A stretch of 64,000 nucleotides of DNA. It comes from Nitrospirota bacterium. Lineage in GTDB: Bacteria; Nitrospirota; UBA9217. A program made the translations under genes and the position numbers. Below are positions 1 to 64,000 of the stretch, in pieces; the first letter of the stretch is position 1; each line of letters begins with the position of its first letter. Below the pieces are notes generated by a model. The model worked only from the letters and a program-made list of their open reading frames with translations. It was not told the origin of the DNA and did not search any database. The stretch spans positions 758 to 64,757 of the forward strand of contig CAVWHO010000016.1 in the NCBI GenBank assembly GCA_963754875.1. Direction: 5' to 3'.

Positions 1-471
1 GCCGGGCCGCGGACAGGTGATCTTCCACCTCAAGGACGCCGAACTGGTCTCGCAGTTGATCGACGGCAACTTCCCCGATTACCGCGCCATCATCCCGCAG
101 AGCTTCAAGACCCACACCATCCTCTCCACCCCGGCCTTCCTCAAAGCCTGCAAACAGGCCGAGATCATCGCCCGCGAAGGCAACAACGTCATCCGCCTGA
201 ACATCCTGCCCGACGACGACGGCCCGGGCGAGGTCGAGATCACCGCCCAGACCGAAGAAACCGGCAAGAGCGATATCCAGATGGATGCCACCATCGAAGG
301 CAGCCGGCTTGGTGATCGCTTTCAACGTGCGATTCCTGCGCGAGGTGCTGGATGTGATCAACACGCCCAACGTGGCGCTGGAAACCAACGCCAACAACAC
401 GCCCGGGTGTGATCCGCCCGGTGGGCGATGACAATTTCGTGCATGTGATCATGCCCATGCACCTGGGCTAA
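1..471 (+). CDS. dnaN: DNA polymerase III beta sliding clamp, C-terminal part (5' truncated, one apparent frameshift near 300)
   Basis: SQLIDGNFPDYRAIIP motif. After a frame change it reads IAFNVRFLREVL...HVIMPMHLG*, the typical DnaN C-terminus. TAA at 469-471. Confidence 0.92.
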
Positions 472-494
472 ACCTCGCTCATCACCGAACCTCA

Positions 495-520
495 TTCCCC
501 TCTCTGCGCGAGAGGGGAAA
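495..520 (+). terminator. hairpin after dnaN
   Basis: ttcccctctc-tgcgc-gagaggggaa 10-bp inverted repeat, no clear U-tract. Confidence 0.5.
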
Positions 521-558
521 TCATATCAGGCACGATAATTATTTCTAGAAATAATTAA

Positions 559-2923
559 ATGGATTTTCTGCCCAACTCCTCCGAACGACTTGCTCAGCCT
601 CACCCTGGCGCTGGGCCAGTATCCCATCCTGGCGCCGCGCATCCGCGCGCGCATGCGCGAGGAGCTGTTTCAACGCGCGGCATCATTGACCCAGCACGAC
701 TTTGAAGCCCAGGTGCGCGACGAGGCCATCCAGACCCAGGAGCAGGAAGGGATCGACAACCCCTACGGCAGGAACCCACCGAGATCATGGGAGCTGCGCA
801 AGTCGCATCGTGCGCGACCAGCTGACCGACCTGCTCTTCAGCCAGCACCTGCCTTTCGAGCTATTGGAAACGCTTGATCAGCGAGGTGCTGAGAGAACGC
901 GGCGTTGCCTCAGCAGCGACATGCGCCTGGCGATCAACCCCGAACTGGCGCCGCTGGATCTGGTCTTCGAGCAGGCCATGACCATCGAAAGCATGCCCGA
1001 AGCCGAACGCGCGCAGCTACGAAGCCCGCCTGGAAGAATCGCAAGGTGGTGCTCATCCGCACCCTGATCAGCGACCAGCTGCGCTACATCAACATTGCCA
1101 AGGAATGGTTCACCATCGGCGACCTGGCCGAGATCCGCCGCCGCAAGATCGGCGCCGGGCGCATCGGCGGCAAGGCCGCCGGCATGCTGCTGGCGCAGCA
1201 CATCCTCAAGAACAATCGCCGAACTGAACGCAGCTGCCCTGCATCTCGCATGCCCGAATCCTACTTCATCGGCTCGGACGAGATGTACACCTTCATGTCG
1301 ATCAACAACCTGGTCCACTGGAACGACCAGAAGTACAAGACCGAAGACGAGATGCGCGCCGATTACCCGCAGATCGTGGAGGATTTTCAAGCAGGGCACT
1401 TTCCCGCCGGATATCCTGGACCAGCTGCAGACCATGCTGATCAAGATCGGCAACAAGCCGCTGATCGTGCGCTCCTCCAGCCTGCTGGAAGATAATTTCG
1501 GCACCTCTTTTGCCGGAAAATACGAGAGCATCTTCTGCCCCAACCAGGGCACGCCTGAACGAAAACCTGCACAGCCTGACCCAGCGCCATCGCGCAGATC
1601 TACGCCTCCACCCTCAACCCCAATGCGCTGCTCTACCGCCGCAGCAAGGGGCTGCAGGATTACGACGAGCGCATGGCGCATCCTGATCCAGGTGGTGGAG
1701 GGCGAACGCTTCGGCGACTATCTCCTGCCGCACGCCGCCGGGGTGGCCTTCAGCCGCAACCTGTACCGCTGGGCGCCGCAGATCCGCGCGCGAGGACGGC
1801 TTTGTGCGCCTGGTGTGGGGGCTGGGCACGCGCGCCGTCGACCGGGTGGGCAACGATTACCCGCGCCTGGTCGCGCTCAGCCACCCCCTGCTGCGCCCCA
1901 TCCAACGACCCCAAATCCATCCGGCGCTATTCGCAGCAGTACGTCGACCTGATCGACCTGGAAGACAACACCTTCAAGACCCTGCCGGTGCACGATGTGC
2001 TCGACTGCGCGATTACCCGCCGCTGCGCTACCTGGCCCAGGTGGACGAGGACGGCTACTTTCGAATCGCATGCGCACGCACCGTGATGCAGGCGACCCGC
2101 GCAACCTGGTGCTGACCTTCGACGAACTGCTGCGGCGCACCCCCTTTGCCGAGCGCATGCGCGAGATCCTGCACATCGCTGGAGCAGGCTACCACTCGCC
2201 GGTGGATGTGGAATTCACCCTGCAGCATCGACGAACACGGAGAGCAGCCAGCCCGCAGCTGTGCATCACCATCTTGCAGTGCCGCCCGCAGAGCCACTGC
2301 TGGCAGACCGAGGTGGCCACGCCTGCCCGCCGACCTGCCGACCGAGGACATCATCTTCTCCACGCGACTTTATGGTGCCCGCAGGGCATGATCCGGACGA
2401 GGTGGATTATGTGCTGTACGTGCCGCCCGAGGGCTATTTCGCCCTGCCGACCAATGAACGACCGCGTCCGAGCTGGCGCGCGCCATCGGCAGGCTGAACG
2501 CCGCGCTGAAGGGCGAGCGCTTCATCTGCGTCGGGCCCGGGCGCTGGGGCAGCTCCAACTCCGACCTGGGCGTGCCGATCGATTACGGCGATATTTACAA
2601 CACCCGCGCGCTGGTGGAGCTGGCCGGGCGAGGGCATTGGCGCTGCCGCCCGAGCCTTCGCTGGGCACGCATTTCTTCCAGGACCTGCTGGAAGCGCAGA
2701 TCTACCCGCTGGCGCTGCAGCTGGACGACCCAAGGACTGTGTTCCAGAAGGAGTGCTGGAAGCCGCGCCCAACCACCTGCGCGAGCTGCTGCCCGGCGCG
2801 GAGGAGATGGAGGGCTGCCTGCGGGTCGTGAAAGCGGAAGAACTAGCCCCAGGACAGGGGTTGTTCCTGGTGATGAACGAGGAGATCGGCAAAGCCATCG
2901 CCTGGTTCCAGAAACGAAAATAA
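559..2923 (+). CDS. PEP/pyruvate-binding (PPDK_N-like ATP-grasp) domain protein; many apparent frameshifts
   Basis: Segments in several frames: IGAGRIGGKAAGMLLA, PLIVRSSSLLEDNFGTSFAGKYES, RLVWGLGTRAVDRVGNDYPRLVAL, PVDVEF, GPGRWGSSN, SLGTHFFQDL. ATG 559, TAA 2921-2923. Confidence 0.8.
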
Positions 2924-2925
2924 AA

Positions 2926-2952
2926 CTTCCCGGCGGAGTGTCCACCGGGAAG
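2926..2952. terminator. hairpin between convergent genes
   Basis: cttcccgg...ccgggaag inverted repeat. Confidence 0.5.
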
Positions 2953-2991
2953 CAACTTAAATTGAATTGAAAGACAAGGCGGGGAAAACGG

Positions 2992-3966
2992 CTACTTTTT
3001 CTCTTCCGGTTCATCCCCGGGTTCTACATCCGCTTCGTCCTCGACTTCATCCTCTTCGTCGTCAAGGTCTTCATCGTCCTCGTCGTCATCTTCTTCGTCG
3101 TCTTCGTCATCCTCATCTTCATCTTCAACGTCGCCAAGTTCCGCGATCTCCGCCTCGATTTCCTTCTCTTCCTTGATAAAGCGGTAGATCAGGTAGACGT
3201 TGAGCAGCAGGAAGAGCGCCAGGATGCCCTGCACCGCCCAGTACGACCAGCCGATCTGGCCGAGGAAGACTGCCAGCGCGTCAACGATGGTATGGTAGAG
3301 AATGGCGACCAGGAACCAGACAAAGGAGCGGTCGGCAACCGATTTCCAGACCATAATGGAAAGCAGGATCTGGGTGCTCATGGCGATGATGCGCTCCACC
3401 CCGGGCAGCAGCCCGAGATGCCAGGGGGAACTCCAGAAGCCCTGGATCTGGGAGAGCATATAGGAGACCTGGTCACTGGAAACACCCTTGGCGATCTGTC
3501 CGCCGGCGTTGTAGAAGAGCACGGTGATCATGGTCAGGATCAGCCCGCCGTAGATGGGCCAGTAGGGGAAACTGGCGATGAGGATACTCTCGATGCCCCC
3601 GTGCCCCGCGCCGAGCGCCAGGGCGGAGCCAAATTTCTTGCGTTTCCTGCCCAGCACGGTGAAACCGATCCAGCGCATGCTTTCCTCGAAGAAACCGGTG
3701 CCCAGACCGACAATGAGGGCAACCACAACCGGGGTCCACTGCTGGGACGGCATCGGCAGGGTGCCGGCGTTGAACAGGTCAAACACCTTGCTGCGCACGA
3801 AGGAGTTGAGCACCGCCGCCACCGCGAAAGTCGCCACGCCAGCCAGCACGACCAGCCAGGAGACGCGATAACGCTTGACAAAGAAGATTGCCAGGAAGAT
3901 CGGCAGCCCGATCATCACCAGGATGGAAAGGAGATAAGTTAGAAGCAGGGGGACACTGATGGTCAT
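2992..3966 (-). CDS. YhfC-family glutamic-type intramembrane protease with long acidic C-terminal tail
   Basis: Multiple TM helices; GFFEESMR, GAGHGGIES, GVERIIA, AILYHTIVD motifs; about 55-aa D/E-rich tail. Confidence 0.85.
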   Translation of the reverse strand: MTISVPLLLTYLLSILVMIGLPIFLAIFFVKRYRVSWLVVLAGVATFAVAAVLNSFVRSKVFDLFNAGTLPMPSQQWTPVVVALIVGLGTGFFEESMRWIGFTVLGRKRKKFGSALALGAGHGGIESILIASFPYWPIYGGLILTMITVLFYNAGGQIAKGVSSDQVSYMLSQIQGFWSSPWHLGLLPGVERIIAMSTQILLSIMVWKSVADRSFVWFLVAILYHTIVDALAVFLGQIGWSYWAVQGILALFLLLNVYLIYRFIKEEKEIEAEIAELGDVEDEDEDDEDDEEDDDEDDEDLDDEEDEVEDEADVEPGDEPEEKK

Positions 3967-4068
3967 TAGATTCACCCGGTCTCGGATTTCCGCGGGATTT
4001 GACTACCGCGGAAGAGAACGAACCAAGTATATGCTTTTTTGATAAAACCCGCTACCCTCAGAAATAAC

Positions 4069-4084
4069 TGTTTCACGTGAAACA
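4069..4084. promoter_or_regulatory. parS centromere site
   Basis: Perfect palindrome TGTTTCACGTGAAACA, the bacterial parS consensus; near dnaN. Confidence 0.9.
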
Positions 4085-4086
4085 AT

Positions 4087-4920
4087 TCAGATTCCAGAAG
4101 CCAGTAGTTTTTCGCGGTTGAAGCTGCGGATGGCAAGCCGGATGAGAACCAGGTCCACCAACCAGAAGCCGGTGCCCAACAGCAGCCCGACGATCGGGCT
4201 CAGGTACAAGCACCCCGGTCATTTGCCCGGCGAGCAAGGCGAGTACCAGCAGCACCAGCGAAGCGCTGGATTGATAAGCGCCCATGAAGGTCTGCGCTTT
4301 GGCGCGAGATGAGCACGGTCGCGGTGATGCCCAGGAGGGCGATCGCCGGCGCGACCCAGAAGATGAGCGGGTACCAGTTGACCAGCGGAAACCAGATACG
4401 CTGCATCAGCGGCCAGGAGACCGCGTTGAGCACAACACTGTAGGCGAGGAAACTGCCGACCGTGATGACCACGGCGGGGATGAAGGCGGCTAGGGTCTTG
4501 CCCAGGAACAGCTCCAAATCGGTGGCGGGGGTGTAAAGCAGCGCTTCGATGGTCTTGCGTTCCCGTTCCCCGGCAAAGGACTCCGCGGCGATGACCGTGG
4601 CGTACATCAGCGGCATGATCAGGAAGAAAGGTGCGAAGAAATATCCCAACATCATGACGACGGTGGCTCTGTGCGCCGTTCAACCCGGCGATGCTTTGCA
4701 GCATGGCGGCGGGCATCTTCTCCAGGAAGGTGGCCAGGTCGGGGTCGTTGATCAGGCTTTGCGCCGCGTCCCTGCCTGCGGAGATGGCGAGCACCATGGC
4801 GACCGGGAGGATGACCACGAAAATAAGCGGCACGATCAGGATGGGCAGCCAGACCGCCTTGTTCTGGCGCGCCTCCTGGATGTCCTTTTTTGCGATGGTG
4901 ATTACAGTGTTCCAGTTCAT
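4087..4920 (-). CDS. ABC-2 type transporter permease (frameshifted)
   Basis: [13 protein letters not shown]...; AAESFAGERERKTIEALLYTP...ELFLGK motif; ends FNREKLLASGI*. Confidence 0.85.
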
Positions 4921-5862
4921 TGTGCCTTCTCCCTTGCTTCCGCCTGCAGGCTGAAGTAAATCTCTTCCAGCGAACGCTTGACCGGCGTTACGCTGGTAAT
5001 CTGCGCCTTTGCATTCACCAGGTTCGTCACCAGCTACCGGGATGACGGACTCTGCTTCCACTTCCACACGCAAGCGCTTCTCGAGTGACTCAACATTCAG
5101 TACACCGGGCAAACGCTTCAGGTTGCCGGGTTCTTCGACTGGCTGGAGCAAGTCCACCTCGACCCACAGGTGCGGGTTCATGCGGCGGTCGAGTTCCTCC
5201 AGGCTGCCCAGCGCCATGAGGCGCCCGGAGCTGAGAATGGCCAGCCGGTCCGCCAAACGCTCGGCCTCTTCGAGGTGATGGGTGCAGAGGAAGACCGTGA
5301 CGCCCGTCCTCGCGGCGGATGGATTCGATCATCTCATGCACCTGCTGCGTGGATTCCGGGTCAAGGCTGGAGGTGGGTTCATCCAGAAAGAGGACAGCGG
5401 GCAGGGTGAGGAAGGCCCGGGCAAGCGCCAGGCGCTGCTTCATGCCTTTGCTGAAGGTCTGCACACGATCGGCTGCACGCGCGGAAAGTCCGAATTTTTC
5501 AAGAAATTCCGTCGGTTCTTTTTAACACAAGCGATTCTGGCAGCCCGTAACAGCGCCCGAAGAAATGCAGGTTCTCCCTGGCGGTCAGGCGTTCATACAG
5601 CGCGTTGGTCTCGGTCAGCACGCCCGTGCTGCGGCGCACCTGCTGGTCCGTGCGTCTGCGGGTCGAGGTCCAGCACGCGCACGCTGCCCGCGCTGGGATG
5701 ATACAGCCCGTTGAGCACGCGGATGGTGGTGGTCTTCCCCGCGCCATTGGGACCAAGCAGGGCGAAGACCTCGCCCTTTTCCACGTTAAAGGTCAGGTCG
5801 TCAATGGCGGTACGATCTCCAAAGCGGTGGGTGAGATGGTTGACTGTGATGCTGTTGCTCAT
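4917..5862 (-). CDS. ABC transporter ATP-binding protein (frameshifted)
   Basis: Walker [10 protein letters not shown], signature FSKGMKQR, Walker B LFLDEPT; ATGA overlap with the permease. Confidence 0.9.
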
Positions 5863-5873
5863 TTTTCTCCTAT

Positions 5874-5889
5874 TGTTTCACGTGAAACA
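5874..5889. promoter_or_regulatory. parS centromere site
   Basis: Second perfect TGTTTCACGTGAAACA. Confidence 0.9.
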
Positions 5890-5980
5890 TTCTTTTTGAA
5901 TGCGATGAGTGTATATCCAAGGTTCAGGGGTCTGCGAAATCAAAGAGCGGGTTTCACAGACCCCTGTTTGCCGATTAGCC

Positions 5981-6958
5981 TTACTCGTCTTTTCGTGCTT
6001 GCTGCGCCAGGGCAGTGATCCCGGACATCCCGCCCAGGTTCATGGTATCCACTGCGCTTGACGGCACGATCACCAGGGCGCCTTTGTCCTTGAGTCCTTC
6101 GAAGAGCATGTTCATGGCGCGCAGATGCAGGGCGGTTGGATTATCGACATAGGCTTTGGAGGCTTCGGCAAAACTGGCGGCGATCTGCATTTCGGATTCG
6201 CCCAGGATGACACGCGCCTGGCGTTCGCGTTCGGCCTGCGCCTGGCGGCTCATGGCGTCTTCCAGGTCGGCCGGGATGATCACATCGCGGATCTCCACGG
6301 ACTGCACGGTGATGCCCCAGGGGGTGGTGCGCTCGTCGATGATCTTCTGCAGTTCCGCGTCCATCTTGGCGCGCCCCACCAGGATGTCCGCCAGGGTCAT
6401 TTGACCGATGATCTCGCGCAGGGCGGTCTGCGAAGCCCAGGCGATGGCGTTGCGGTAGTTCTCCACTTCGAGCGCGGCTTTCTCGGCATCCCACACCACC
6501 CAGAACAGCACGGCGTCCACATTGACCGGCACGGTATCGCGGGTGAGTGTCTTCTCAGCGGAGAACGGCGTGACCATCACGCGCTGGTCGATCCAGTTGG
6601 TGATCGAATCGAGGATGGGGATGATCCAGAACAGGCCGGGACCCTTCAAGCCGCGAAACTTGCCCATGCGCAGGACGACTGCCTTTTCCCATTGGCGCGC
6701 CATCTTGATGGCAAAGAGCAGCAGGAATGCCACAACCATGACCGGACCCACTATCATCAGAATCTGTTCGTCCGGTACGCCGCGCGTGTCCATAACAGCA
6801 GCGGCGATGACCGCTGCTGTCATCAACAGGATGAAGATGGTCAGGGCAACAGGGCTCATATGCACATCCTGTTTCTTTGTCTCCCGTTTGGCTTTTCCGA
6901 AAGTATCCTGGGTGCTCAACTCATTTGTGTCCAACTGATTGCTGTTATTCGTTCTCAT
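5981..6958 (-). CDS. SPFH/band-7 (slipin/stomatin-like) membrane protein
   Basis: AVVLRMGK...GPGLFWIIP, TRDTVPVNVDAV, WGITVQSVEIRD, AMSRQAQAERERQA. Confidence 0.92.
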   Translation of the reverse strand: MRTNNSNQLDTNELSTQDTFGKAKRETKKQDVHMSPVALTIFILLMTAAVIAAAVMDTRGVPDEQILMIVGPVMVVAFLLLFAIKMARQWEKAVVLRMGKFRGLKGPGLFWIIPILDSITNWIDQRVMVTPFSAEKTLTRDTVPVNVDAVLFWVVWDAEKAALEVENYRNAIAWASQTALREIIGQMTLADILVGRAKMDAELQKIIDERTTPWGITVQSVEIRDVIIPADLEDAMSRQAQAERERQARVILGESEMQIAASFAEASKAYVDNPTALHLRAMNMLFEGLKDKGALVIVPSSAVDTMNLGGMSGITALAQQARKDE

Positions 6959-7200
6959 TCTTCCTCTCTTTTATGGTCATCATTTGATAATATATTTTTG
7001 CTGGCTGTTTGAATGGTGAAAGTCAGGGTGTCAAGTATCTCTTCAGGGTGGTACCCCTGTTTGAACAAAGCGGCGACGAATTGCTCCATCTGAGTTTGCA
7101 AGTTGATTGCACGCTTGCCCGCCTGCCGTTCCTCGCTCCAGGGTTCAATGATGTAAGTGCCACGTCCCTGTTGGGTGGAGATCAAGCCGGCTTCGTCGAC
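6955..7200 (-). CDS. GntR (YtrA-like) regulator, C-terminal part only; N-terminal HTH lost at the junction
   Basis: EAGLISTQQGRGTYI wing motif plus short helical C-domain. Similarity stops at about 7200. Confidence 0.7.
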   Translation of the reverse strand, partial: VDEAGLISTQQGRGTYIIEPWSEERQAGKRAINLQTQMEQFVAALFKQGYHPEEILDTLTFTIQTASKNILSNDDHKREEE

Positions 7201-8579
7201 GCTGTAGGGGCCTTCATGATACTTGCCGGCGTTTTGGCGGCAGCGGCCATTGCCAGAAGTCTCACGGAACCGATCCAACCTTGCAGCGGGGAACGGAAAT
7301 AATCGGCAGCGGCAATTTTGATTACAAAGTGGGGACAGTCGCAAAGGATGAAGTGGGACAACTTTCGAGACTCATCGATTCCATGACGGAAAATTTAAAA
7401 AGGTGACGGCGTCACGGGATGAGCTGAACGAAGAGATTGCCGAGCGAAAAGAGGCGGAGGAAGGCCTGCGGGAAAGCGAGGCGCGGTTCCGCCTCATGGT
7501 AAAGAGCGTGCAAGACTACGCGATTGTCATGCTCGACGCAGAAGGGAATGTAGTCAAATCGGAACGAGGGAGCGGTACGAATAAAGGGCTATGCACCGGA
7601 AGAAATAATCGGTAAGCATTTTTCGTGCTTCTACACCGAGGAAGATAACCTCAGCGGAAAACCCGCCCGCGAACTTAACGAGGCAGCCGCCAAGGGGAGC
7701 TTTGAAGATGAGGGTGTCAGGGTCCGAAAGGACGGATCACGATTTTTTGCCAATGTGGTAATTACGGCATTAAAGGACGACGCCGGGAATCTGAAGGGTT
7801 TCTCGAAGGTCACGCGCGATATTACCGAGCGCAAGCAGGCGGAGGAGGAAATCCAAAAGCTCAACAGGGAGCTCGAGGCGCGCGTGATCGAACGCACGGC
7901 CGAGCTCGAGAGCACCAACAAGGAACTGGAGGCCTTCGCGTATTCGGTGTCCCACGATCTCCGCTCGCCGCTCCGGAGCATCGAGGGTTTCAGCCTTGCC
8001 CTTCTCGAAGATTACGCGGACAAGCTGGACGACACGGGCAAAAGCTACCTTGACCGCGTCCGGAATGCCACCGTGCGGATGGGGCACCTCATCGACGATC
8101 TCCTCAAACTGTCCCGCGTCACCCGCAGCGAAATGAACCGCGAACGTGTCGACCTGAGCGTCATCGGGAAGGACGTTGCGGGAAGGCTCGCGCAAAGCCA
8201 CCCCGAACGGTCCGCGGAATTCGTCATTGCCGACGGCCTTACCGCATACGGTGACGCCCGTCTCCTGACCGTGGCGCTTGAGAACCTGTTCTCCAATGCG
8301 TGGAAATTTAGTGAAAAAGCCTCCCGGAGTGTGATAGAATTCGGGGTCACCCACAGGGAGAATGCCGAAGTATTCTATGTGAAGGACAACGGCGTGGGGT
8401 TCGACATGACCTATGCGGGCAAGCTGTTCAGCCCCTTCCAGCGGCTGCACAAGATCGAGGAATTTCCCGGCACCGGCATCGGCCTTGCCACGGTCAAGCG
8501 CATTATCAACCGCCACGGCGGCCAGGTGTGGATCGAAAGCGAAGTGAACAAGGGGACGACGGTGTATTTTACGTTATAA
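7201..8579 (+). CDS. sensor histidine kinase TM-HAMP-PAS-HisKA-HATPase (5' truncated, frameshifted)
   Basis: TM VGAFMILAGVLAAAAIARSLTEPI; HAMP ..GNFDYKVGTVAKDEVGQLS; PAS; H-box FAYSVSHDLRSPLR; DNGVGF, GTGIGLA. Confidence 0.88.
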
Positions 8580-8703
8580 AACGGCTTCGGGTCAACCTCA
8601 ATAACCTTTTTTCGTTACTCCGGCTTGTGCGGAATAACATCTGAGGGGAAAAGCCAGAGACTGGAATTCGCAACTGAACTGTTACTCAGGAGGAAAATAT
8701 ATA

Positions 8704-9135
8704 ATGAACACCAAAGTCATTCTGTTAGTCGAGGACAATCCCGATGACGTGCAGCTCACGCTCCGGGCGCTTAAAAAAAGCAAGATCATGAACGAGGTGG
8801 TCGTGGCCCAGGACGGCGTCGAGGCGCTGGACTACCTGTTCGGCACCGGCAAATATGCGGGACGCGACACGAAGATCCTGCCCCAGGTGGTCCTGCTGGA
8901 CCTCAAGATGCCCAGGATGGACGGGCTTGAGGCGCTTCAGCGCATCCGCAAGGACGAAAGGACGAAGCTCCTGCCCGTCGTTGTTCTGACCACGTCGAGC
9001 GAGGACAGGGACCGCGTCGAAAGCTACAAGCTCGGCGCGAACAGCTACGTCCGAAAACCCGTGGACTTCAACCAGTTCGCCGAAGCCGTAAACCAGCTGG
9101 GGCTGTACTGGCTGGTGTTGAATGAAACGCCGTGA
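8704..9135 (+). CDS. single-domain response regulator (Rcp1-like)
   Basis: [33 protein letters not shown]; SD aggagg upstream. Confidence 0.93.
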
Positions 9136-9142
9136 TGAAAAT

Positions 9143-9232
9143 AGTTCAGAGTTCACAGTTCTGAGTTCGCGAGTAAAACTTGGAACTTCATTCGAATCCG
9201 CAATTTGAACTCTGAACTTGAACTTATGAACT
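9143..9232. repeat. inverted heptamer tandem-repeat cassette (AGTTCAG / TGAACTY)
   Basis: agttcag-agttcac-agttctg-agttcgc ... tgaactc-tgaact-tgaactt-atgaact. Confidence 0.75.
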
Positions 9233-9235
9233 TTC

Positions 9236-12200
9236 ATGTCCAAACCCTTACACATACTGATCGTCGAGGATTCCGAGGACGACTGCCCTCCTGCTCCTCC
9301 GGGAGCTGCGGCGCGGCGGCTACGAACCGGTATACGAACGCGTCGAGACGCCCGAAGCCATGCAGAACGCGCTGGCGCGAAAGCAGTGGGACATCGTCAT
9401 TTCCGACTATCTCATGCCGCATTTCAGCGGTATTGCTGCCCTGGAACTCCTGAAGAACAGCGGACTCGACCTGCCGTTCATCATCGTCTCGGGCAATATC
9501 GGCGAGGACATCGCCGTGGAGGCCATGAGGGCCGGCGCCCACGACTATATCATCAAGGGCAGCCTTGCCCGGCTCATCCCTGCCGTGGAGCGGGAACTGC
9601 GCGAGGCGGAAGTGCGGCGCGACCGCAAACAGACCGAAGACCAGCTCGATCAATCGCGCCGGCGACTGGTGGAGACGCTCGAAACCATCAATGAAGGTTT
9701 TTTCACGCTCGACAGCGACTGGCGGTTCACCTATGTGAACACCAAGGCAGCCGAGATGTGGGGGAGAAGACAGGGGGGACCTGATCGGCGCGACCTTGTG
9801 GGACATCGTGCCGAAGGCAATGGGCTCCATGTTCGAGGAACAGTACCGAAAGGCCATGAAAGAACGGGTGCCCGTGCAGTTCGAAGCAATGTCGCCTCTG
9901 CTCGACGTCTGGGTCGAGGTGCGCGCCCATCCGAACGAGGACGGCATTGCCGTCTATTTCCACGACATCACGGACCGCAAAAAGGCGGAGGAGGACATCT
10001 CCCGCCTGAACCGGCTCTATTCCGTTCTCAGCAAGGTCAACGAAACGATCATCAGGATCAATGACACCGAGCAGCTGTACCAGGAGGTCTGCCGCATAGC
10101 GGTCGAAGACGGAGGATTTAAAATGGCCTGGATCGGCCTGACCGACCCCGCAACGAACGGATCGTCCCCGTCGAAAGCTACGGGGACGAGGGCGGATACC
10201 TGATGAAATCTTCCGTCGTTGCTGCCGACGTCCCGGAAGGCCGCGGCCCCACGGGCAGGGCCGTTTTCGAGGGGAAATACCTGATCTGCGACGACATCGA
10301 GCACGACCCCATGATGCGTCCCTGGCGCGACAAGGCGCTGTGCCAGGGCTTCCGCACGTCGGCCGCCTTCCCGCTCCGCTCCGGCTCCGACAGGTCATCG
10401 GCGCTTTCACCGTGTACGGGGACCATCCCCGGTCCTTCACGAAGGAGGAGATTGGGCTTCTCTCCTCCCTCGCCGACGACGTCTCCTATGCAGTCGACTC
10501 CCTGTCCAATGAACAGCTGCGGAAAGAGGCTGAAAAGAGAACAGAGGTCACCAATGCGCTGCTCAAGCTTTTTACGCAGAAATACTCGCGCAAGGAATAC
10601 CTGGATGCTGCTTGCGGACTTATCCGCGAATGGAGCGGCATTCACCACGTGGGCATCCGGCTTGCCAACCCGGACAACCAGATCCCGTTCGAGTCCTGCG
10701 AAGGATACGATAGCGCGTTCCTGAATGAAGAAAATAATCTGTCGGTCGAGAAGGACCATTGCATCTGTACGCGGATCATTGCGGGGACGCCGGAACCTCC
10801 GGACCTCGCCGCTATGACGCCGAACGGTTCGTTCTTCTCCGGCAACACGACGAGGTTCATCGATGATCTGACTGATGAAGAACGGGCGCGGTACCGCGGC
10901 GTTTGCATGCGTTACGGTTACAAGTCGCTCGCCGTCATCCCCATACGCTACCGTGAAAAACCCGTCGGCGCAATCCATCTTGCCGATGAACGGGACGGCA
11001 TGTTACAAAAAATACCGTCGTGTTCCTCGAGCAGCTGGCATACATCATCGGCGAGGCGGTCTTCCGGTTCGGCATGGAGGACGATTTGCGCAGAAACTTC
11101 GATGCCCTGCAGAGGACGTCGGAACTTCTTGAACGGTTTTTCTCCACGACCCATATGCTCGTCGCATACATAGACCAGGATTTCAACTTCATTCGCGTGA
11201 ACCGGGCCTATGCTGAGGCGGGTTACAGCGCGCCGGATTTTTACGTCGGGAAAAACCATTTTAACCTCTATCCCAATGAGGAGTACGAGGCGCTATTCCG
11301 AAAGATCGTGGAAACGGGCGAGCCCTACCTGGCCTATGAGAAGCCGTTCATGTTCACCTCCCGGCCCGAGCTGGAGGTTGCCTACTGGGACTGGAACGTG
11401 TTGCCGGTCAAGGAAGCCGACGGCCGGGTAAGCGGGCTCATCTTCACCCTCATCAATGTCACCGCACGCAAACGCGCAGAGGACGAACTGCGGCAATCCC
11501 TCGCCTACAACCGGAGCCTGATCGAGGCCAGCCTCGACCCGTTGGTCACCATCGGCCCCAACGGACAGATCACCGACGCGAACGCCGCTGCCGAAATGGC
11601 GACCGGCCATCTGCGGGATGAGCTCATCGGCACCGATTTCTCCGAATATTTCACCGAGCCCGCCAAGGCACGCGCCGTCTATCAGCAGGTGTTCCGCGAG
11701 GGCAAGGTCATGGATTATGCGCTCGAAATGCGCCACCGCACCGGCCGGGTGACGCCGGTCCTGTACAACGCCTCCGCCTATCGCGACGATGCCGGAAAGA
11801 TGATCGGCATCTTTGCCGCGGCCCGCGACATCACCGCACTCAAAGACGCCGAACGCCGCACCTCGGCCACGAACAGCCTGCTGCAGCTGTACACGCGAAC
11901 CTACTCCCGCAAGAACTATCTGGATGAGGCCGCTGAGATCATTCGCTCCTGGTGCGGCTGTCGCAATGTGGGCATACGGGTAACGGACCAGGATGAGCGC
12001 GTTCCCTTTGTGACCTGCGCCGGATTCGACAACTCCTTCATAGAATCAGAGAGCACGCTGTCCCTTGCCGTCGACCAATGCGCGTGCACGCGGGTCGTGT
12101 CGGGAATACTGGCCCCGGAAGACGCCAGTGCGATGACGGCGCAGGGTTCACTCTTCTACAACAATGCCGTGACGTTCCTGGACAATCTTCCCAGTGCGCA

Positions 12201-13470
12201 AAAAAAGCGGTTTAGGGGCACCTGTCAGCAAAGGGGGTTCAACTCGATCGTCGTGGTCCCCATCCGCTACCGGGACAAGACGCTCGGCGCCCTCCATCTC
12301 GCCGACGAACGGGAGGGGATGTTCCCCCTGAAGACCGTCGAGTCCCTGGAGGGGATGGCACTCATCATCGGGGAGGCTCTCTACCGGTTCAGCATAGAAG
12401 AACAGCAGGTTCGCCTTGCCTCAGCCGTAGAATCCACGGCTGAAGCAGTCGTCATCACCGAGCCCGCTGCAGGAAAAATTCAGTATGTAAACGCTGCTTT
12501 CGAGCAAATTACGGGGTATTCTAAAGAAGAAGTCTTGGGTAATACGCTCCATTTCATGGACAGCGGAAGGCAGGCTGGCGAGTTTTACCAGGAACTCAGG
12601 GAAACAATCAGGCGTAAAGGCGTCTGGCGGGGGCTCCTGGTCAACAAAAAAAAGGACGGTACCCAGTACTATGAAGACTGCACGATTTCTCCGGTCTGGG
12701 GGCCGTCGGGAGAGCTTTTAAATTTTGTGTCCCTCAAACGGGACGTTACGGAAAAACTGCGGCTCGAGTCCATTGCCGAGTCGGTCAGCACCATGGACAG
12801 CATCGGCTACATTTTCTCGGGCGTGCGGCATGAGATCGGCAATCCCATCAATTCCATCAACATGATCCTCGGCCTTATGAAGGCAAAATTGTCTACGCTG
12901 TCTCAGGAAGCCATCGTCGATTATCTCGACCGGATATTCGGACAGATCGGCCGGGTCGAATTTTTGCTGAGGTCACTCAAAACCTTTAACATGTACGAGA
13001 CCCAGGAGCCGCAGGACCTGAGCATCCCGGCGTTCATGGAGCAATTCCTGCCGCTCGTCAGGGAAGATTTCACGAAAAAAGGAATTGACCTCGATCTGAA
13101 GCTGGATCCCGCTGCTGAACGGATCTGCGCCGACCCCCGGGCGCTTCAGCAGGTCCTGTTGAACATCCTGACAAATGCCTCCGACGCCGTCAGCGAAAAG
13201 GAACATCCGAAGATCGAGCTGCGCATCCTCAAATCGGGCCGTATGATCCACATCCAGGCAGAGGACAACGGTTCCGGGATCCCCGAAGACAAGATGAAAG
13301 ACTTGTTCAAACCTTTTTACACGACCAAGGCCAAAGGCACCGGACTCGGGCTCGTGATCGTCAAAAAAATGCTGACAAAAATGAAAGGGACGATCGAGGT
13401 GGAAAGCCGCAGGGGCGAGGGTACCCTGGTTACCATATCGCTTCCGGAGGGAAAGCATGAGCAACGGTAA
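9236..13470 (+). CDS. hybrid sensor kinase REC-PAS-GAF-GAF-PAS-PAS-GAF-PAS-HisKA-HATPase (about 1400 aa, several frameshifts in the 5' half)
   Basis: Consecutive ORF pieces 9236, 9360, 9796, 10203, 10340 and 11020 give a continuous domain string; H-box GVRHEIGNPIN; DNGSGI, GTGLGL. Confidence 0.85.
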
Positions 13471-14815
13471 TGTGAAAAAGACGTTTCTCGTCATCGATGA
13501 CGACAGAGTGTTCGCAAATGCCGTCAGGGACTACTTGGCGAGTGAGGCCGTCGAAGTCCTCGTTGCCAATACGGCCATGGATGGCCTCGCTTTCTGCCAC
13601 CAGAAAAAGATCGATGTCGTCCTCCTCGATCAACAGCTCCCCGATGGAGAAGGCCATACACTCTGTTCCTCCATCCTGAAATGCAACGACCAGACAAAGA
13701 TCATCTTCTCGACCGCGTTCCCGAGTTTCGAAAACGCCGTGAAGGCGATCCGGTCCGGCGCATCCGATTACCTGTCGAAGCCCTACGACCTGGAAGAGCT
13801 GGGCCTCGCTGTCCGGCAGGCGTTCCGCACGCTGGAGCTGGAAAACGTGGAACAGATCCAGGATTATCAGCGCACCCGGGAGAGCGAAGAAACCGTCGTC
13901 ATCGGCGGCGAGGGCCTTTCCGAAACCCTGAAGCTTGTGGATCTCGCGGCTACCACCGATTCGCCGGTGCTCATTACCGGAGAGACCGGCACGGGCAAGA
14001 CCCTTGCTGCCAAAGCGATCCATTACCGCGGCCGTACCCGTAAAGCCCCGTTTATCAGCATCAACTGCGCGTCCCTGCCGGAAAGCCTCATTGAAGCGGA
14101 GTTGTTCGGGTATGAGAAGGGCGCCTTTACCGGCGCCGTTTCCGCCCGCAAGGGACTGTTCGAAATGGCCGAAAACGGGACCCTGTTTCTTGACGAGATC
14201 GGTGAAATGCCCATGCATTTGCAGGCCAAACTCCTTTCCGCCATCGACGAGAAAAAACTGAGACGGCTTGGCAGCGAATCTATCCGGCCGGTCAGCGTCC
14301 GTATCATTGCGGCAACGGGCGTTAAACTCGAAGATTTTCTGGGCAAGACCTTTCGGAAAGACCTCTATTACCGCTTGAGCGTCGTCCGGATACATATCCC
14401 TCCGCTCCGGGAACGCCGCTCCGATATCCCCGGTCTCTGCAAACACCTGCTCAAAGCGCTTACAGACGGCCATGAGGTCGTGTTATCGGAAAGGGAGATC
14501 GCAAATCTCTGTAGCTATGACTGGCCCGGAAATGTTCGTGAATTGAAAAATATTCTCGAACGGGCGTACCTGCTCCAGCGAGGCAGCGAGTTCAGGCCCT
14601 CGGAGCTGCTGGGCCAGGCGCCGAAAGCGACGCTGGCCGAAGCTGCCAGCAGCGGGAGCACTGATGCGGAGGCCCCCATTCTGCCGCTTGAAGAAGTAGA
14701 GATGAACCATATTCAATATGTGCTCGGACGATGCGGCGGCAATTATACGCAGACTGCGAAAGCACTCGGCATATCCTTGTCAACGCTCAAAAGAAAACTG
14801 AAAGCTCCGGGATGA
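13457..14815 (+). CDS. sigma54-dependent response regulator (NtrC family: REC-AAA+-Fis HTH)
   Basis: GETGTGKT, GAFTGA, LFLDEIGE, WPGNVREL, C-terminal HTH. Confidence 0.95.
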   Translation: MSNGNVKKTFLVIDDDRVFANAVRDYLASEAVEVLVANTAMDGLAFCHQKKIDVVLLDQQLPDGEGHTLCSSILKCNDQTKIIFSTAFPSFENAVKAIRSGASDYLSKPYDLEELGLAVRQAFRTLELENVEQIQDYQRTRESEETVVIGGEGLSETLKLVDLAATTDSPVLITGETGTGKTLAAKAIHYRGRTRKAPFISINCASLPESLIEAELFGYEKGAFTGAVSARKGLFEMAENGTLFLDEIGEMPMHLQAKLLSAIDEKKLRRLGSESIRPVSVRIIAATGVKLEDFLGKTFRKDLYYRLSVVRIHIPPLRERRSDIPGLCKHLLKALTDGHEVVLSEREIANLCSYDWPGNVRELKNILERAYLLQRGSEFRPSELLGQAPKATLAEAASSGSTDAEAPILPLEEVEMNHIQYVLGRCGGNYTQTAKALGISLSTLKRKLKAPG

Positions 14816-14985
14816 AATGTGTCAATCTCGATGAACTCGGAAAAAATCGAAGGAAACGGTCTCTCTGGCGTCACCCCGGTTCGTCCGACTCTTATCATCA
14901 CAACGTCGCAGGTGTTTTTTCGTGAGTTATCCGCCTCCATTGATCCTGCATTCGCTAGTCGGCGCACTCTTGCTTCCTTTCGCAA

Positions 14986-15050
14986 GTCAAAATAACCTCC
15001 CCCTCAAAATAAACCGTTCAAAATGACCCGATTAGGGCTAATATAGTCCC
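14986..15050 (+). promoter_or_regulatory. candidate upstream activator sites for the sigma54 activator
   Basis: Repeated GTCAAAATAACC / TCAAAATAAACC / GTTCAAAATGACCC / GGGCTAATATAGTCCC, 45-110 bp upstream of a -24/-12 box. Confidence 0.5.
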
Positions 15051-15092
15051 ATTTCGCCCTCCTATCCCCTTGATTCTTCACGCTTAGATATT

Positions 15093-15109
15093 CTGGCATT
15101 GGCCTTGCT
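15093..15109 (+). promoter_or_regulatory. sigma54 -24/-12 promoter
   Basis: CTGGCATTGGCCTTGCT has GG-N10-GC and matches TGGCAC-N5-TTGCW. Confidence 0.8.
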
Positions 15110-15126
15110 TTTACAAATGTACCGAT

Positions 15127-15594
15127 GTGGCAAATCATTACCCTAAGGTTTCACCCATGACTGTCAGCTACATGTCTAAGATGACCGGCAAAAAAACGAA
15201 AACTGTACTTGTCGTAGACGACGAGCAGGAAAACCTCCGTTCCTATGAGGAAATCCTTCACGACATGGGCTATCAAGTCCTACTGCAGCCGGACGGGGTC
15301 TCTGCTTTGGCGTTTCTTCGCGAAGATGTCGCAGTAGATCTGATCATTACGGATTTCCGGATGCCGGGCATGAACGGCATCGAATTCATCACGGATTTGC
15401 GACAATCGCGGCCTTTTGTGCCGGTGGTCATGATCACTGCATATGGAAACATCGAGACCTATCTGCATTCAGTCAGTCTTGGCGTGTTCGAGTATGTGCA
15501 CAAGCCAGTAAAAAAAGAAGAATTCGAACGCATCGTCAAACATGCTCTGCATGATGCTGGCCCGGAAAGCGCGGCCGATGAGGCGGGGCTATGA
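15127..15594 (+). CDS. single-domain response regulator (true start may be 15157-15181)
   Basis: [30 protein letters not shown]. Confidence 0.9.
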
Positions 15595-15721
15595 ACAACA
15601 TCCTGCAGACAGCCTACTTAACACGAGGGGGAAGAAAAATGACGCAGAGGAAGCTTTCACAAGAAGTGCGAGAGTACACAAGCACAGAGCAAACACAACA
15701 CTTTTTTCCGAGGAGGCTGTC

Positions 15722-16693
15722 ATGAGCCCATGGGACCAGATGGTGGAAGAATTTCCTGGCATTGATACCCGGGACGAGGAACGCGAAGAAGCTCACGGTG
15801 ACGCTTCACTTCACGGGCATGAAGACCATGCCGCTGAAGCGGCCCGGGATGCTGCACAGGACAAAGGGCTTGACGTCATCAAGTTTTACTTTAAAGAGAT
15901 CAGAAAATTGCCGCTCTTGAACTTCGAGCAGGAGCAGGCGCTCGCCAAGCGCATCGAAAAAGGAGACGAGGAGGCCCGCGCCCGGATGATCGAGGCCAAT
16001 CTGCGCCTCGTAGTTGCGATCGGCAAGAAATACATCAACCGGGGGCTGCCGTTTTCCGACATCCTCGAAGAGGGAAACATCGGCCTGATCAGAGCAGTTG
16101 AAAAATTCGATTACAAGAGGGGCTTTAAGTTCAGCACCTACGCGTCATGGTGGATCAGACAGTCTGTCGAACGGGCGATCGCGAACCAGGTGAGGATCAT
16201 CCGCCTGCCGGTCCATGTTGCGGAGATTGCCAATGCCTATATGCGCACCGTGCGCAAGCTGACCCAAGAGCTCGGCCGCGAACCGGCGGCAGAAGAGGTC
16301 GCTAAAAAAATGAAGGTCAGCGTCCAGCGGGTGCGCGCGCTCGCCCAAACGTCACGGGACACCTATTCTCTCGACATGCTCATCAGCGATGAAGGCGACG
16401 ATACCCTGAAGGACGTCTTGCGCGACACGAACACTCCCTCCCCCGCAGCGGCCGTCAATGAACAGGGCAGACGCAAGTATCTCAACGAAGTTATTGCAGA
16501 GCTGCCGGACACCGAGCAGAACGTCCTCCGGATGCGGTACGGCTTGAGCTCGGAAACGCCCCGAACGCTGGACAGCATCGGAAAACAGTTCGGGATCACC
16601 CGGGAACGCGTCCGGCAGATCGAAAAACAGGCGATCGGGAAGCTCCGGAGCTTGACCCGGAGCAGGGACATGGAGCTGGTCGACATGCTGTAA
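15722..16693 (+). CDS. RpoS-like group 2 sigma70 factor
   Basis: SD gaggagg before ATG 15722; region 1.2; [50 protein letters not shown]; no region 1.1. Confidence 0.9.
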
Positions 16694-16757
16694 CGGCCTG
16701 GCGAAGGGACCAAACAGAGTACCGGAGCCGAGGTTGATGGAGAAAGCGGGAGACCTC

Positions 16758-17180
16758 ATGACAAACCTCTGTGCGACAACCGGGGAAGGAGTTGCAGTCG
16801 ACTGTGACGCAGACGTAAAAAGCGTGCTGCTCGTAGATGACGATCAGCCATTCCTCTTCAGCCTGTTAAGGCGGGTGAAGAATATGAATGGCGGCTTGAA
16901 CGTATATACTGCCGCAAACGGCATACAGGCCAGGGCCATTCTCAACACCGTACCCATAGACCTGGTGATATCGGACGTGACCATGCCCGTGATGGACGGT
17001 TTGGAACTTGCGCACTGGCTTGCCGAAGCGAGGCCGCAGGTCCCGGCAATCCTGATGGGTTCCCGTGCCGAGCCGGAAACAATTGCCGCCATTACGGGCA
17101 AGGGGTTTACTTTCCTGCAGAAACCGCTGGATGTCCGGGACCTGGCCCGCGTGATGCAGCTGTTGTTCAATGGAAGATAG
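16758..17180 (+). CDS. single-domain response regulator
   Basis: VLLVDDD, VISDVTMPVMDG, FLQKP. Confidence 0.85.
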   Translation: MTNLCATTGEGVAVDCDADVKSVLLVDDDQPFLFSLLRRVKNMNGGLNVYTAANGIQARAILNTVPIDLVISDVTMPVMDGLELAHWLAEARPQVPAILMGSRAEPETIAAITGKGFTFLQKPLDVRDLARVMQLLFNGR

Positions 17181-17348
17181 GTGCGGACGCGAAATAATTT
17201 TTTTCGTGCACCTCCTCTGCTTAAAGAGATACATCGATTACAAACCAACCGGCGGAACACGTTCTTGCCCTGTAACGTATCACATACTCGCAGTCCCCAA
17301 CAACGAGGGTGCGTATGCACAAGCATCGCATCCATCGTTCTCTCCTCC

Positions 17349-17397
17349 CTTCCTCCATTTGCTCTTTCGAGAGCGGATGGGGGAAGTTCCTTTTTTT
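17349..17397 (+). terminator. long intrinsic terminator hairpin
   Basis: 17-bp stem (3 G-U) cttcctccatttgctct-TTCG-agagcggatgggggaag followed by ttcc and T7. Confidence 0.75.
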
Positions 17398-17733
17398 GCG
17401 CATTTACGAAGCGGCGCAATTTCGGGGCCTGTTCGTATTTTTCTCCAATGCTTGCACAGCCCTTTTGTGGACACTTTAATCCACTCAAGCCGCCACGCTT
17501 CACCGCCTGCCACTCTTGTTTCCGCATACAGAAGTAGCAAGCGTTCCAGAATGCAGCGTGACATGGGCGGTTTGCAACTTCATCATGCTATAATTGAATA
17601 AACCGAGAAGTGGCAATTGTTCGTGTAAATTCGCAACCTTGCTGCCGTGTTTTAAACTTTTGCGTTCTTGCGTGAACCGCTTTCAGGTTCCGGTTTTTCA
17701 GGAAGAGGATACAGGGAAAGGGGGAGACGAGCG

Positions 17734-17982
17734 ATGGTTACTGCATACGCACTTATAGAAGTACCCGCAAAACGTTCGGAGGCGGTTGTACAATATCTGC
17801 ATACCTACCCCGAGATCAAGGAGGCGGCCGCCGTCTATGGCGATATCGATGTGGTTGCCAAAGTCCAGGCGGCCTCTCAGGACGACCTTGACCGGGTGAT
17901 CATGGACGTCATCCAGGGTAACCCTGACGTCAAGGCAACTCGGACCTTGGTCGTGATAGAAAAAATACACTGGACGAGATAA
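17734..17982 (+). CDS. Lrp/AsnC ligand-binding (RAM) domain-only protein
   Basis: MVTAYALIEV...VYGDIDVVAKV...VKATRTLVV, 82 aa, no HTH; SD ggggag. Confidence 0.85.
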   Translation: MVTAYALIEVPAKRSEAVVQYLHTYPEIKEAAAVYGDIDVVAKVQAASQDDLDRVIMDVIQGNPDVKATRTLVVIEKIHWTR

Positions 17983-18251
17983 CCGTCCTCCATGAGCATA
18001 CCCGCCCTTTCTGGCAGAGGGTGTGTGAGAGGCCGGAAGAAGGGACAGAGGGGGCCTCAACACCGGGACCTCCTCCTACCAAAGCTTTTTCTATACAAAT
18101 ACAAACGAAATAGTAGTCGGCAAAGCCCCCTCACGTCCTGCTCCTCCTTATGGTCGCGCTCCGGCAACCAGCACGCCATGAAAATGCGGGGGGCAAAACC
18201 CGATCCTCTCCGCCGGGGGCGAGAGGGCTTTGCGTTTCTGTACCCGGATAG

Positions 18252-18455
18252 TTATATCTTTACAACATGCGCTGCCTTGGGGCCTTTGGGGCTGTCGACA
18301 ATTTCAAACGTTACTTCCTCGCCTTCGGCCAGGGTCTTGTAGCCTTCACCCTCGATTTCGCTGAAATGCACGAAGACGTCTCCGCCGTCTTCCTTTTCGA
18401 TGAACCCGAAACCCTTGGACTCATTGAACCATTTCACTTTACCTTTTGATGCCAT
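18252..18455 (-). CDS. cspA: cold-shock protein
   Basis: [23 protein letters not shown]; SD ggaggg. Confidence 0.95.
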
Positions 18456-18654
18456 CTGGACTCCCTCCTTTCCGCTCGAGCCTTCGAAAGTACGGAAGGT
18501 CAAAAACAAAAAAGCCGCGAAGCTGAGAGTCTCGCGGCATTTCGTACTGCAAAAACTTCCGAACTTCTATACTGATATTGTCTCTCGCTGTTTTCCCGAT
18601 GTCAAGAGGCAAGTTGAATGGCGGCATTCCTGTTTCTTTGGGGCTGCAAAGCCC

Positions 18655-18683
18655 TTACTTCTGCGACGATGTTCTGATATAAT
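18655..18683 (+). promoter_or_regulatory. candidate sigma70 promoter of pepN
   Basis: TTACTT-N17-TATAAT with extended -10 TG. Confidence 0.55.
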
Positions 18684-18799
18684 GAAAACATCCGCGTTAT
18701 TCGATGCATGAGATTCGTCCCGCAGCGGCAGACAGTAAATAGTTTTTCAACAGCCCTTTTCGGGCCGATCAATCTACGAGAGCACAAGGTGACTATTCT

Positions 18800-21460
18800 A
18801 TGACGGAACCCAGAAGCGGGGAAGCGCACAAAACCATCCATCTGAAGGACTATCGGAAGCCGGATTACCTCATCGAGACCGCGAACCTTGAATTCGACCT
18901 CGACGAGACGCAGACCCGCGTCAAGTCGCTCCTGACCGTCATTTGCAACCACGACAAACACGAAGGCATCCACCCCCTCGTTTTGAACGGCAGGGACCTT
19001 GCGCTCAAGGCAGTGAAGATCGACGGACAGGCACTGCGCGAGCAGGATTACAAGCTCGATGCCTCGTCGCTTACGATCCTGCCGGTCCCCGACCGCTTCA
19101 CCCTCGAAATCGAAACCGAGATCAATCCGCGGGACAATACAGAGCTCTCCGGTCTCTATCTCTCGGGTGGAAACTTCTGTACACAGTGCGAAGCCGAGGG
19201 TTTCCGCAAGATAACCTATTATCCAGACCGGCCCGATGTCATGGCCCGTTTCTTTACGACCGTCGTTGCCGACAAAAAGAAGTATCCCGTACTGCTTTCG
19301 AACGGCAACCTGATCTCGAGCGGCGATCTCAAAGACGGAAAACACGTCGCAAAATGGCACGACCCCTTTCCCAAGCCCGCATACCTCTTCGCCCTCGTGG
19401 CCGGCGACCTAGCCCGCATCCGGGACAGTTTCACGACCATGTCGGGGAAGAAGGTCGACCTGAGCATCTTCGTCCAGCACCACAACCAGGACAAGTGCAG
19501 CCACGCCATGGAGTCGCTCAAGCTTGCGATGAAATGGGACGAGGGGACCTACGGGCGCGAGTACGATCTCGACACGTTCATGATCGTTGCCGTGGACGAC
19601 TTCAACATGGGCGCCATGGAGAACAAGGGCCTGAACGTCTTCAACTCGAAGTACATCCTTGCGAAGCCCGAGACCGCCACGGACGCGGACTACCAGGGCA
19701 TCATGGGCGTTGTGGGACATGAATACTTCCACAACTGGTCAGGCGACCGTATCACGTGCCGCGACTGGTTCCAGCTCTCGCTCAAGGAGGGCTTCACGGT
19801 GTTCCGGGACCAGCACTTCATGGAAGACATGACCTCGCGTGGCGTGAAGCGCATCAGCGACGTGAACGTCCTCCGCACCCACCAGTTCCGCGAAGACGCA
19901 AGCCCCATGGCGCACCCGGTGCGGCCCGAGTCCTACGTAGAGATCAACAACTTCTATACCCTCACCGTTTACAACAAGGGCGCCGAGGTGATCCGGATGA
20001 TGCGGACCCTCCTTGGTCCTGAAAATTTTCGCAAAGGCACGGACCTCTATTTCTCGCGCCATGACGGGCAGGCGGTCACGACCGACGATTTCGTGAAGGC
20101 CATGGAGGACGCCACGGGCGTCGACCTCGGCCAGTTCAAGCTCTGGTATTCCCAGGCAGGAACGCCGCAACTGCGGATCACCCGGACTTATGATGAAAAG
20201 GCGAAGACTTATACGCTCGCGATCAAACAGACCTGCCCTCCCACACCGGGGCAGCCCGGGAAGAAGCCCTTTCATATCCCCGTTGCAATCGGTCTGCTCG
20301 GCGAGGACGGACAGGACCTGGAGCTGAAGATTGCAGGGACGACAGGGGGACGGGGAGCCGATGGAACAAAAGTAATCCAGTTAAGGAAGGCGGAAGAAAC
20401 CTTCGTGTTCACCGGCATTCCCCATAAACCGGTGCCCTCCGTTCTGCGCCACTTTTCAGCGCCGGTCAAGGTTGACATCGATCTCACCGACCAGGAGCGG
20501 CTGTTCCTCATGGCCAGTGACTCCGATGAGTTCAACCGATGGGACGCTGGTCAGCAGCTTGCGGTCAAGCTCATCCTTCAGTTGATCAGGGACATGCAGC
20601 AGGGCAAAAAACTCAGGCTCGATCCGCAGTTCAGCAGCGCCTTCAACAAAATTCTGGGAAGCTCCATGGATGACAAGGCCTTCCAGGCTTTTGCCCTCTC
20701 GCTTCCTGCGGAGACCTATCTTGCAGACTTCATGGACGTGATCGACCCGACGGCAATCCACGAGGCGCGCAGGTTCGTGCAGAAAACCCTTGCAACGGAG
20801 CTGCGGGACACGTTCTTTGCGGTGTATTACACGAACCAGGATTCAGGGCCGTATAAGGTGGACCAGTCCTCGGTGGGACGGAGAAGCCTGAAGAATACCT
20901 GTCTCACCTATCTCATGGAACTGGACGAGCCCGGGGTCCGGAGGCTCTGCATGGAACAGTTTCGGACAGCGGGGAACATGACCGATGTGATGGCAAGCCT
21001 CGCGAACCTGGCGAACACCGGCTGCCCGGAATGCCCTGATGCGCTTGCGGCCTTTTATGAAACGTGGAAGGACGATCCGCTCGTCATGGACAAGTGGCTT
21101 TCGATCCAGGCCCTGTCGCGACTGCCGAACACGCTCGAGACCGTAAAAGCGCTCATGAGCAATCCGGTGTTCAACATAAAGAACCCGAACAAGGTCCGCT
21201 CCCTGATCGGCGCTTTTTCCGCCAATTCCGTGCGGTTCCATGCCCCGGACGGCGAAGGATACGCCTTCCTTGCGGACCAGGTCCTGGCCCTCGATCTCAT
21301 GAACCCCCAGATCGCCGCACGCCTCGTCTCGGCTTTCACTATGTGGAAACGGTATGATAAAAAAAGGCAGGCGCTCATGAAAGCGCAGCTTGAAAGGATA
21401 ATGCACGCCCCGAAGCTGTCGAAGGACGTGCATGAGATCGTATCGAAGAGTTTGGTGTGA
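18800..21460 (+). CDS. pepN: aminopeptidase N (M1 family)
   Basis: [28 protein letters not shown]...[12 protein letters not shown]. Confidence 0.98.
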
Positions 21461-21468
21461 GAGGAACG

Positions 21469-21521
21469 GTCTCAAGTCATTAAAAGTCTCAAGTTTCAAG
21501 TCCCAGGTCTCAGGTTCGAGG
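21469..21521. repeat. heptamer tandem repeats (TCTCAAG family)
   Basis: gtctcaag...agtctcaagtttcaagtcccaggtctcagg. Confidence 0.7.
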
Positions 21522-21560
21522 TTAAGTCCGTTTTGCTGGTTCAGGGTAGGTTCGCAATTA

Positions 21561-21629
21561 CCTTTGCTGGTTCAGGATTGAAGCCTGAACCGCCCATTAA
21601 TGTTTTGGTTCAATCTTCAAGATTGAACC
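21561..21629. repeat. twin-hairpin REP-like element, copy 1
   Basis: ggttcaggattgaagcctgaacc plus ggttcaatcttcaagattgaacc; near-identical to 22262-22329. Confidence 0.85.
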
Positions 21630-21635
21630 AACATT

Positions 21636-21720
21636 AGGACTGAGTCGGCCCTGACGTTCGCACTTACCTCAGCACTCAGTCCTGCTTTTGGTTTTACTCA
21701 GTCCTCCTCTCTCAGTCCTT
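21636..21720. repeat. AGGACTG / CTCAGTC heptamer cassette overlapping the 3' end of the receiver gene
   Basis: aggactgag ... ctcagcactcagtcctgcttttggttttactcagtcc; the last part is also at 37344-37369. Confidence 0.75.
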
Positions 21721-22165
21721 GTTTCTTACTCGGTCCAGCCCATTTCTCCAGTTCAATCCGTATATTCTTCGCGAATATATCCAGGTCCACGGACTTGTTC
21801 AGAAAACTATTCGCACCTGCTTTAAATGAGGCCTCTTTGTCCGATTCCAGGTCCGAATGCGTGACGATCACCACCGGTATACCGCGGAGGCGCGTGTCGT
21901 TTCGTATTTCCCGCAGCACGTCGAAGCCGTCGAGCTTCGGCATCTTCAAATCGAGGAATATAAGCGACGGCGGCGTTGTCGCTCCCCTGAGAAAGGAAAG
22001 CCCCGCATCGCCGCTCAAGGCCGTATCAACCCGGATCTCCCGGCTGATCTTCGCCAGGACCATTTTCGTCAGCAGGATATCGTCCTCGCTGTCGTCGATG
22101 ATGAGAATCGATTTCGGATTTCGGATTGCGGATTGCGGAGTTTTGATGCTAGCGTTATTGCTCAT
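21698..22165 (-). CDS. single-domain response regulator (Rcp1-like) with repeat-derived termini
   Basis: ILIIDDSEDD, FLDLKMP, GANSFLNK; N-terminal PQSAIRNPKS is encoded by TCCGCAA repeats. Confidence 0.9.
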   Translation of the reverse strand: MSNNASIKTPQSAIRNPKSILIIDDSEDDILLTKMVLAKISREIRVDTALSGDAGLSFLRGATTPPSLIFLDLKMPKLDGFDVLREIRNDTRLRGIPVVIVTHSDLESDKEASFKAGANSFLNKSVDLDIFAKNIRIELEKWAGPSKKQGLREED

Positions 22166-22397
22166 TTACGTGCGCCTTTCGCCGTTCTGATCGATGAAAT
22201 AGTTATCGCCAGCAACTCATCCGCTTCCTTACATAAGGTTCGCCGCATTGTTGGATGAAACCCTTTGCTGGTTCAGGCTTGAAGCCTGAACCGCCCATTA
22301 AGGTTTTGGTTCAATCTCCAAGATTGAACTAGCGATGGAACTTTATTATAGTCAATGCAAATTGCTGAGTCCGTTTTCTCAGGTCATCCTTGTTCAC
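22162..22397 (-). pseudogene. four-helix-bundle (23S rRNA IVS-like, TIGR02436-type) gene remnant with its centre replaced by a REP-like element
   Basis: N-part 22397-22329 (GTG) MNKDDLRKRTQQFALTIIKF; C-part about 22236-22162 LCKEADELLAITISSIRTAKGARK*. Both resemble the family's termini. ATGA overlap with the receiver gene. Confidence 0.75.
22262..22329. repeat. twin-hairpin REP-like element, copy 2
   Basis: 3 differences in about 68 bp versus copy 1. Confidence 0.85.
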
Positions 22398-22430
22398 GTA
22401 TTTTCTCCCATGCTTATGTGTTCATTTCTC

Positions 22431-22527
22431 AATCCGCAATTGTTTCTTCCCGGATGCCCATTCCGCAATCCGAAATAGTCTTTCTTCGATGTTTATTCCG
22501 CAATCCCCATTCCGCAATCCGAAATCA
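22431..22527. repeat. TCCGCAA heptamer repeats, inverted relative to 22110-22140
   Basis: ttccgcaatccgaaat ... ttccgcaatccccattccgcaatccgaaatc versus gatttcggatttcggattgcggattgcgga. Confidence 0.8.
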
Positions 22528-22531
22528 GATG

Positions 22532-25500
22532 CTACCCCAGCGTGAAAAACACCGTCGCTCCCTTCCCCACTTCCCCTTCGGCCCAGACTGTGCCGCCGTG
22601 GCGGCGGATGATGCGTTCGACGATGGCGAGGCCGATTCCCGTGCCCTCGAACTCCTTTTCCGTATGCAGCCGCTGGAACGGGAGGAACATCTTGCCCGCG
22701 TAGGTCTGGTCGAACCCGGCGCCGTTGTCCCTTACGAAATAAACTGGTTCGGAGTCAGAAGCTTTTGAAACTTGAGACTTGGAACTTGAAACTTGAGACT
22801 TTATAACCCCAAACTCGATCCGGGCATTCGTCGTTTTCGACGTGAATTTCCAGGCGTTCTCGACCAGGTTCGTGAGCGCGACCCTGATCAGGTTCGGGTC
22901 CACGGAGGCGCGCAGGCCTTCGGCAACAGCGACTTCGACGCTCCTGCCGGGGTCCGTTTCGCGGAGGCCGGCCGCAAGCGAGGAAACAAGCTTGCTGAGA
23001 TCATAGTCCACCCGGTCCATATCCTGTTTTGAGATCCGCGAAAGGCGCAGAAGGTCCTCGATGAGGTCGGTCATTTTCTCCGAGGCGTTCGTTATACGCG
23101 TCAAATAATCCTTCGGCTGGTCTTCCAGCTTGCCGCCGAAATCCTCGATGAGGATTTTGGAGAAACCGGCCATGGTGCGGAGCGGCGCCCGCAAGTCATG
23201 GGACACCGAGTAGATGAAGGCTTCCATCTCCTTGTTCGCGGATTCCAGCTCCTTGTTCCGCGAGGACAGATCTTCGGTCACGTTCAGGAGCTCAGCCTCC
23301 GTCTTCTTGCGCTCGGTGATGTCTCGCAATATTCCAAGCAGGCGGCCATCGGGCAGCTGTCGGCCGACGACTTCGCCCGTGAACGTCGAACCGTCCTTAC
23401 GACGGAATTGCCATTCGTTCGTCGTAACCGAGCCGCTGGCCAACGCCGACATCTGGGCGGGCATGCGCGAGATGTCTGCAGGGGAAACCACATCGGTGAC
23501 CGACAGCCGGCAGACTTCTTCATGCGTGTACCCGAGCATCCGTGCGCCCGCGGTGTTGACGTCGATATAGCGGCCCTGCGCGTTAGCCAAAAAGATGCCG
23601 TCCACGGCCTGCTCCACCAGCAACCGGAAGCGCTCCTCGCTCTCACGAATAGCTTCCTCCGCCCGCTTGCGCTCGGTGATGTCGAAGCTGAAGTTCAGGA
23701 CCCGGTATACCCGTCCTTCCTTCAGCATGGGGACGAACGTGAGGATCAGGTCATACCGGCCCGTGGGCATGGTGAGCGATGATCTCGACAGTTTGCGACG
23801 CGCTTGTTTCATAGGTACGCATCAAGCGCAGGCCAGAAGGCGCTCCGCGTCTCCTCGTCGTACATCTCGTCGACCCGGCGCCCGACAAAATATTCCAGCG
23901 GTTTTCCGACGCGCCGGAGCCCGGCCGCATTCACGAACTCGTATCTTCGATCGGCGTCATAGATGGCGATCGCATCGGGCATGTTGTCCATTGCCAGACG
24001 GAACAGCTCCTCGCTCTTTCTCAGCTCTTCCTCCGCGCGTTTGCGCGCGGTGATGTCGAACGCATAGATCCGCACGACGTTGAACTGGGGAGCGAGATGA
24101 ACGGTCTCGCCGAAGATCCGGTCCTTGATCGAAACTTCGCGGTACAGTATCGCTTCGTTTTTATTTTCCAGGTCTTTTAAAATATCATCGATATCCGCGG
24201 GCAGAAAGAGGAGCAACGTTTTCCTTAGTCCGTCCCGAGTTCCGTCAGGATCTTGAGCGCTAGCCGGATTGCAGAAGGTGACGCTGCCCGCCGGGTCCAC
24301 CTCGCAGATGGGATTCGGGTTCAGCTGCGGGAAGGAGGCGAGATGTTTTATCTGTTCTTCAGCCTTGTGCCGTGCGCTGATGTCGTGCGCGATCTTTGAA
24401 ACGCCGACCACCCTGCCGTTTGCGTCCCTGATCGGCGAAAAGGTGAGTGAGACGGGAATGATTAGCGCCGTCTTTCCGCATACGTACGGTCTCGAAATGC
24501 TCGATGTGCTCCCCTGCTGCGATCCTTTTGAGAATTTCCGGGACCTCGTCCACGTGCCCGGGAGGAACGAGGAAGGAAATATTTCTGTTGATCGCCTCCT
24601 GGGCTGTATACCCGAAGATCTTCTCTGCCCCGGCGTTCCAGGTCTGGATCATGCCGTCCAGGTCCTTGCTCATGATCGCTTCGTCGGCGCTTTCCACAAT
24701 GGCCGACAGCCGGCCCTTGATTTCTTCGTCCCGCTTGCGTTCGGTAATGTCCGTATACGTGACGACCACGCCTTCGATGCGGCTGTCCGACGTACGATAG
24801 GGGAGCGTGGCGCGGATGTACCAGACGCCATCGACCGCAATCTCCTTCCGAATCGGCACGAGACTGTCGAGGACCGACTGGGCGTCGGCTATAAGGTCCG
24901 TCCCGAGGTTCTCCTGCGACATGTCGATGATCGGCCTGCCCACGTCCGAAGGAAGGAGCTTCAGGAGCTTCGAGCATAGCGGGAGTGAAACGCTTCACGC
25001 GAAACTGATGGTCGAGAAAGATGGTGGGGATGTTGGTGCTCGTGAGGAAATTGTTCAGGTCGTTGTTCGTTGCGTCCTGCTCCTCGATCTTGGCCTGGAG
25101 CTGGGTATTGACCGTGAGCAGTTCTTCGTTCAGGGACTGGAGCTCCTCGCGCGACGTTTCGAGCTCCTCGTTCGCCGCCTGGAGCTCTTCGTTCGAGGAC
25201 TGAAGTTCCTCGTTCAAGCCCTTGAGCTGTTCGATGTTGCTCTGGAGGTCCGCACGCGTTGCTGAAAGCTCGCTTTCGAGCTGACGCACGACGGTCTCGT
25301 CGACAGCTGCGGTCTCTGCAACAGGGTGCTCCTCTGCTTGGGGAACGCCGCGCTTCTCCTGGAAAACGAGGAGAAAAATGTTCTCACGCAATTTCGAGAT
25401 ACGGAGGATGACGGTCCTGTTGGCCTGCGCATCTTCTTTCCCCTTTGTGAAGGCGGGGCCGCCCTTTTTCGCTGCCTTTCGCGGAGAGGGGCTTTTTTTA

Positions 25501-27329
25501 CTTCTTTTTTTTCCAGGGGGGGACTGAGGGGGCTGTTCGCCCTCATTGGGAAAGCTCACCCTGATGGAGACCGGCTTCGCTTCCTGCGCAGCCCGGTAGA
25601 TCGCCCCGCGGACCCTGCTGCGGAGGTTCTCCGGAAGCAGGAGCAGCAGGTTCTGCGTTGGCAACCCTCTCGGCTGAAGCAAGTATTTGTTCGTTGGGCC
25701 GTTGTGGTACAGGATGTCGTAGTTTTGGTTGAGCGCGATAGCCGCGGGTGAGTATTCTTCGAGCAGGGAATTCTGGATGAACTCGGTGATCGTGGGCTGG
25801 TTCGCAGCTGCCAAAGCCTGGCGCGAGGGCACCGACAAAGCGCGTTCGGCGGCAAAAGGCACGGAAAGGGAAAGCCGGGTCGGGGCCGTGCGTTCGAGCT
25901 TCCGGTAGACGCGGCATTTTTTATTGCCCACGCTCCTGAAGAGCGCGCTGTTCCTGCCCGTGGACTCTGCGTTGCCGAGGAAGAGATACCCTCCGTCCTT
26001 GAGGGCGTAATGGAAGAGCGCGATGCTCTTCTCCTGAGCGTCGGGTTCGAGATAGATCAGGAAGTTCCGGCAGATGATGAGGTCAAGCCGGGAAAAAGGC
26101 GGGTCAATCATCAAGTCCTGCTTGGCGAAAACAACGCATTCCCGGATTTCCTTGTTGATGACGACGGACAGGCCGTCCTCGGAGAAGGTGAAATACTTGC
26201 GCAGGAGGTCTGCCGGGACATCGGCTGCAATGCTTGCCGGATAGGTCCCTTCCCGCGCTTTTTCGAGCGCCCGGTCGTTCACGTCCGTGGCAAAAACCTG
26301 GAGCTCGCGTTTTTTGCCCGCGAGGCTAAGCTCGTGGTGGAGCAGCATGGCAATGGAATAGGCTTCCTCGCCGCTGGCGCAGGCCGGGGACCAGACGCGG
26401 ACCGGAGCGTCTTCGTTGCTCGCCACGAGGTGCCGTATCACTTCGATCTTGAGCGCCCTCCATGCAAGCTGGTCCCGGAAGAAGGACGTGACGCCGATCA
26501 TGAGGTCAAAGGCGAGCGCGGACGCTTCCTGTTCCCTGTCCGTCACGACCTGGATATAGTCCTGAACCGAGGTCACGCCGCTCAAATACATCCGTCTCCT
26601 GATCCTGCGGTTCACGACGTTCTGTTTGTAGTGATTGAACCGGTAGCCGGTCTTCTGCCGGATCAAGCTGTAAAAGGTCTCGAATTGCGCGGCAGTGACC
26701 ACGTCGTCACGGCTCATGCGGACCGCGTCTGCTATGGCAAGTTTCACGATCTCCCGGGAGATGTCTTCAGGCTTTAATACCTCATCCACCTGGCCTGTGC
26801 CGATCGCCGCAAGCGGCATGCCCGGAAACTCGGCAGTGGACGGGTCCTGCACAAAGACGGTGCCGCCGCTGCTTCTGATCGCCTGGATCCCCCGTGCGCC
26901 GTCCGTGCCTGCGCCGGAGAGGATAACGGCAATTGCACGGTCTTCCGCTTCTTCGGCCAAAGAGATAAAAAATTCATCAATGGGGAGATGGACATGCTCC
27001 TGCTGCGGAGCGGTTAAGTGAAAAAAGCCGTTTTGAATTTTTATTTCTTTTCCCGGCGGACAGAGGAAGAGCTTCCCCGGGAGCGCCTCCATATTGTCCT
27101 CAATTTCGAGGACCTCAAGATGGGGCGTTCCCTTGGCCAGCAGTTCGGGAAGAAGGCTGCGGTGCGTGGGAGACAGGTGCTGCAGAAAGACGATGGTAAA
27201 GCCGAACTCCTGCGGCAGGGCCGCCAAGAAGCACTTGAGGGCGTACAGGCCGCCTGCAGAAGCGCCTATGCCGACTATGGGCAGGGTGGCGTTTGGAGCG
27301 CTATGTCCAGGCGTCTTTTTATGTTCCAT
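22532..27329 (-). CDS. CheB-CheR fusion with coiled coil, multiple PAS domains and C-terminal histidine kinase (about 1600 aa; frameshifts near 24960, 24460, 24240, 23810)
   Basis: CheB GASAGG/QHL/SGAGTDG; CheR GVTSFFRD, ACASGEEAYS, CRNFLIY; EELQSSNEELQ repeats; PAS pieces 24359-24943 and 23809-24411; H-box YSVSHDLRAPLR. Confidence 0.88.
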
Positions 27330-27425
27330 ATCAACTTGTTATCCAGGGATTTGGAGGAATGCAAGAATATGCAAATAATTTATCACAGCAACAATGCAAA
27401 GTAAACTCAAATTCAGGACGAACTT

Positions 27426-27530
27426 AGGACGGAGTGAACAACAGGACTGAGGGGAAAGTGCTGAGGACTGAGTAAATGCATAATGCTTGGCTTTTCACTC
27501 AGAGTCCCCGTTACTCAGTCCTCAGTCCTG
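27426..27530. repeat. inverted AGGACTG/CAGTCCT heptamer cassette
   Basis: aggactgaggggaaagtgctgaggactgagtaaa ... ttactcagtcctcagtcct; a 34-bp arm is nearly identical to 37260-37293. Confidence 0.8.
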
Positions 27531-27534
27531 CTTC

Positions 27535-28446
27535 TCACCCAGCCCTGCGCGAGTAGCCCTGCTCCTGTGCTATAAAGTCCAGATGGAGCGTAGCCAGGTC
27601 CTCGACAGCAAGCATCTCCGGAGGCGTGGGGGAAAAAGCCGGGATGACCTTGATATAGCCGCGGCACAGGTCGCACACTTCCACACGCATCCGTTCTTGC
27701 TCCTCATCTGCAAACAAGGACTGCTGAGTTTTATGATCTTCATTGCCGCAGTAAACGCACGTGAGTCTACGGAATCGCCAGTCCGCGCCGCAGGAACCGC
27801 AGCGCAGATGTTTTACCTGATCGTTTTCCTGAAGCTCACCGAGCGTTGCAGCAGCGCCGCAGACGTAACAAACTCCCCTGTTCCAGAAGGCCCCCTTGAC
27901 AAGAGGGGCCAGTTGGTCGTGGAGAGCATGCAGTGCCGGCTTGAGAGCGTTCTGCGCCAGCACCGTGACAAGTCCGGGGTCGAGCCCGAGTTCCCTCATT
28001 TCCCTGTCAATCTTGTTGCGATCGTTTGCGGCGATAGAAGGCAGAAGCGCACCGAGATCGAGCCTGTCCTCTTCGAGGGCCTGCACGACACGGTGCAGCT
28101 CTGTGCCTGAAACGTCTGCAATCTGTTTCCAGGGCAGGCGGAAGGTGCGCGTCTGGTCCTGAACAGCGGCGTGCTCGATAGCCCGGGCAAGCTTGCGCAT
28201 GAGGTCCCCCATCGCCGTGATATCGACTTCAAAGTCGAGGTCCTGGAGAAGCGGCAGCCCTTTCTCCATCTTGGCGCGGGCATCTTCGGCGCTGAGCGAC
28301 AGCGGCGCGACAGTGAAGTCGGCATCGCGAAGCATTGGCAGGATGGCTTCGTAGACCTGGGCCGCGTTTTTCAGGTCAGGCGACTTTTGCATCAGCGCGC
28401 GCAGGCGCAGGATTATCGGATCATCGGCAATTTTTTGTCTGGTCAT
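27535..28446 (-). CDS. fdhE: formate dehydrogenase accessory protein FdhE
   Basis: CYVCG, LRCGSCGADW, CVYCGN, CDLCRGYIK, EDLATLHLD. Confidence 0.92.
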   Translation of the reverse strand: MTRQKIADDPIILRLRALMQKSPDLKNAAQVYEAILPMLRDADFTVAPLSLSAEDARAKMEKGLPLLQDLDFEVDITAMGDLMRKLARAIEHAAVQDQTRTFRLPWKQIADVSGTELHRVVQALEEDRLDLGALLPSIAANDRNKIDREMRELGLDPGLVTVLAQNALKPALHALHDQLAPLVKGAFWNRGVCYVCGAAATLGELQENDQVKHLRCGSCGADWRFRRLTCVYCGNEDHKTQQSLFADEEQERMRVEVCDLCRGYIKVIPAFSPTPPEMLAVEDLATLHLDFIAQEQGYSRRAG

Positions 28447-28527
28447 TATTCCTCGCAATCGAGAATGTAAATCTTTTGCAAATGCGGACCGATACAGAGA
28501 GGGCTTAACCCAAGCTGAGAAACAATG

Positions 28528-29040
28528 TCAAGCTCGGCGGTTTGAGCGCGCGAGCGGATTCGTCAAGAGCGAACGCATGATGAGCGGTATGCCGACCGCA
28601 GCCGGCAGCACCCAGTAAGTAAAAGGCGGCAAGTCCCTCCACACCGGAAGGTTCTTGCCGTTGTCAACATAGAATGCGGTTAACATTACTATGTAAGACA
28701 GGCCCATGCCGCTGATATGCAGCTTGACCCGGCCGCGCCACCTGTTCCGCAGGGCTGCTCGACCCAGGATCGCCGTTACAAAGGACAGGCCCCCCAGAAT
28801 GAATAAATGGTAATCCTCTTTCCAGCGCACTGCGGAAAGTGCGGTCGCCGACAGGAATACCGCGAGCAAACACCAGAAATAGATTGCCCCGGACGTTGAA
28901 TGGCGGCCGCGGCGTTTTCTGGTCAACATCGCGACAATGCCGGTTACTACGCAGATGAGCGCGACCACGACGTGGAAGCCGACTATCGTCAAAAAGACCG
29001 GGCTGACTGAGGGAATCTGGATTCCGGCGATAGTGATCAT
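28528..29040 (-). CDS. membrane protein with conserved His residues (DUF2306-like)
   Basis: 5 TM helices; FHVV, KRRGRHSTSG, HLF, HISGMGLSYIVMLTAFYVDNG. Confidence 0.7.
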   Translation of the reverse strand: MITIAGIQIPSVSPVFLTIVGFHVVVALICVVTGIVAMLTRKRRGRHSTSGAIYFWCLLAVFLSATALSAVRWKEDYHLFILGGLSFVTAILGRAALRNRWRGRVKLHISGMGLSYIVMLTAFYVDNGKNLPVWRDLPPFTYWVLPAAVGIPLIMRSLLTNPLARSNRRA

Positions 29041-29182
29041 ATCTTCTGATAGGAATTTTTCGTAGAGTAAACCAAAAGCTGGTTAGAAAGGCCCTTTCCT
29101 GCGGCCCGGCTCGTAAAGTACGTTACGGCCTGACTTCTTGAATTTTGAGTCAAGCTTTAGATCAAAATGAAAATCAATCTTC

Positions 29183-29265
29183 ACACGAAGCCACTAAGCC
29201 ACAAAGAAAAGAGAACCTTGAATCGTCTTTTATCTTTCTTCGTGCCTCCGTGCCTTCGTGTGAGA
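29183..29265. repeat. inverted 8-9-mer repeat cassette
   Basis: cacacgaagccactaagccacaaag ... cttcgtgcctccgtgccttcgtgtg. Confidence 0.7.
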
Positions 29266-29404
29266 CAGGTTTTTGATTCTTGCTTTTTTTCTGAGGCTTG
29301 CCTCGTTAAATTATTAATTCACCCAAAAAGGCGAAAGCTTTGATTTAGGATTAATCCGCTTTTATCATTTGTTAATCCGGCTCTTCAGTGTCCAACCGCT
29401 CTTT

Positions 29405-30127
29405 TTAGGATAAAACTTCTTTCATGGCAAGTGACAGGTCGAGGATTGCACGTTCCCCGTCTCCTACGAATGTGGACCCGTGCATCGTTGCTACGGTCTT
29501 CGGCTTGAGAGCTGCAAGGCGACGCAAAATTCCCCCGGTTTTCGGGGTGTACGGCAGGTAATCGGCAAAAGGGCCTTTCTGGTGTTCTATCAGCATCTGC
29601 TTGAACCGGCCCACGACGTCCGAGGAAGTTTGCGGTTCAACGTCTCCGGTCTGGTGGAAAAGGTCTGAGCACAGAAGCGTTCCGTGAACCTCTTCATAAA
29701 GATGGCTCGCCTCCCAGCAGTGCGGCACCTGGGGTGTTTGCAGGAACCGGAACCGATATTTGCCCGTGACCACCTGTTCGTTGTCCATGAGCGCTTTTGC
29801 CGGCCGCGCTGCAACAACATCGTCGATGCTGACCACTTTCCCGACGAGCGTGCAGACGGCAATGGCCCCGGGCGCTAGGGCCTGCCATTTGGAGAGAGAA
29901 CCGCACTCGTCAGCCTCGAAGTGGCTGAAGCCGATCCAGCGGATCTTTGACGGATCGATCAGGCTTGCAACAGCCTCGCGGACCTGGGGAAAGAGCCTGT
30001 TCATCCCCGTGTGATACAGGAGCGGCTCTTCGTCGAGAACAAGGAACTGATTGAATTGCAGGTTTGATTCCGGAACAAAAGTCGAAATGCGATAGAGGTC
30101 CGGCGCTATTTCCGTGATCTTGGTCAT
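29405..30127 (-). CDS. MBL-fold di-iron protein (flavodiiron/ODP-like, no flavodoxin domain)
   Basis: [35 protein letters not shown]. Confidence 0.8.
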
Positions 30128-30265
30128 CAGTTACACGCTTTTTTCCTTTTTCAATTGGATGCCGAACGATTGAGTCCCGGATAGCACGTGCTGTCCTACC
30201 ACCAGAAGGCTGCTTGGAGCATCATTGATGGTCTAACTAGGTTTTACATATCGGACGCTGTGGAA

Positions 30266-30366
30266 CCCATCCCCACCCCAGCCCGCCCCTTGAAAGGGAG
30301 GGTGAAATATTTCTCCCCCTTCAAGGGGGAGATTACCTCTGGATGCCGGATCAAGTCCGGCATGAC
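30266..30366. repeat. palindromic REP-like cluster downstream of the NrfD gene
   Basis: tctcccccttcaagggggaga hairpin; ctggatgccggatcaagtccggcatgac resembles 31428-31455 and 36105-36126. Confidence 0.7.
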
Positions 30367-30397
30367 GACAAAGGACAGGCAAAAAAAGAGACTCAAT

Positions 30398-31312
30398 TTA
30401 CAGCTGCCCCGCCTGCACGAGACTGATCCTCAGCATGAGGCCGCCGAAGAGCACGAGCACGGCGGTGAGTGCTACGACGCTTTCGCCTGCTGCACCAAGT
30501 TTATTGCCACGCCAGTAAAGCCAGAGCGGGAGGAGAATGCCGGCAAGGACTGTGCCGCCGAGGAACAGGAAACCGTAGAAACCGGTCAGGATCGGGGCAG
30601 CATATTTGCCGGCTGCAATGAGCATGATCGCAATAAGCGCGATCTCGATGATCATGGCCACACGGTCGAATCTTTCAAGGTGTTCGAATGTTTCACCCGT
30701 CCCGATCTTCTGCCTGGTCATGAACAGGACGATCGCCGCGGCACCGGTCGAAGCGGCGGATGCTATAAAGAGCGGGCCGATCAGCGGGTCCGTCGCCTCC
30801 CACAGCGGTCTTGCCGTGGTGTTCAGCAACACTCCGGTGTAACCTGCCACGAAGAAACCGAAGAAAGCTCCGACTGCGGCGTATACTTTATGGGGGATGC
30901 GGATGAAGAGGGCATGGGCCTTCTGCAATCCCCGCGACTTGAGGCGGTTGTCCTCGACCAGGACGTTCAGGAACGAAACGAAGGACATGCCGCTGTAGAT
31001 GAGCAGTGCCCACGTGCCCACGGAGAGCGGCGACGTCGTGTTCATATAGGGCACGCCGTCCTTCGTGTAGAAAAACAGATGCCAGAAGCGCAAGGGACTC
31101 CCCAGGTCCGCGATGAGCAGGACCGGGGTCACGCAGATCAGCGGAAAGGCCAGATAGTAGGCGATCTTGCTGACAATGCGCAGGTTGTCCCTATTGAGCA
31201 GTTCCAGCAGCGAGCCGATGAAGTATGCTCCGGCCGAGATCCCGCCTATGTAGAAATACATGGCGATGTAGTACCATTCCCAGTGCGGTGCCTGCGATTC
31301 CAGGGCCATCAT
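30398..31312 (-). CDS. NrfD/PsrC-family membrane anchor of formate dehydrogenase
   Basis: WYYIAMYFYIGGISAG, LIADLGSPLRFW, SPLSVGTW, YTGVLL...RPLW; SD ggaggt. Confidence 0.92.
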   Translation of the reverse strand: MMALESQAPHWEWYYIAMYFYIGGISAGAYFIGSLLELLNRDNLRIVSKIAYYLAFPLICVTPVLLIADLGSPLRFWHLFFYTKDGVPYMNTTSPLSVGTWALLIYSGMSFVSFLNVLVEDNRLKSRGLQKAHALFIRIPHKVYAAVGAFFGFFVAGYTGVLLNTTARPLWEATDPLIGPLFIASAASTGAAAIVLFMTRQKIGTGETFEHLERFDRVAMIIEIALIAIMLIAAGKYAAPILTGFYGFLFLGGTVLAGILLPLWLYWRGNKLGAAGESVVALTAVLVLFGGLMLRISLVQAGQL

Positions 31313-31338
31313 AGTACACCTCCAAATCATCATTTATC

Positions 31339-31502
31339 ACCGCGGAGACGCTGAGAAAAGCAATAGAGACGAGAAGAGTGTTGTCATTCCTGCGAAAGCA
31401 GGAATCCAGATCCTTTTTAAAAAGTCGCTGGATTCCGGGTCAAGCCCGGAATGACGAGGCTGACTTATGATTTTCTTCGCGTCCTCTGCGTTCTCTGCGG
31501 TA
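31339..31502. repeat. nested repeat: outer inverted 9-mers, inner GTCATTCC...GGAATGAC twin hairpin
   Basis: accgcggagacgctgag / ctctgcgttctctgcggt enclosing gtcattcctgcgaaagcaggaatccag...ctggattccgggtcaagcccggaatgac. Confidence 0.8.
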
Positions 31503-31514
31503 AAATAACGTTGT

Positions 31515-32330
31515 TTACTGCTTCTTTTCCGTTTCCTTCATCCCTTTATCTCTGAAGCTGATGAGCGCGGCAACTGCCACGGCAATTGCGGTCACCACCG
31601 TAAGAGCCGCGGACTTGAACAGCCTGCGCTGCGGGACCACCGGGTTCAGCGGCTGGCCGTACACGATGGGGTCGTCCATGAACAGGTAGAAGACGTTCAG
31701 GCCGCCAGCTTCGTTGTACCCGTAGATGTTCGCTTTACTGTTGCCGATTGATCTCAACTGAGCCAGCCGGGCATCGGCTTTCTGCTTCAGTTCCACGACT
31801 TCGCCGAAGGAAATCGAGCCCGTGGGGCAGGCCTTTGCGCAGGCCGTGCCCAGACCGTTGTGGATGCGGTCGTTGCAGAGCGTGCATTTGTGCACCGTGC
31901 CCGTCTGTTCGCTGAAGGAGATCACGCCGTACGGGCATGACGGGATGCAGTACTTGCACCCGATGCAGACGTCCTGCTGAATGAACACGTTGCCCATGTC
32001 GGTCCTGACGATGGCCTTGACCGGGCAGGCGTTCAGGCACCCTGCGTCGTTGCAGTGCTTGCAGGAATCGCTCGAAAAGAACCAGTGCCCGTCAATGCGG
32101 TTCTCGTTGAACTGTTCGATGAAGCGGACGTGCCGCCAGTCCGTGGCCGAGAGATTTCCCGTGTTGTCATAGGAATTACCCGTGAAATTGAACGCCACAG
32201 GATAAGGCCGGTCAGGCACCTTGTGAAAATGTGCCGGTTCGCCCGGAAGCCCGTTCCATTCCTTGCATGCGACCTGGCAGGCCTTGCAGCCGGTGCAGAT
32301 CGAGGTGTCTACGAACATTCCCTTTGCCAT
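31515..32330 (-). CDS. fdnH: formate dehydrogenase iron-sulfur (beta) subunit with C-terminal TM helix
   Basis: CTGCKACQVAC, CKHC...CLNACP, CIGCKYCIPSCP, KCTLC...CAKACP. Confidence 0.92.
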   Translation of the reverse strand: MAKGMFVDTSICTGCKACQVACKEWNGLPGEPAHFHKVPDRPYPVAFNFTGNSYDNTGNLSATDWRHVRFIEQFNENRIDGHWFFSSDSCKHCNDAGCLNACPVKAIVRTDMGNVFIQQDVCIGCKYCIPSCPYGVISFSEQTGTVHKCTLCNDRIHNGLGTACAKACPTGSISFGEVVELKQKADARLAQLRSIGNSKANIYGYNEAGGLNVFYLFMDDPIVYGQPLNPVVPQRRLFKSAALTVVTAIAVAVAALISFRDKGMKETEKKQ

Positions 32331-35300
32331 TACGCAGCACCTCCTCTCTTGCCTGCCTGGATGTTGCAGGTGAATACCTTCCCTTCGTGGATCGTAACGT
32401 TCGGGTCGGCAACGAGCGGCGTAAGATTATTCACTACGTCTCCTTCGGCCCGGGCCTGCCAGCCCCAGTGCCAGGGAAGGCCGATTTCGTGCACCGTTTT
32501 CCCGTTCATGGTAAACGGCCGCATGCGCCTGGTCACGAGCGCTTTTGCCTGGATCTTGCCGCGCGCTGTCTCGATGGTCATGTACTCGGCGTTCTTGATG
32601 CCCTTCTCCGCGGCAAGCTCCGGAGAAATCTCACAGAAGAGCTCGGGCATCAGTTCCGCGAGCCACGGAAGCCAGCGGGTCATTACACCGGTCAGATGGT
32701 GCTCTGTCAGACGGTACGTGGATACGACGATAGGATACTTCGGGTCAGCTACCTCGTGATAAGGGTTGCCCGGGACCTTCCATGTCTTGGCCACCGGGTT
32801 CGACTGCTGTTTGTACAACTGGTTCTGGACAGGTGATTCATAAGGCTCGTAGTGCGCTGGCATCGGGCCGTCTACGAGGCCTGCAGGAGCAAAGAGCCAT
32901 GCCTTGCCGTCCGCGCGCATGATGAAGGGGTCGTTCCCTGAAAGCCAGTCAAACCCGATGCCGTTGTCTTTGCCGCGGAAGTGTGGGGCCTTGGTGGGCA
33001 GGAAGTCGATGCCTTCCCCTGCCGGAGAGACCCAGGAGCCATGGGTGATCTTGCCGCTCGGGTCTTTCACTTCCTTGTTCGGGTCCCAGTAGATAAGCTT
33101 CTTCTTCTCCGACCACGGCCTGCCCTGGAGATCGGCAGATGCCCGGTTGTACATGATGTGGCGGTTCGCGGGCCAGGCAAAACCCCAGTTCGGAGAGATC
33201 CAGTTGTCGCCCTGGCGGCTGCGCGCTTTGTTCACGCCTTCTTCGGGGATCACGCCGGTATAGATCCAGGCGCCACAGACAGTGGAACCGTCTTCCTTGA
33301 GAACTGCGAAGGTCGGAAGCGGCTTCTTGTCGTCCCACGTGTAACCGTTGATCTCCTTCAGGACCTTATAAGCAGAAGGCTCGTCCTTGATCCGGAAATT
33401 CGCAACCTCGGCCGGCTCGGGCTCGTACTCCCAATAGAGGTTCCTGATCGGCCAATCGTGATCTTTTGGGGAGTTCGCATACATCTTCTTGAGCTGTTTG
33501 CCCAGCTTGTACGTGAACCAGATGTCGCTCCTGGCGTCATCGGGCGGGTCCGCAGCCTTTTCGTGCTGCTGCAGCAGGCGCTGGGTATTCGTGAACGAGC
33601 CTTCCATCTCCGAGACCATGGCAGCAGGAAGGAAGAAGACCTCGGTCTTGATGTCCGACGGCTTCACCTCGCCCTCGGTGACCTCAGGCGAGTTTCTCCA
33701 GAAGGCAGCAGTCTCGGTCTCGAAAAAGTCGCGCACCACCATCCAGTCAAGCTTCGCCAGCGCCCTGCGCTGGTACCTCGCGTTCTGACCGCCCACGGCC
33801 GGGTTCTGGCCCATGACGAAGAAGCCCTTGATCTTTCCGTTCATCATGTCTACGAACATGGGCAGATGGGAATGATCGCCGGTGATCTTGGGATGGTAAT
33901 CGTAGCCGTAGTTGTTCTCTTTCGTGGCCGCATCTCCCCACTGGGCCTTGAAGTAGGAAACAGCGAACTTGGGGTAATTTCCCCAGTAGCTCGTTGCAAG
34001 CGGCACGGATTCGGTCAGAATAAAATCCTTGAACGTTTCGTGGTTCTTCCTGGCATCGGGCATGTTCAGATATCCCGGAAGGGAGTGGTACAGCGTTGCG
34101 ATGTCCGTCGATCCCTGGATCGTGGCATGGCCGCGAAGCGCGAGCACTCCTCCGCCGGGACGGCCGATGTTGCCCAAGAGCGCCTGCAGCATCGCGGCCG
34201 TGCGGATGATCTGGACACCGACCGTATGCTGGGTCCAGCCCACCGCGTAGACTATGTTCGACGTCTTGTCCCTGCCGGAGTTATTGAGCAGCGTCTCAGC
34301 GACCTGAAGGAACTTCTCCTTGGGACAGCCGCAGATTTTCTCTACCATCTCGGGTGTGTATCGTTTGTAATGCCTCTTCACTATCTGGAACACGGTATGC
34401 GGATTCTTGAGCGTAGGATCGGTCTTTGGCCTTCCGGGCACGCGCTGCAGGAGAAGATCGGTGAAGGTCTTTGCCTCGGAAACGGCAGGCGCAGGCTTTG
34501 GCCCGCGCTGGTACGACCACGTCTCGTTGGAGTAGGCCTTGCCGTCAGCGGAAAGGCCGGAGAACACTCCGTTCAGGTCCTCCGTGTCCTTGAAATCGGG
34601 ATTCACGAGCGTTGCCGCGTTCGTATAATTCGCCACGTATTCCTTGAAGAACGGGTCCGTGTTCCAGCGTTTGCTGTTGATTACGTGATTGATAATTCCA
34701 CCGAGGAACGTGATGTCCGTGCCTGCACGGATGGGCGCGTGAATATCGCACAAGGCCGAGGTGCGGGTAAAGCGCGGGTCAACATGCATCAAGACAGCTC
34801 CGTGGTCGGTTTTCGCTTTGAGCGGCCAGCGGAATGCCACAGGATGGCACTCGGCCATGTTCGAACCCATGATCATGACTGCATCGGAGTTGACAAGATC
34901 GCGCGGGAATGTTGTTGAACCACCGCGACCGAAGGAGACCCCCAGACCGGGGACCGTGGAAGAGTGTCATATCCGCGCTTGATTTTCGAGGTAGACCACG
35001 CCCAGGGCGTGGAAAAGTTTCTGGTGAACGTAGTTCCATTCGTTGTCCATGGTCGCGCCGCCGAGAGAAGCAAGCGCGTACGTGTTCATCACGCGCTTCT
35101 TGACGGTCCCGCCCTTCCCGTCGGGCATGTCCTGGTACTCGTTGAAGTTGTCATCGCGCATTTTTTTCGTGAGCTCGGCGATCCGGTCCATGGCCCAGTC
35201 GAGGGGCTTATCTTCCCAATGGTCGCTGCCCGGCGCCCGGTACTTGACCTTGGTCCAGCGCAGATCGTTGTTTACGAACTGGTACGTGGCCGCTCCCTTG

Positions 35301-35572
35301 GGACAGAGCGTCCCCTGGTTGATCGGGGAATCGGGATTGCCCTGGATGTCGATGATCTTGCCCTTGTCATCGACCGTCACGATCTGGGCGCAGCCCACGG
35401 AACAGTAAGGGCAGAGGCTCGGGACCTGTTTTCCCGACTTGATGGGGACCTTTTGGGCCTGCATCTTCGCGGCGATCGTGTCGGCGCCCAGGCCCACGGC
35501 TTCGGCGGCAACCGTGGCGCCGATGGCCCCTGATGATATTTTCAAGAACTGTCTTCTCGTAACTTCCTTCAT
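32330..35572 (-). CDS. fdnG: selenocysteine-containing Mo/W formate dehydrogenase alpha subunit (1080 aa, Tat-exported)
   Basis: TRRQFLK Tat motif, CPYCSVGC; ENQARI-UGA-HSSTVPGLG with in-frame TGA at 34967-34969 joining two ORFs in the same frame; LRGHATIQG. Confidence 0.95.
34937..34969 (-). promoter_or_regulatory. Sec UGA codon and bacterial SECIS hairpin
   Basis: UGA-CACUCUUCCAC-GGUCCCC-GGUCU-GGGG: hairpin starting about 11 nt after UGA with apical GU, as in E. coli fdhF/fdnG. Confidence 0.85.
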
Positions 35573-35827
35573 GAGTATCGCGGCTCCTTTCCCAAGCTGG
35601 CTTCATCCCTATATTTTGAATAATTTTCAAAAATTTGCTGTATGCAAAAAAGATAGCGCGCAGAAAGTATGATGTCAAATTGAGCAGCAGTTTTTTGACA
35701 CGAAAGGCTTACGAATGAGACGGGAAATGCTCTTTGTTGCGGAATTGTTTGGCCTATACTTTTACGAAGGCAGTGATTCGTCTCTCCTTTTTCCCTCAGA
35801 ACTTCCTTTCAAAAGCTAAAAGCCGTC

Positions 35828-36126
35828 TCGCGCAAAGGCGCCAAGCTCGCAAAAAAAAGCCAGGTCATTTATATTTTAGAACCATGACGTAACGGTTTTC
35901 TTTGCGTTCTTTGCGTCTTTGCGCGAAATGATTCTGATTTTGTCCTTGGGAAATGAAGCAAGGAAATATCTATAAATGATGATGCATTCGTAAAAAGTCG
36001 TCATTCCCGCTTGCCTGCGGCCAGCGTTTACGAGTGTATGGCGGCGAGTGCAGGCTGTCGGGAATCGTAGTGCGTTACAACGTACTGAAAAAGAACGATT
36101 CCGGATTCCGGACAAGCCGGAATGAC
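35828..36126. repeat. inverted 9-mer cassette plus GTCATTCC...GGAATGAC element
   Basis: cgcgcaaaggcgccaag / tttgcgtctttgcgcg; gtcattcccg ... ccggacaagccggaatgac. Confidence 0.7.
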
Positions 36127-36160
36127 ATCAAAGAGAGGGGCTCGACTTTTTACGAAATCG

Positions 36161-37207
36161 TCATAAATAGAGGACAGCAAAAAAGAGGGCCATCAGGCCC
36201 AGCCCGAAAGGTACGCCGATCGCGGCCCACGCCCTGCTCGATATGCGCAGTTTGTTCGCCGCGATAATGTTAGGAATGTTGCCCGGAACCAGCATGCCGC
36301 CGGAAATGATAAGACCCATGATTATACCTTTCACCTGTGCAGTGGACATTGATGGTCCCAGCTCCGCAGCAGCAAGAGTGGCGTTGTCGAGGATTGCCGA
36401 CATGATGTTGGCCCAGTAAAGCGCCGGGGCAGGCATGTGCAGGATATACCGATCGACCAGCGGCTTAAAGCCCGCGCCGAGCAGTATCAGCGCCATGACG
36501 AACACATAGACCTTGAATGCCCGCAGCGCTATATGTTTGAAGGGCTCGACAAAATCTTCGGTGAGACTCTCGGAGCGCGCGACCTGCTTACCCCGGGAAA
36601 GACCTCCGACCAGGGAGATAACGACGAGCCCCGGTAGTATGTAGGCCCCGAAGACACGCAACAGCATCAAGAAATCGTTGTCGAACGCCCCGCCCCTGAG
36701 CTTGGCAGCGGCTATCGTGGACAAGGGCTCGCCGATCGGGGTCAGGGCCGCGCCCATGCCGATCGAGAAGCAGGCAAAGACGACGAGGCGCGTTTCATAT
36801 TTTTTGTCGAGGCTGATGGCGCTCACGACCTCGCACAGGACCAGCGCGGCGATGATCGCGGTGATCACGCTCGAAAGCAGTCCCAGGGAAAAAATAAGCA
36901 AAAAGGCGAAGGTCCGCGGCCCGAGCGCATTTTCGATTGCAACGATTTTCTTCCTCAACGGCTCGCGCAACGCCCGGAACGCGAGCCCGAAAACGAGTGT
37001 GGCAATGGTCAGCTTTACAGGTTCGAGAAATGCCGACTCAGCAAGCCGCATGGTCAGAAGCGGCTCCGGCCCCATCAGGTGAGAGAGCACCAGCGTACCA
37101 GAACCGACAACGAGCAGGAACAGTTCGAGGTTATGCTCGACTTTCTTCACGAGCAGGGGGAAGAGCAGAATCAGTATAAAGATGAATATGAGAACGTAGA
37201 TGATCAT
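36161..37207 (-). CDS. DUF1646-family membrane protein (ion-transporter-like)
   Basis: VEHNLELFL, GAALTPIGEPLSTI, SAILDNATLAAAE, GGMLVPGNIPNII. Confidence 0.85.
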   Translation of the reverse strand: MIIYVLIFIFILILLFPLLVKKVEHNLELFLLVVGSGTLVLSHLMGPEPLLTMRLAESAFLEPVKLTIATLVFGLAFRALREPLRKKIVAIENALGPRTFAFLLIFSLGLLSSVITAIIAALVLCEVVSAISLDKKYETRLVVFACFSIGMGAALTPIGEPLSTIAAAKLRGGAFDNDFLMLLRVFGAYILPGLVVISLVGGLSRGKQVARSESLTEDFVEPFKHIALRAFKVYVFVMALILLGAGFKPLVDRYILHMPAPALYWANIMSAILDNATLAAAELGPSMSTAQVKGIIMGLIISGGMLVPGNIPNIIAANKLRISSRAWAAIGVPFGLGLMALFFAVLYL

Positions 37208-37235
37208 CGTGAGAGTCCTTGTGCACGTACCAGCT

Positions 37236-37370
37236 AGTGCTGAGGGCTGGAGAAAAACAAGGACTGAGGTCAAAGTGCTGAGGACTGAGTAAAGGCGCAC
37301 TGCTCAGTTTTTCACTCAGTCCTCGTCTCTCATGCCTCAGTCCTCAGTCCTGCTTTTGGTTTTACTCAGC
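37236..37370. repeat. inverted AGGACTG/CAGTCCT heptamer cassette
   Basis: Arms shared with 27443-27476 and 21675-21700. Confidence 0.8.
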
Positions 37371-39858
37371 CCTGCATCACCGAACTAAGCACCTTCCGCA
37401 GCCCGTCGAAGCTGTACGGCTTTTGGAGGAAGGCCTTGAAGCCGTGGGCTGTATAGTTCGAAACCAAGGCATCGTCTGAATACCCGCTCGAAACGACTGC
37501 GACCACCGCAGGGTCGATTTCCCTCAATCTTCTCATCGCTTCTTCGCCGTTCATCCCGCCGCCGCGGACCGTCGCATCCAGAATGACCACGGAAAACGGC
37601 GAGCCCGCTGCCTGAGCCGCACAATATTGTTCAATAGCAGACTCGCCATCGTACGCGAAAACCACCTCCTGTCCGAGCGCTTTCAGCATCTCGCCCACCG
37701 AATCGCGCACGACCTCTTCATCGTCCATGACCAGGACCCGGCCGCTTTGGATCGTGACGGCGGTTTCCGTTTGCTCGGATACAGGCACTGCCGAGTCGCT
37801 GGCCGGCAGCCAGATGGTGAAGCAGCTTCCCTGGTCCACGACGGACGTTACTTCGATCATCCCGCCGTGGTTCTTGACGATCGAGTACGACGTTGCCAGA
37901 CCCAGGCCGCTCCCGGTCTTTTTGGTCGAGAAATACGGTTCGAAGATCCGCTGGACATGTTCCTCCGGGATGCCGATGCCGGTGTCCTTGATTTCAATCT
38001 TGACCCATCTGCCGGGTCCGGGGACGCCCGACGGGGTCGCACCCCGGTCGAAATTCTGCGCCGAGATCGTCACGAACCCGCCCGAGGGCATGGCCTGGTC
38101 GGCATTGAGTACTATGTTCTGGATTACCTGGCCGATCTGGCCCTCGTCCGCCTCAACGGGCCAGAGGTCGTCGGCAAGTGCAAAGCGGCAGTCGGACCGC
38201 GAACCGCTCAGGGCAAAGCGGGTCGCGTTCTCCATGACGGGCCCCAGGGACATCGTTCTTTTCACGGGCTGCCCGCCCTTGGAAAACGTCAAAAGCTGGC
38301 TCGTGAGGTTCACGGACATCTGGAGCGCTTTCTCCGCCTTGTCGAGCATAAGGACGGCCTTGTCACGCTGGTCTATCTTGAGCTTGGCCACGGTGAGAAA
38401 GCCGAAGACGCCCTGCAAAAGGTTGTTAAAATCGTGGGCGATGCCTCCTGCCAGCACGCCGATCGCCTCGAGCTTCTGGGCCCGAAGCAGCTCGGCTTCC
38501 GCGCGTTTCCTCTCGGAGATGTCCCGGGACACGGCAATGACCACGCTGCGGCCTCCGTACATAGCCGGCATGAGGCGTACTTCCTGGGGGAAGGCGGTAC
38601 TGTCGGATCGCACGCCCCAGAAGTCGATCATTTGGGGTTCGCCGTCATATGCCCGCCGGATTGCTGCGGCCACTGCGGCGCGGTCAAACATTCCCGGCAC
38701 GGAAAGCTGCTCCGCCGTTTTGTTCAGGAAAAATTCGCGCGAATACCCGTACATGTCCTCGGCCCCCTTGTTCACGTCCAGGAAGCGTCCCTTCTCGTCC
38801 TGGATGCAAATGGCGTCGGTTATGCTGTTGAACAGGTTGCGGTAACTTGCTTCGGACTCGCGCAGACGCTCTTCCGCCTGTTTTCGTTCAGTAATGTCGT
38901 GAATGATGGAAAACAACAGGACCCTCTCTTCCGTCTGGATGGGAGAAGTATGGACCTCGACGGCGCGTATTTCTCCGTTTGAGAGGCGATGGGGGAAGGT
39001 GAAATAGTTGCAGTCCTCATGCAGGGCTTGAAGCCGTATCGAACGCACCTCTTCCGCAGACAACGTGTTGATGTCCTGGATGCGCATGCGTTTGAGCTGT
39101 TCGGAGGAATATCCGTAAAAGCGCTCGGCTGCCGCATTGGCATCGACGATTTCTCCGGTATCCGGATCGATGAGCAGCATGACGGCATTGTGTTTCTGGA
39201 ACATCAGGCGGAAACGTTCCGCACTCTTTTGTACTTCTTCGAGGAGCTTCACGTTTTCAAAACGAAGCGAGATGGACGAGGTGATGGTCCGGTGGTGGTT
39301 GAACGAATACGAGGTAAGGGTCATCAGGTAAATGATGATCAGAACACCGATGGTATATTCGATTTCTCCGCCTTCGATGAAGCAGCGGATGGCGTAGAAC
39401 AGCAGGGCCGGGGCCATCCATGCCGTAGGGCCCAACCGCAGGGAGGAATGGGACACTGTCGTGGCCGCGGACAAACTGGCAATCACCAGGACGAATAGGG
39501 AGATGAGCCCGACGTTGTGCGCAGGGAAAATGATGAAGGAGGAGAGTCCCCAGATAACGCCCGACACCAGGGCGAGGAGGATATAGACGTTTTTCCAGTA
39601 TCCACCGTCAAAGGGATGTTCCCGCACCCTGGCGTATCGGAAATAAAACACGATCCTGCTCAGGACGATCGCCAGGACCATCCCTATCCATACGACGATG
39701 TGCGTTCGGGGGACCGCGGCGCGCGCTGCATAAGCGAGGACGAGGGCCACGACGAAGGAGGCAAGCTGCATCGTCGGGAGGTCCCTGAGTGCGAGGTTGA
39801 CCTGCTCGCGTACAATGCCGACCTGAAAGTCCTTCCCTGGTTCGGTTTTCTTATGCAT
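37366..39858 (-). CDS. hybrid histidine kinase (multi-TM sensor, 2 PAS, HisKA, HATPase, REC)
   Basis: N-terminal TM bundle; GGIAHDFNNLL; GSGLGLAT; VLVMDDE...LQKPY. Confidence 0.93.
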   Translation of the reverse strand: MHKKTEPGKDFQVGIVREQVNLALRDLPTMQLASFVVALVLAYAARAAVPRTHIVVWIGMVLAIVLSRIVFYFRYARVREHPFDGGYWKNVYILLALVSGVIWGLSSFIIFPAHNVGLISLFVLVIASLSAATTVSHSSLRLGPTAWMAPALLFYAIRCFIEGGEIEYTIGVLIIIYLMTLTSYSFNHHRTITSSISLRFENVKLLEEVQKSAERFRLMFQKHNAVMLLIDPDTGEIVDANAAAERFYGYSSEQLKRMRIQDINTLSAEEVRSIRLQALHEDCNYFTFPHRLSNGEIRAVEVHTSPIQTEERVLLFSIIHDITERKQAEERLRESEASYRNLFNSITDAICIQDEKGRFLDVNKGAEDMYGYSREFFLNKTAEQLSVPGMFDRAAVAAAIRRAYDGEPQMIDFWGVRSDSTAFPQEVRLMPAMYGGRSVVIAVSRDISERKRAEAELLRAQKLEAIGVLAGGIAHDFNNLLQGVFGFLTVAKLKIDQRDKAVLMLDKAEKALQMSVNLTSQLLTFSKGGQPVKRTMSLGPVMENATRFALSGSRSDCRFALADDLWPVEADEGQIGQVIQNIVLNADQAMPSGGFVTISAQNFDRGATPSGVPGPGRWVKIEIKDTGIGIPEEHVQRIFEPYFSTKKTGSGLGLATSYSIVKNHGGMIEVTSVVDQGSCFTIWLPASDSAVPVSEQTETAVTIQSGRVLVMDDEEVVRDSVGEMLKALGQEVVFAYDGESAIEQYCAAQAAGSPFSVVILDATVRGGGMNGEEAMRRLREIDPAVVAVVSSGYSDDALVSNYTAHGFKAFLQKPYSFDGLRKVLSSVMQG

Positions 39859-40039
39859 ACGGAGCTCCCTGCTGGTTCTCGGTCAATGCGTTTTTTTATA
39901 ATACCATATAAGCTTTGCGAGGTCTTTATTTTTTTAGCGGATCAAGAAATACAAAGGAGCTTGGTAGGGAAGAGTTGAGAGACGGGGGGGATAGGAGCGG
40001 GCCTGACATGTTTCTCGGGCGGGGATCCCGCCCAGACAC

Positions 40040-40076
40040 AAAAAAGGGCCGGCAAGCAATTGGGACATGCCGGCCC
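40040..40076 (-). terminator. intrinsic terminator downstream of norB
   Basis: gggccggca...tgccggccc followed by T6 on the minus strand. Confidence 0.75.
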
Positions 40077-40084
40077 AGGAGTTA

Positions 40085-40197
40085 GACAGCGACATCTCAA
40101 ACCGCCCCGTATCCGCGTTGCTGTCCCTGCAACCGGGCGGCGACGCCTTTGGATGAACTAGGATGGACCGAACCCGAGATGAGCGTCGCGTCCATCC
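40085..40197. ncRNA. candidate structured RNA with interleaved helices
   Basis: Five complementary segment pairs of 6-9 bp in 113 nt (see findings); no family recognised. Confidence 0.35.
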
Positions 40198-40216
40198 CGG
40201 TATGCCATCAATCAGC

Positions 40217-41536
40217 TTAAGCTTTCACCTTAGCAAGTTTGAAGAAATCGATGAGAAATATCACGACACCTGCGGCAAACCCCCATGCCGAAACCCAGAA
40301 CACGGCATACCATAATCTCATATACCCCTGGGTTGTAAGGAAATCCATGCCTAGAACTCTCTGGAAATAAACCTGCACGATGCCTGCAATAGCAAGGGAC
40401 AAGGCCATAAGCCCCATGAAGGAGCACATGAACCAGAAGGCCTTGATACCGAGCGACTGTTTGAAATTGGGCAAACCCTTCAACTGCGGCATTGCGAAAT
40501 AGAACATCGTGAGGTTCAGCATGGCATAAGCGCCGAAGAACGCGAAATGGCCGTGAGATGCTGTTATCTGGGTACCGTGAGTCCACTTGTTGATCTGCGG
40601 CAGTGTATGTGCGAAACCCCACACCCCGGCACCGAAGAAATGCATGACAGCACAGCCGACTGCCCAAGAGAGGGCCACCCTGTTCGTAATCTCGGACTTT
40701 CGCTCCCGCACAACGCGAAGGGTATCAAATACCATGAAGAGGATCGGCAGTGGTTCAAGGGCGCTGAAGATGCCCCCCCACCAGAACCAGTAGTTCGGCG
40801 TTCCAATCCAGTAGTAATGATGTCCTGTGCCCACAATACCGGTGAACAAGACAAAGCCGACTTCGATGTAGAGCCACTTCTCCACCAGTTCCCGGTCAAC
40901 GCCGGTGAGTTTCATAAGCATGAAGGCCATGATCGCGCCGGTAATAAGCTCCCAGGCACCTTCCACCCAAAGGTGGATCACCCACCACCACCAGAAGTAC
41001 TGGTCCGAAAGGTTCTTCATGAAGAATACGCCGAAGAGAAACATTCCTGCAAGCATGACCAGTCCGCCCAAAAGCACGCCCTGGATCACGGTCCACTTCT
41101 TGGTCTTCAGCATGGTCATGAAAATATTAAAGAGGAAAATCAGTGCCACGACGACTATCCCGAACTTCAGTACCGTGGGCTGCTCCAGAAACGGCATGCC
41201 CCATGTCCAGCCAAGAAGATAACCCACGATTGCCGTGACGCCGATGAGCGCAAACAGCACAAGCTGGAAATTCGCAAGTTTTTTACTGTAGAGCTCGGTC
41301 TGCGCCTCTTCGGGAATTATGTAGTACGTACCGCCCATAAATCCGAACAGAAGCCAGACCACGAGCAAGTTGATATGTATTGCCCGCGAGGTGTTAAATG
41401 GAACGATGCTGATGAGCGGGTCAAAATCCCACACGTACTTGGCGCCCGTGATCAGACCGAAAACGATCTGGAGCCCGAACAGGACCGCCGCAATCATGAA
41501 GTAATTCATTGCGATCTTCTGTGATTCGTATTTCAT
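40217..41536 (-). CDS. norB: cytochrome c-dependent nitric oxide reductase large subunit
   Basis: RAIHINLLVVWL, VIHLWVEGAWE, GTGHHYYW, SALEPLP, HGHFAFFGAY. Confidence 0.96.
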   Translation of the reverse strand: MKYESQKIAMNYFMIAAVLFGLQIVFGLITGAKYVWDFDPLISIVPFNTSRAIHINLLVVWLLFGFMGGTYYIIPEEAQTELYSKKLANFQLVLFALIGVTAIVGYLLGWTWGMPFLEQPTVLKFGIVVVALIFLFNIFMTMLKTKKWTVIQGVLLGGLVMLAGMFLFGVFFMKNLSDQYFWWWWVIHLWVEGAWELITGAIMAFMLMKLTGVDRELVEKWLYIEVGFVLFTGIVGTGHHYYWIGTPNYWFWWGGIFSALEPLPILFMVFDTLRVVRERKSEITNRVALSWAVGCAVMHFFGAGVWGFAHTLPQINKWTHGTQITASHGHFAFFGAYAMLNLTMFYFAMPQLKGLPNFKQSLGIKAFWFMCSFMGLMALSLAIAGIVQVYFQRVLGMDFLTTQGYMRLWYAVFWVSAWGFAAGVVIFLIDFFKLAKVKA

Positions 41537-41547
41537 CTCATCCCTCC

Positions 41548-42219
41548 CTATCGAAGCCCCGCGAGATAGCTCGCAAGGTCGTCAAGATCTTTCGGGGCAA
41601 GCTTTGCAAAGCCCGGCATGATGGATTTTGCATTATGCGATTTCGGGTCCCTGAGTTGGGCCTCGATCCATGCCTTGTCTCTCCTGCTGCCGACCTTAGT
41701 GAGGTCCGGCCCTACGGCACCGCCGACACCGTCCAGCAGGTGGCATGCGGAACATCCCTGGGCCTTGTAGACCGCTTCGCCCGGACTGCCGGAGGTCACT
41801 GCCGTGGCCAGGAGGGGTTTCGGAGGCCAGTTGTTCGTATCGATGCCGTTCACCCAGGTGAGGAAAGCGACCACATCAACGACCTCCTGGTCCTGAAGAT
41901 GAAGGTTCGGCATCTTCCTGGCATTCGGCCATACTTTCTCAGGGTCTTTCAGAAATCTGGTGACCCACTCGGCGTCGCGAGAGCTCATAACTTTCGTAAC
42001 ATCAGGAGCATAATAGCCTCCGATGCCGAGAATCGTGTGACAGTCATTGCAGTTATATTTCTGCCAGACCCACTTGCCCGCGACGACGTGAGCATCCAGC
42101 TTCTCCTCCTGCGTTCTCTTCGGCATTTGCACCAAAGAGTCGTAGGTGAGGGCCAAAAATATCACGGCCGAGATCACGGTACCCCAGATAAAGACTGCTT
42201 TTGCCTGCGACAGAGTCAT
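41548..42219 (-). CDS. norC: NO reductase cytochrome c subunit with a second c-heme domain
   Basis: N-terminal TM; CNDCHTILGIGGYYAPD; second CSACH...VGPDL...IMP. Confidence 0.92.
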   Translation of the reverse strand: MTLSQAKAVFIWGTVISAVIFLALTYDSLVQMPKRTQEEKLDAHVVAGKWVWQKYNCNDCHTILGIGGYYAPDVTKVMSSRDAEWVTRFLKDPEKVWPNARKMPNLHLQDQEVVDVVAFLTWVNGIDTNNWPPKPLLATAVTSGSPGEAVYKAQGCSACHLLDGVGGAVGPDLTKVGSRRDKAWIEAQLRDPKSHNAKSIMPGFAKLAPKDLDDLASYLAGLR

Positions 42220-42265
42220 GACTCCTCCTTTCGACTAAAGGAATTTAATCCCCTTTTTCGCTCCC

Positions 42266-42419
42266 TGTTATAGCCCGGATAGGTATCTATTCGCATCCTG
42301 GCAATTACTGGTCCCGCATTTTGCCCCGACCGACTACCGTGGACTTTTCGTCAGCGTTAAGTTCGAACACGTGAGGGCAAACCTCGGCACAATGATCGCA
42401 ACCGATGGAATGCCGCCAT
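42266..42419 (-). pseudogene. decayed single-cluster ferredoxin
   Basis: Reads SIGCDHCAEVCPHVFELNADEKSTVV..CGTSNCQDA.IDTYP across frameshifts; first and last Cys replaced, ATG out of frame. Confidence 0.7.
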
Positions 42420-42443
42420 TATATTTAGTCCTTCACCAATAGG

Positions 42444-42461
42444 TTATGATGTATATCATAA
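42444..42461. promoter_or_regulatory. Fnr/Dnr/HcpR-like operator upstream of norCB
   Basis: Perfect dyad TTATGAT-GTAT-ATCATAA, similar to TTGAT-N4-ATCAA. Confidence 0.6.
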
Positions 42462-42525
42462 CAGAAAAGGGAAGGAACCCCCTGAAACCCTCCCTGCCCT
42501 GGTCGTACCTGTTCAATTCTGATCA

Positions 42526-45074
42526 TCATTCCAGAAATCTACGGAAGAACCACTGCTTGGTCCCTTCCACGGCAAAGAGGTAGAAAAACACGAGACCGGT
42601 AAGGATCAAATAAAAGGACAATGGCGGTTCTACAAACCCGAAGTATCTGCCGAGCGGCGTGTACGGGAATATGACGGCAAGCAGTACAACCGTGAGAGAA
42701 CACAAGGTAAGCCAGAAGCTCGGACGGCTTTTGAAGGGGTTCCTGCGGGTCCGGATAATGAAAATGACGAGCACCTGGGTCGCCATGGACTCGACGAACC
42801 ATCCGGTATGAAAAAGCTTTTCCCCGGCATGGAACACATGAAGCATGATGTAGAAGGTCAGGAAGTCGAAGAGAGAACTGACCGGTCCCACGGCCAGCAT
42901 AAAATTTTGAATGAACTTCATGTTCCAGTGCCGCGGGTGGGTAAGGTATTCCTCGTCCACGCTGTCGAGCGGGAATAGGGATTTCCGATACATCGTACAG
43001 GAGGTTGTTCAAAAGGATCTGCACCGGCAGCATGGGCAGGAACGGCAGGAAGAGCGTTGCTCCGGCCATGCTGAACATGTTGCCGAAGTTGGAGCTTGTT
43101 CCCATGGCGATGTATTTCATGATATTCCCGAAGGTGCGGCGGCCTTCTACCACGCCTTCGTAGAGCACGTTCAAGTCCTGCTCCATCAGGATCATCTCAG
43201 CCGATCCCTTTGCCACGTCCACGGCGCTGTCCACGGAAATCCCTATGTCGGCCGAATGGAGCGACGGTGCGTCATTGATGCCGTCTCCCATATATCCGAC
43301 GACCCTGCCGCGCTGCTTCAAGGCAAGAATGACCCGGTTCTTTTGCGTAGGGTTCACGCGGCAAAAGAGATTCACGTTCTCTACGCAGGCCGCGAGCGCC
43401 TGATCGTTCATCTCCTGCATTTCCGTGCCGGTCATTACGCCGATGATCGGGAGGCCGAGCTGCTCGCAGATATGCCGGGTCACGAGTTCATTATCGCCGG
43501 TCACCACCTTGATCGCCACGCCGGCCCGGGTGAGCTTTGCTAATGCTTCTTGAGCGCTCTTCTTCGGCGGATCGAGAAAAGCGGCGAAGCCGGCAAAGAC
43601 CAGTTCCGTTTCATCGTTCACCACGGCATGATGCTCGGTTTGTTCTATTCGCTTCCAGGCAACGCCGAGCACCCGGAAACCCTCGCGCGCGAGCGATTCC
43701 GAGAGCGCCTGGACCCGTGCCAGGCTGGACTCGTCCATCGGCTTGAGATTGTCATCACGGTCCTCCTCATAATGAGTTGAGAGCCGGAGGATGTCCTCGG
43801 GTGCGCCTTTTACCACGAGGAGTCTCTTCGCACCGTTATCAACGATCACGGAAACCCGTCTACGCTCGAAATCGAAAGGGACCTCGTCGATCTTTTTCCA
43901 GGAGGTGATGTCTATCTCTTTGTGCTCGAGGATGGCGTCGTCCATCGGGCTCCGTAGCCCTGATTCGAAAATAGCTGTTCAGAAAAGCAAGCTCAAGAAC
44001 ACGGCTGCTTTCGCGGCCGAGGCCGTCCACGTGGCGCTCGAGCCGGATGCGCGCCTCGGTGAGCGTGCCGGTCTTGTCCGTGCAGAGCACGTCCATGCTC
44101 CCCAGGTTATGGATGGATTCGAGCCTTTTGACGATCACCTTCTTCTTTGCCATGCGCATGGCGCCCCGCGCCAGGGTCACGGAAACCACCATGGGAAGGA
44201 GTTCGGGCGTGAGGCCGACGGCAAGCGCCACGGCAAAGAGGAATGATTCGAGCCATGGCCGGTGGAAGTAGGCGTTGACGAGAACGACAAAGAGCACGAG
44301 CAGGATCGTGAAGCGCATGATAAGAAGCCCGAAGCGCTGGGTGCCCTGCTCAAACGAAGTGGGAGGAGCCTTTGTCGTGAGCGTGTCCGAGATCTCGCCT
44401 AACGAGGTGTTCGGCCCGGTGCGACAGATCAGCACCGTCGCAGAACCGCTGACTACCGACGTGCCCATGAAAACGGAGTTGACCGCATCAGCCATGTCCT
44501 GTCCTGCATCGGGCAGGTCGCGCGAAAACTTTTCAACAGGATAGGATTCCCCGGTCAGGAGCGCCTGGTTCACAAAGAAGTCCTTTGCCGCAAGCACGCG
44601 ACCGTCCCCGGGGATCAGGTCTCCTGCCGCAAGAAGCACCACATCCCCCGGCACGAGCGATGCCACGGGAATTTCGATGCTCTTCCCGTCGCGCAGGGCC
44701 TGGACGCGGATGGCGACGGACTGGCGCAGCTGTTCTGCAGCCTTGCCTGCCCGGTGCTCCTGGACAAAGTCCAGGGTCACGCTCATGACAACGATCGCGC
44801 TGATGATCAGGAAGCTGGTCACGTCGCCGGTAAAGGCGGATACTGCGCTGGCGACGAGGAGGATGAGAACAAGGGGGTTTTTGAACCTTGCGAGGAACTG
44901 GAGCAGGAGCGCGCGTTTTCGCGGCGGACGCAGCATATTCGGGCCGGTTTGCGAAAGCCGGTCAGCTGCCTCGCTGCTCGAGAGGCCGGAGGCGGTCGAG
45001 TTCAGTTGTTTGAGAAGTGCTGGTACGGATTGCTGCCAGAAAAGGGTTTCTGTCTTGGATGGGGAAACAGTCAT
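42526..45074 (-). CDS. mgtA: magnesium-translocating P-type ATPase (two apparent frameshifts)
   Basis: LTGES, AVGLTPELLP, DKTGTLT, PFDFERRR, MGDGINDAP, SSNFGNMFS, FHTGWFVES. Confidence 0.93.
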
Positions 45075-45177
45075 GATGCGGTTTCCTTATGTAGAGCGAG
45101 AACACGAGACGACTTATGAAAGGGCTCGTTTGCGTCGCTCCCCGGCCCACAACGCTAATACGATAAGAGAGGCAGCA

Positions 45178-45885
45178 TCAAGGCACGTCACTTTCTTCCC
45201 AGATGACTTCCTTCATATCAGGCATGGACGACAGGCGTTTGACGATATCTGACCAGTGTTTCTGGCTTTCGTCTCCGTGATGCAGACGAATCCGGTAGGT
45301 TACCGTGTTCGCAGTGACATCCCGATGGTAATTAACGAACTGGAGGGACAGGTCGTGGTATTCGGCAAGGACGTCCTTGATGCTGCCCAAGAGTCCCTCG
45401 GTTGTAACAGCCTTCACCGAGAGGATCGTATATATCCTGCGATGGGTAAGGGCCTTGACCGGATAGGCAAGGTAGAGACTCGCGAGGATGACGATTGTCG
45501 TAGCAATAGCGGGGACGATGTATCCTGCACCGATGGAAAGGCCGATGCCGGTTACGGACCACAGTCCGGCCGCGGTCGTCAAACCGCGCACAGAGCCCTT
45601 GCCCTTGATGATCGCGCCGGCCCCCAGAAAACCCATACTCGCGATAGCGTACGAGGCGATCCTGCCGGGATCAAGGCGCACGACCGATTTGTCTACGGCT
45701 AGCTCTCTGAAAAGTTCTTCCATATGCAGCGAGAGCATCATCATCAAACAGGACGCGATCCCGACGATGAGGTAGGTCCTGAAACCGGCCGCTTGCCCGT
45801 GTGATTCCCGCTCGAAGCCTATTGCGCTGCCAAGAACGCTCGCAAGCAAAAGCTTGCCGATATCAGAGAGGAGCTGAGAGTCCAT
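45178..45885 (-). CDS. mgtC: MgtC/SapB family protein
   Basis: IGFERE...AGFRT, DPGRIA, GFLGAGAI, GLTTAAGLW. Confidence 0.92.
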   Translation of the reverse strand: MDSQLLSDIGKLLLASVLGSAIGFERESHGQAAGFRTYLIVGIASCLMMMLSLHMEELFRELAVDKSVVRLDPGRIASYAIASMGFLGAGAIIKGKGSVRGLTTAAGLWSVTGIGLSIGAGYIVPAIATTIVILASLYLAYPVKALTHRRIYTILSVKAVTTEGLLGSIKDVLAEYHDLSLQFVNYHRDVTANTVTYRIRLHHGDESQKHWSDIVKRLSSMPDMKEVIWEESDVP

Positions 45886-45936
45886 GCAAAGACCTCCTTC
45901 GTATATTCGGGCTCTTTCCCGGTCCGTCTGGTTCTG

Positions 45937-46512
45937 CTATTTTTTAAACTTCTCCCGATAAGTAGCGCCGTCCTTCCAGGCATGCCCCACGTTTTCTCCC
46001 ACAGACCAGAAGCGGTTGTCGGGCATGGTCAGGAGAAATGGCCTGATCTTCTTGACATCGGGCTTGCCGTCGGAGAGAAAGCGTTCCTCGGTGAAGATCG
46101 TGATTATTTCGCCGATAAAAAAGGCATTCGTAGGCAGGTCAACGGTCTGAACAACCCGGCATTCAATGTTCAGCGGACAGGAGGTGATGAGCGGCGCCGA
46201 CTTCAGTTCGCCGTAATACACTTCGAACAGTTTTGACTTGTCCTCACGTTTGGCCGAGGCGATGCCGCAGTAATCGGTCACCGCGATCATGTCCACGGTA
46301 GGGACGTTAATGCTGAACTGACCCGTTTCCCGGATGGCCTGGTTGCTGGCGTGGGTATTGCCCACGCAGATGCCGAGCATGGGCGGGTTGAAGTTAGTCC
46401 GCGTAAGCCAGTCGAGGGCCATGAAGTTGACTTTGCCCTGTACATGGGTCCCCAGGAGCGTCTGCGTCCAGGGCAAACAGAACAGATTCTTTTCAACGGT
46501 TATCTTGCCCAT
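45937..46512 (-). CDS. flavin reductase family protein (flavoredoxin-like)
   Basis: NFM...W, FSINVP, DYCG, APLI..CPLNIEC, FIGEI. Confidence 0.88.
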   Translation of the reverse strand: MGKITVEKNLFCLPWTQTLLGTHVQGKVNFMALDWLTRTNFNPPMLGICVGNTHASNQAIRETGQFSINVPTVDMIAVTDYCGIASAKREDKSKLFEVYYGELKSAPLITSCPLNIECRVVQTVDLPTNAFFIGEIITIFTEERFLSDGKPDVKKIRPFLLTMPDNRFWSVGENVGHAWKDGATYREKFKK

Positions 46513-46532
46513 TTTCCCCTCCTTTGACGATG

Positions 46533-49496
46533 TTACGAGCTGAGCAGCCTGTTCAGTACTTCTTGCAGTTCACCAACAGTGTAGGGCTTTTTGAGAAATG
46601 CGACGAAGCCCTGCTCACGGTAGTTCGAGGTGACAGCGTCATCGGAGTACCCGCTCGATACAACAGCCTTTACGCCGGGATCGATCTCCGACAGCTTTCG
46701 CACTGTTTCTGCGCCGCCCATCCCGGCGCGGATCGTAAGGTCCAGAATGACAACGTCGAAAGAGTCCCCCGATCGTTTTGCCGCAAGATACTTTTCGATC
46801 GCCTCTTTACCGTGCACGGCAAACTCCACACTATGCCCAAGGTCCCTGAGCATTTCTCCGGCAACATCACGGATGACTTGTTCATCGTCCATGACGAGCA
46901 CCCTCCCGCTCCGTCCCGCAGTTGCTGCTGATTTGACCTGCGTTGCTGTTCTTACTGCAGCGATCGCCGGGAGATAAATAAAGAAGGTCGTCCCCTTACC
47001 CACTTCTGACCTCACCTTGATTGAACCCGCATGGTTCTTAATGATGGAATAGGATGTGGCAAGGCCGAGTCCGCTCCCTTTCTCCTTGGTCGTGAAATAG
47101 GGGTCGAATATCTTCGTGAGATATTGTTCCGGGATACCGATACCACTGTCCTTGATGGCGATCTCCACGTAGAATCCTCCCTGCAAACCCGGCGGCAGAT
47201 CTTTGCCGGCGGGTTGAACGTTCTTCGCCGCGATCTCCACCCGTCCACCTTCGGGCATGGCCTGGTCGGCATTCAGGATGATGTTCTGGATCACCTGACC
47301 GATCTGGCCCTCGTCCGCATCTATCTGCCGGAGCCCGGCATCGATAACCAGGTGGTAGTCCGATCGTGAACCGCTCAGGGCGAACTTCGCTGCATTCTCG
47401 ATTACCGGGTGGAGATCAATTGGTTTTTTTACCGGCTTGCCGCCTTTCGAGAAGGTAAGAAGCTGGTTCGTCAATTTCACCGTGAGGTGAAGCGCCTTCT
47501 CGGCTTCCTCAAGCGCGGCAAGGCTTTTCTCTCTGTCGTCTCTTTTCAGCTTTGCGAGAGAGATATAGCCGAAGACCCCCTGAAGTAAATTGTTGAAATC
47601 ATGGGCGATGCCGCCTGCCAGCGTTCCAATGGCTTCGAGTTTCTGGGTCTTGAGACGCTCCTCCTCCAACAGGTTTTTTTCAGAGACATCTACTAAGAAT
47701 CCAACAAGGCTCTGCCAGCCGTCTACCTCCATGGGAACGCTTTCGATGCTCATCCGCACGGAGGAGCCGTCCTTCCGTTTGATGGTCCTTTCCGTAGTAT
47801 GCACTTTCCCCTCTGCATGGGACTGGAACGCCGAAACCGATTCCGAAAGTTCCTCCTCGGCGGTCAGTTCGGTTGCCTTGCGGGAATGGAGGTCTTGGTC
47901 GCTATAGCCGAGCATCCGGCAAATCTCGGGATTGGCGTACCGAATCTCACTCGTCACGATGTCGGCAACCAGGATCCCGATGGGTATTTTTTCGATGATG
48001 GTCCGGAAACGGGCTTCCGAAGACCGCAGGGCATCTTCCGCCCTCTTACTGTCGGTGATGTCCCGTCCCGTGGCCTGATACTCAATGATATTTCCGTCTT
48101 TGTCGAATATCGCGCTGTGCGCCCATTTATGCCACACGACGCGTCCGTCGGGCAACACGACTCTGGCTTCAGCAATCAGAGAAGTGTTACGAGAATCAAG
48201 TGACTCGATTTGACGAATAAATGACGCCCTATCATCTTCATGCATGAAGGGATAGTAGGATTTCCCAAGCAAATCTTCTCGCTTCATGCTGAGATATCTG
48301 CACAGCGTATCGTTGACAAAGGTCATGATCCCGCCCGGGAGAAAGCGCACAACGAACTCTGCCTGGTCTTCTACAATTGCTTTATATCGTCTTTCGCTTG
48401 CCCTGAGTGCCTCCTCCGCCCGTTTGCGCTCGGTCATGTCTTCTATCACGGCCAGGGAGCGGACAACGTTTCCGTTGGCGTCACGCTCGCCGGTGGCCGA
48501 AAGCAGCACATCCACCAGGTCGCCTTTCTTTTTGACGAACTGATAGGAAATATCCTGCACAGCACCATCCCTGAAGAAGGCAGGCTGGACGACCTCCCGT
48601 GCGTATTTCCGAGATGCCTCGGTATAAAAATCCGTCACCGGTCTGCCGATCACCTCGCTCCGCTCGTATCCCATGGTTTTAAGCCAGTGGTCGTTGACCT
48701 CGACAAGCGTACCTGTCCGGTCGATAGAATGGAGCATCACCGGCGTGTTATTGTACAGGATGCTGAACTTATTCCTGCTCTGATTCAGCTGGTCAATGGT
48801 TTGTTTCAGCTGTTCCGCCATCTGGTTGAAGGCGCTGATGGTCACGGCCATTTCTGCCGGACCCTGTTCAGGGATTCTTGCGGAATAGTCCCCAGAGCCG
48901 ATACGATGGGCTCCAACGGCAAGTTCGACCAGGGGACGCAGGCCAAATCTTACGAACAGAGAAGTAATAGTGATGGCAAGCACCAGCGCGAGCAGTAGCA
49001 CCTGCATATTCCCCACGAACATGGACCACATGTGATTTACTGAGGGCGTTGTGGTCAAATGCAGTTCAACGGTCCCATACTTCCTCGTTCCGACAACGAT
49101 TGCTTCTTTTTTCGAGAACGCAGGCATAGCGATCTGCGAAGTGAACCACTGCGGAGCAATTGACGTTACCGGTTTGTCTTTCGCCGAGATGCTCTTACCA
49201 AAGGAATCTGTGTAGACGATACCAGCAATATATATGTCCTTTACGTTAGCGTTCAGCATGTTTTCGATCGTGGCATAGTCACCGATCACCGCCTGCTCAG
49301 GGAGGGTTATAAGCAGCAGGCTCATGTCATCGTTGAGCTGTTCGTTGAGTTCCTCTATAGAGTGCCTCTTCTCATGCATCATGGACGTGAAGAGCAGCAC
49401 AGCCGCGCCGATTAGCATGGCGCCGGCCATCAAGATACTAAAACGGCCGGTCAGCCCCATGCGGTTCCATGCCCTGGGAATCAATGTCCTTTGCAT
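46533..49496 (-). CDS. hybrid histidine kinase (TM-periplasmic-TM-HAMP-3 PAS-HisKA-HATPase-REC)
   Basis: Two TM, HAMP GPAEM...AFNQMAEQL, GGIAHDFNNLL, GSGLGLAT, REC. Confidence 0.94.
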   Translation of the reverse strand: MQRTLIPRAWNRMGLTGRFSILMAGAMLIGAAVLLFTSMMHEKRHSIEELNEQLNDDMSLLLITLPEQAVIGDYATIENMLNANVKDIYIAGIVYTDSFGKSISAKDKPVTSIAPQWFTSQIAMPAFSKKEAIVVGTRKYGTVELHLTTTPSVNHMWSMFVGNMQVLLLALVLAITITSLFVRFGLRPLVELAVGAHRIGSGDYSARIPEQGPAEMAVTISAFNQMAEQLKQTIDQLNQSRNKFSILYNNTPVMLHSIDRTGTLVEVNDHWLKTMGYERSEVIGRPVTDFYTEASRKYAREVVQPAFFRDGAVQDISYQFVKKKGDLVDVLLSATGERDANGNVVRSLAVIEDMTERKRAEEALRASERRYKAIVEDQAEFVVRFLPGGIMTFVNDTLCRYLSMKREDLLGKSYYPFMHEDDRASFIRQIESLDSRNTSLIAEARVVLPDGRVVWHKWAHSAIFDKDGNIIEYQATGRDITDSKRAEDALRSSEARFRTIIEKIPIGILVADIVTSEIRYANPEICRMLGYSDQDLHSRKATELTAEEELSESVSAFQSHAEGKVHTTERTIKRKDGSSVRMSIESVPMEVDGWQSLVGFLVDVSEKNLLEEERLKTQKLEAIGTLAGGIAHDFNNLLQGVFGYISLAKLKRDDREKSLAALEEAEKALHLTVKLTNQLLTFSKGGKPVKKPIDLHPVIENAAKFALSGSRSDYHLVIDAGLRQIDADEGQIGQVIQNIILNADQAMPEGGRVEIAAKNVQPAGKDLPPGLQGGFYVEIAIKDSGIGIPEQYLTKIFDPYFTTKEKGSGLGLATSYSIIKNHAGSIKVRSEVGKGTTFFIYLPAIAAVRTATQVKSAATAGRSGRVLVMDDEQVIRDVAGEMLRDLGHSVEFAVHGKEAIEKYLAAKRSGDSFDVVILDLTIRAGMGGAETVRKLSEIDPGVKAVVSSGYSDDAVTSNYREQGFVAFLKKPYTVGELQEVLNRLLSS

Positions 49497-49499
49497 TCG

Positions 49500-50351
49500 T
49501 CAGAATCCTTTTAGTACCGTCGTCTTGTAAAACTCACGCTGGTTCTCATAATCCTGCATCCCTGCTGCCACGAAACCAAAGGGTGGGCTTTGCTTGATCA
49601 CCGCCGCGCTGGCAGCGAGGATCTTCCGCCCCTCCGGGTCCGAAGCCATACCAACGAGTGCATCGCGGACGGCCTTCACCTTCTTCCGGTTGACCCGGCG
49701 GTTGACCGCTATGGGCATATCGGAAAACTTGGAGGAAGACCACAGTACACGGTATTTGATGTGCTCCCGCATCGCAAATTCCTGCATAACCTGCGAGTTG
49801 ATTGACGCGGCAGGCACTCTCCCTGCTTTCAACTGGCCCATGGCTCCTTCCTGGTTTCCCGCGAACACCGGCTCCACGTGAATGCCTTTCCGAATCAGGG
49901 CATCCATCGTCACGGTATAAGCGACGAACGCCGTTTCGGACGGGAAAGCGACCTCCCTGCCTTTGAGGTCCTCCAGGACACGGATCGGCGTAGTATCGAG
50001 CACTACGATCTGTCCCTGGATCAATTCCTCGACAGGACGGGCAATCACCTGGTAACCTGCCTTGGATATACGAGGGATGAAAATATGGTTCGAAAACACA
50101 AAATCGAACTCTTTCTGTTCAGTCAATCTGTCCGTTTCCTGGACGGTTTTCCCCATCTTCAACTGAAGCACGACCCCGCTCTTTTTGCTCACATAGTCCA
50201 GAATAGGATTCCAGTATTGCGCCGTCAGCACCGGGTTTCGCTGGTTCAGAACGCCGAAGGTGTGGACCTGCTCTCCGGCGAATGCCGTACTCATGAACAG
50301 CGGGAGCAGCAATATTGCAACCGGCTTTATCATTCGTTTCGGTTTCAACAT
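49500..50351 (-). CDS. PhnD/SsuA-type substrate-binding protein coupled to the kinase
   Basis: Signal peptide; FGVLNQR...YWNPILDY, DLKGREVAFP, FAGNQEGA; stop is 3 bp before the kinase ATG. Confidence 0.85.
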   Translation of the reverse strand: MLKPKRMIKPVAILLLPLFMSTAFAGEQVHTFGVLNQRNPVLTAQYWNPILDYVSKKSGVVLQLKMGKTVQETDRLTEQKEFDFVFSNHIFIPRISKAGYQVIARPVEELIQGQIVVLDTTPIRVLEDLKGREVAFPSETAFVAYTVTMDALIRKGIHVEPVFAGNQEGAMGQLKAGRVPAASINSQVMQEFAMREHIKYRVLWSSSKFSDMPIAVNRRVNRKKVKAVRDALVGMASDPEGRKILAASAAVIKQSPPFGFVAAGMQDYENQREFYKTTVLKGF

Positions 50352-50556
50352 ACCTTCCTTATATATACTCAGCGGCGGCTTGACCGCGGATGTCCTGCTA
50401 TCTGTCCCATTATGCAGCTGGCCCTCGTGACCGTGACTGTTGCAGAACCCCGCTTTCGGGAACCTGCAATGACTGAGTAGAAATGTCATCAAACAGGATA
50501 TTTATCGACAACACATGCGCGAGCGCATTCATTTAGGATCTTTGTATGATTTATTG

Positions 50557-51075
50557 CTATGGTTTAACTTGCTCGGCAAATCTTCCCCGATAGGTAGCAT
50601 GACCATCGCACTTCTCAAATATAAATTGGCAAATCTTGGTGCCAGGATACAGGGCCAACGGCCCATGCCCTAAATTCACTATTTCAAGGACCTGATGGTT
50701 GGAGATGCCCGGATGCATAAAACCGGCCGTAACATGAACAGCAAGTCCATACCGTGCGAATCTGCTTCTTCCTTCAAGCCGACCGGACATATTATCGGCA
50801 AGAGTAATTTTTTCTTTTGTGATTCCGAGGATCATCTCTCCCGCTTGAATAACGATATAGCCGCCGTCTTTAACGTGAACATCCTTGGATATCGCTTGAA
50901 AGAGAGAATCATTCTTTACGTGATAGACCTTTGAATGTTTTTTAAAAATTCTGAAATCATTCCCCAGCGTCAGATCGATTGATCCGGGCCCGATCTGCGC
51001 TTTGTCCAGGGGTTCAATGATGATCAATTTATTTTTTAAAGCTTTTTCGATTTCTTTCCCGACCAATACGCTCAT
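50557..51075 (-). CDS. dcd: dCTP deaminase
   Basis: PGSIDLTLG, EGRSRFARYGLAVHVTAGFMHPG, LEIVN, KICQ. Confidence 0.92.
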   Translation of the reverse strand: MSVLVGKEIEKALKNKLIIIEPLDKAQIGPGSIDLTLGNDFRIFKKHSKVYHVKNDSLFQAISKDVHVKDGGYIVIQAGEMILGITKEKITLADNMSGRLEGRSRFARYGLAVHVTAGFMHPGISNHQVLEIVNLGHGPLALYPGTKICQFIFEKCDGHATYRGRFAEQVKP

Positions 51076-51229
51076 CGTTCTCTTCCTCTCAATGAATACG
51101 GCTTTTATTCTCTGCACGTGCTTCTTACGTCCATCATGAATGCCCGCTCAGTCCGTCGCGTACCTTACAGGTCCAACAACACTTATCGACAGTGTCGTCC
51201 GGGAGGTAACTACAGGGTCACGGGCTATC

Positions 51230-51370
51230 TCAGGAGGACCTGCGGTTCCAGGGATATCTTCTCTCTTTTCCTTTTCTCCGATCAGCGCCCTCGTAGTTCG
51301 GATCATTACCTTTTCTCCGGTCTTCACCTGACCTTCGGTTATTCTCTGACCTGTGTTCTTTTTTCCCCAT
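51230..51370 (-). CDS. small Arg-rich protein of (D/E/N)RR repeats
   Basis: MGKKEHRSENNRRSGEDRRKGNDPNYEGADRRKGKERRYPWNRRSS; SD-like gaggg. Confidence 0.55.
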   Translation of the reverse strand: MGKKEHRSENNRRSGEDRRKGNDPNYEGADRRKGKERRYPWNRRSS

Positions 51371-51893
51371 AAGCCCTCGCTGTCTTTTGTAAAGCGGGCG
51401 TACAAGCCCTACACATCCACACCGTGACTGAAGCATATCAACGGCAAATTAATCTGCAAAAACTGTCGGTTCTTCAATGATATCCGTGCGTCAGCTATAT
51501 ACTTTTCGGCGGTGATTTTTGCATAATGGTTAAACGATACTCTCTGATTGAAGTGTAGCTAAATGACAGGAGGGAGTCAATTTAAAACGACAGAATACAG
51601 TGCCGGGTACAGGGCTGCGTTCTGCGTTTTGTCCCCTGGGCGGGATTGATACGGCAGCATATCTTGCCCCGCACTTCAGGAACCCTGTTTTGCTTGCGCA
51701 AGTAATTTCTGTTTGTCACTTCGGGAGGCGGGCCTGTGCGGAACGATACCGCAAGAGCGAACGAGCGATGATCCGCATTCCCAGGGTAGCGGGCGCCGGT
51801 CAGTTCGTAATGGGGTAAAGTTTCTTCCGGAGCGGCAGATCCCCGGTTATGTCCCGGCGGGAGGGCGAAGACAGCAGCAAGGGTGTACGGAAT

Positions 51894-53015
51894 TCACAAC
51901 GATTTTCTGCGGTCCCCGCCGAATCGTCTGTCTCTCAAACTTCGCCGTTCAACAAACTTTTCAGGCCCTGTTGCAACGGGCCCTTCCCAGCTGCCGAGAC
52001 CGCCGCGGAGACACTTTGCGTTAAAGCCGCGGTTATTTAAAAGGAAGGCGGCAACCATGCCGCGTGAATCGTTGGTACAGTAGGTAATATAGGCTTTCGT
52101 GGTATCAAGGTCGGCATATTTCTGGCGAAGGGCCTCGACAGGAATGCTCAGCGCGCCCTCAATGTGCTCTTGCTCATATTCAATCGGGACCCGGGCATCG
52201 ATGATCACATACTTATCCCGGTAGTGCTGAACAGAGATGTCCTCGGTAAACATATTGTCGAGAAAGGCCGACTTCAGGATCTGGTCGAAATCTATCTTGT
52301 CCAGGGCATACACCGTCGTCTCCTCCAGTGCCCGGCAGGTCGCATTCCGGGGGTCGTCGCGGATAAGCGCTTCTTCTCCGAACCCGGCCCCTTCAGCCAG
52401 TACGGCCACTTGTTTTTCTTCGCCCTCTCCTTTACTCTTTTTTAAAACGGACACGCGGCCCGATTTCACGATGTAGTAGTAGTCCCCCTTTTCGCCCTGG
52501 ACAATGATATCTTCGCCGAGGGCATACGTTTTTTCAGTCATTCGCGCCAGCAAAGCATACATCCTGTCCGGCTCCAGGAGGATAAAGGGCTGAAGCGTCT
52601 TTATTTTTTCGTACTGTGAAATTTCTCCGGCTTTCTTGAGGAGAACGTTCTTGAATGCGCTCTCGCGGTGCAGGATACTATCAAAATCCGGCTTTGGCAG
52701 CTGATAGAGGGTGACTTCGTTGAGGGCCCGGACCGAGGCCGAGTGTATGGAGCTCGTGAGGAGCGCGACCTCGCCGAATCCCTGGCCGCTGGTGATAATC
52801 GACAGCTTCGCCAGTCCGTATTTCGTATTCTTGGTTACTTCGAGCCTGCCCTGTTTCACAAAATAGAATGAATCGGCCAGATGGCCCTCTTTTGATATTT
52901 CCGTACCTTTGGGATGGGTTACTACGTTGAACTGACGGGCAAGAATTTCGAGTGAATCCTGGGACAGACTTCTAAAATAATTATGCTTTTTCAATTCATA
53001 AACCTGCAACGACAT
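51894..53015 (-). CDS. tandem cNMP-binding domains plus rhodanese domain protein
   Basis: FGEVALL..HSASV and FGEEALIRDDPRNATC; IDAR..EY...HIEGA, YCTNDSR, LRGG; SD gaggag. Confidence 0.88.
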   Translation of the reverse strand: MSLQVYELKKHNYFRSLSQDSLEILARQFNVVTHPKGTEISKEGHLADSFYFVKQGRLEVTKNTKYGLAKLSIITSGQGFGEVALLTSSIHSASVRALNEVTLYQLPKPDFDSILHRESAFKNVLLKKAGEISQYEKIKTLQPFILLEPDRMYALLARMTEKTYALGEDIIVQGEKGDYYYIVKSGRVSVLKKSKGEGEEKQVAVLAEGAGFGEEALIRDDPRNATCRALEETTVYALDKIDFDQILKSAFLDNMFTEDISVQHYRDKYVIIDARVPIEYEQEHIEGALSIPVEALRQKYADLDTTKAYITYCTNDSRGMVAAFLLNNRGFNAKCLRGGLGSWEGPVATGPEKFVERRSLRDRRFGGDRRKSL

Positions 53016-53213
53016 ACTATTCTCCTCATGAAATGGATAGGGATAAGACTGCATGACTCAGTTCGATAGGATGTGCTAAAAGCAGTCAAACGGTGTTAAT
53101 ATCCGGCGTTCCAAAGCCCGAACAAGAGAGATTTACTTAATCACTTTTTTAAAAAAATATCAACGTAAAGTTCCAATTTTAGCTGGGTATTTCTAGGGTA
53201 GCCGTTGCATAGG

Positions 53214-53588
53214 TTAGCCGTGAAAACAAGAAATGCCGCGTCGTACCTCTTCGAGCCGGGTCTTGGCATCCGGTTCTGCGACAAAAAAAGTCTCGAGCCT
53301 GTCACAGATATAGTCGGCACAATGTGCACAATTCTCGACCCCCTTCTGCAGGGCGCACTTTCTGATTTTGCAGGCCTGGGAAGCAGTGAAGAGCCTTCCT
53401 CGTTCGGTCCGGCAGCCGTCGCAGTCCGATATGTCTTCCGGTGCGTACATCACCCCGTACTTCTCGTTACAAATGTGGGCGATATGAGTTCTCATTCTTG
53501 TTTGTTGTTCCTCGTTGTCTTCCCTTGTTGCAAGATAGATAGGGCAGGTATGACAGACCAAACCGCAGAAAGCGATCGTTTCTTTCAT
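53214..53588 (-). CDS. DUF3795-like Cys-rich protein
   Basis: AFCGLVCHTCP, CDGC, IRKCA, NCAHCADYICD. Confidence 0.82.
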   Translation of the reverse strand: MKETIAFCGLVCHTCPIYLATREDNEEQQTRMRTHIAHICNEKYGVMYAPEDISDCDGCRTERGRLFTASQACKIRKCALQKGVENCAHCADYICDRLETFFVAEPDAKTRLEEVRRGISCFHG

Positions 53589-53853
53589 CTGTTTCCCTTT
53601 CAAACGGGTTATCAATGTATGCCCAATAAGCTGACTGGCTTAGGAGATTCGAGACTAGTAAAAGTCTATCTAAAGGGCTGGTGCAAGTCAATGCAAAATA
53701 ATACAACAGAGTCGGACCCTCGGCACGATCGTCCATCCATAAAATGTAATACCCCGGTAACACGCAAAGTTGCACGAAGCGTTGACAAGCACCTATGCAG
53801 CGTTATATTTAAAGTAGGTAATTTTATAGACAAAAAGAAAAGAGGCGATAACG

Positions 53854-54201
53854 ATGAAAAAGATTTTAGCCATTTTGATGGGAATGGCGTTTATCCTTAC
53901 CTTGGGGTTGGCGTTCGCCGCAGAAGACATGTCGGGGCCCCAGGGTACAAGTGATAAAATTATTCGCGATGAGGATATCCAGCATCTTGACATGGATCAA
54001 GATCGCGCAACGGTCAACCAAATGCCCACGGAATCAGGTACCGAAGGCTCGGGTGCAGGAGGAGTGAACAAGGATTCCGACAGTACGTACAAGGATAGTG
54101 ACCAAAGCACAGCTCCTCTTGAGAAGACCCCGGCAAAGCCAGGCGCTGAAGGGTTGGGAGCGGGCGGTTCGAGCAACGATTCTTATAGTCCCGGTTATTA
54201 A
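53854..54201 (+). CDS. secreted low-complexity hypothetical protein
   Basis: Sec signal MKKILAIL...AFA; acidic; internal repeat GTEGSGAGG / GAEGLGAGG. Confidence 0.75.
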   Translation: MKKILAILMGMAFILTLGLAFAAEDMSGPQGTSDKIIRDEDIQHLDMDQDRATVNQMPTESGTEGSGAGGVNKDSDSTYKDSDQSTAPLEKTPAKPGAEGLGAGGSSNDSYSPGY

Positions 54202-54459
54202 GGAACGTCCTGCGAGTATATAGGAATTCTCTTACTGAGCGGTTTCGCGAGTGGCCCGGACGCTCCGTCAAGGGGAAGAGTGAGGATGGAGAAGCGCTTC
54301 CCTTGCCTACTCGCAGACGATATCCTGCGGCCGTGTGGTAATTCAATAATCTGGCGGCAAGAACGGGTTTAAGCCCTGTTCCGTGGCCAGGGTAAAGTTA
54401 TTGTTAGTCAATGCGAATTTCCCGCGTTATCGAGCACACTTCGTGAACGTTTTTATGGT

Positions 54460-55140
54460 TTAGTACCGCGGTACGGCGAGGGCGAGCGGAAAATCAGGTT
54501 CATCGTGCTTCCATACCTGGATGGCAGAACCTCTCTGAAGCAGTTCACGCCATATCTCGGGAGACTTCTTTTCAAAAACCGATTGTGCATCAGCCAGGAC
54601 GACGAGCCAGTCGCCCTGCGCGACTTCCCGGTCAAGCTGTCCTGATGACCACCCAGCATACCCGGCATAGATCCGGAATTGTCGTCCCTTCTTGTCGACG
54701 CCAGCCAGATGTTCCAGGGTATTCTTGCTCGAACTGACATAAACGTTTCCGAACACAGAGATTGACTCAATTGGTTTTTCACGGACCGAATGAGCATCAG
54801 CATCCGGTATCCTTCAACGGGGCCCCCGTAGTAGACGAGTGCCTGTTTTTTTCAGACCCGGAACAGAGGGAAGCACTTCAAGCAAAGGCACGTCGGTGGG
54901 ACGGTTGATGATGAGACCTGTCGCGCCCTTGGAACTGTAATCGATCAGCAGGACAACGGTCTCCTGGAAACGGGGGTCGATAAGATTTCGGGTTGCAACG
55001 AGGAATTTACCCTTGGCAGGCAGCACGCTGAACGGATCCGGCTCAGTCATTGCAGGCGCGTCGGACATTCGGGCAGGCAAAACGTCAACACTTTCCCCGG
55101 CATTTACGACGGTCAGAAAGTTAGACAAGCGCTGCGGCAA
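54460..55140 (-). CDS. YqgE/AlgH (DUF179) family protein (frameshifted; start uncertain)
   Basis: GKFLVA...DPRFQETVVLL...GATGLIINRP; RIYAGYAGWSSGQLDRE...W. Confidence 0.85.
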
Positions 55141-55280
55141 TAACGGCTCGCGAAAAGCATCTTTCGCAGAGATCTGATGATTCCAAACAGCATTGACAGC
55201 TCCCTTGGTCAGTCCAGTGCTTCTGTCTTAAGGTTAACAAAAGTTCGTCGGAGTGTCAATGCGAAGCCGTGTTAAAAACT

Positions 55281-55370
55281 AGTCTCAAGTCTCAAGTTTT
55301 AACCCCTCAAGCTTGAACCCCCAGGTCAGACTCGTGGTTTCACGACCTGAGACTTGAGACCTGAGACTTG
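55281..55370. repeat. inverted TCTCAAG/CTTGAGA heptamer cassette
   Basis: agtctcaagtctcaag ... cctgagacttgagacctgagacttg. Confidence 0.78.
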
Positions 55371-55417
55371 CAGCACGAAAGCGAGGTTTCGAAGAGGTGA
55401 TTGGGGGAAGCCGGCAA

Positions 55418-56117
55418 TTACTTCAGGTAGGAAGAAAATAAGGGGCGTAATTTCCTTCAGTATTTTTTCCGCCTCAACCGGGACCATGACCGCAAAAACG
55501 TTGAGCTTCACGAGGGCATGGATATTGGCATCGCTCTTCGCGGCAGCTCTCATCCTCAGGCCGAAGTCCTTGTTCAATTTTTTTACTTCTCCGTAGATCC
55601 TGAAGATACCGTCAAGCGTCCATTCAGGCTTCTTTCCGGCCTGACTCCTGATATATTGCGCCATAAGATACATCGAGACCATCCTGAAAATGGTCTCTTC
55701 CAGGCTTGCAAAAGGCAGATGGTATCGGACCATCGGTTTGAGGGGTTCCATGATGGGGCAGCCGCTGGTCGTCATGATAATGCCGAGCAGCGGACTTAAG
55801 CCTTCCTGTATCGAGCCGGCTTTAGTATAAATACGTTCCTTCACCGTCACCGTTGTCGTTGCTATGTCGGGACCGGTCACGTCCTTGAACGCCTGGGCAA
55901 TTTCCGAGAGATTTGCCGCAATCGGGCAGTACCGCGTAAGCGTGGTGTTCAAAGGGCAGATCGAACACTGCTGGAAGTCCAGGTGCGCCCAATCCGGCGG
56001 TTCAACGTTCTGCTCCCGGATGAGGGCGAGGGTCTTTCGGTCAAGGAGGATCGTAAATTTTTTTTCCTGGCCTTCGTTCAGTTTGAAATCATAAACGATT
56101 TTGATATGGTCAATCAT
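55418..56117 (-). CDS. conserved hypothetical protein (DUF6901-like); real stop probably about 55418 after a 1-nt indel
   Basis: PDWAHL..QCSICPL..CPIA, SGCP..LKPMVRYHLPFASLEET; the track ORF runs on into repeats to 55326. Confidence 0.7.
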
Positions 56118-56340
56118 GTGCTCTGCCTCTATACGGTGAAGTGAAATTGTGTTTCATAATATACTGCACGCCGGGGATTGTCAAGATCGGCTCCGATTCC
56201 GGCAAACAAAAAAGCCCTTCACCATGTACTGGCAAAGGGCTTTCTTTATTGATCAGGCGGGGTCTCCCCTCACACACTGCTCTCGCGATAGCGCGGGTGC
56301 AAGGCCTATCCTCTCCCCCAAAGGGCGAGGGATTAATAGA

Positions 56341-58668
56341 CTACACGTTCTCTACCATCTCCCATACACCGCAGGGACAGATGCCCGAGCAGAAGCCGCA
56401 GCCGATGCACTTCGATTCGTCCACCACGTACTCGAAGGACTTGTTCGGGAGTTTCTTACGCGTGATGGCGCCGTAGTAGCACGACTGTTCGCACATGCCG
56501 CAGTCGCGGCAGGAGCCGCAGGACATGCAGCGGTCAGCTTCTTTCTTCGGCGAAAATTTTATGTCGCTGAGCCTGCATACTTCATAATACTCGGTCTTGA
56601 TCCTCTCGTAGGGGATCATTCGCCGTTCTTCGGGCACGTAATCGGTGTTCATGAGCAGGGAGTGGATCTTGTCCGCAGCGACCTTGCCAGCTCCGATGGC
56701 GTGGGTCACGAGGCCGGGCTTGGTTGCGTCGCCGATGGCGAAGACCTTCACGTCCGAGGTCTGGCCGAGATCGTTGATCGTGATGTAGCCACGGTCCGTG
56801 TTGATGGACTGCGGCAGGAAATCAAGGACCGGCTTATCGCCGATCGAAATGATCACCAGGTCCGCGTCGAGCGAACTGCAGTCCTTGAAGAAGATCTTCT
56901 TCGCTTTCGCGTCGTACTTCTCCGTCAGCTTCGGGAACAGGACCTGCGTGCCCTTTGACGAAGCAAGCTCCATTTCCTTGCCGAACGCGGCCGGCTTTTG
57001 CACGTCAACGGCGATCACGGATTCCGCGCCGTGGTCCCAGGCCTGGCACGCGATGTCCATGCCCACGTTGCCCGCGCCGATCACGACGACCTTCTTCCCC
57101 TTCACGCTCCGGGGTTTGCCGAAGTTGATCTCCTTCAGGTAATCGATGCCTTTTACCACGTCCTCGTGACCCGGGAAAGGGATAACGCGGCCTTCCTGGG
57201 CGCCAACGGCAATGACCACCAAGTCGTGGTCCTTGTAGATTTTCTCGAATTTCTTTTTGTCAACCTTGGCCCTGGTCTGGACGTTTACCCCGATCTCGGC
57301 AAAACGCGCAAGCTCCTTGTCCAGGATCTTCTTGGGCAAACGCTCGCGGGGAATGCACATCTCGATCTTCCCGCCGATCTTGGGCGATGCCTCGTAAAGA
57401 TCAACTGTATGGCCTTTCAAGCCGAGCTGCCATGCTGCCGAGAGGCCCCCCGGACCGCCGCCGATCACGGCGATCTTGTTGCCCGTTGCCTTTGCTTTCT
57501 TCGGTGCCTTGAGATTCAAGGCAGCTGCGCCGTATTCTTTAATGTTGAGCGGCTCGTCAACTCTGCCGCGCGTGCAGTCGGTCATGCAGAGGTTCGGACA
57601 GATCGTGCCGCAGACCGTTGCCGGGAGCGGGCTGTACTGGAGTACGAGAGCAAGCGCTTCAGCCGTTCTCCCCTGCCGTATGAGAGACGCGCGCTTGTGC
57701 GACGGTATGCGCGACGGGCAGGCATAGGCGCAGGGGGGGAGGTACTTGTCGTTCTTCCACTGCGGCTTCCAGCGCCGCTCCTCGCCGGTTGTGATGTACG
57801 GAAGCACTGAGCGGTCGTGAGTGAGATAAGCGCCGAACATGCCGCCCTTGCCCACTTCCTTTTCCCACTGGTTCAGGCGAAACTCGGTGAGCCCCATCTT
57901 AAGCTTACCCTTTGCCTTGTTCTTCTCAGCCGGCGTAAAAGCAATGAACTTCTTCCAGGCACTCCTGTCCTTCGTAAGTTCTTCATAAGAGGACATGCGG
58001 TCGATGGCCGTAAGATACGGTTTCATGTTCGTGGTGAGCCACTCCCAGTCCTGCTCCGAAAGGTCCACGAGCTGAACATCGCCCTTGCTGTATTCCTTGA
58101 TCGGACCGCGGAAATAAATCGTGCCGCCCACCATGCCCACGCAGGGACGGTAGCCGAGGATGTTTTCGGGATCGCGGGGATTCACGCCGCAGACCACGGC
58201 AATGCCGCCGGCCTTGAACTCGGCAAAAGAGTCTCCCACGCCCCGGAAATACCAGGACTCCAGATTATCGAAACGCGGGTTCTTCTTGGTCATGGTATCG
58301 CAGCGCGCGCCGCCGCCGCCCTGGACATAGAGCTTGCCCTGGGCGCCTGCGTTATGCGCACCGTTCGTCACGTCGCCCAGGACCGTAATGACAGCTCCGC
58401 AGTTGAGCCAGCCTGCGTCGTCGGAGGACGAACCCTTTACCAGGATCTCCGTCCCCTCCATGCCCATGCTGCCCACGCGCTGGCCGACCGTGCCCTCGAC
58501 AACGACCTTCACCTTGCCGTACTGCGGCCAGATGCGTCCGCCGATGCCGTGCTGGCCATCCGCCGTGATGAAGAGTTCCTTGGCGCCGTCCTTGATGGCT
58601 TTCTGGATCTGCTCTTCTAAATTTTTCGAAGAGACCCGTTTTCCGTCGATATTGCCCTTGATTATCAT
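56341..58668 (-). CDS. glutamate synthase subunit: GltB3 (GXGXG) plus GltD-like FAD/NAD(P)H domain plus 4Fe-4S
   Basis: GQHGIGG, GDSFAEFKAGG, PPCAYACP, IGGGPGG, IGAGNVG, two C-terminal ferredoxin motifs. Confidence 0.9.
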   Translation of the reverse strand: MIIKGNIDGKRVSSKNLEEQIQKAIKDGAKELFITADGQHGIGGRIWPQYGKVKVVVEGTVGQRVGSMGMEGTEILVKGSSSDDAGWLNCGAVITVLGDVTNGAHNAGAQGKLYVQGGGGARCDTMTKKNPRFDNLESWYFRGVGDSFAEFKAGGIAVVCGVNPRDPENILGYRPCVGMVGGTIYFRGPIKEYSKGDVQLVDLSEQDWEWLTTNMKPYLTAIDRMSSYEELTKDRSAWKKFIAFTPAEKNKAKGKLKMGLTEFRLNQWEKEVGKGGMFGAYLTHDRSVLPYITTGEERRWKPQWKNDKYLPPCAYACPSRIPSHKRASLIRQGRTAEALALVLQYSPLPATVCGTICPNLCMTDCTRGRVDEPLNIKEYGAAALNLKAPKKAKATGNKIAVIGGGPGGLSAAWQLGLKGHTVDLYEASPKIGGKIEMCIPRERLPKKILDKELARFAEIGVNVQTRAKVDKKKFEKIYKDHDLVVIAVGAQEGRVIPFPGHEDVVKGIDYLKEINFGKPRSVKGKKVVVIGAGNVGMDIACQAWDHGAESVIAVDVQKPAAFGKEMELASSKGTQVLFPKLTEKYDAKAKKIFFKDCSSLDADLVIISIGDKPVLDFLPQSINTDRGYITINDLGQTSDVKVFAIGDATKPGLVTHAIGAGKVAADKIHSLLMNTDYVPEERRMIPYERIKTEYYEVCRLSDIKFSPKKEADRCMSCGSCRDCGMCEQSCYYGAITRKKLPNKSFEYVVDESKCIGCGFCSGICPCGVWEMVENV

Positions 58669-58703
58669 TTTTTCCTCAAATGATTTTTATCAACTTCAAA
58701 AGA

Positions 58704-58816
58704 TTCAGGGGAAAAGGGGAAGCGAGAGGCGAAATGGTGAAATAGAAGACTTAGTTTCAAAACTTAGTCTCTGATTCATTTCTCCCTTTCTCCGTGTTTA
58801 TCCCCATTTTCCTGAA
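58704..58816. repeat. inverted purine/pyrimidine 8-mer cassette inside the glt operon
   Basis: ttcaggggaaaagggga... / ...tccccattttcctgaa. Confidence 0.55.
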
Positions 58817-58837
58817 AGATTCTGAATTCTATTTTTT

Positions 58838-60493
58838 CTAACAAACGTAGCTGATCTGCAGCCTATCAGCGATTTCCTTGTCGTTCACGCCCAACGCATC
58901 GGACATGCCGATCGGAAGTTCGGTGCTGCGGCCCAGGGGCGCGAAGATCTTCTTGAGTTCCACATCCGCTGCCTTGAACACTTCGACGACCCGTTCTGCC
59001 ACTTTGTCGGGATCGAGCCTGCGGTACAGTTTAGGATCTTGCGTCGTAATGCCGCGCGGGCACTTGCCGAGGTTGCAGACGTTGCAGCGGTTGTACTCGT
59101 CGCCGAAACAGCCTGCTGCCGCCTGCATCATGTACTTACCGGTGTCCACGGCAGATGCGCCGAGCATGATGAGCGCAGCAGCGTTCGCTGCCAGGTTCCC
59201 GCCCTTGCCCACGCCGCCTGCGGCGATGAGCGGAAGCTCATTCTGCTTGCCCTGTTTCACGAGATCGAGGTAGCAGTCGCGGATGTTGGAGGCAATGGGA
59301 TGTCCCATCTTGTCCATCGATACGTTATACGCGGCGCCCGTGCCGCCGTCCTCGCCGTCGATACAGAGTGCAGCGGCATAAGGATTACGCGCGAGGTTGT
59401 TCAACACTGCACGGGCCGTTTTGGTGCCTGAGATTTTCGGATAGACCGGCACGCGGAAGCCCCAGGCCATGGACATGGACTGGATCATCTTCGCAACAGC
59501 CTCTTCGATAGAGTACTTGGTCTGGTGTGTGGGCGGTGATGCCAGGTCAACGAACTGCGGCACGCCGCGGATCTTGGCGATCAGGCCGAGAACTTTGTAT
59601 GCCTGGAGCAGGCCGCCGTCTCCGGGCTTTGCGCCCTGGCCGTATTTGATCTCGATTGCTGCCGGATCTTCGATCATGTCAGGAAGAGCACGGATGATCT
59701 CGTCCCAGCCGAAGTAGCCCGACGCGATCTGGAGTATGAAATATTTCATATACCGCGATTTCAAGATGCTCGGGGGCATGCCGCCCTCACCCGAGCACAT
59801 GACCACCGGCAGACCTTCAACTTCGTTCAGATAGGTGATGCCCATGGCAAGGCCTTCCCACATGTGGGGAGAGAGAGCGCCGATGGACATGCTGCCGATG
59901 CGGATGGGATAGATCTCGCGCACCGGCGGGATGAACGTCTGGTTCGCGAGGATAAGCCGGTCGCCTTCCACCTTGAGCGGGAGCTGCTCAGCGGGCAGGT
60001 TCCTGCCCAAAAGCGTCCTGATGCGGAACTCATGACGACCGGCGTCCAGGGCCGGGTCGGTCAGCATCGAGATGCGCGTGAACTTGAGCTTGTCCAGGGT
60101 CGACTGCGACGGATCGTTCCTCCGTCCGCCGCGCATGAAAGGAATGCCGCCCTTGTTTTTATAGTGGTACAGCTTGTGCTGGAAATTGTATTCCGGGAAA
60201 ATGGCGTCCGTGGGACAGACGAGCGAACAGGTCCCGCAGCCGATGCAGTAACGGTCGATTTCCGTGACCTGCCGCACCACCTGGGTAAGCCTGCGCGTGA
60301 CCTTGGGCTCGGGGCTTGCGCCTTCCGAGGACACGACGCGCTGGGTGTAGACCGTGGCCTCGATGGACTTCATGGGACAGACGGCTGTGCAGCGGCCGCA
60401 GCGGGTGCAGCGGTCCTCGCGCCATTGAATGATATAAGGAAGCTCTTTTAACGAGAGCTGATGATTTTTATCTAACCGTGAAGCTGATTCCAT
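58838..60493 (-). CDS. glutamate synthase FMN-binding subunit (GltB2) with N-terminal ferredoxin
   Basis: CTRCGRC, MSIGALS, SGEGG, EIKYGQGAKPGDGG, DGEDGGTGA, CNVCNLGKCPRGITTQ. Confidence 0.93.
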   Translation of the reverse strand: MESASRLDKNHQLSLKELPYIIQWREDRCTRCGRCTAVCPMKSIEATVYTQRVVSSEGASPEPKVTRRLTQVVRQVTEIDRYCIGCGTCSLVCPTDAIFPEYNFQHKLYHYKNKGGIPFMRGGRRNDPSQSTLDKLKFTRISMLTDPALDAGRHEFRIRTLLGRNLPAEQLPLKVEGDRLILANQTFIPPVREIYPIRIGSMSIGALSPHMWEGLAMGITYLNEVEGLPVVMCSGEGGMPPSILKSRYMKYFILQIASGYFGWDEIIRALPDMIEDPAAIEIKYGQGAKPGDGGLLQAYKVLGLIAKIRGVPQFVDLASPPTHQTKYSIEEAVAKMIQSMSMAWGFRVPVYPKISGTKTARAVLNNLARNPYAAALCIDGEDGGTGAAYNVSMDKMGHPIASNIRDCYLDLVKQGKQNELPLIAAGGVGKGGNLAANAAALIMLGASAVDTGKYMMQAAAGCFGDEYNRCNVCNLGKCPRGITTQDPKLYRRLDPDKVAERVVEVFKAADVELKKIFAPLGRSTELPIGMSDALGVNDKEIADRLQISYVC

Positions 60494-61581
60494 ACTTTAA
60501 CCTCCCGCGCACCGGGCGCGATGATCACCATGTCGTACTTCATGGGGAAGATGTCCGTTGACTTGTCCCGGTCCGGGATCGCGCTGTCCACGCCGCAGAC
60601 CTCGGACATGAGCGCGTACTTGCCGGGCTTGCCGCCCACTGCGCCGGGCCGGAGCTTCTTCGAGTCCTGAACCATGAAGACCGTGCCGTCGGGTGTGAAC
60701 CCGATGACGCAGTTCGGACCGTCGATGCAGAGCGGGCGGAGCGATTTCTTGAGGAGCCTGAGCGCAGCAGCGTCGGAGCGCTGGCTGATCTCCGCGTCTT
60801 TCATCGGCGTGATGATGTCCTTATAATAATGGAGCGGATACCCGAGGGACCGGTTCGTGTAGTGCATGATGTGCGTGAAGACCTCGGAGTCCGAATTGTA
60901 GCCCATGTAACCCGGGTTGCCCCGGCCCATGAGGAACTCGCGGATCGGCACGAAAGCCGTGTTCTCTCCGTTCGTCATCGTTGCGTAGCCCTCAATGAAG
61001 AACGGATGGCAGGCGTAAAGGTAGATCGCGTAGTTGGTATTCTGCCTTCCCTGGGCAAGGACGATCTTCGATTTGAGCCCCGATTTTTCAAGCCCGAAAA
61101 ATTCGCCGAGCTGCAGGGGATCACCCACTTCTTTCAGCGTCAGCACATCGGGATAAAAGGAGAAGACAAAGAGCGATCCGTCCGGTTCACCCATGCACCT
61201 GAGCGTGAGCCGCGTTTGCATGAGCAGGTCTTCCTGCTCTTTCTTTGATTTGTCTTTGTACGCAGCGGGATAGTCGTAAACCTTCGCGATATAATGATCG
61301 CGCCGCTCGACACCGGGAACGTTCTTGATCGATGGCTCCCAGGAGAACTTCTCAGCGAAGCCCTGGGCCTTCATGTAGTCCTCGAGCATGCCGAGGCCTT
61401 TGTTCGAGCAGATGGCCGACAGCGTAGGGTATTGTTTGAAGTCCGCGAACGGTCCCGCCATGTCCTTCAGCATGAGCCCGAGGCCCGACCCGTCATGGCC
61501 TTCCTTCATGGTCTCGAGCGAGTGAATATTTTCCATGGGCGAGATATAGTCGCCCGACGTGATTGCACTCAACCGGCACAT
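60472..61581 (-). CDS. glutamate synthase glutamine amidotransferase subunit (GltB1, Ntn class II)
   Basis: N-terminal MCRL, GRQNTN, HPF, NGEN, SDSE, LRP. Confidence 0.92.
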   Translation of the reverse strand: MCRLSAITSGDYISPMENIHSLETMKEGHDGSGLGLMLKDMAGPFADFKQYPTLSAICSNKGLGMLEDYMKAQGFAEKFSWEPSIKNVPGVERRDHYIAKVYDYPAAYKDKSKKEQEDLLMQTRLTLRCMGEPDGSLFVFSFYPDVLTLKEVGDPLQLGEFFGLEKSGLKSKIVLAQGRQNTNYAIYLYACHPFFIEGYATMTNGENTAFVPIREFLMGRGNPGYMGYNSDSEVFTHIMHYTNRSLGYPLHYYKDIITPMKDAEISQRSDAAALRLLKKSLRPLCIDGPNCVIGFTPDGTVFMVQDSKKLRPGAVGGKPGKYALMSEVCGVDSAIPDRDKSTDIFPMKYDMVIIAPGAREVKVWNQLHG

Positions 61582-61700
61582 TCTCGTACTCCTGTCCTTT
61601 GGTCGCTAAGTTTCTGAGGGATCTGGTTTGGGCTTGGTTCCGGCGGGATGACCCTCTGCATGCAGATGCAAACGCTCCTGCACACTTTTTCAGCAAAGGT

Positions 61701-61788
61701 AAAAAAAGCCCCTCATTCGGGGGCTTTTGGCTCTCGGGAAACATGACCGAGTCGAAGTACAATACACCTGATCGCGTTCTGCTGTCAA
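61701..61788 (-). promoter_or_regulatory. candidate promoter plus leader terminator (attenuator) of the glt operon
   Basis: TTGACA-N18-TATTGT, short hairpin ctcgg/ccgag, then GC stem aaaagcccc/ggggctttt with T7. Confidence 0.5.
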
Positions 61789-61965
61789 GCCGAAATTTCG
61801 CTATACTCCCGGAAGAACAGGAGGAATTAGGAGATGCGCGAAGGCATCCTCGCATTAGAAAGTATGATATTTCAGGCGGGGTATCTTCATGCTGATTTGC
61901 GTCTGAGAACGGGTAGAGAGGCGCTTGTGTGGTAAAAGATTATTGCAGGTGAACGTCTTTTGAAC

Positions 61966-61995
61966 ATTCCCGCCTTCTGTTAGGAAGGCGGGAAT
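61966..61995 (-). terminator. hairpin after the DUF2892 gene
   Basis: attcccgccttc...gaaggcgggaat 12-bp stem. Confidence 0.65.
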
Positions 61996-62001
61996 TGACC
62001 A

Positions 62002-62193
62002 CTACTGGCACTTCCTGCAGGTCTTTATGCCGAGGAGCGCATAGGGCGGGCACCAGCCCATGACGCCCGTAGCAAGCGGTACGATACCGAGAAACGCCCA
62101 ATTGGTCTTCGGCCCCACAAAAGCGAGGGAGAGAATGAATAAACCCGCGACGATCCTGATCGTCCTTTCCCAAGAACCGACATTTTTCTGCAT
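62002..62193 (-). CDS. DUF2892 (YgaP-like) membrane protein
   Basis: KNVGSWERTIRIVAG, PLATG..GWCPPYALLGIKTC; SD aaggagg. Confidence 0.9.
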   Translation of the reverse strand: MQKNVGSWERTIRIVAGLFILSLAFVGPKTNWAFLGIVPLATGVMGWCPPYALLGIKTCRKCQ

Positions 62194-62278
62194 AATCTGT
62201 TCCTCCTTGATTGCGGTATGAGCCGGCCGCGCTCCCGGCCGTTTATGTAGATCACCATACCAGATCAAAGGAACGATG

Positions 62279-62297
62279 TCTGTGACTTTGTCACAGA
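62279..62297. promoter_or_regulatory. Crp/Fnr-type operator upstream of the DUF2892 gene
   Basis: TCTGTGAC-TTT-GTCACAGA; spacer is one base shorter than TGTGA-N6-TCACA, possibly a homopolymer error. Confidence 0.65.
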
Positions 62298-62303
62298 GGT
62301 ACC

Positions 62304-62391
62304 GAGGACGACGGATGACCGCTCACTCCGTTCGCTACGACGATGGACGAAAAATCTTTCCTTCACTCGTCCGTCGTCCGTCGTCTCTCGT
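62304..62391. repeat. inverted GACGAYG / CGTCCGT heptamer cassette
   Basis: ggacgacggatgac..cgacgatggacga / ctcgtccgtcgtccgtcgtctctcg. Confidence 0.7.
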
Positions 62392-62397
62392 GCATCA

Positions 62398-63030
62398 TCA
62401 CCTCAGGAGGGCTATCGAATTCCGGGACAGCTTGACCAGCTGTTTTCGTTCAAAATCCTTGAGCAGGCGGCTGATTACTTCGCGGGACGTGCCGAGGTCG
62501 TTTGCGATCTTCTGATGCGTGGTCTCAAGACTGCCGTCCTTTGACTTCTCGCTGAGATAGTCCATGAGCCGCTGGTCCATCCTGCCGAAGGCCACCTCCT
62601 CCACGAGTTCCATGACCGAGGCAAGCCGCCGGCTCAGAAGAGTGAAAACAAAGTCCCTCATCGTTTCATGCTCCATCACGAGCCGGCGGAAAACCGGAGA
62701 AGGCACGAGCAAGAGGTTTACGTCCGAGGTCGCCACGGCGTTAGCGGGATAGGTCGTTCCGGAGAGGATGCAGGAGGCGTTCAGGATACAGGTTTCGCCG
62801 GGACCGATCTCATAAAGCGTGATCTCCCTTCCGGTATCGCCGACCTTGAACACCCTGATCCCGCCCGACAAAATAAAGGCGATCGCCGAACAGGCGTCGC
62901 CTTCGGCATATATTTGGGCATCGCGGGGGATTGACTGCTGTCGTCCGGCGGCAAGCAAGTCCTGTACAAGGTTTCGCAGACCGCCCTGGAACGGTGGAAA
63001 TGTTTTTACAAAATCGTCTCTGGACATCAT
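62398..63030 (-). CDS. Crp/Fnr family transcriptional regulator
   Basis: GREITLYEIGPGETCIL, THQKIANDLGTSREVISRLLK. Confidence 0.93.
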   Translation of the reverse strand: MMSRDDFVKTFPPFQGGLRNLVQDLLAAGRQQSIPRDAQIYAEGDACSAIAFILSGGIRVFKVGDTGREITLYEIGPGETCILNASCILSGTTYPANAVATSDVNLLLVPSPVFRRLVMEHETMRDFVFTLLSRRLASVMELVEEVAFGRMDQRLMDYLSEKSKDGSLETTHQKIANDLGTSREVISRLLKDFERKQLVKLSRNSIALLR

Positions 63031-63086
63031 GGCCGGCACCTCCCTGCTTTTCCTATTATATCGGACTTCCTGGGCCGGGCAAATAG

Positions 63087-63113
63087 AAAAAGAAGGGGCT
63101 GTAGCCCCTTCTT
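63087..63113 (-). terminator. intrinsic terminator upstream of the Crp/Fnr gene
   Basis: aagaaggggct/agccccttctt with T-run on the minus strand. Confidence 0.7.
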
Positions 63114-63315
63114 CGTTCAGGATAGCATCCGAGGCATATTTCCCGCCGCGTGTGATGCCGAGCGTAGCAAAGCACTATTCGAATATTCCGCATGGGACTA
63201 AACATATTTTTGTCCAGAATAGTCAACACCTCTAGCCGGGTTTTTCAGGGGACTATGCTACTATGCTGATGAGATGAATGGCCGCACAAAAAATTCCCGG
63301 GAGCTCGCAAAACTA

Positions 63316-64000
63316 TTACGATAGAACCCTGAGATCGTTGGGCTCATGGATCGGTTCAGAACACGCATTTTGGCCGCAGGGTATGACGCGGTCATGATCG
63401 TCCCCATAAACGATCGCTGCGTACACTTTCCCCGTGAGAGCCCGGGCAGTGGCGGCAAGGTCGCTCCCCGGCGCCGCTTCAACAGCAAGTTTGAGCATGC
63501 GAAACGACGCATCAAGACTGCAAAAGTAGGTGCCTGCATGCACGCCTATTTCGCGCGCAAAGCCGGCAAAGAGCCTGAGCGACTGCTCGCCGAACTGCCG
63601 GTATTCGTCCTTTCCGGTCATGAGGGACAGTTTCAGCAGCAGGAGGATGGCCACGGCGTTTGCCGAGGGATGAGGAGTGTCCTCGATCTTCTTGAGCCTC
63701 GTGCCCAGCACCTCCTGTTCCGTGTCGAAGAAGCCGCCGTGAGCGGGATCGAAAAAATTTTTGATGCAGGTTGTCATGAGCTCTTCAGCCAGGAGAAGAT
63801 AGCGCTGCGCGGCCGTTGCTTCGTAACCGGCAACCAACGCGTCGATGAGGTGAATATAATCATCCAGGCCTGCTGGGATAGTCTCTGCGTGCATCAGGGC
63901 GCGGCCGCCGTACCGTTCCTTCAGGATGCGTTCAAGGCTCTTCACACCGAGGGCCCTGATTTCTTCATCGCCCAGCACGTTAAATGCATGGAAATAGGCG
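63316..64000 (-). CDS. YyaL/SSP411-family (DUF255 thioredoxin plus alpha/alpha barrel) protein, C-terminal part
   Basis: LDDYIHL, FFDPAHGGFFDT, DTPHPSANAVA; runs off the window. Confidence 0.85.
   Translation of the reverse strand, partial: AYFHAFNVLGDEEIRALGVKSLERILKERYGGRALMHAETIPAGLDDYIHLIDALVAGYEATAAQRYLLLAEELMTTCIKNFFDPAHGGFFDTEQEVLGTRLKKIEDTPHPSANAVAILLLLKLSLMTGKDEYRQFGEQSLRLFAGFAREIGVHAGTYFCSLDASFRMLKLAVEAAPGSDLAATARALTGKVYAAIVYGDDHDRVIPCGQNACSEPIHEPNDLRVLS

Follow-up and report, generated by a model that had tools for sequence, protein, structure and literature searches.

In 2009, Aklujkar et al. (PMC2700814) listed paired tandem arrays of 7-9-mers in Geobacter metallireducens as unexplained 'regulator sites'. 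These putative global regulator binding sites, of classes 1-3, are opposite-strand pairs at variable distance, and each site comprises 3-5 tandem units of 7-9 nt (GTTGCTYN x4, TCTCCGTS[Y] x3, MTYCTGA x5). Tens of pairs occur per genome in intergenic positions such as proB/proA, and other families lie in genes without causing a frameshift (PMC2700814). Its passages on the sites propose binding by IHF/HU and present no analysis of hairpins, of filled and empty sites or of replacement. REPs are found between unidirectional and convergent ORFs, with some copies intragenic and several types per genome (Di Nocera et al. 2013, PMC3733652), and end on one side in an unpaired tag, GTAG or CGTC (PMC3733652). 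Direct heptamer repeats of the TAACTGA type occur in Beggiatoaceae, cyanobacteria and Bacteroidetes (MacGregor 2015, PMC4679880); the heptamers of the Guaymas genome form 169 direct sets versus one indirect set.

The window analyzed here, a stretch of 64,000 nucleotides from an uncultured Nitrospirota bacterium, contains 11 paired cassettes and two solo arrays. The cassettes take up about one third of its larger intergenic gaps, and they behave like REPs but are constructed differently. As in Geobacter, they are opposite-strand pairs of tandem 7-9-nt arrays at variable distance (PMC2700814). However, their carriers belong to Nitrospirota and Verrucomicrobiota rather than Desulfobacterota, and the window's own unit families differ from all three consensus sequences given above. 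The window holds one tandem match to the class 1 consensus (1.84 expected), seven to class 3 (5.47 expected) and eight matches to class 2 (2.75 expected), none of the latter on a cassette; among the relatives, only L001, L005 and L011 carry the corresponding TCTCCGTG unit. The preliminary description had proposed the cassettes as an undescribed system without an established mechanism. Its statement on the mechanism was fair, but 'undescribed' is not fully accurate, paired tandem 7-9-mer sites having already been catalogued in G. metallireducens.

Architecture and placement of the cassettes

In each cassette, units of 7-9 nt form a left arm, which is followed by a spacer and by reverse-complement units as a right arm. 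The spacers of compact cassettes are 9-120 nt long and non-coding. Reading of the sequence located all 11 pairs and both solo arrays at the sites given in the preliminary description, which had reported about ten cassettes at gene junctions, some of them in operons. The placement at gene junctions within operons is borne out, and its observation that the architecture is constant while the unit sequence varies also holds: at least six unrelated unit families are present within 64 kb.

TRF at a threshold score of at least 30 (42 rows for the window) flagged at least one arm in nine of the 11 pairs and both arms in three (9143, 29166 and 55281); it gave no flag at 21636 or 58704, both of which have weak unit periodicity. 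Among the best 25 of 69 inverted-repeat pairs, the five longest as well as I9, I15 and I20 are cassettes. We also used a strict detector, which requires an exact 6-mer repeated within 6-24 nt and its reverse complement likewise repeated no more than 300 nt downstream. It recovered seven matches in the window versus a mean of 0.21 (maximum 2) over 100 dinucleotide shuffles, and four versus 0.05 expected with tighter settings. Five of the seven are named cassettes; the remaining two, 24954-25168 inside the CheB-CheR gene and 36099-36305 (TTCCGG), are not. Strict matches are much less dense in the relatives, with five in 339 kb versus four in the 64 kb of the window. In RNAfold comparisons with 60 shuffles each, all 11 pairs reach z-scores of -2.4 to -6.8 on at least one strand. 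The arms thus pair far above chance, as had been supposed from the sequence. The sense strand is the more stable one in six of the 11 window cassettes and in four of eight junction alleles. There is no indication that the sense RNA is the strand under selection, and this lack of strand bias is compatible with symmetric elements or with insertion in either orientation. A search of Rfam 15 gave no match at the gathering score and three weak ones at E<=1, none of them on a cassette. Intrinsic terminators (a short GC-rich hairpin with a 3-8-nt loop and a T run) were considered and rejected: a scan for rho-independent terminators over 20001-40000 found 20 sites versus 22.3 expected, with a single weak site (21652-21636) touching a cassette.

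The cassette at 9143-9233 (TRF, I9, strict detector; fold z -3.9/-3.4) consists of about four AGTTCAG units, a 36-nt spacer and about four (C/T)TGAACT units, and takes up the entire 100 nt that separate two + strand response-regulator genes. The AGGACTG family (AGGACTG/CAGTCCT) is found at 21626-21735 (I15; z -2.4/-3.0), with one unit on the left and four to five spaced units on the right, between convergent pepN and a response-regulator gene whose stop codon (21698) lies inside the right arm; at 27405-27545 (strict detector; z -3.2/-5.8), from the fdhE stop to the cheB-cheR start; and at 37236-37366 (TRF, I3 and I5, strict detector; z -4.0/-4.3), from a histidine-kinase stop (37366) to the DUF1646 start. 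In the last two, the inner units are clean and the outer units degenerate. The wide cassette at 22105-22531 (TRF; z -5.9/-6.5) has GATTGCG and TCCGCAA arms (22105-22139 and 22430-22531) that are 290 nt apart. Its left arm, GATT(T/G)CG x4 (22110-22139), provides the codons for residues 9-19 of a response regulator, and its right arm, five to six TCCGCAA units (22430-22527), ends at a histidine-kinase stop codon. The spacer contains the regulator start codon and one copy of a double-hairpin repeat (copy 2, 22262-22329).

The longest inverted repeat in the list, I1, is the cassette at 29160-29285 (also TRF; z -3.4/-5.8), where the 8-mers CACGAAGC/CACTAAGC/CACAAAG face CTTCGTGC/CTCCGTGC at the junction of an ODP-family and a DUF2306 gene. 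The fdhB-nrfD gap is taken up by 8-9-mers of the CGCAGAG/CGCGAAG type at 31334-31514 (TRF; z -5.7/-4.4), the loop of which encloses a distinct palindromic element, GTCATTCC...GGAATGAC (about 31395-31456). Three CGCAAAGRN 9-mers per side form the cassette at 35822-35932 (TRF, I2, strict detector; z -6.8/-5.4), which separates DUF1646 from the fdhA promoter region; no counterpart turned up in any of 17 relatives, for which 1.1 kb surrounding the fdhA start was examined. At 55275-55375 (TRF, I4 and I20, strict detector; z -3.6/-4.8), AGTCTCA x3 and TGAGAC(T/C) x3 overlap the final codons of a DUF6901 gene (stop at 55326). A long imperfect hairpin at 58695-58825 (z -3.0/-2.8; not flagged by TRF), with a purine-rich left arm (GGGGAAAA/GGGGAAGC...) and weak unit periodicity, separates two glutamate-synthase-like genes. 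Finally, the junction of a crp-like and a ygaP-like gene carries a left arm of GACGACG/GACGATG and a right arm of CGTCCGT/CGTCGTC (62296-62397; TRF; z -4.9/-2.0). Purines dominate the 5' arm of 26 of 30 cassettes and of nine of 11 unit families, a bias that is not significant at the family level.

Cassettes occupy 10 of the 30 intergenic gaps of at least 80 nt, comprising 9/24 co-directional, 1/3 convergent and 0/3 divergent gaps; the remaining one (37236) occupies a gap of just 65 nt. Nine of the 11 have co-directional neighbors and leave the downstream ribosome-binding site intact directly after the right arm, and several arms extend into the first or last codons of neighboring ORFs. A scan of 60 window ORFs recovered no transposase or RAYT domain.

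This one genome harbors several unit families side by side, and members of a family are scattered within the 64 kb of the window. The cassettes at 27405-27545 and 37236-37366 are homologous over their full length, spacer and loop included, at unrelated loci (with 94% identity across 34 nt and 100% across 20 nt), and the 27 nt at 21675-21701 are identical to those at 37343-37369. Members of the AAGTCTC family lie at 21484, 22765 and 55281, and the GATTGCG array is found again in another genome (L006 2527-2549, 96%).

Turnover at orthologous gene junctions

At fixed gene junctions, cassettes have been gained and lost, have collapsed and have given way to others. The preliminary description had called for a search for filled and empty states at orthologous sites, and such polymorphism is present at the fdhB-nrfD junction: of 16 genomes, nine are filled, one is collapsed (L003) and six are empty. 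Neither outgroup has a cassette, the stop and start codons overlapping there as ATGA, and filled and empty states are intermixed across the fdhAB and nrfD trees. Unit families at the junction vary even between close relatives. In L001 and L008, the coding flanks are about 97% identical as far as the final fdhB codons and again from the nrfD ATG onward, whereas the intergenic cassettes (about 190 nt; CACAGAG versus CGCGAAG type) are unalignable. The sole difference between L004 and L006 is the cassette (TCAAAT versus CGCGAAG), with homologous flanks on both sides. Pairing is preserved among alleles though their sequences differ, and the unit variants CACAGAG, CACGGAG, CGCGAAG, CGCAGAG and CGCAAAG, which are one to two substitutions apart, can share one cassette. 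No target-site duplication was visible in an alignment of four empty and four filled alleles, whose flanks have diverged too far to allow a fair test.

Other palindromic elements are nested in cassette loops: those at 31334-31514 and 22105-22531 each hold one, and in L019 a second cassette lies within the loop of the first. Arm identity among L001, L005 and L011 is 76-96%, compared with 70-79% for the adjacent coding DNA, while loops and spacers are at the shuffle level. Arms more conserved than coding flanks do not behave as a purely selfish decaying insert, which points to sequence-specific recognition or continuing homogenization.

The same cassette architecture is found in Verrucomicrobiota. 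Twelve of 14 fdhA-fdhB loci were readable there, and they comprise four tandem-unit cassettes, three long palindromes tagged GTAG...CTAC, two related untagged palindromes, one weak array and two junctions with nothing. REP-like palindromes with the GTAG tag thus occur at the very junction that bears cassettes in sister genomes.

Nature of the cassettes and competing explanations

We lean, at slightly better than even confidence, towards reading the cassettes as small non-coding palindromic intergenic repeat elements of the REP/MITE kind, that is, functional analogues of REP/REPIN/BIME or MITE-type elements whose arms are arrays of 7-9-nt direct repeats and not single palindromes. Like the former (Bertels & Rainey 2011, PMC3116915; PMC3733652), they are extragenic and non-coding, and their inverted doublets fold across a spacer into long hairpins; they lie in unidirectional and convergent gaps, in several families and with some intragenic copies (PMC3733652), and their arms are conserved while their spacers are not (PMC3116915, PMC3733652). 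They differ from REPs in that the arm is a direct tandem array and not itself a 20-40-nt palindrome, the solo array at 21484 being unfolded. GTAG...CTAC at both ends was found on none of the 11 cassettes and a lone CGTC on one. With MITEs they share terminal inverted repeats, a size of 50-500 bp, a lack of coding sequence and presence/absence polymorphism at an orthologous site. The Foldback transposons of eukaryotes, and likewise the Galileo type, have terminal inverted repeats that are internally repetitive. The cassettes resemble these in their inverted repeats of short tandem units, variable arm length, lack of coding capacity in short forms and insertion polymorphism. By comparison with MITE and Foldback elements, no target-site duplication was seen in the diverged flanks that were aligned, no autonomous copy or transposase is known, and no bacterial counterpart of Foldback/Galileo elements was found in the literature searched. 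The cyanobacterial STRR heptamers are direct heptamer repeats. TAACTGA repeats are likewise intergenic tandem 7-mers of several types per genome, patchy across phyla, with shorter gaps in repeat-free neighbors, but they are direct rather than inverted pairs, often lie just upstream of start codons and do not form hairpins (PMC4679880).

If the cassettes are such REP/MITE-like elements, array length would change through slippage, and spacers may turn over fast, as expected of a palindrome center. Spread would need an enzyme encoded elsewhere and acting in trans (a transposase of the tyrosine or another type) or recombination with other copies. The cassettes are tolerated only where the harm is small: in co-directional and convergent gaps, in terminal codons, and in a protein loop, where arrays of 6 x 7 nt keep the reading frame. 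The 25-40-bp stems in transcripts would act as intercistronic hairpins, either as RNase III substrates or as 3'-end protectors, and this effect on expression would be a consequence and not necessarily the reason for their existence.

An alternative we regard as unlikely is that the host has selected intercistronic mRNA hairpins, arisen in place, which set relative expression within operons as RNase III or exonuclease barriers, as partial terminators or by translational uncoupling. Tandem units would then reflect stem lengthening by slippage followed by compensatory change in the opposite arm. The folding of all 11 pairs, their co-directional placement with intact ribosome-binding sites, the pairing kept among divergent alleles and the coexistence of many closely similar unit variants in one cassette would all be expected. 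However, the sense strand is not the better folder and thus lacks the G-U signature of selection on mRNA, and the terminator scan does not single out the cassettes. Hairpins arisen in place also sit poorly with homologous copies, spacer included, at unrelated loci, with abrupt swaps between nearly identical flanks, with six relatives that have no spacer at all at the fdhB-nrfD junction, and with conservation of the arm sequence itself, beyond pairing. The latter would suit arms that are rows of sites for a nucleoid protein, a global regulator or a repeat-reading RNA- or ssDNA-binding protein, the inverted pairs joining two arrays. Conserved arms next to shuffle-level spacers, the global-regulator role (possibly IHF/HU) proposed for the Geobacter classes and the identity of the L001, L005 and L011 arm unit, TCTCCGTG[C], with the printed class 2 consensus (PMC2700814) favor it. 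We find it rather doubtful all the same: each of the at least six unrelated families would need its own protein, a period of 7-9 bp would place successive sites on different faces of the duplex, no divergent (promoter) gap holds a cassette, and a junction can be empty or carry a REP instead. In the window, moreover, matches to Geobacter classes 1 and 3 are at chance level and those to class 2 all lie off the cassettes.

The head-to-head arrangement, with the same composition on both strands, recalls telomere fusion and would be explained by double-strand breaks, for example from hairpin cleavage at a palindrome center, followed by templated addition of short repeats at both 3' ends and joining. 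Clean inner and degenerate outer units and the unrelated spacers of different alleles agree with such scars. This origin is very improbable, as the purine bias is not significant among families, the spacer homology of dispersed copies is better explained by copying of the whole element, and solo arrays within genes are left without account; moreover, we know of no bacterial enzyme that adds templated short repeats at breaks. Equally remote is the model of the preliminary description, in which the cassettes are the empty remains of an excisable element that once carried cargo, with RNA that would be removed in the manner of rRNA intervening sequences. Filled/empty polymorphism and swaps at a fixed site agree with it, as do the stems, whose length suffices for RNase III. 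No cargo was found, though: the short spacers of compact cassettes are non-coding, the 290-nt spacer 22140-22430 contains no gene remnant and no ORF longer than 58 aa outside the known genes, and no arm pair brackets a gene in the window or in 41 loci (339 kb) of relatives. Its empty shells and cargo are not borne out, and we know of no step in bacteria that would rejoin an RNA after excision of an intercistronic segment.

Arms held more tightly than genes, clean exchange at operon junctions, nested centers and a purine-rich 5' arm on both strands could also follow from a dedicated system that reads or writes short repeats, either a bacterial 'foldback'-type mobile element with a repeat-recognizing recombinase or templated repeat addition at breaks. 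We consider this a long shot; if true, the system would be common to Nitrospirota, Verrucomicrobiota and Geobacter.

Solo arrays and an associated repeat

The first solo array, AAGTCTC x4 at 21484-21512 (TRF), lies just 3' of the pepN stop codon (21460) and is 93% identical, in inverted orientation, to 22773-22802. Alone it does not fold (21470-21530, RNAfold z +1.0/-0.7). The second, a heptamer array of AAGTCTC/AAGTTTC on the - strand at 22765-22801 (TRF), is located within the histidine-kinase gene 22532-23812, where it coincides with an in-frame insertion of 14 residues (SQVSSSKSQVSKAS) that is missing in the 60%-identical paralogue 7755-8579. The 68-nt double-hairpin repeat, an associated element that adjoins the cassettes and is not itself one, has its copy 1 at 21561-21628 on the + strand, with 95.6% identity to copy 2.

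Paired tandem-unit cassettes in the window

The window has a G+C content of ∼56% and encodes two-component and PAS kinases, pepN, a cheB-cheR fusion, a selenocysteine formate-dehydrogenase operon (fdhA-fdhB-nrfD...fdhE), and oxidase, transporter and glutamate-synthase-like genes; no tRNA or tmRNA was found in it. The preliminary description had proposed cassettes in which tandem 7–9-nt units are followed by a spacer and then by tandem copies of their reverse complement. Direct reading of the named places bore this build out: the window holds 11 paired cassettes and two solo arrays. At least one arm was flagged by TRF in 9 of the 11 pairs, and cassettes make up the five longest short-range inverted repeats found. 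A long hairpin is predicted for every pair (z −2.4 to −6.8 on at least one strand); two of them, at 21626–21735 and 58695–58825, are clear hairpins with weak unit periodicity. Using a strict word-based detector (an exact 6-mer recurring within 6–24 nt, with its reverse complement recurring likewise at most 300 nt downstream), we obtained seven matches in the window, compared with a mean of 0.21 over 100 dinucleotide shuffles. Named cassettes account for five of the seven; the other two are words in coding or palindromic sequence unrelated to them. No count is based on the remaining detectors: pairing of TRF arrays recovered one cassette, a periodicity-segment finder recovered none, and a multi-diagonal seed detector gave 87 matches against 78 in shuffles, which is no gain.

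The shuffles and the fold z-scores rule out a chance origin. An assembly artefact is ruled out by the recurrence of the architecture in independent assemblies from several studies, including long contigs. The cassettes are not a known RNA family, as Rfam gives no match, nor canonical terminators, which are not enriched in the 20001–40000 stretch scanned. Integron attC sites and CRISPR arrays were rejected because core operon genes flank the cassettes, whose arrays are inverted, not direct and evenly spaced.

The cassettes reshape gene ends and fill one third of the larger intergenic gaps. They are present in 10 of the 30 gaps of at least 80 nt (9/24 co-directional, 1/3 convergent and 0/3 divergent), and the eleventh lies in a 65-nt gap. 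Their arms frequently extend into ORFs. The response regulator gene at 21698–22165 has its stop codon within one arm and residues 9–19 encoded by another, and the DUF6901 ORF ends inside the cassette at 55275–55375. One array, of the AAGTCTC family (22765–22801), lies in frame within a histidine kinase gene (22532–23812, −), where the frame is still open and the array corresponds to 14 inserted residues, rich in Ser, Gln and Lys, of the ATPase (ATP-binding) domain, missing from a 60%-identical paralogue.

Copies are dispersed. Two cassettes of the AGGACTG family, at 27405 and 37236, are alignable end to end, including the spacer, and 27 nt are identical between 21675–21701 and 37343–37369. The two solo AAGTCTC arrays, 1.26 kb apart in inverted orientation, share 93% identity, and the GATTGCG array of the window is found again in a relative (L006). 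Two other repeats accompany the cassettes. A repeat of 68 nt that consists of two small, perfect hairpins, GGTTCAGG.TTGAAGCCTGAACC and GGTTCAATCT.CAAGATTGAACC, has copies at 21561–21628 and 22262–22329 (95.6% identity, direct orientation), each adjoining a cassette. A second type of palindromic element, with the ends GTCATTCC...GGAATGAC, has one copy (∼31395–31456) nested in the fdhB-nrfD cassette loop, a further copy (35979–36164) within an inverted repeat of 22 nt that lies downstream of DUF1646, and a 24-nt match in relative L033 (1845–1868).

Cassette turnover at the fdhB-nrfD junction

The fdhB-nrfD junction provides a natural series of empty, filled, collapsed, nested and swapped states, which makes element turnover directly testable. 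Relatives were gathered by an FdhA protein scan, with one genome per species, yielding 74 loci (L001–L074). The closest FdhA loci (76–93% identity) are from uncultured Nitrospirota, and none of the 74 is identical to the window. The junction is readable in 15 loci and the window. It is filled with a cassette in nine cases (the window, L001, L004, L005, L006, L008, L011, L012 and L019), holds a collapsed short hairpin of the CACAGAG/CACGGAG family in L003, and is empty in six (L007, L009, L010, L015, L039 and L040), where there is no spacer and the fdhB stop and nrfD start overlap (ATGA). Outside this count, locus L002 stops 207 nt past fdhB in an apparent further array. The units at the junction are CACAGAG/CACGGAG 8-mers in L001, L003, L005, L011 and L019, CGCGAAG in L006 and L008, CGCAGAG in the window, and of the TCAAAT type in L004 and L012.

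In nucleotide trees of fdhAB and nrfD both outgroups are empty, and the filled and empty states are interspersed, indicating several gains or losses. Loci L001 and L008 are ∼97% identical up to the last fdhB codons and resume this identity at the nrfD start codon, with unalignable intergenic segments of ∼190 nt between these points. The close loci L004 and L006 have both flanks in common, the difference being confined to the cassette, and the TCAAAT cassette of L004 is surrounded by apparent remnants of the outer part of a CRCGAAG cassette. In L019 the loop of one cassette encloses a second. No cassette was found in the 1.1 kb around the fdhA start in relatives (0/17). The coding DNA of L008 is nearly identical to that of L001, and its intergenic segment resembles that of L006. 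L008 and L002 come from one MAG; the bin therefore has two fdh operons or two populations.

Among L001, L005 and L011, arm identity is 76–96% (right arm 88–96%), compared with 70–79% in the 300 nt of coding DNA on each side and 38–57% in the loops, the level of shuffled sequence (mean 43%). Lower identities for L019 reflect a shorter definition of its arms. With arms above the coding flanks and loops at the shuffle level, the arm sequence, and not pairing alone, is held. The sense-strand RNA fold is more stable in 6 of the 11 window cassettes and 4 of 8 junction alleles of relatives, and thus there is no G-U signature of mRNA selection. Although a palindrome reads alike on either strand, the purine-rich arm is at the 5' side in 26 of 30 cassettes and in 9 of 11 unit families; at the family level this bias is suggestive only.

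Cassettes in other phyla and in Geobacter

Groups were compared with the strict detector at tighter settings, with expectations from dinucleotide shuffles. We observed 5 matches against 0.9 expected in 339 kb of Nitrospirota-like loci and 10 against 1.15 in 220 kb of Verrucomicrobiota loci. The excess in high-G+C Chloroflexota (9 against 4.35; 265 kb) and Actinomycetota (17 against 4.75; 244 kb) is discounted, since dinucleotide shuffles lose codon structure. The Verrucomicrobiota cassettes are textbook examples: those of Chthoniobacterales have AAAGCAGG 8-mers and those of Ca. Udaeobacter have CAACGCY 7-mers. In the Chthoniobacterales locus L054 (19232–19535) a tRNA-Sec gene (19337–19435, −) has a AAAGCAGG cassette on each side. 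The Verrucomicrobiota fdhA-fdhB junction, readable in 12 of 14 loci, contains tandem-unit cassettes in four, a weak array in one and nothing in two; long REP-type palindromes tagged GTAG...CTAC occupy it in three (L055, L062 and L074), and related palindromes without the tag in two. This niche is therefore common to cassettes and ordinary REP-like elements. In metagenome-assembled genomes from these groups, broken contigs and unusual ORF ends are explained by such cassettes.

The cassette architecture is shared by at least two of the phyla covered here, to which the literature adds Geobacter as a third. In its passages on 'regulator sites', the Geobacter metallireducens paper of Aklujkar et al. 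2009 (PMC2700814) catalogues 24, 21 and 8 site pairs of classes 1–3, one example being located between proB and proA. The two sites of a pair occupy opposite strands with a variable distance between them, and the tandem units are GTTGCTYN, TCTCCGTS[Y] or MTYCTGA. Its authors attribute the sites to unidentified global regulators, perhaps IHF/HU, and describe two insertion sequences whose distance from class 1 sites is constant. Sections of the G. bemidjiensis paper (PMC2996986) report multicopy sequences in 12% of intergenic regions, and one family that sits in genes without frameshifts. The heptamer repeats treated in the relevant part of MacGregor 2015 (TAACTGA; PMC4679880) are direct. The TCTCCGTG arm-unit family may be shared with the Geobacter sites across phyla. 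Compared with the class 1–3 consensus units, the window units belong to none of these classes. The literature searched in full text contained no treatment of inverted tandem-unit cassettes as a class, no mechanism, no report beyond Geobacter and no explanation of the 'regulator sites' since 2009. The fdhB-nrfD series gives a handle on these sites.

Nature of the cassettes and other features of the window

REP, REPIN, BIME and MITE elements are the commonest non-coding bacterial repeats and influence mRNA stability, termination and genome rearrangement. The cassettes differ from them in build, their arms being tandem 7–9-mers of many unit families. Definitions of REP and REPIN follow the corresponding passages of PMC3733652 and PMC3116915. 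We lean towards regarding the cassettes as a REP/MITE-like family of intergenic palindromic repeat elements with tandem-array arms, because they are dispersed, are gained, lost and replaced, show nesting, share a niche with REPs and lack a strand bias. Against the REP/MITE-like reading, no target duplication was seen between the diverged flanks, a REP tag is missing from the cassettes and a mobiliser from the 64-kb window, and the arm sequence is tightly conserved. These points keep two rivals alive. That the cassettes are RNA hairpins selected by the host is unlikely: the predicted hairpins agree with it, and the missing G-U signature does not. Still less probable is a protein-array reading, with which the conserved arms are compatible. 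The predicted stems would be cut by RNase III.

When autonomous copies were sought in the window and 41 loci as distant inverted arrays, with at most 5 kb between them, the 22105–22531 pair alone was recovered. The cargo-gene remnant suggested earlier fell away, as 22140–22430 has no frame over 58 aa outside known genes, and the accompanying idea of RNA excision found no support.

Several other features were observed in the window. The fdhA gene (32330–35572, −) is a single gene with an in-frame TGA (34967–34969) that is read through in the context ARIUHSS, the motif that carries selenocysteine in formate dehydrogenases; a SECIS_3 match at 34914–34972 is weak (24.7 bits, under the gathering score). 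The P-type cation ATPase gene (42539–45074, −) is split into two overlapping ORFs (43860–45074 and 42539–43945), the result of a frameshift, pseudogenization or misassembly. Overlapping frames also make up a response-regulator-like gene after the cassette at 9143 (9236–10064, +; frames 9236–9694 and 9360–10064) and a GAF-PAS kinase gene (10340–13470, +; frames 10340–11173 and 11020–13470). At 50001–54000 the G+C content is 0.48–0.49, against ∼0.56 elsewhere in the window, and among the ORFs are one resembling a dCTP deaminase gene and several that match no Pfam family; the stretch may thus be recently acquired.

Follow-up and report, generated by a model that had tools for sequence, protein, structure and literature searches.

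The junction between a histidine kinase gene and a receiver gene of a Nitrospirota bacterium (UBA9217) holds, as we conclude with high confidence, the decayed remnant of a cassette of the kind known from the intervening sequences (IVSs) of 23S rRNA. Such an IVS-type cassette consists of a PF05635/TIGR02436 gene of roughly 120 codons, encoding a four-helix-bundle (4HB) protein and equipped with its own ribosome-binding site, between two self-complementary arms of tandem heptamers. The comparisons presented here show that an ancestor of a small subclade of Nitrospirota acquired the cassette at this intercistronic junction, where it replaced the original start of the receiver, and that the 3' arm is now translated within a 19-residue leader. 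They show as well that about 70 central codons were swapped here for a copy of a local 70-80-nt double-hairpin unit, with helices 1 and 4 left, and that both cassette ends survive together with the arms, which are predicted to pair. Our best explanation as a whole, including a role of the arms in RNA processing, is held with moderate confidence. The stretch of DNA that was analysed, hereafter the window, comprises 64,000 nt (assembly GCA_963754875.1, contig CAVWHO010000016.1, positions 758-64,757 of the forward strand). An earlier note on this DNA had described a gutted 4HB gene within inverted heptamer arms, and sequence reading, repeat searches and Pfam recovered all the elements that it listed at the coordinates given there. 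The features of the locus, in the order in which the genes are read, are as follows.

22532..23812, minus strand: histidine kinase with PAS, HisKA and HATPase_c domains, encoded upstream of the receiver (Pfam HATPase_c 1.4e-18, HisKA 1.2e-15, PAS_9 2.5e-14)
22765..22801, minus strand: tandem heptamer array in the kinase gene (AAGTCTC/AAGTTTC units in the gene's sense; TRF period 7, 5.3 copies)
22497..22529, minus strand: 5' arm of the cassette, GATTTCG GATTGCG GAATGGG GATTGCG GA in the gene's sense (inverted repeat I2/I7 with 22110-22139)
22423..22476, minus strand: two more arm-like copies (CATTCCGCAATCCGAAAT type), downstream of the 5' arm and ahead of the ORF start (direct repeats D2/D3, inverted repeats I3, I9 and I14)
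22405..22409, minus strand: GGGAG, Shine-Dalgarno-like motif 7 nt ahead of the GTG at 22397 (read from the sequence)
22335..22397, minus strand: N-terminal 4HB remnant, helix 1, NKDDLRKRTQQFALTIIKFH, GTG start (profile positions 5-24; hmmsearch E=1.6e-4)
22262..22342, no strand assigned: REP-like double-hairpin unit of 81 nt (GGTTCAGGCTTGAAGCCTGAACC and TTGGTTCAATCTCCAAGATTGAAC) in place of 4HB profile positions about 25-95
22168..22242, minus strand: C-terminal 4HB remnant, helix 4, RTLCKEADELLAITISSIRTAKGAR (profile positions 96-120; hmmsearch E=3.5e-4)
22110..22139, minus strand: 3' arm of the cassette, TCCGCAA TCCGCAA TCCGAAA TCCGAAA TC in the gene's sense (TRF period 7, 4.3 copies, 95% matches; inverted repeat I2)
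21698..22165, minus strand: receiver (Pfam Response_reg 3.1e-19, domain from residue 20)
21561..21641, no strand assigned: REP-like unit, second copy, in the spacer where the receiver and pepN genes converge (repeats D1 and I24)

The N-terminal open reading frame reads (M/V)NKDDLRKRTQQFALTIIKFHR* from the GTG at 22397 on the minus strand to a stop at 22329-22331; the earlier note had reported this frame with a methionine start, and the frame is there, but its first codon is GTG. The second minus-strand frame ends in ...MRRTLCKEADELLAITISSIRTAKGARK* and terminates in the TGA of an ATGA. To place them we searched all 1950 six-frame pieces of the window with a profile built from 120 PF05635 proteins, and the two fragments came out as the top two pieces (E=1.6e-4 and 3.5e-4), the next best piece reaching E=3.5. 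With a second, more diverse profile the fragments were again first (E=0.006 each), and no other piece of the window appeared at E<=1. The matched parts correspond to helix 1 and helix 4 of the profile, and the C-terminal remnant is 54% identical to its orthologue in the related genome L013 (alignment A4). Both termini thus derive from a PF05635/TIGR02436 gene, as had been claimed. Direct Pfam and NCBIfam scans of the 22- and 28-aa fragments gave no match at E<=10, because the pieces are too short. The C-terminal fragment found nothing in PDB by phmmer and nothing among plasmids by tblastn. [quoted passage not shown] Chlorohelix; it was this match that pointed the way to the PF05635 family, and the query P0001 used subsequently is a TIGR02436 member (E=1.4e-26).

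Only ~45 of the ~120 residues of the family are left, about 70 codons (profile positions about 25-95) having been lost, and the complete domain of about 106-120 residues in four helices is lacking in the window copy. The family motif, given as GxxRxxxSxxxNxxE in the available part of PMC3936711, takes the form GKQLLRSGTSVGAHYxEA in the subfamily at hand (about positions 31-47 of alignment A4), lies within the deleted part, and was not found by a motif scan across the window. The window copy is thus a pseudogene of the family and not a working member of it. The family itself is large, with at least 7994 candidates at E<=1e-3 among the best 8000 scored, and its profile matched 2RLD among the PDB sequences (E=6e-31). 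Solved structures of the family include 2RLD and Xcc0516, the latter reportedly described by Lin et al. in 2006 as a pentamer of four-helix bundles.

The arm pair (22110-22139 and 22497-22526) comprises 30 nt, 90% complementary and 357 nt apart, with GATTTCG/GATTGCG units at the former and TCCGCAA/TCCGAAA units at the latter position when read on the forward strand. None of 200 mononucleotide shuffles of the flanks reached the observed arm score. On the 5' side, the extra arm-like copies lie at 22423-22440 and 22459-22476. In the predicted minimum-free-energy fold, the cassette is closed by the arms (MFE -143.9 kcal/mol, z=-5.4, 0/100 shuffles as good). The locus thus has the terminal inverted repeats that would close a long stem around the ORF, and it has tandem heptamers beside the ORF (TRF period 7), with a 14-nt difference in a neighbouring array when the window is compared to the related genome L012. 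The site is not within a 23S rRNA helix: it is the junction of a kinase gene and a receiver gene, and Rfam detected neither an rRNA nor any other family, be it across the window or, at E<=1, in 21400-22600. A promoter and terminator scan of 21300-22900 gave counts near shuffle expectation.

The cassette is fitted tightly between its neighbours. The kinase stop codon lies 5 nt ahead of the 5' arm, and the TGA of the 4HB frame (22164-22162) overlaps the receiver ATG as ATGA (22165-22162). The start codon of the receiver and its first 19 residues are cassette DNA, with the 3' arm translated as residues about 9-19 (PQSAIRNPKS), and reading of the sequence between 22165 and the ILIIDD motif revealed no ATG, GTG or TTG besides this ATG. 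Thus, a host gene has been made dependent on the cassette. As the receiver takes its start codon and N-terminus from the cassette ends, these would have been kept after the death of the ORF; a continuing role of the stem in intercistronic processing may have contributed. A heptamer-coded leader was present in 11/60 of the first receiver homologues listed, the window's own included, and a leader of no more than 5 aa in 43/60 of them. The heptamer array in the kinase gene is also translated in frame, as KSQVSSSKSQVSK, within a loop ahead of DNGAGF; the L013 kinase has an insert at the same position as well, whereas those of the more distant L014, L015 and L016 are without it.

The same junction in relatives shows how this arrangement arose. 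In L013, a Nitrospirota relative with a receiver 76% identical to that of the window, the junction holds arms and a full-length PF05635 gene (9618-9990), of which a 120-aa piece matches the Pfam family with E=3e-17; the gene has one A-run frameshift at codon 8-9, either a flaw of the assembly or a true lesion. In L012 (receiver 82% identical), the last 9 codons (IRTAKGAGK*) survive, still with the ATGA overlap, and so does the 3' arm; a GIY-YIG ORF stands where the rest of the 4HB gene would be. In L014, L015 and L016 (receivers 64-46% identical), the spacers of 119, 80 and 6 nt by hand count contain neither a 4HB gene nor tandem-heptamer arms. The comparison that the earlier note had called for thus yields a filled, a cargo-swapped and an empty, armless state of one orthologous junction. 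As the gene is full-length in L013, a remnant in L012, and absent together with the arms from three distant junctions, the cassette is a derived insertion that is now decaying. This series at one site, from no cassette through full to gutted and cargo-swapped, shows that a cassette was inserted into an mRNA operon and then decayed.

The position of the gene could suggest another explanation, namely that the two-component system used the 4HB protein as an accessory, such as an RNA- or protein-binding modulator, and that its loss was a regulatory change rather than decay of a passenger. The gene does lie between kinase and receiver with a stop-start overlap typical of co-translated partners, and L013 has two different 4HB subfamilies at two kinase-receiver junctions. 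However, the gene is missing from the more distant orthologous pairs, gutted in the window and replaced in L012, and the same family occurs between unrelated gene pairs, which makes an accessory function highly unlikely.

The claim that the middle of the 4HB gene had been replaced by the REP-like unit was confirmed. The two copies of the unit are 89% identical, their likeness ends at the unit borders, and the second one, in the spacer of the convergent receiver and pepN genes, is flanked by other heptamer arrays (21484-21512 and 21626-21724). Both hairpin cores occur at only these two places in 64 kb, with none expected (100 shuffles). Across the 91 loci compared, the copies amounted to the two of the window and one orthologous match in L012, which corresponds to the second copy and departs from it at 4 of about 150 aligned columns (hand count, alignment A2); the heptamer array next to this copy is the one with the 14-nt difference. 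This copy is nearly unchanged across two genomes, those of the window and L012, whose receiver proteins are 82% identical. The unit resembles REP/MITE-like palindromic units in that it has two hairpins and is repeated and intergenic; two copies were seen in the 64 kb, and no target duplication was visible by eye at their borders.

A repeated unit in the middle of a broken gene might also point to an assembly artefact, with the unit leading to the collapse or mis-join of a gene that is intact in the actual genome. The other copy is indeed 700 nt away, and homopolymer frameshifts do occur in these sequences: a CheB/CheR-PAS gene is split over 23812-27329 in the window, and L013 has A-run shifts. 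Yet a collapse would not yield copies that differ at 11% of positions and whose likeness ends exactly at the borders, the remaining fragments stand in two different frames and have their own substitutions, and in L012 this site suffered another kind of loss, of independent origin. We consider an artefact very improbable, and treat the gutting as real decay of the cassette.

To see whether the arms are a general property of such genes, we examined 14 cassettes from Chloroflexota, Cyanobacteriota, Spirochaetota, Bacillota and Nitrospirota, including 11 plasmid loci picked for taxonomic spread from 29 matching records (the 18 left out were mostly from Nostoc). The own 3' flank was the best inverted partner of the 5' flank in 9/14 cassettes, with 14 candidates each, and in 8/11 plasmid cassettes the best inverted match of the 160-nt flanks exceeded all 200 shuffles. 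In the remaining three plasmid cassettes (L002, L007 and L009), inverted arms were not clearly significant; in L002 and L007 the arrays appeared by eye to have the same orientation on both sides. Thus, in line with the earlier note, intact members do have inverted heptamer flanks, and across five phyla there is evidence for matching, cassette-specific heptamer arms that bracket the gene. In 40-kb stretches of three plasmids, 3/7, 8/9 and 2/4 of the period-7 rows called by TRF fell within 250 nt of the 4HB gene, a zone of about 2% of each stretch. L013 has a second cassette, with another 4HB subfamily at another kinase-receiver junction (PF05635 piece E=4e-16, fold z=-3.4), which was missed by the narrow subfamily profile, spotted by eye, and confirmed with Pfam and the broader profile. 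The fold of the first L013 cassette was no better than that of shuffles (z=-1.35).

The neighbours of these genes are diverse (helicase/methylase, DUF1156/Swt1-HEPN, HsdS/HsdR and ketoacyl synthase/peptidase, with some genes also near cas1/cas2), and 4HB genes are common within restriction, CRISPR and other defence operons, both in the loci analysed here and in the accessible part of PMC3936711. Our literature search found no paper tying heptamer arms to PF05635 genes outside rRNA.

Whether the arms belong to the mobile unit can be viewed in two ways. Heptamer hairpins could be a host feature of intercistronic junctions, a structured simple-sequence repeat into whose loop a 4HB or GIY-YIG gene lands, in parallel to IVSs on rRNA helix tips; the arms would then be outside the mobile unit, and short hairpins in the window would be unoccupied rather than emptied. 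In support of that, five other window spacers (9143-9233, 29166-29278, 35828-35926, 37254-37357 and 55282-55360), located between same-strand ORFs or just past a stop codon, carry short hairpins of tandem 7-9-nt units, of which the one at 9143-9233 and the orthologous hairpin of L013 both have strong folds (z=-3.6 and -4.1, respectively). Moreover, arm sequences are wholly different among cassettes with proteins 40-75% identical, the cargo at one junction is 4HB in L013 and GIY-YIG in L012, and the available text of PMC4692102 reports 70-75 convergent pairs of GGGAATC arrays in Xanthomonas, able to form stem-loops and with no gene between. On the other hand, all the cargo-free junctions that we saw are without arms (L014-L016, window 8580-8705, and Burkholderia DUF1156-Swt1 with its 5-nt spacer). 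In addition, Gloeocapsa and Chlorohelix share the same operon and related ATTTTAG-type arms, indicating that, across this distance at least, arms and gene have moved together. We therefore regard landing of the gene in a pre-existing hairpin as rather unlikely, and prefer arms that are part of the cassette.

The search for emptied cassettes bears on the other half of this question. The earlier note had inferred a cassette caught decaying into an empty shell; the decay is evident from the full gene in L013 and the gutted one in the window, while the final step to empty hairpin shells is plausible but was not represented by any example, no orthologous site with arms kept and interior lost being found. 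The counterpart of the second L013 cassette in the window is a 125-nt spacer (8580-8705) that has one 14/15 match, noted by eye, to a portion of the 5' arm region; it folds no better than shuffles (z=-0.41) and was rejected as such a shell. Among other plasmids with DUF1156 and Swt1 genes, those of Tolypothrix and Nostoc had other content at this junction and no heptamer hairpin. The short heptamer hairpins elsewhere in the window contained no 4HB remnant detectable by either profile search.

The analogy to 23S rRNA IVSs is close. According to the available part of PMC4990558, the Coxiella IVS is 428 nt long, with terminal inverted repeats that form a 28-bp stem cut by RNase III, has 2-3 tandem GACAGAT heptamers ahead of the S23p start, and in one strain has a 176-bp deletion in its ORF; the function and mobility of these IVSs and their 4HB proteins are described there as unclear. 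IVSs of Coxiella burnetii and Leptospira, as far as covered by the sources consulted, thus share with the window cassette a size of about 430 nt, a PF05635 ORF, terminal inverted repeats forming a long closing stem (predicted in the window), tandem heptamers by the ORF start whose number varies among strains, and decay of the ORF by deletion with the RNA part kept. The window cassette differs in that its site is the junction of two protein genes in an operon rather than a 23S rRNA helix, that both its arms are almost wholly heptamers, and that its 3' arm lies inside the downstream reading frame, with the 4HB stop overlapping the start of that gene. Cutting by RNase III, demonstrated for the IVS, would be a prediction for the window cassette.

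By this analogy, the gene cassette is probably selfish, and would behave as a passenger co-transcribed with its host operon. In the transcript, the arms would form a stem of about 40 bp that RNase III could cut, and they would grow, shrink and co-vary through slippage. We give RNA processing at the arms a little less than an even chance. A cut inside the stem would part the receiver start codon from the body of the gene; as the leader-bearing receiver is conserved in several relatives, any cutting would have to be incomplete. Among 372 arm positions of 10 cassettes, G.U-compatible and A.C mismatches were equally frequent (15 vs 15), and given this lack of strand bias, pairing could just as well be important in the DNA. 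Should the arms act as in rRNA, operon transcripts would be split by such cassettes, through which proteins would moreover have gained new N-termini and in-frame repeat inserts, an origin so far overlooked.

Insertions of a related kind are known from rRNA genes. In the accessible part of PMC11270868, non-intron insertions in rRNA genes of CPR bacteria are described with a GIY-YIG or a 23S_rRNA_IVP protein as cargo, the same two cargo types that occur at this junction in L012 (GIY-YIG) and L013 (4HB). The host site there is rRNA and here an mRNA junction, and heptamer arms are unmentioned in that part of the paper. As intergenic arrays of 7-nt units, the arms resemble the tandem heptamer repeats of Xanthomonas (GGGAATC), Nostoc (GGGGA(C/T)T) and Beggiatoaceae (TAACTGA). 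Tandem heptamer repeats of bacteria also include the cyanobacterial STRR. Arrays of the window type bracket a 4HB gene and are specific to each cassette. In Beggiatoaceae, many heptamer arrays lie just upstream of start codons (PMC4679880, in part), and the available portions of PMC4692102 and PMC4679880 contained no mention of S23/four-helix genes or intervening sequences.

These likenesses lead to a wider reading that we put forward tentatively, as a possibility that we would rather doubt than accept. It would make the 4HB genes the usual, and GIY-YIG the alternative, cargo of a mobile cassette that is spread across bacteria, is defined by its self-complementary tandem-heptamer arms, inserts at operon junctions and rRNA helix tips, rides on host transcription and is cut out at the stem. 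Scattered heptamer hairpins, such as the short ones of the window, the in-frame arrays of the kinase, the cyanobacterial repeats and the convergent Xanthomonas arrays, might then be footprints or landing pads of cassettes. If true, this reading would place the 30-year-old IVS puzzle in a general genomic context and provide a life cycle that can be tested.

The earlier note had also related the 4HB proteins to Avd, the accessory protein of diversity-generating retroelements. Such kinship is stated in PMC10053308, the consulted part of which places Avd and PF05635 proteins in one CDD family with a common fold, but our profile search of PDB (alignment A4) had only 2RLD at E<=0.01, and not Avd (4DWL), so that at the level of sequence no match to Avd was obtained. 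On the strength of the shared fold, the fragments could be taken for the remains of an Avd gene of a diversity-generating retroelement. However, Pfam found no reverse transcriptase domain among 58 window proteins (54 larger ORFs and four at the locus), there is no template/variable-like direct repeat pair around the site, and the neighbours of the intact L013 orthologue are a kinase and a receiver; an Avd origin is scarcely credible. Placement of the family in the HEPN superfamily was considered too and dropped, the relevant terms not being found in the accessible text of the HEPN survey PMC3710099. Outside bacterial genomes and plasmids, tblastn of P0001 against phages matched 2 unannotated records, both from human faecal samples.

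The kinase–receiver region of the window is read on the minus strand, and a PAS-HisKA-HATPase_c kinase and a Response_reg receiver (both assigned by Pfam) are separated there by 366 nt. This interval holds, in order, an arm of tandem heptamers, a GGGAG motif, an ORF starting with GTG, an 81-nt double-hairpin (REP-like) unit, and a second frame of a four-helix-bundle (4HB; PF05635/TIGR02436) gene:

22532, minus: end of the kinase gene
22529–22497, minus: 5′ arm, tandem heptamers
22476–22423, minus: two further arm-like copies, 3′ of the 5′ arm
7 nt ahead of the GTG at 22397, minus: GGGAG motif
From GTG 22397, minus: N-terminal 4HB remnant ORF, reading NKDDLRKRTQQFALTIIKFHR and a stop
22342–22262: 81-nt unit of two hairpins, 89% identical to a copy at 21561–21641
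Minus, in a frame different from that of the N-terminal remnant: C-terminal 4HB remnant, ending in ...RTLCKEADELLAITISSIRTAKGARK and a stop, with its TGA overlapping the receiver ATG
22165, minus: start of the receiver, whose Response_reg domain begins only at residue 20
22139–22110, minus: 3′ arm, within the receiver reading frame, encoding PQSAIRNPKS

Over their 30 nt, the arms are 90% complementary, with a match score that no shuffle of the flanks attained in 200 trials. Directly upstream of the kinase, a gene for a CheB-CheR-PAS protein (23812–27329) appears to be split over at least three overlapping frames (24465–27329, 24359–24943, and 23812–24411), and is either a pseudogene or affected by assembly frameshift errors.

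The two remnants had been assigned to the 4HB family in the earlier note from the sequence alone. The bare fragments matched nothing in Pfam, NCBIfam, or PDB. In a tblastn search of plasmids, the N-terminal fragment gave a single weak match, to a Ca. Chlorohelix gene annotated 'four helix bundle protein' (P0001), which belongs to TIGR02436 (E = 1.4e-26). The relatives of P0001 with a precomputed PF05635 domain number in the thousands; the best 120 are 66–78% identical, and the few named sources among them are Chloroflexi, Acidobacteriota, Chlorobaculum, Desulforhopalus, Pleurocapsa, and Planctomycetota. A family profile built from these 120 proteins was run unfiltered on the six-frame translation of the window, 1950 pieces in all. 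The N-terminal piece corresponded to profile positions 5–24 (E = 1.6e-4) and the C-terminal piece to positions 96–120 (E = 3.5e-4), while the third-ranked piece reached only E = 3.5. A second profile, made of ten diverse plasmid proteins and one piece of a related Nitrospirota locus (L013), again placed both remnants at the top (E = 0.006 each). As both profiles rank the two remnants first, the family assignment was right. About 70 codons are gone from the window gene, among them the conserved motif of the family as given in PMC3936711. A profile of the family hit 2RLD in PDB (E = 6e-31); according to PMC3936711, PMC10910872 (figure legend), and PMC10053308, the family, its fold, and its occurrence in defence and cas loci are already known.

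The receiver has its homologues in Nitrospirota, and a genome scan with the receiver as a query gave five candidate orthologous loci (L012–L016):

L013, receiver identity 76%: 4HB gene of full length (MNKEDLKK...AITVSSIRTARG...) with arms of the same heptamer type, followed by the receiver
L012, receiver identity 82%: 3′ arm, ATGA overlap, and the last nine 4HB codons (IRTAKGAGK and a stop) retained, with a GIY-YIG ORF ahead
L014, L015, and L016, receiver identity 64–46%: plain spacers of 119, 80, and 6 nt (our own count)

A 120-aa piece of the L013 gene matches PF05635 (E = 3e-17). The reading frame of this gene shifts once, within an A-run at codon 8–9, and the shift may be an assembly error; homopolymer-run frameshifts in these assemblies make the term 'intact' uncertain for L013. 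The L012 contig extends no farther than 466 nt upstream of the receiver. The junctions of L014–L016 contained neither a 4HB gene nor tandem-heptamer arms, and their receivers have leaders of a few residues. Among the first 60 receiver homologues listed, 11, including that of the window, carry a long heptamer-coded leader, 43 have leaders of at most 5 aa, three have other long leaders, and three were not parsed. The states of the junctions and this distribution of leaders therefore identify the cassette, i.e., the 4HB gene with its arms, as a derived insertion in one subclade. By the same sequence comparison, it took over the receiver start and was later lost by two distinct routes in two genomes. 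Taken together, these results demonstrate the history of the insertion and show that the receiver depends on cassette DNA. In L012, the closest relative, a small GIY-YIG ORF (92–403; Pfam E = 2.8e-10) stands where the 4HB gene would be; it has one in-frame stop, and short direct repeats, GATTCCGGAC(G/A)AG, flank it.

Inverted heptamer flanks were also a recurrent feature of intact 4HB genes, in line with the earlier note. Eleven of the 29 plasmid records with a P0001 relative were examined, hand-picked for taxonomic spread (the 18 omitted were mostly from Nostoc). In 8 of these 11 cassettes, all 200 shuffles scored below the best inverted match of the two 160-nt flanks; the exceptions were L002, L007, and L009. 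The shuffles keep base composition only and are lenient for repeat-rich flanks; therefore, we added a control in which every 5′ flank was compared with each of the 14 available 3′ flanks (11 plasmid cassettes, two of L013, and that of the window). The own 3′ flank was the top partner in 9/14 cassettes, with about one expected by chance, and in the first L013 cassette it was outscored by the orthologous flank of the window alone. The arm heptamers vary by cassette (ATTTTAG, CGTAAAT, TAATTCG, GATTGCN, GGAAAGT, and AATTAGG). In 40-kb stretches of three non-cyanobacterial plasmids, 3/7, 8/9, and 2/4 of the TRF rows for period-7 arrays lay less than 250 nt from the 4HB gene. A same-strand gene directly follows the 4HB gene in 10/11 plasmid loci and also directly precedes it in 8 of these, the neighbour pairs including helicase/methylase, DUF1156/Swt1-HEPN, and HsdS/HsdR. 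In the sole plasmid locus with no same-strand gene on either side, the 4HB gene is on the strand opposite to that of its neighbours, cas2 and cas1.

The analysis covered 64 kb of the genome to which the window belongs and some 90 kb of DNA from related Nitrospirota. L013 has a second cassette (13316–13855) between another kinase and receiver. It contains a frameshifted gene of a different 4HB subfamily (PF05635 piece, E = 4e-16), and its AGTTTCA/TGAAACT arms close the predicted fold (z = −3.4). The orthologous junction in the window (8580–8705) is a plain spacer with no cassette.

The order DUF1156–4HB–Swt1-HEPN with ATTTTAG-type arms was seen in two phyla, on Chlorohelix plasmid 2 (L008) and a Gloeocapsa plasmid (L003); in the former, a module of about 75 nt, itself a hairpin, is repeated on either side of the 4HB gene. 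The Chlorohelix plasmid locus L092 has two more heptamer arrays in opposite orientations (22812–22857 and 24348–24374), inside the N-6 DNA methylase gene directly downstream of its 4HB cassette.

Folded as RNA, the window cassette is predicted to be closed by its arms, which form a stem about 40 bp long (MFE −143.9 kcal/mol versus a shuffle mean of −111.1; z = −5.4). This model shows the capacity of the arms to pair; the fold of the first L013 cassette was unremarkable (z = −1.35). Arm mismatches were G·U in 15 cases and A·C in 15, with no excess of G·U, and therefore do not tell RNA from DNA pairing. No Rfam family matched the cassette.

[quoted passage not shown] The anatomy of our cassette matches that of the IVS, except that it is placed in an mRNA instead. 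Thus, by analogy, the cassette is most likely the same kind of selfish passenger, residing within mRNA. It would be co-transcribed with the operon, its arms would pair, and the stem may be processed, while re-initiation at the start codon overlapping the cargo stop would keep the downstream gene alive. As cutting of the stem would decapitate the receiver message, such processing, if any, must be partial. After the receiver had become dependent on the start and leader provided by the cassette, the ends could not be lost but the cargo could, the state observed in the window. That the cassette is co-transcribed, that its stem forms in vivo, and that RNase III cuts it are inferences, as is any mechanism of mobility.

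In CPR bacteria, rRNA genes contain non-intron insertions whose cargo is either a GIY-YIG or a 4HB protein (PMC11270868), the same two cargo types as at the kinase–receiver junction of the Nitrospirota relatives. Heptamer arrays, including convergent pairs, have been described in Xanthomonas, Nostoc, and Beggiatoaceae (PMC4692102, PMC4679880), and a term search of these two papers found no mention of the 4HB family. Full-text searches of open-access literature gave no paper connecting heptamer arms with PF05635 genes outside rRNA.

The similarity of the two window copies of the 81-nt unit ends at the unit borders. Neither L013 nor L012 has the copy that interrupts the 4HB gene, and no target duplication is visible at the unit. 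The simplest reading of these alignments is that the centre of the gene was replaced, lineage-specifically, by a copy of a local repeat. The other copy (21561–21641) separates the convergent receiver and pepN genes, and an orthologous copy exists in L012. The window stretch 21520–21660 and L012 positions ~960–1110 differ by about 4 mismatches over about 150 aligned columns (our count), whereas the receiver proteins are only 82% identical; the heptamer array beside this copy differs between the two by exactly two units. This stretch of about 150 nt, which had no match in Rfam, may be a functional RNA or a bidirectional terminator.

The earlier note regarded the cassette as decaying into an empty shell. 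The data show that the cargo has decayed, but not that such decay proceeds as far as a bare hairpin, as neither profile search found a 4HB remnant in the other heptamer hairpins of the window, and every cargo-free junction compared was without arms too. Conversely, heptamer hairpins may be landing pads rather than empty shells. Short intergenic hairpins with tandem 7-, 8-, or 9-nt arm units occur at 9143–9233, 29166–29278, 35828–35926, 37254–37357, and 55282–55360, mostly between same-strand ORFs, one of them directly after a stop codon. The first of these (z = −3.6) is orthologous to an L013 hairpin (14295–14444) in which the unit has changed jointly in both arms, from AGTTCAG/CTGAACT to AGTTTCA/TGAAACT.

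Heptamers are also found within the kinase gene. In the window, five AAGTCTC/AAGTTTC units lie in frame in the loop before DNGAGF (22765–22801), and the equivalent loop of L013 (9243–9346) contains a complete inverted hairpin of GAATGCG/AAATCCG units, adding about 29 residues; thus, different heptamer families occupy one codon position in two relatives. The kinases of L014–L016 have no insert in this loop. The array past the receiver stop (21483–21516) and that in the kinase (22769–22802), 1252 nt apart, are 91% complementary over 34 nt and would enclose the kinase C-terminus, the cassette, and the receiver. These two arrays could act as long-range arms in a nested arrangement, or could match by coincidence as members of one common heptamer family.

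Elsewhere in the window, a P-type ATPase gene (42542–45074) is split into two overlapping ORFs, and that of a molybdopterin oxidoreductase is split between 34970–35572 and 32333–34876, where the split could reflect a selenocysteine codon or a frameshift.
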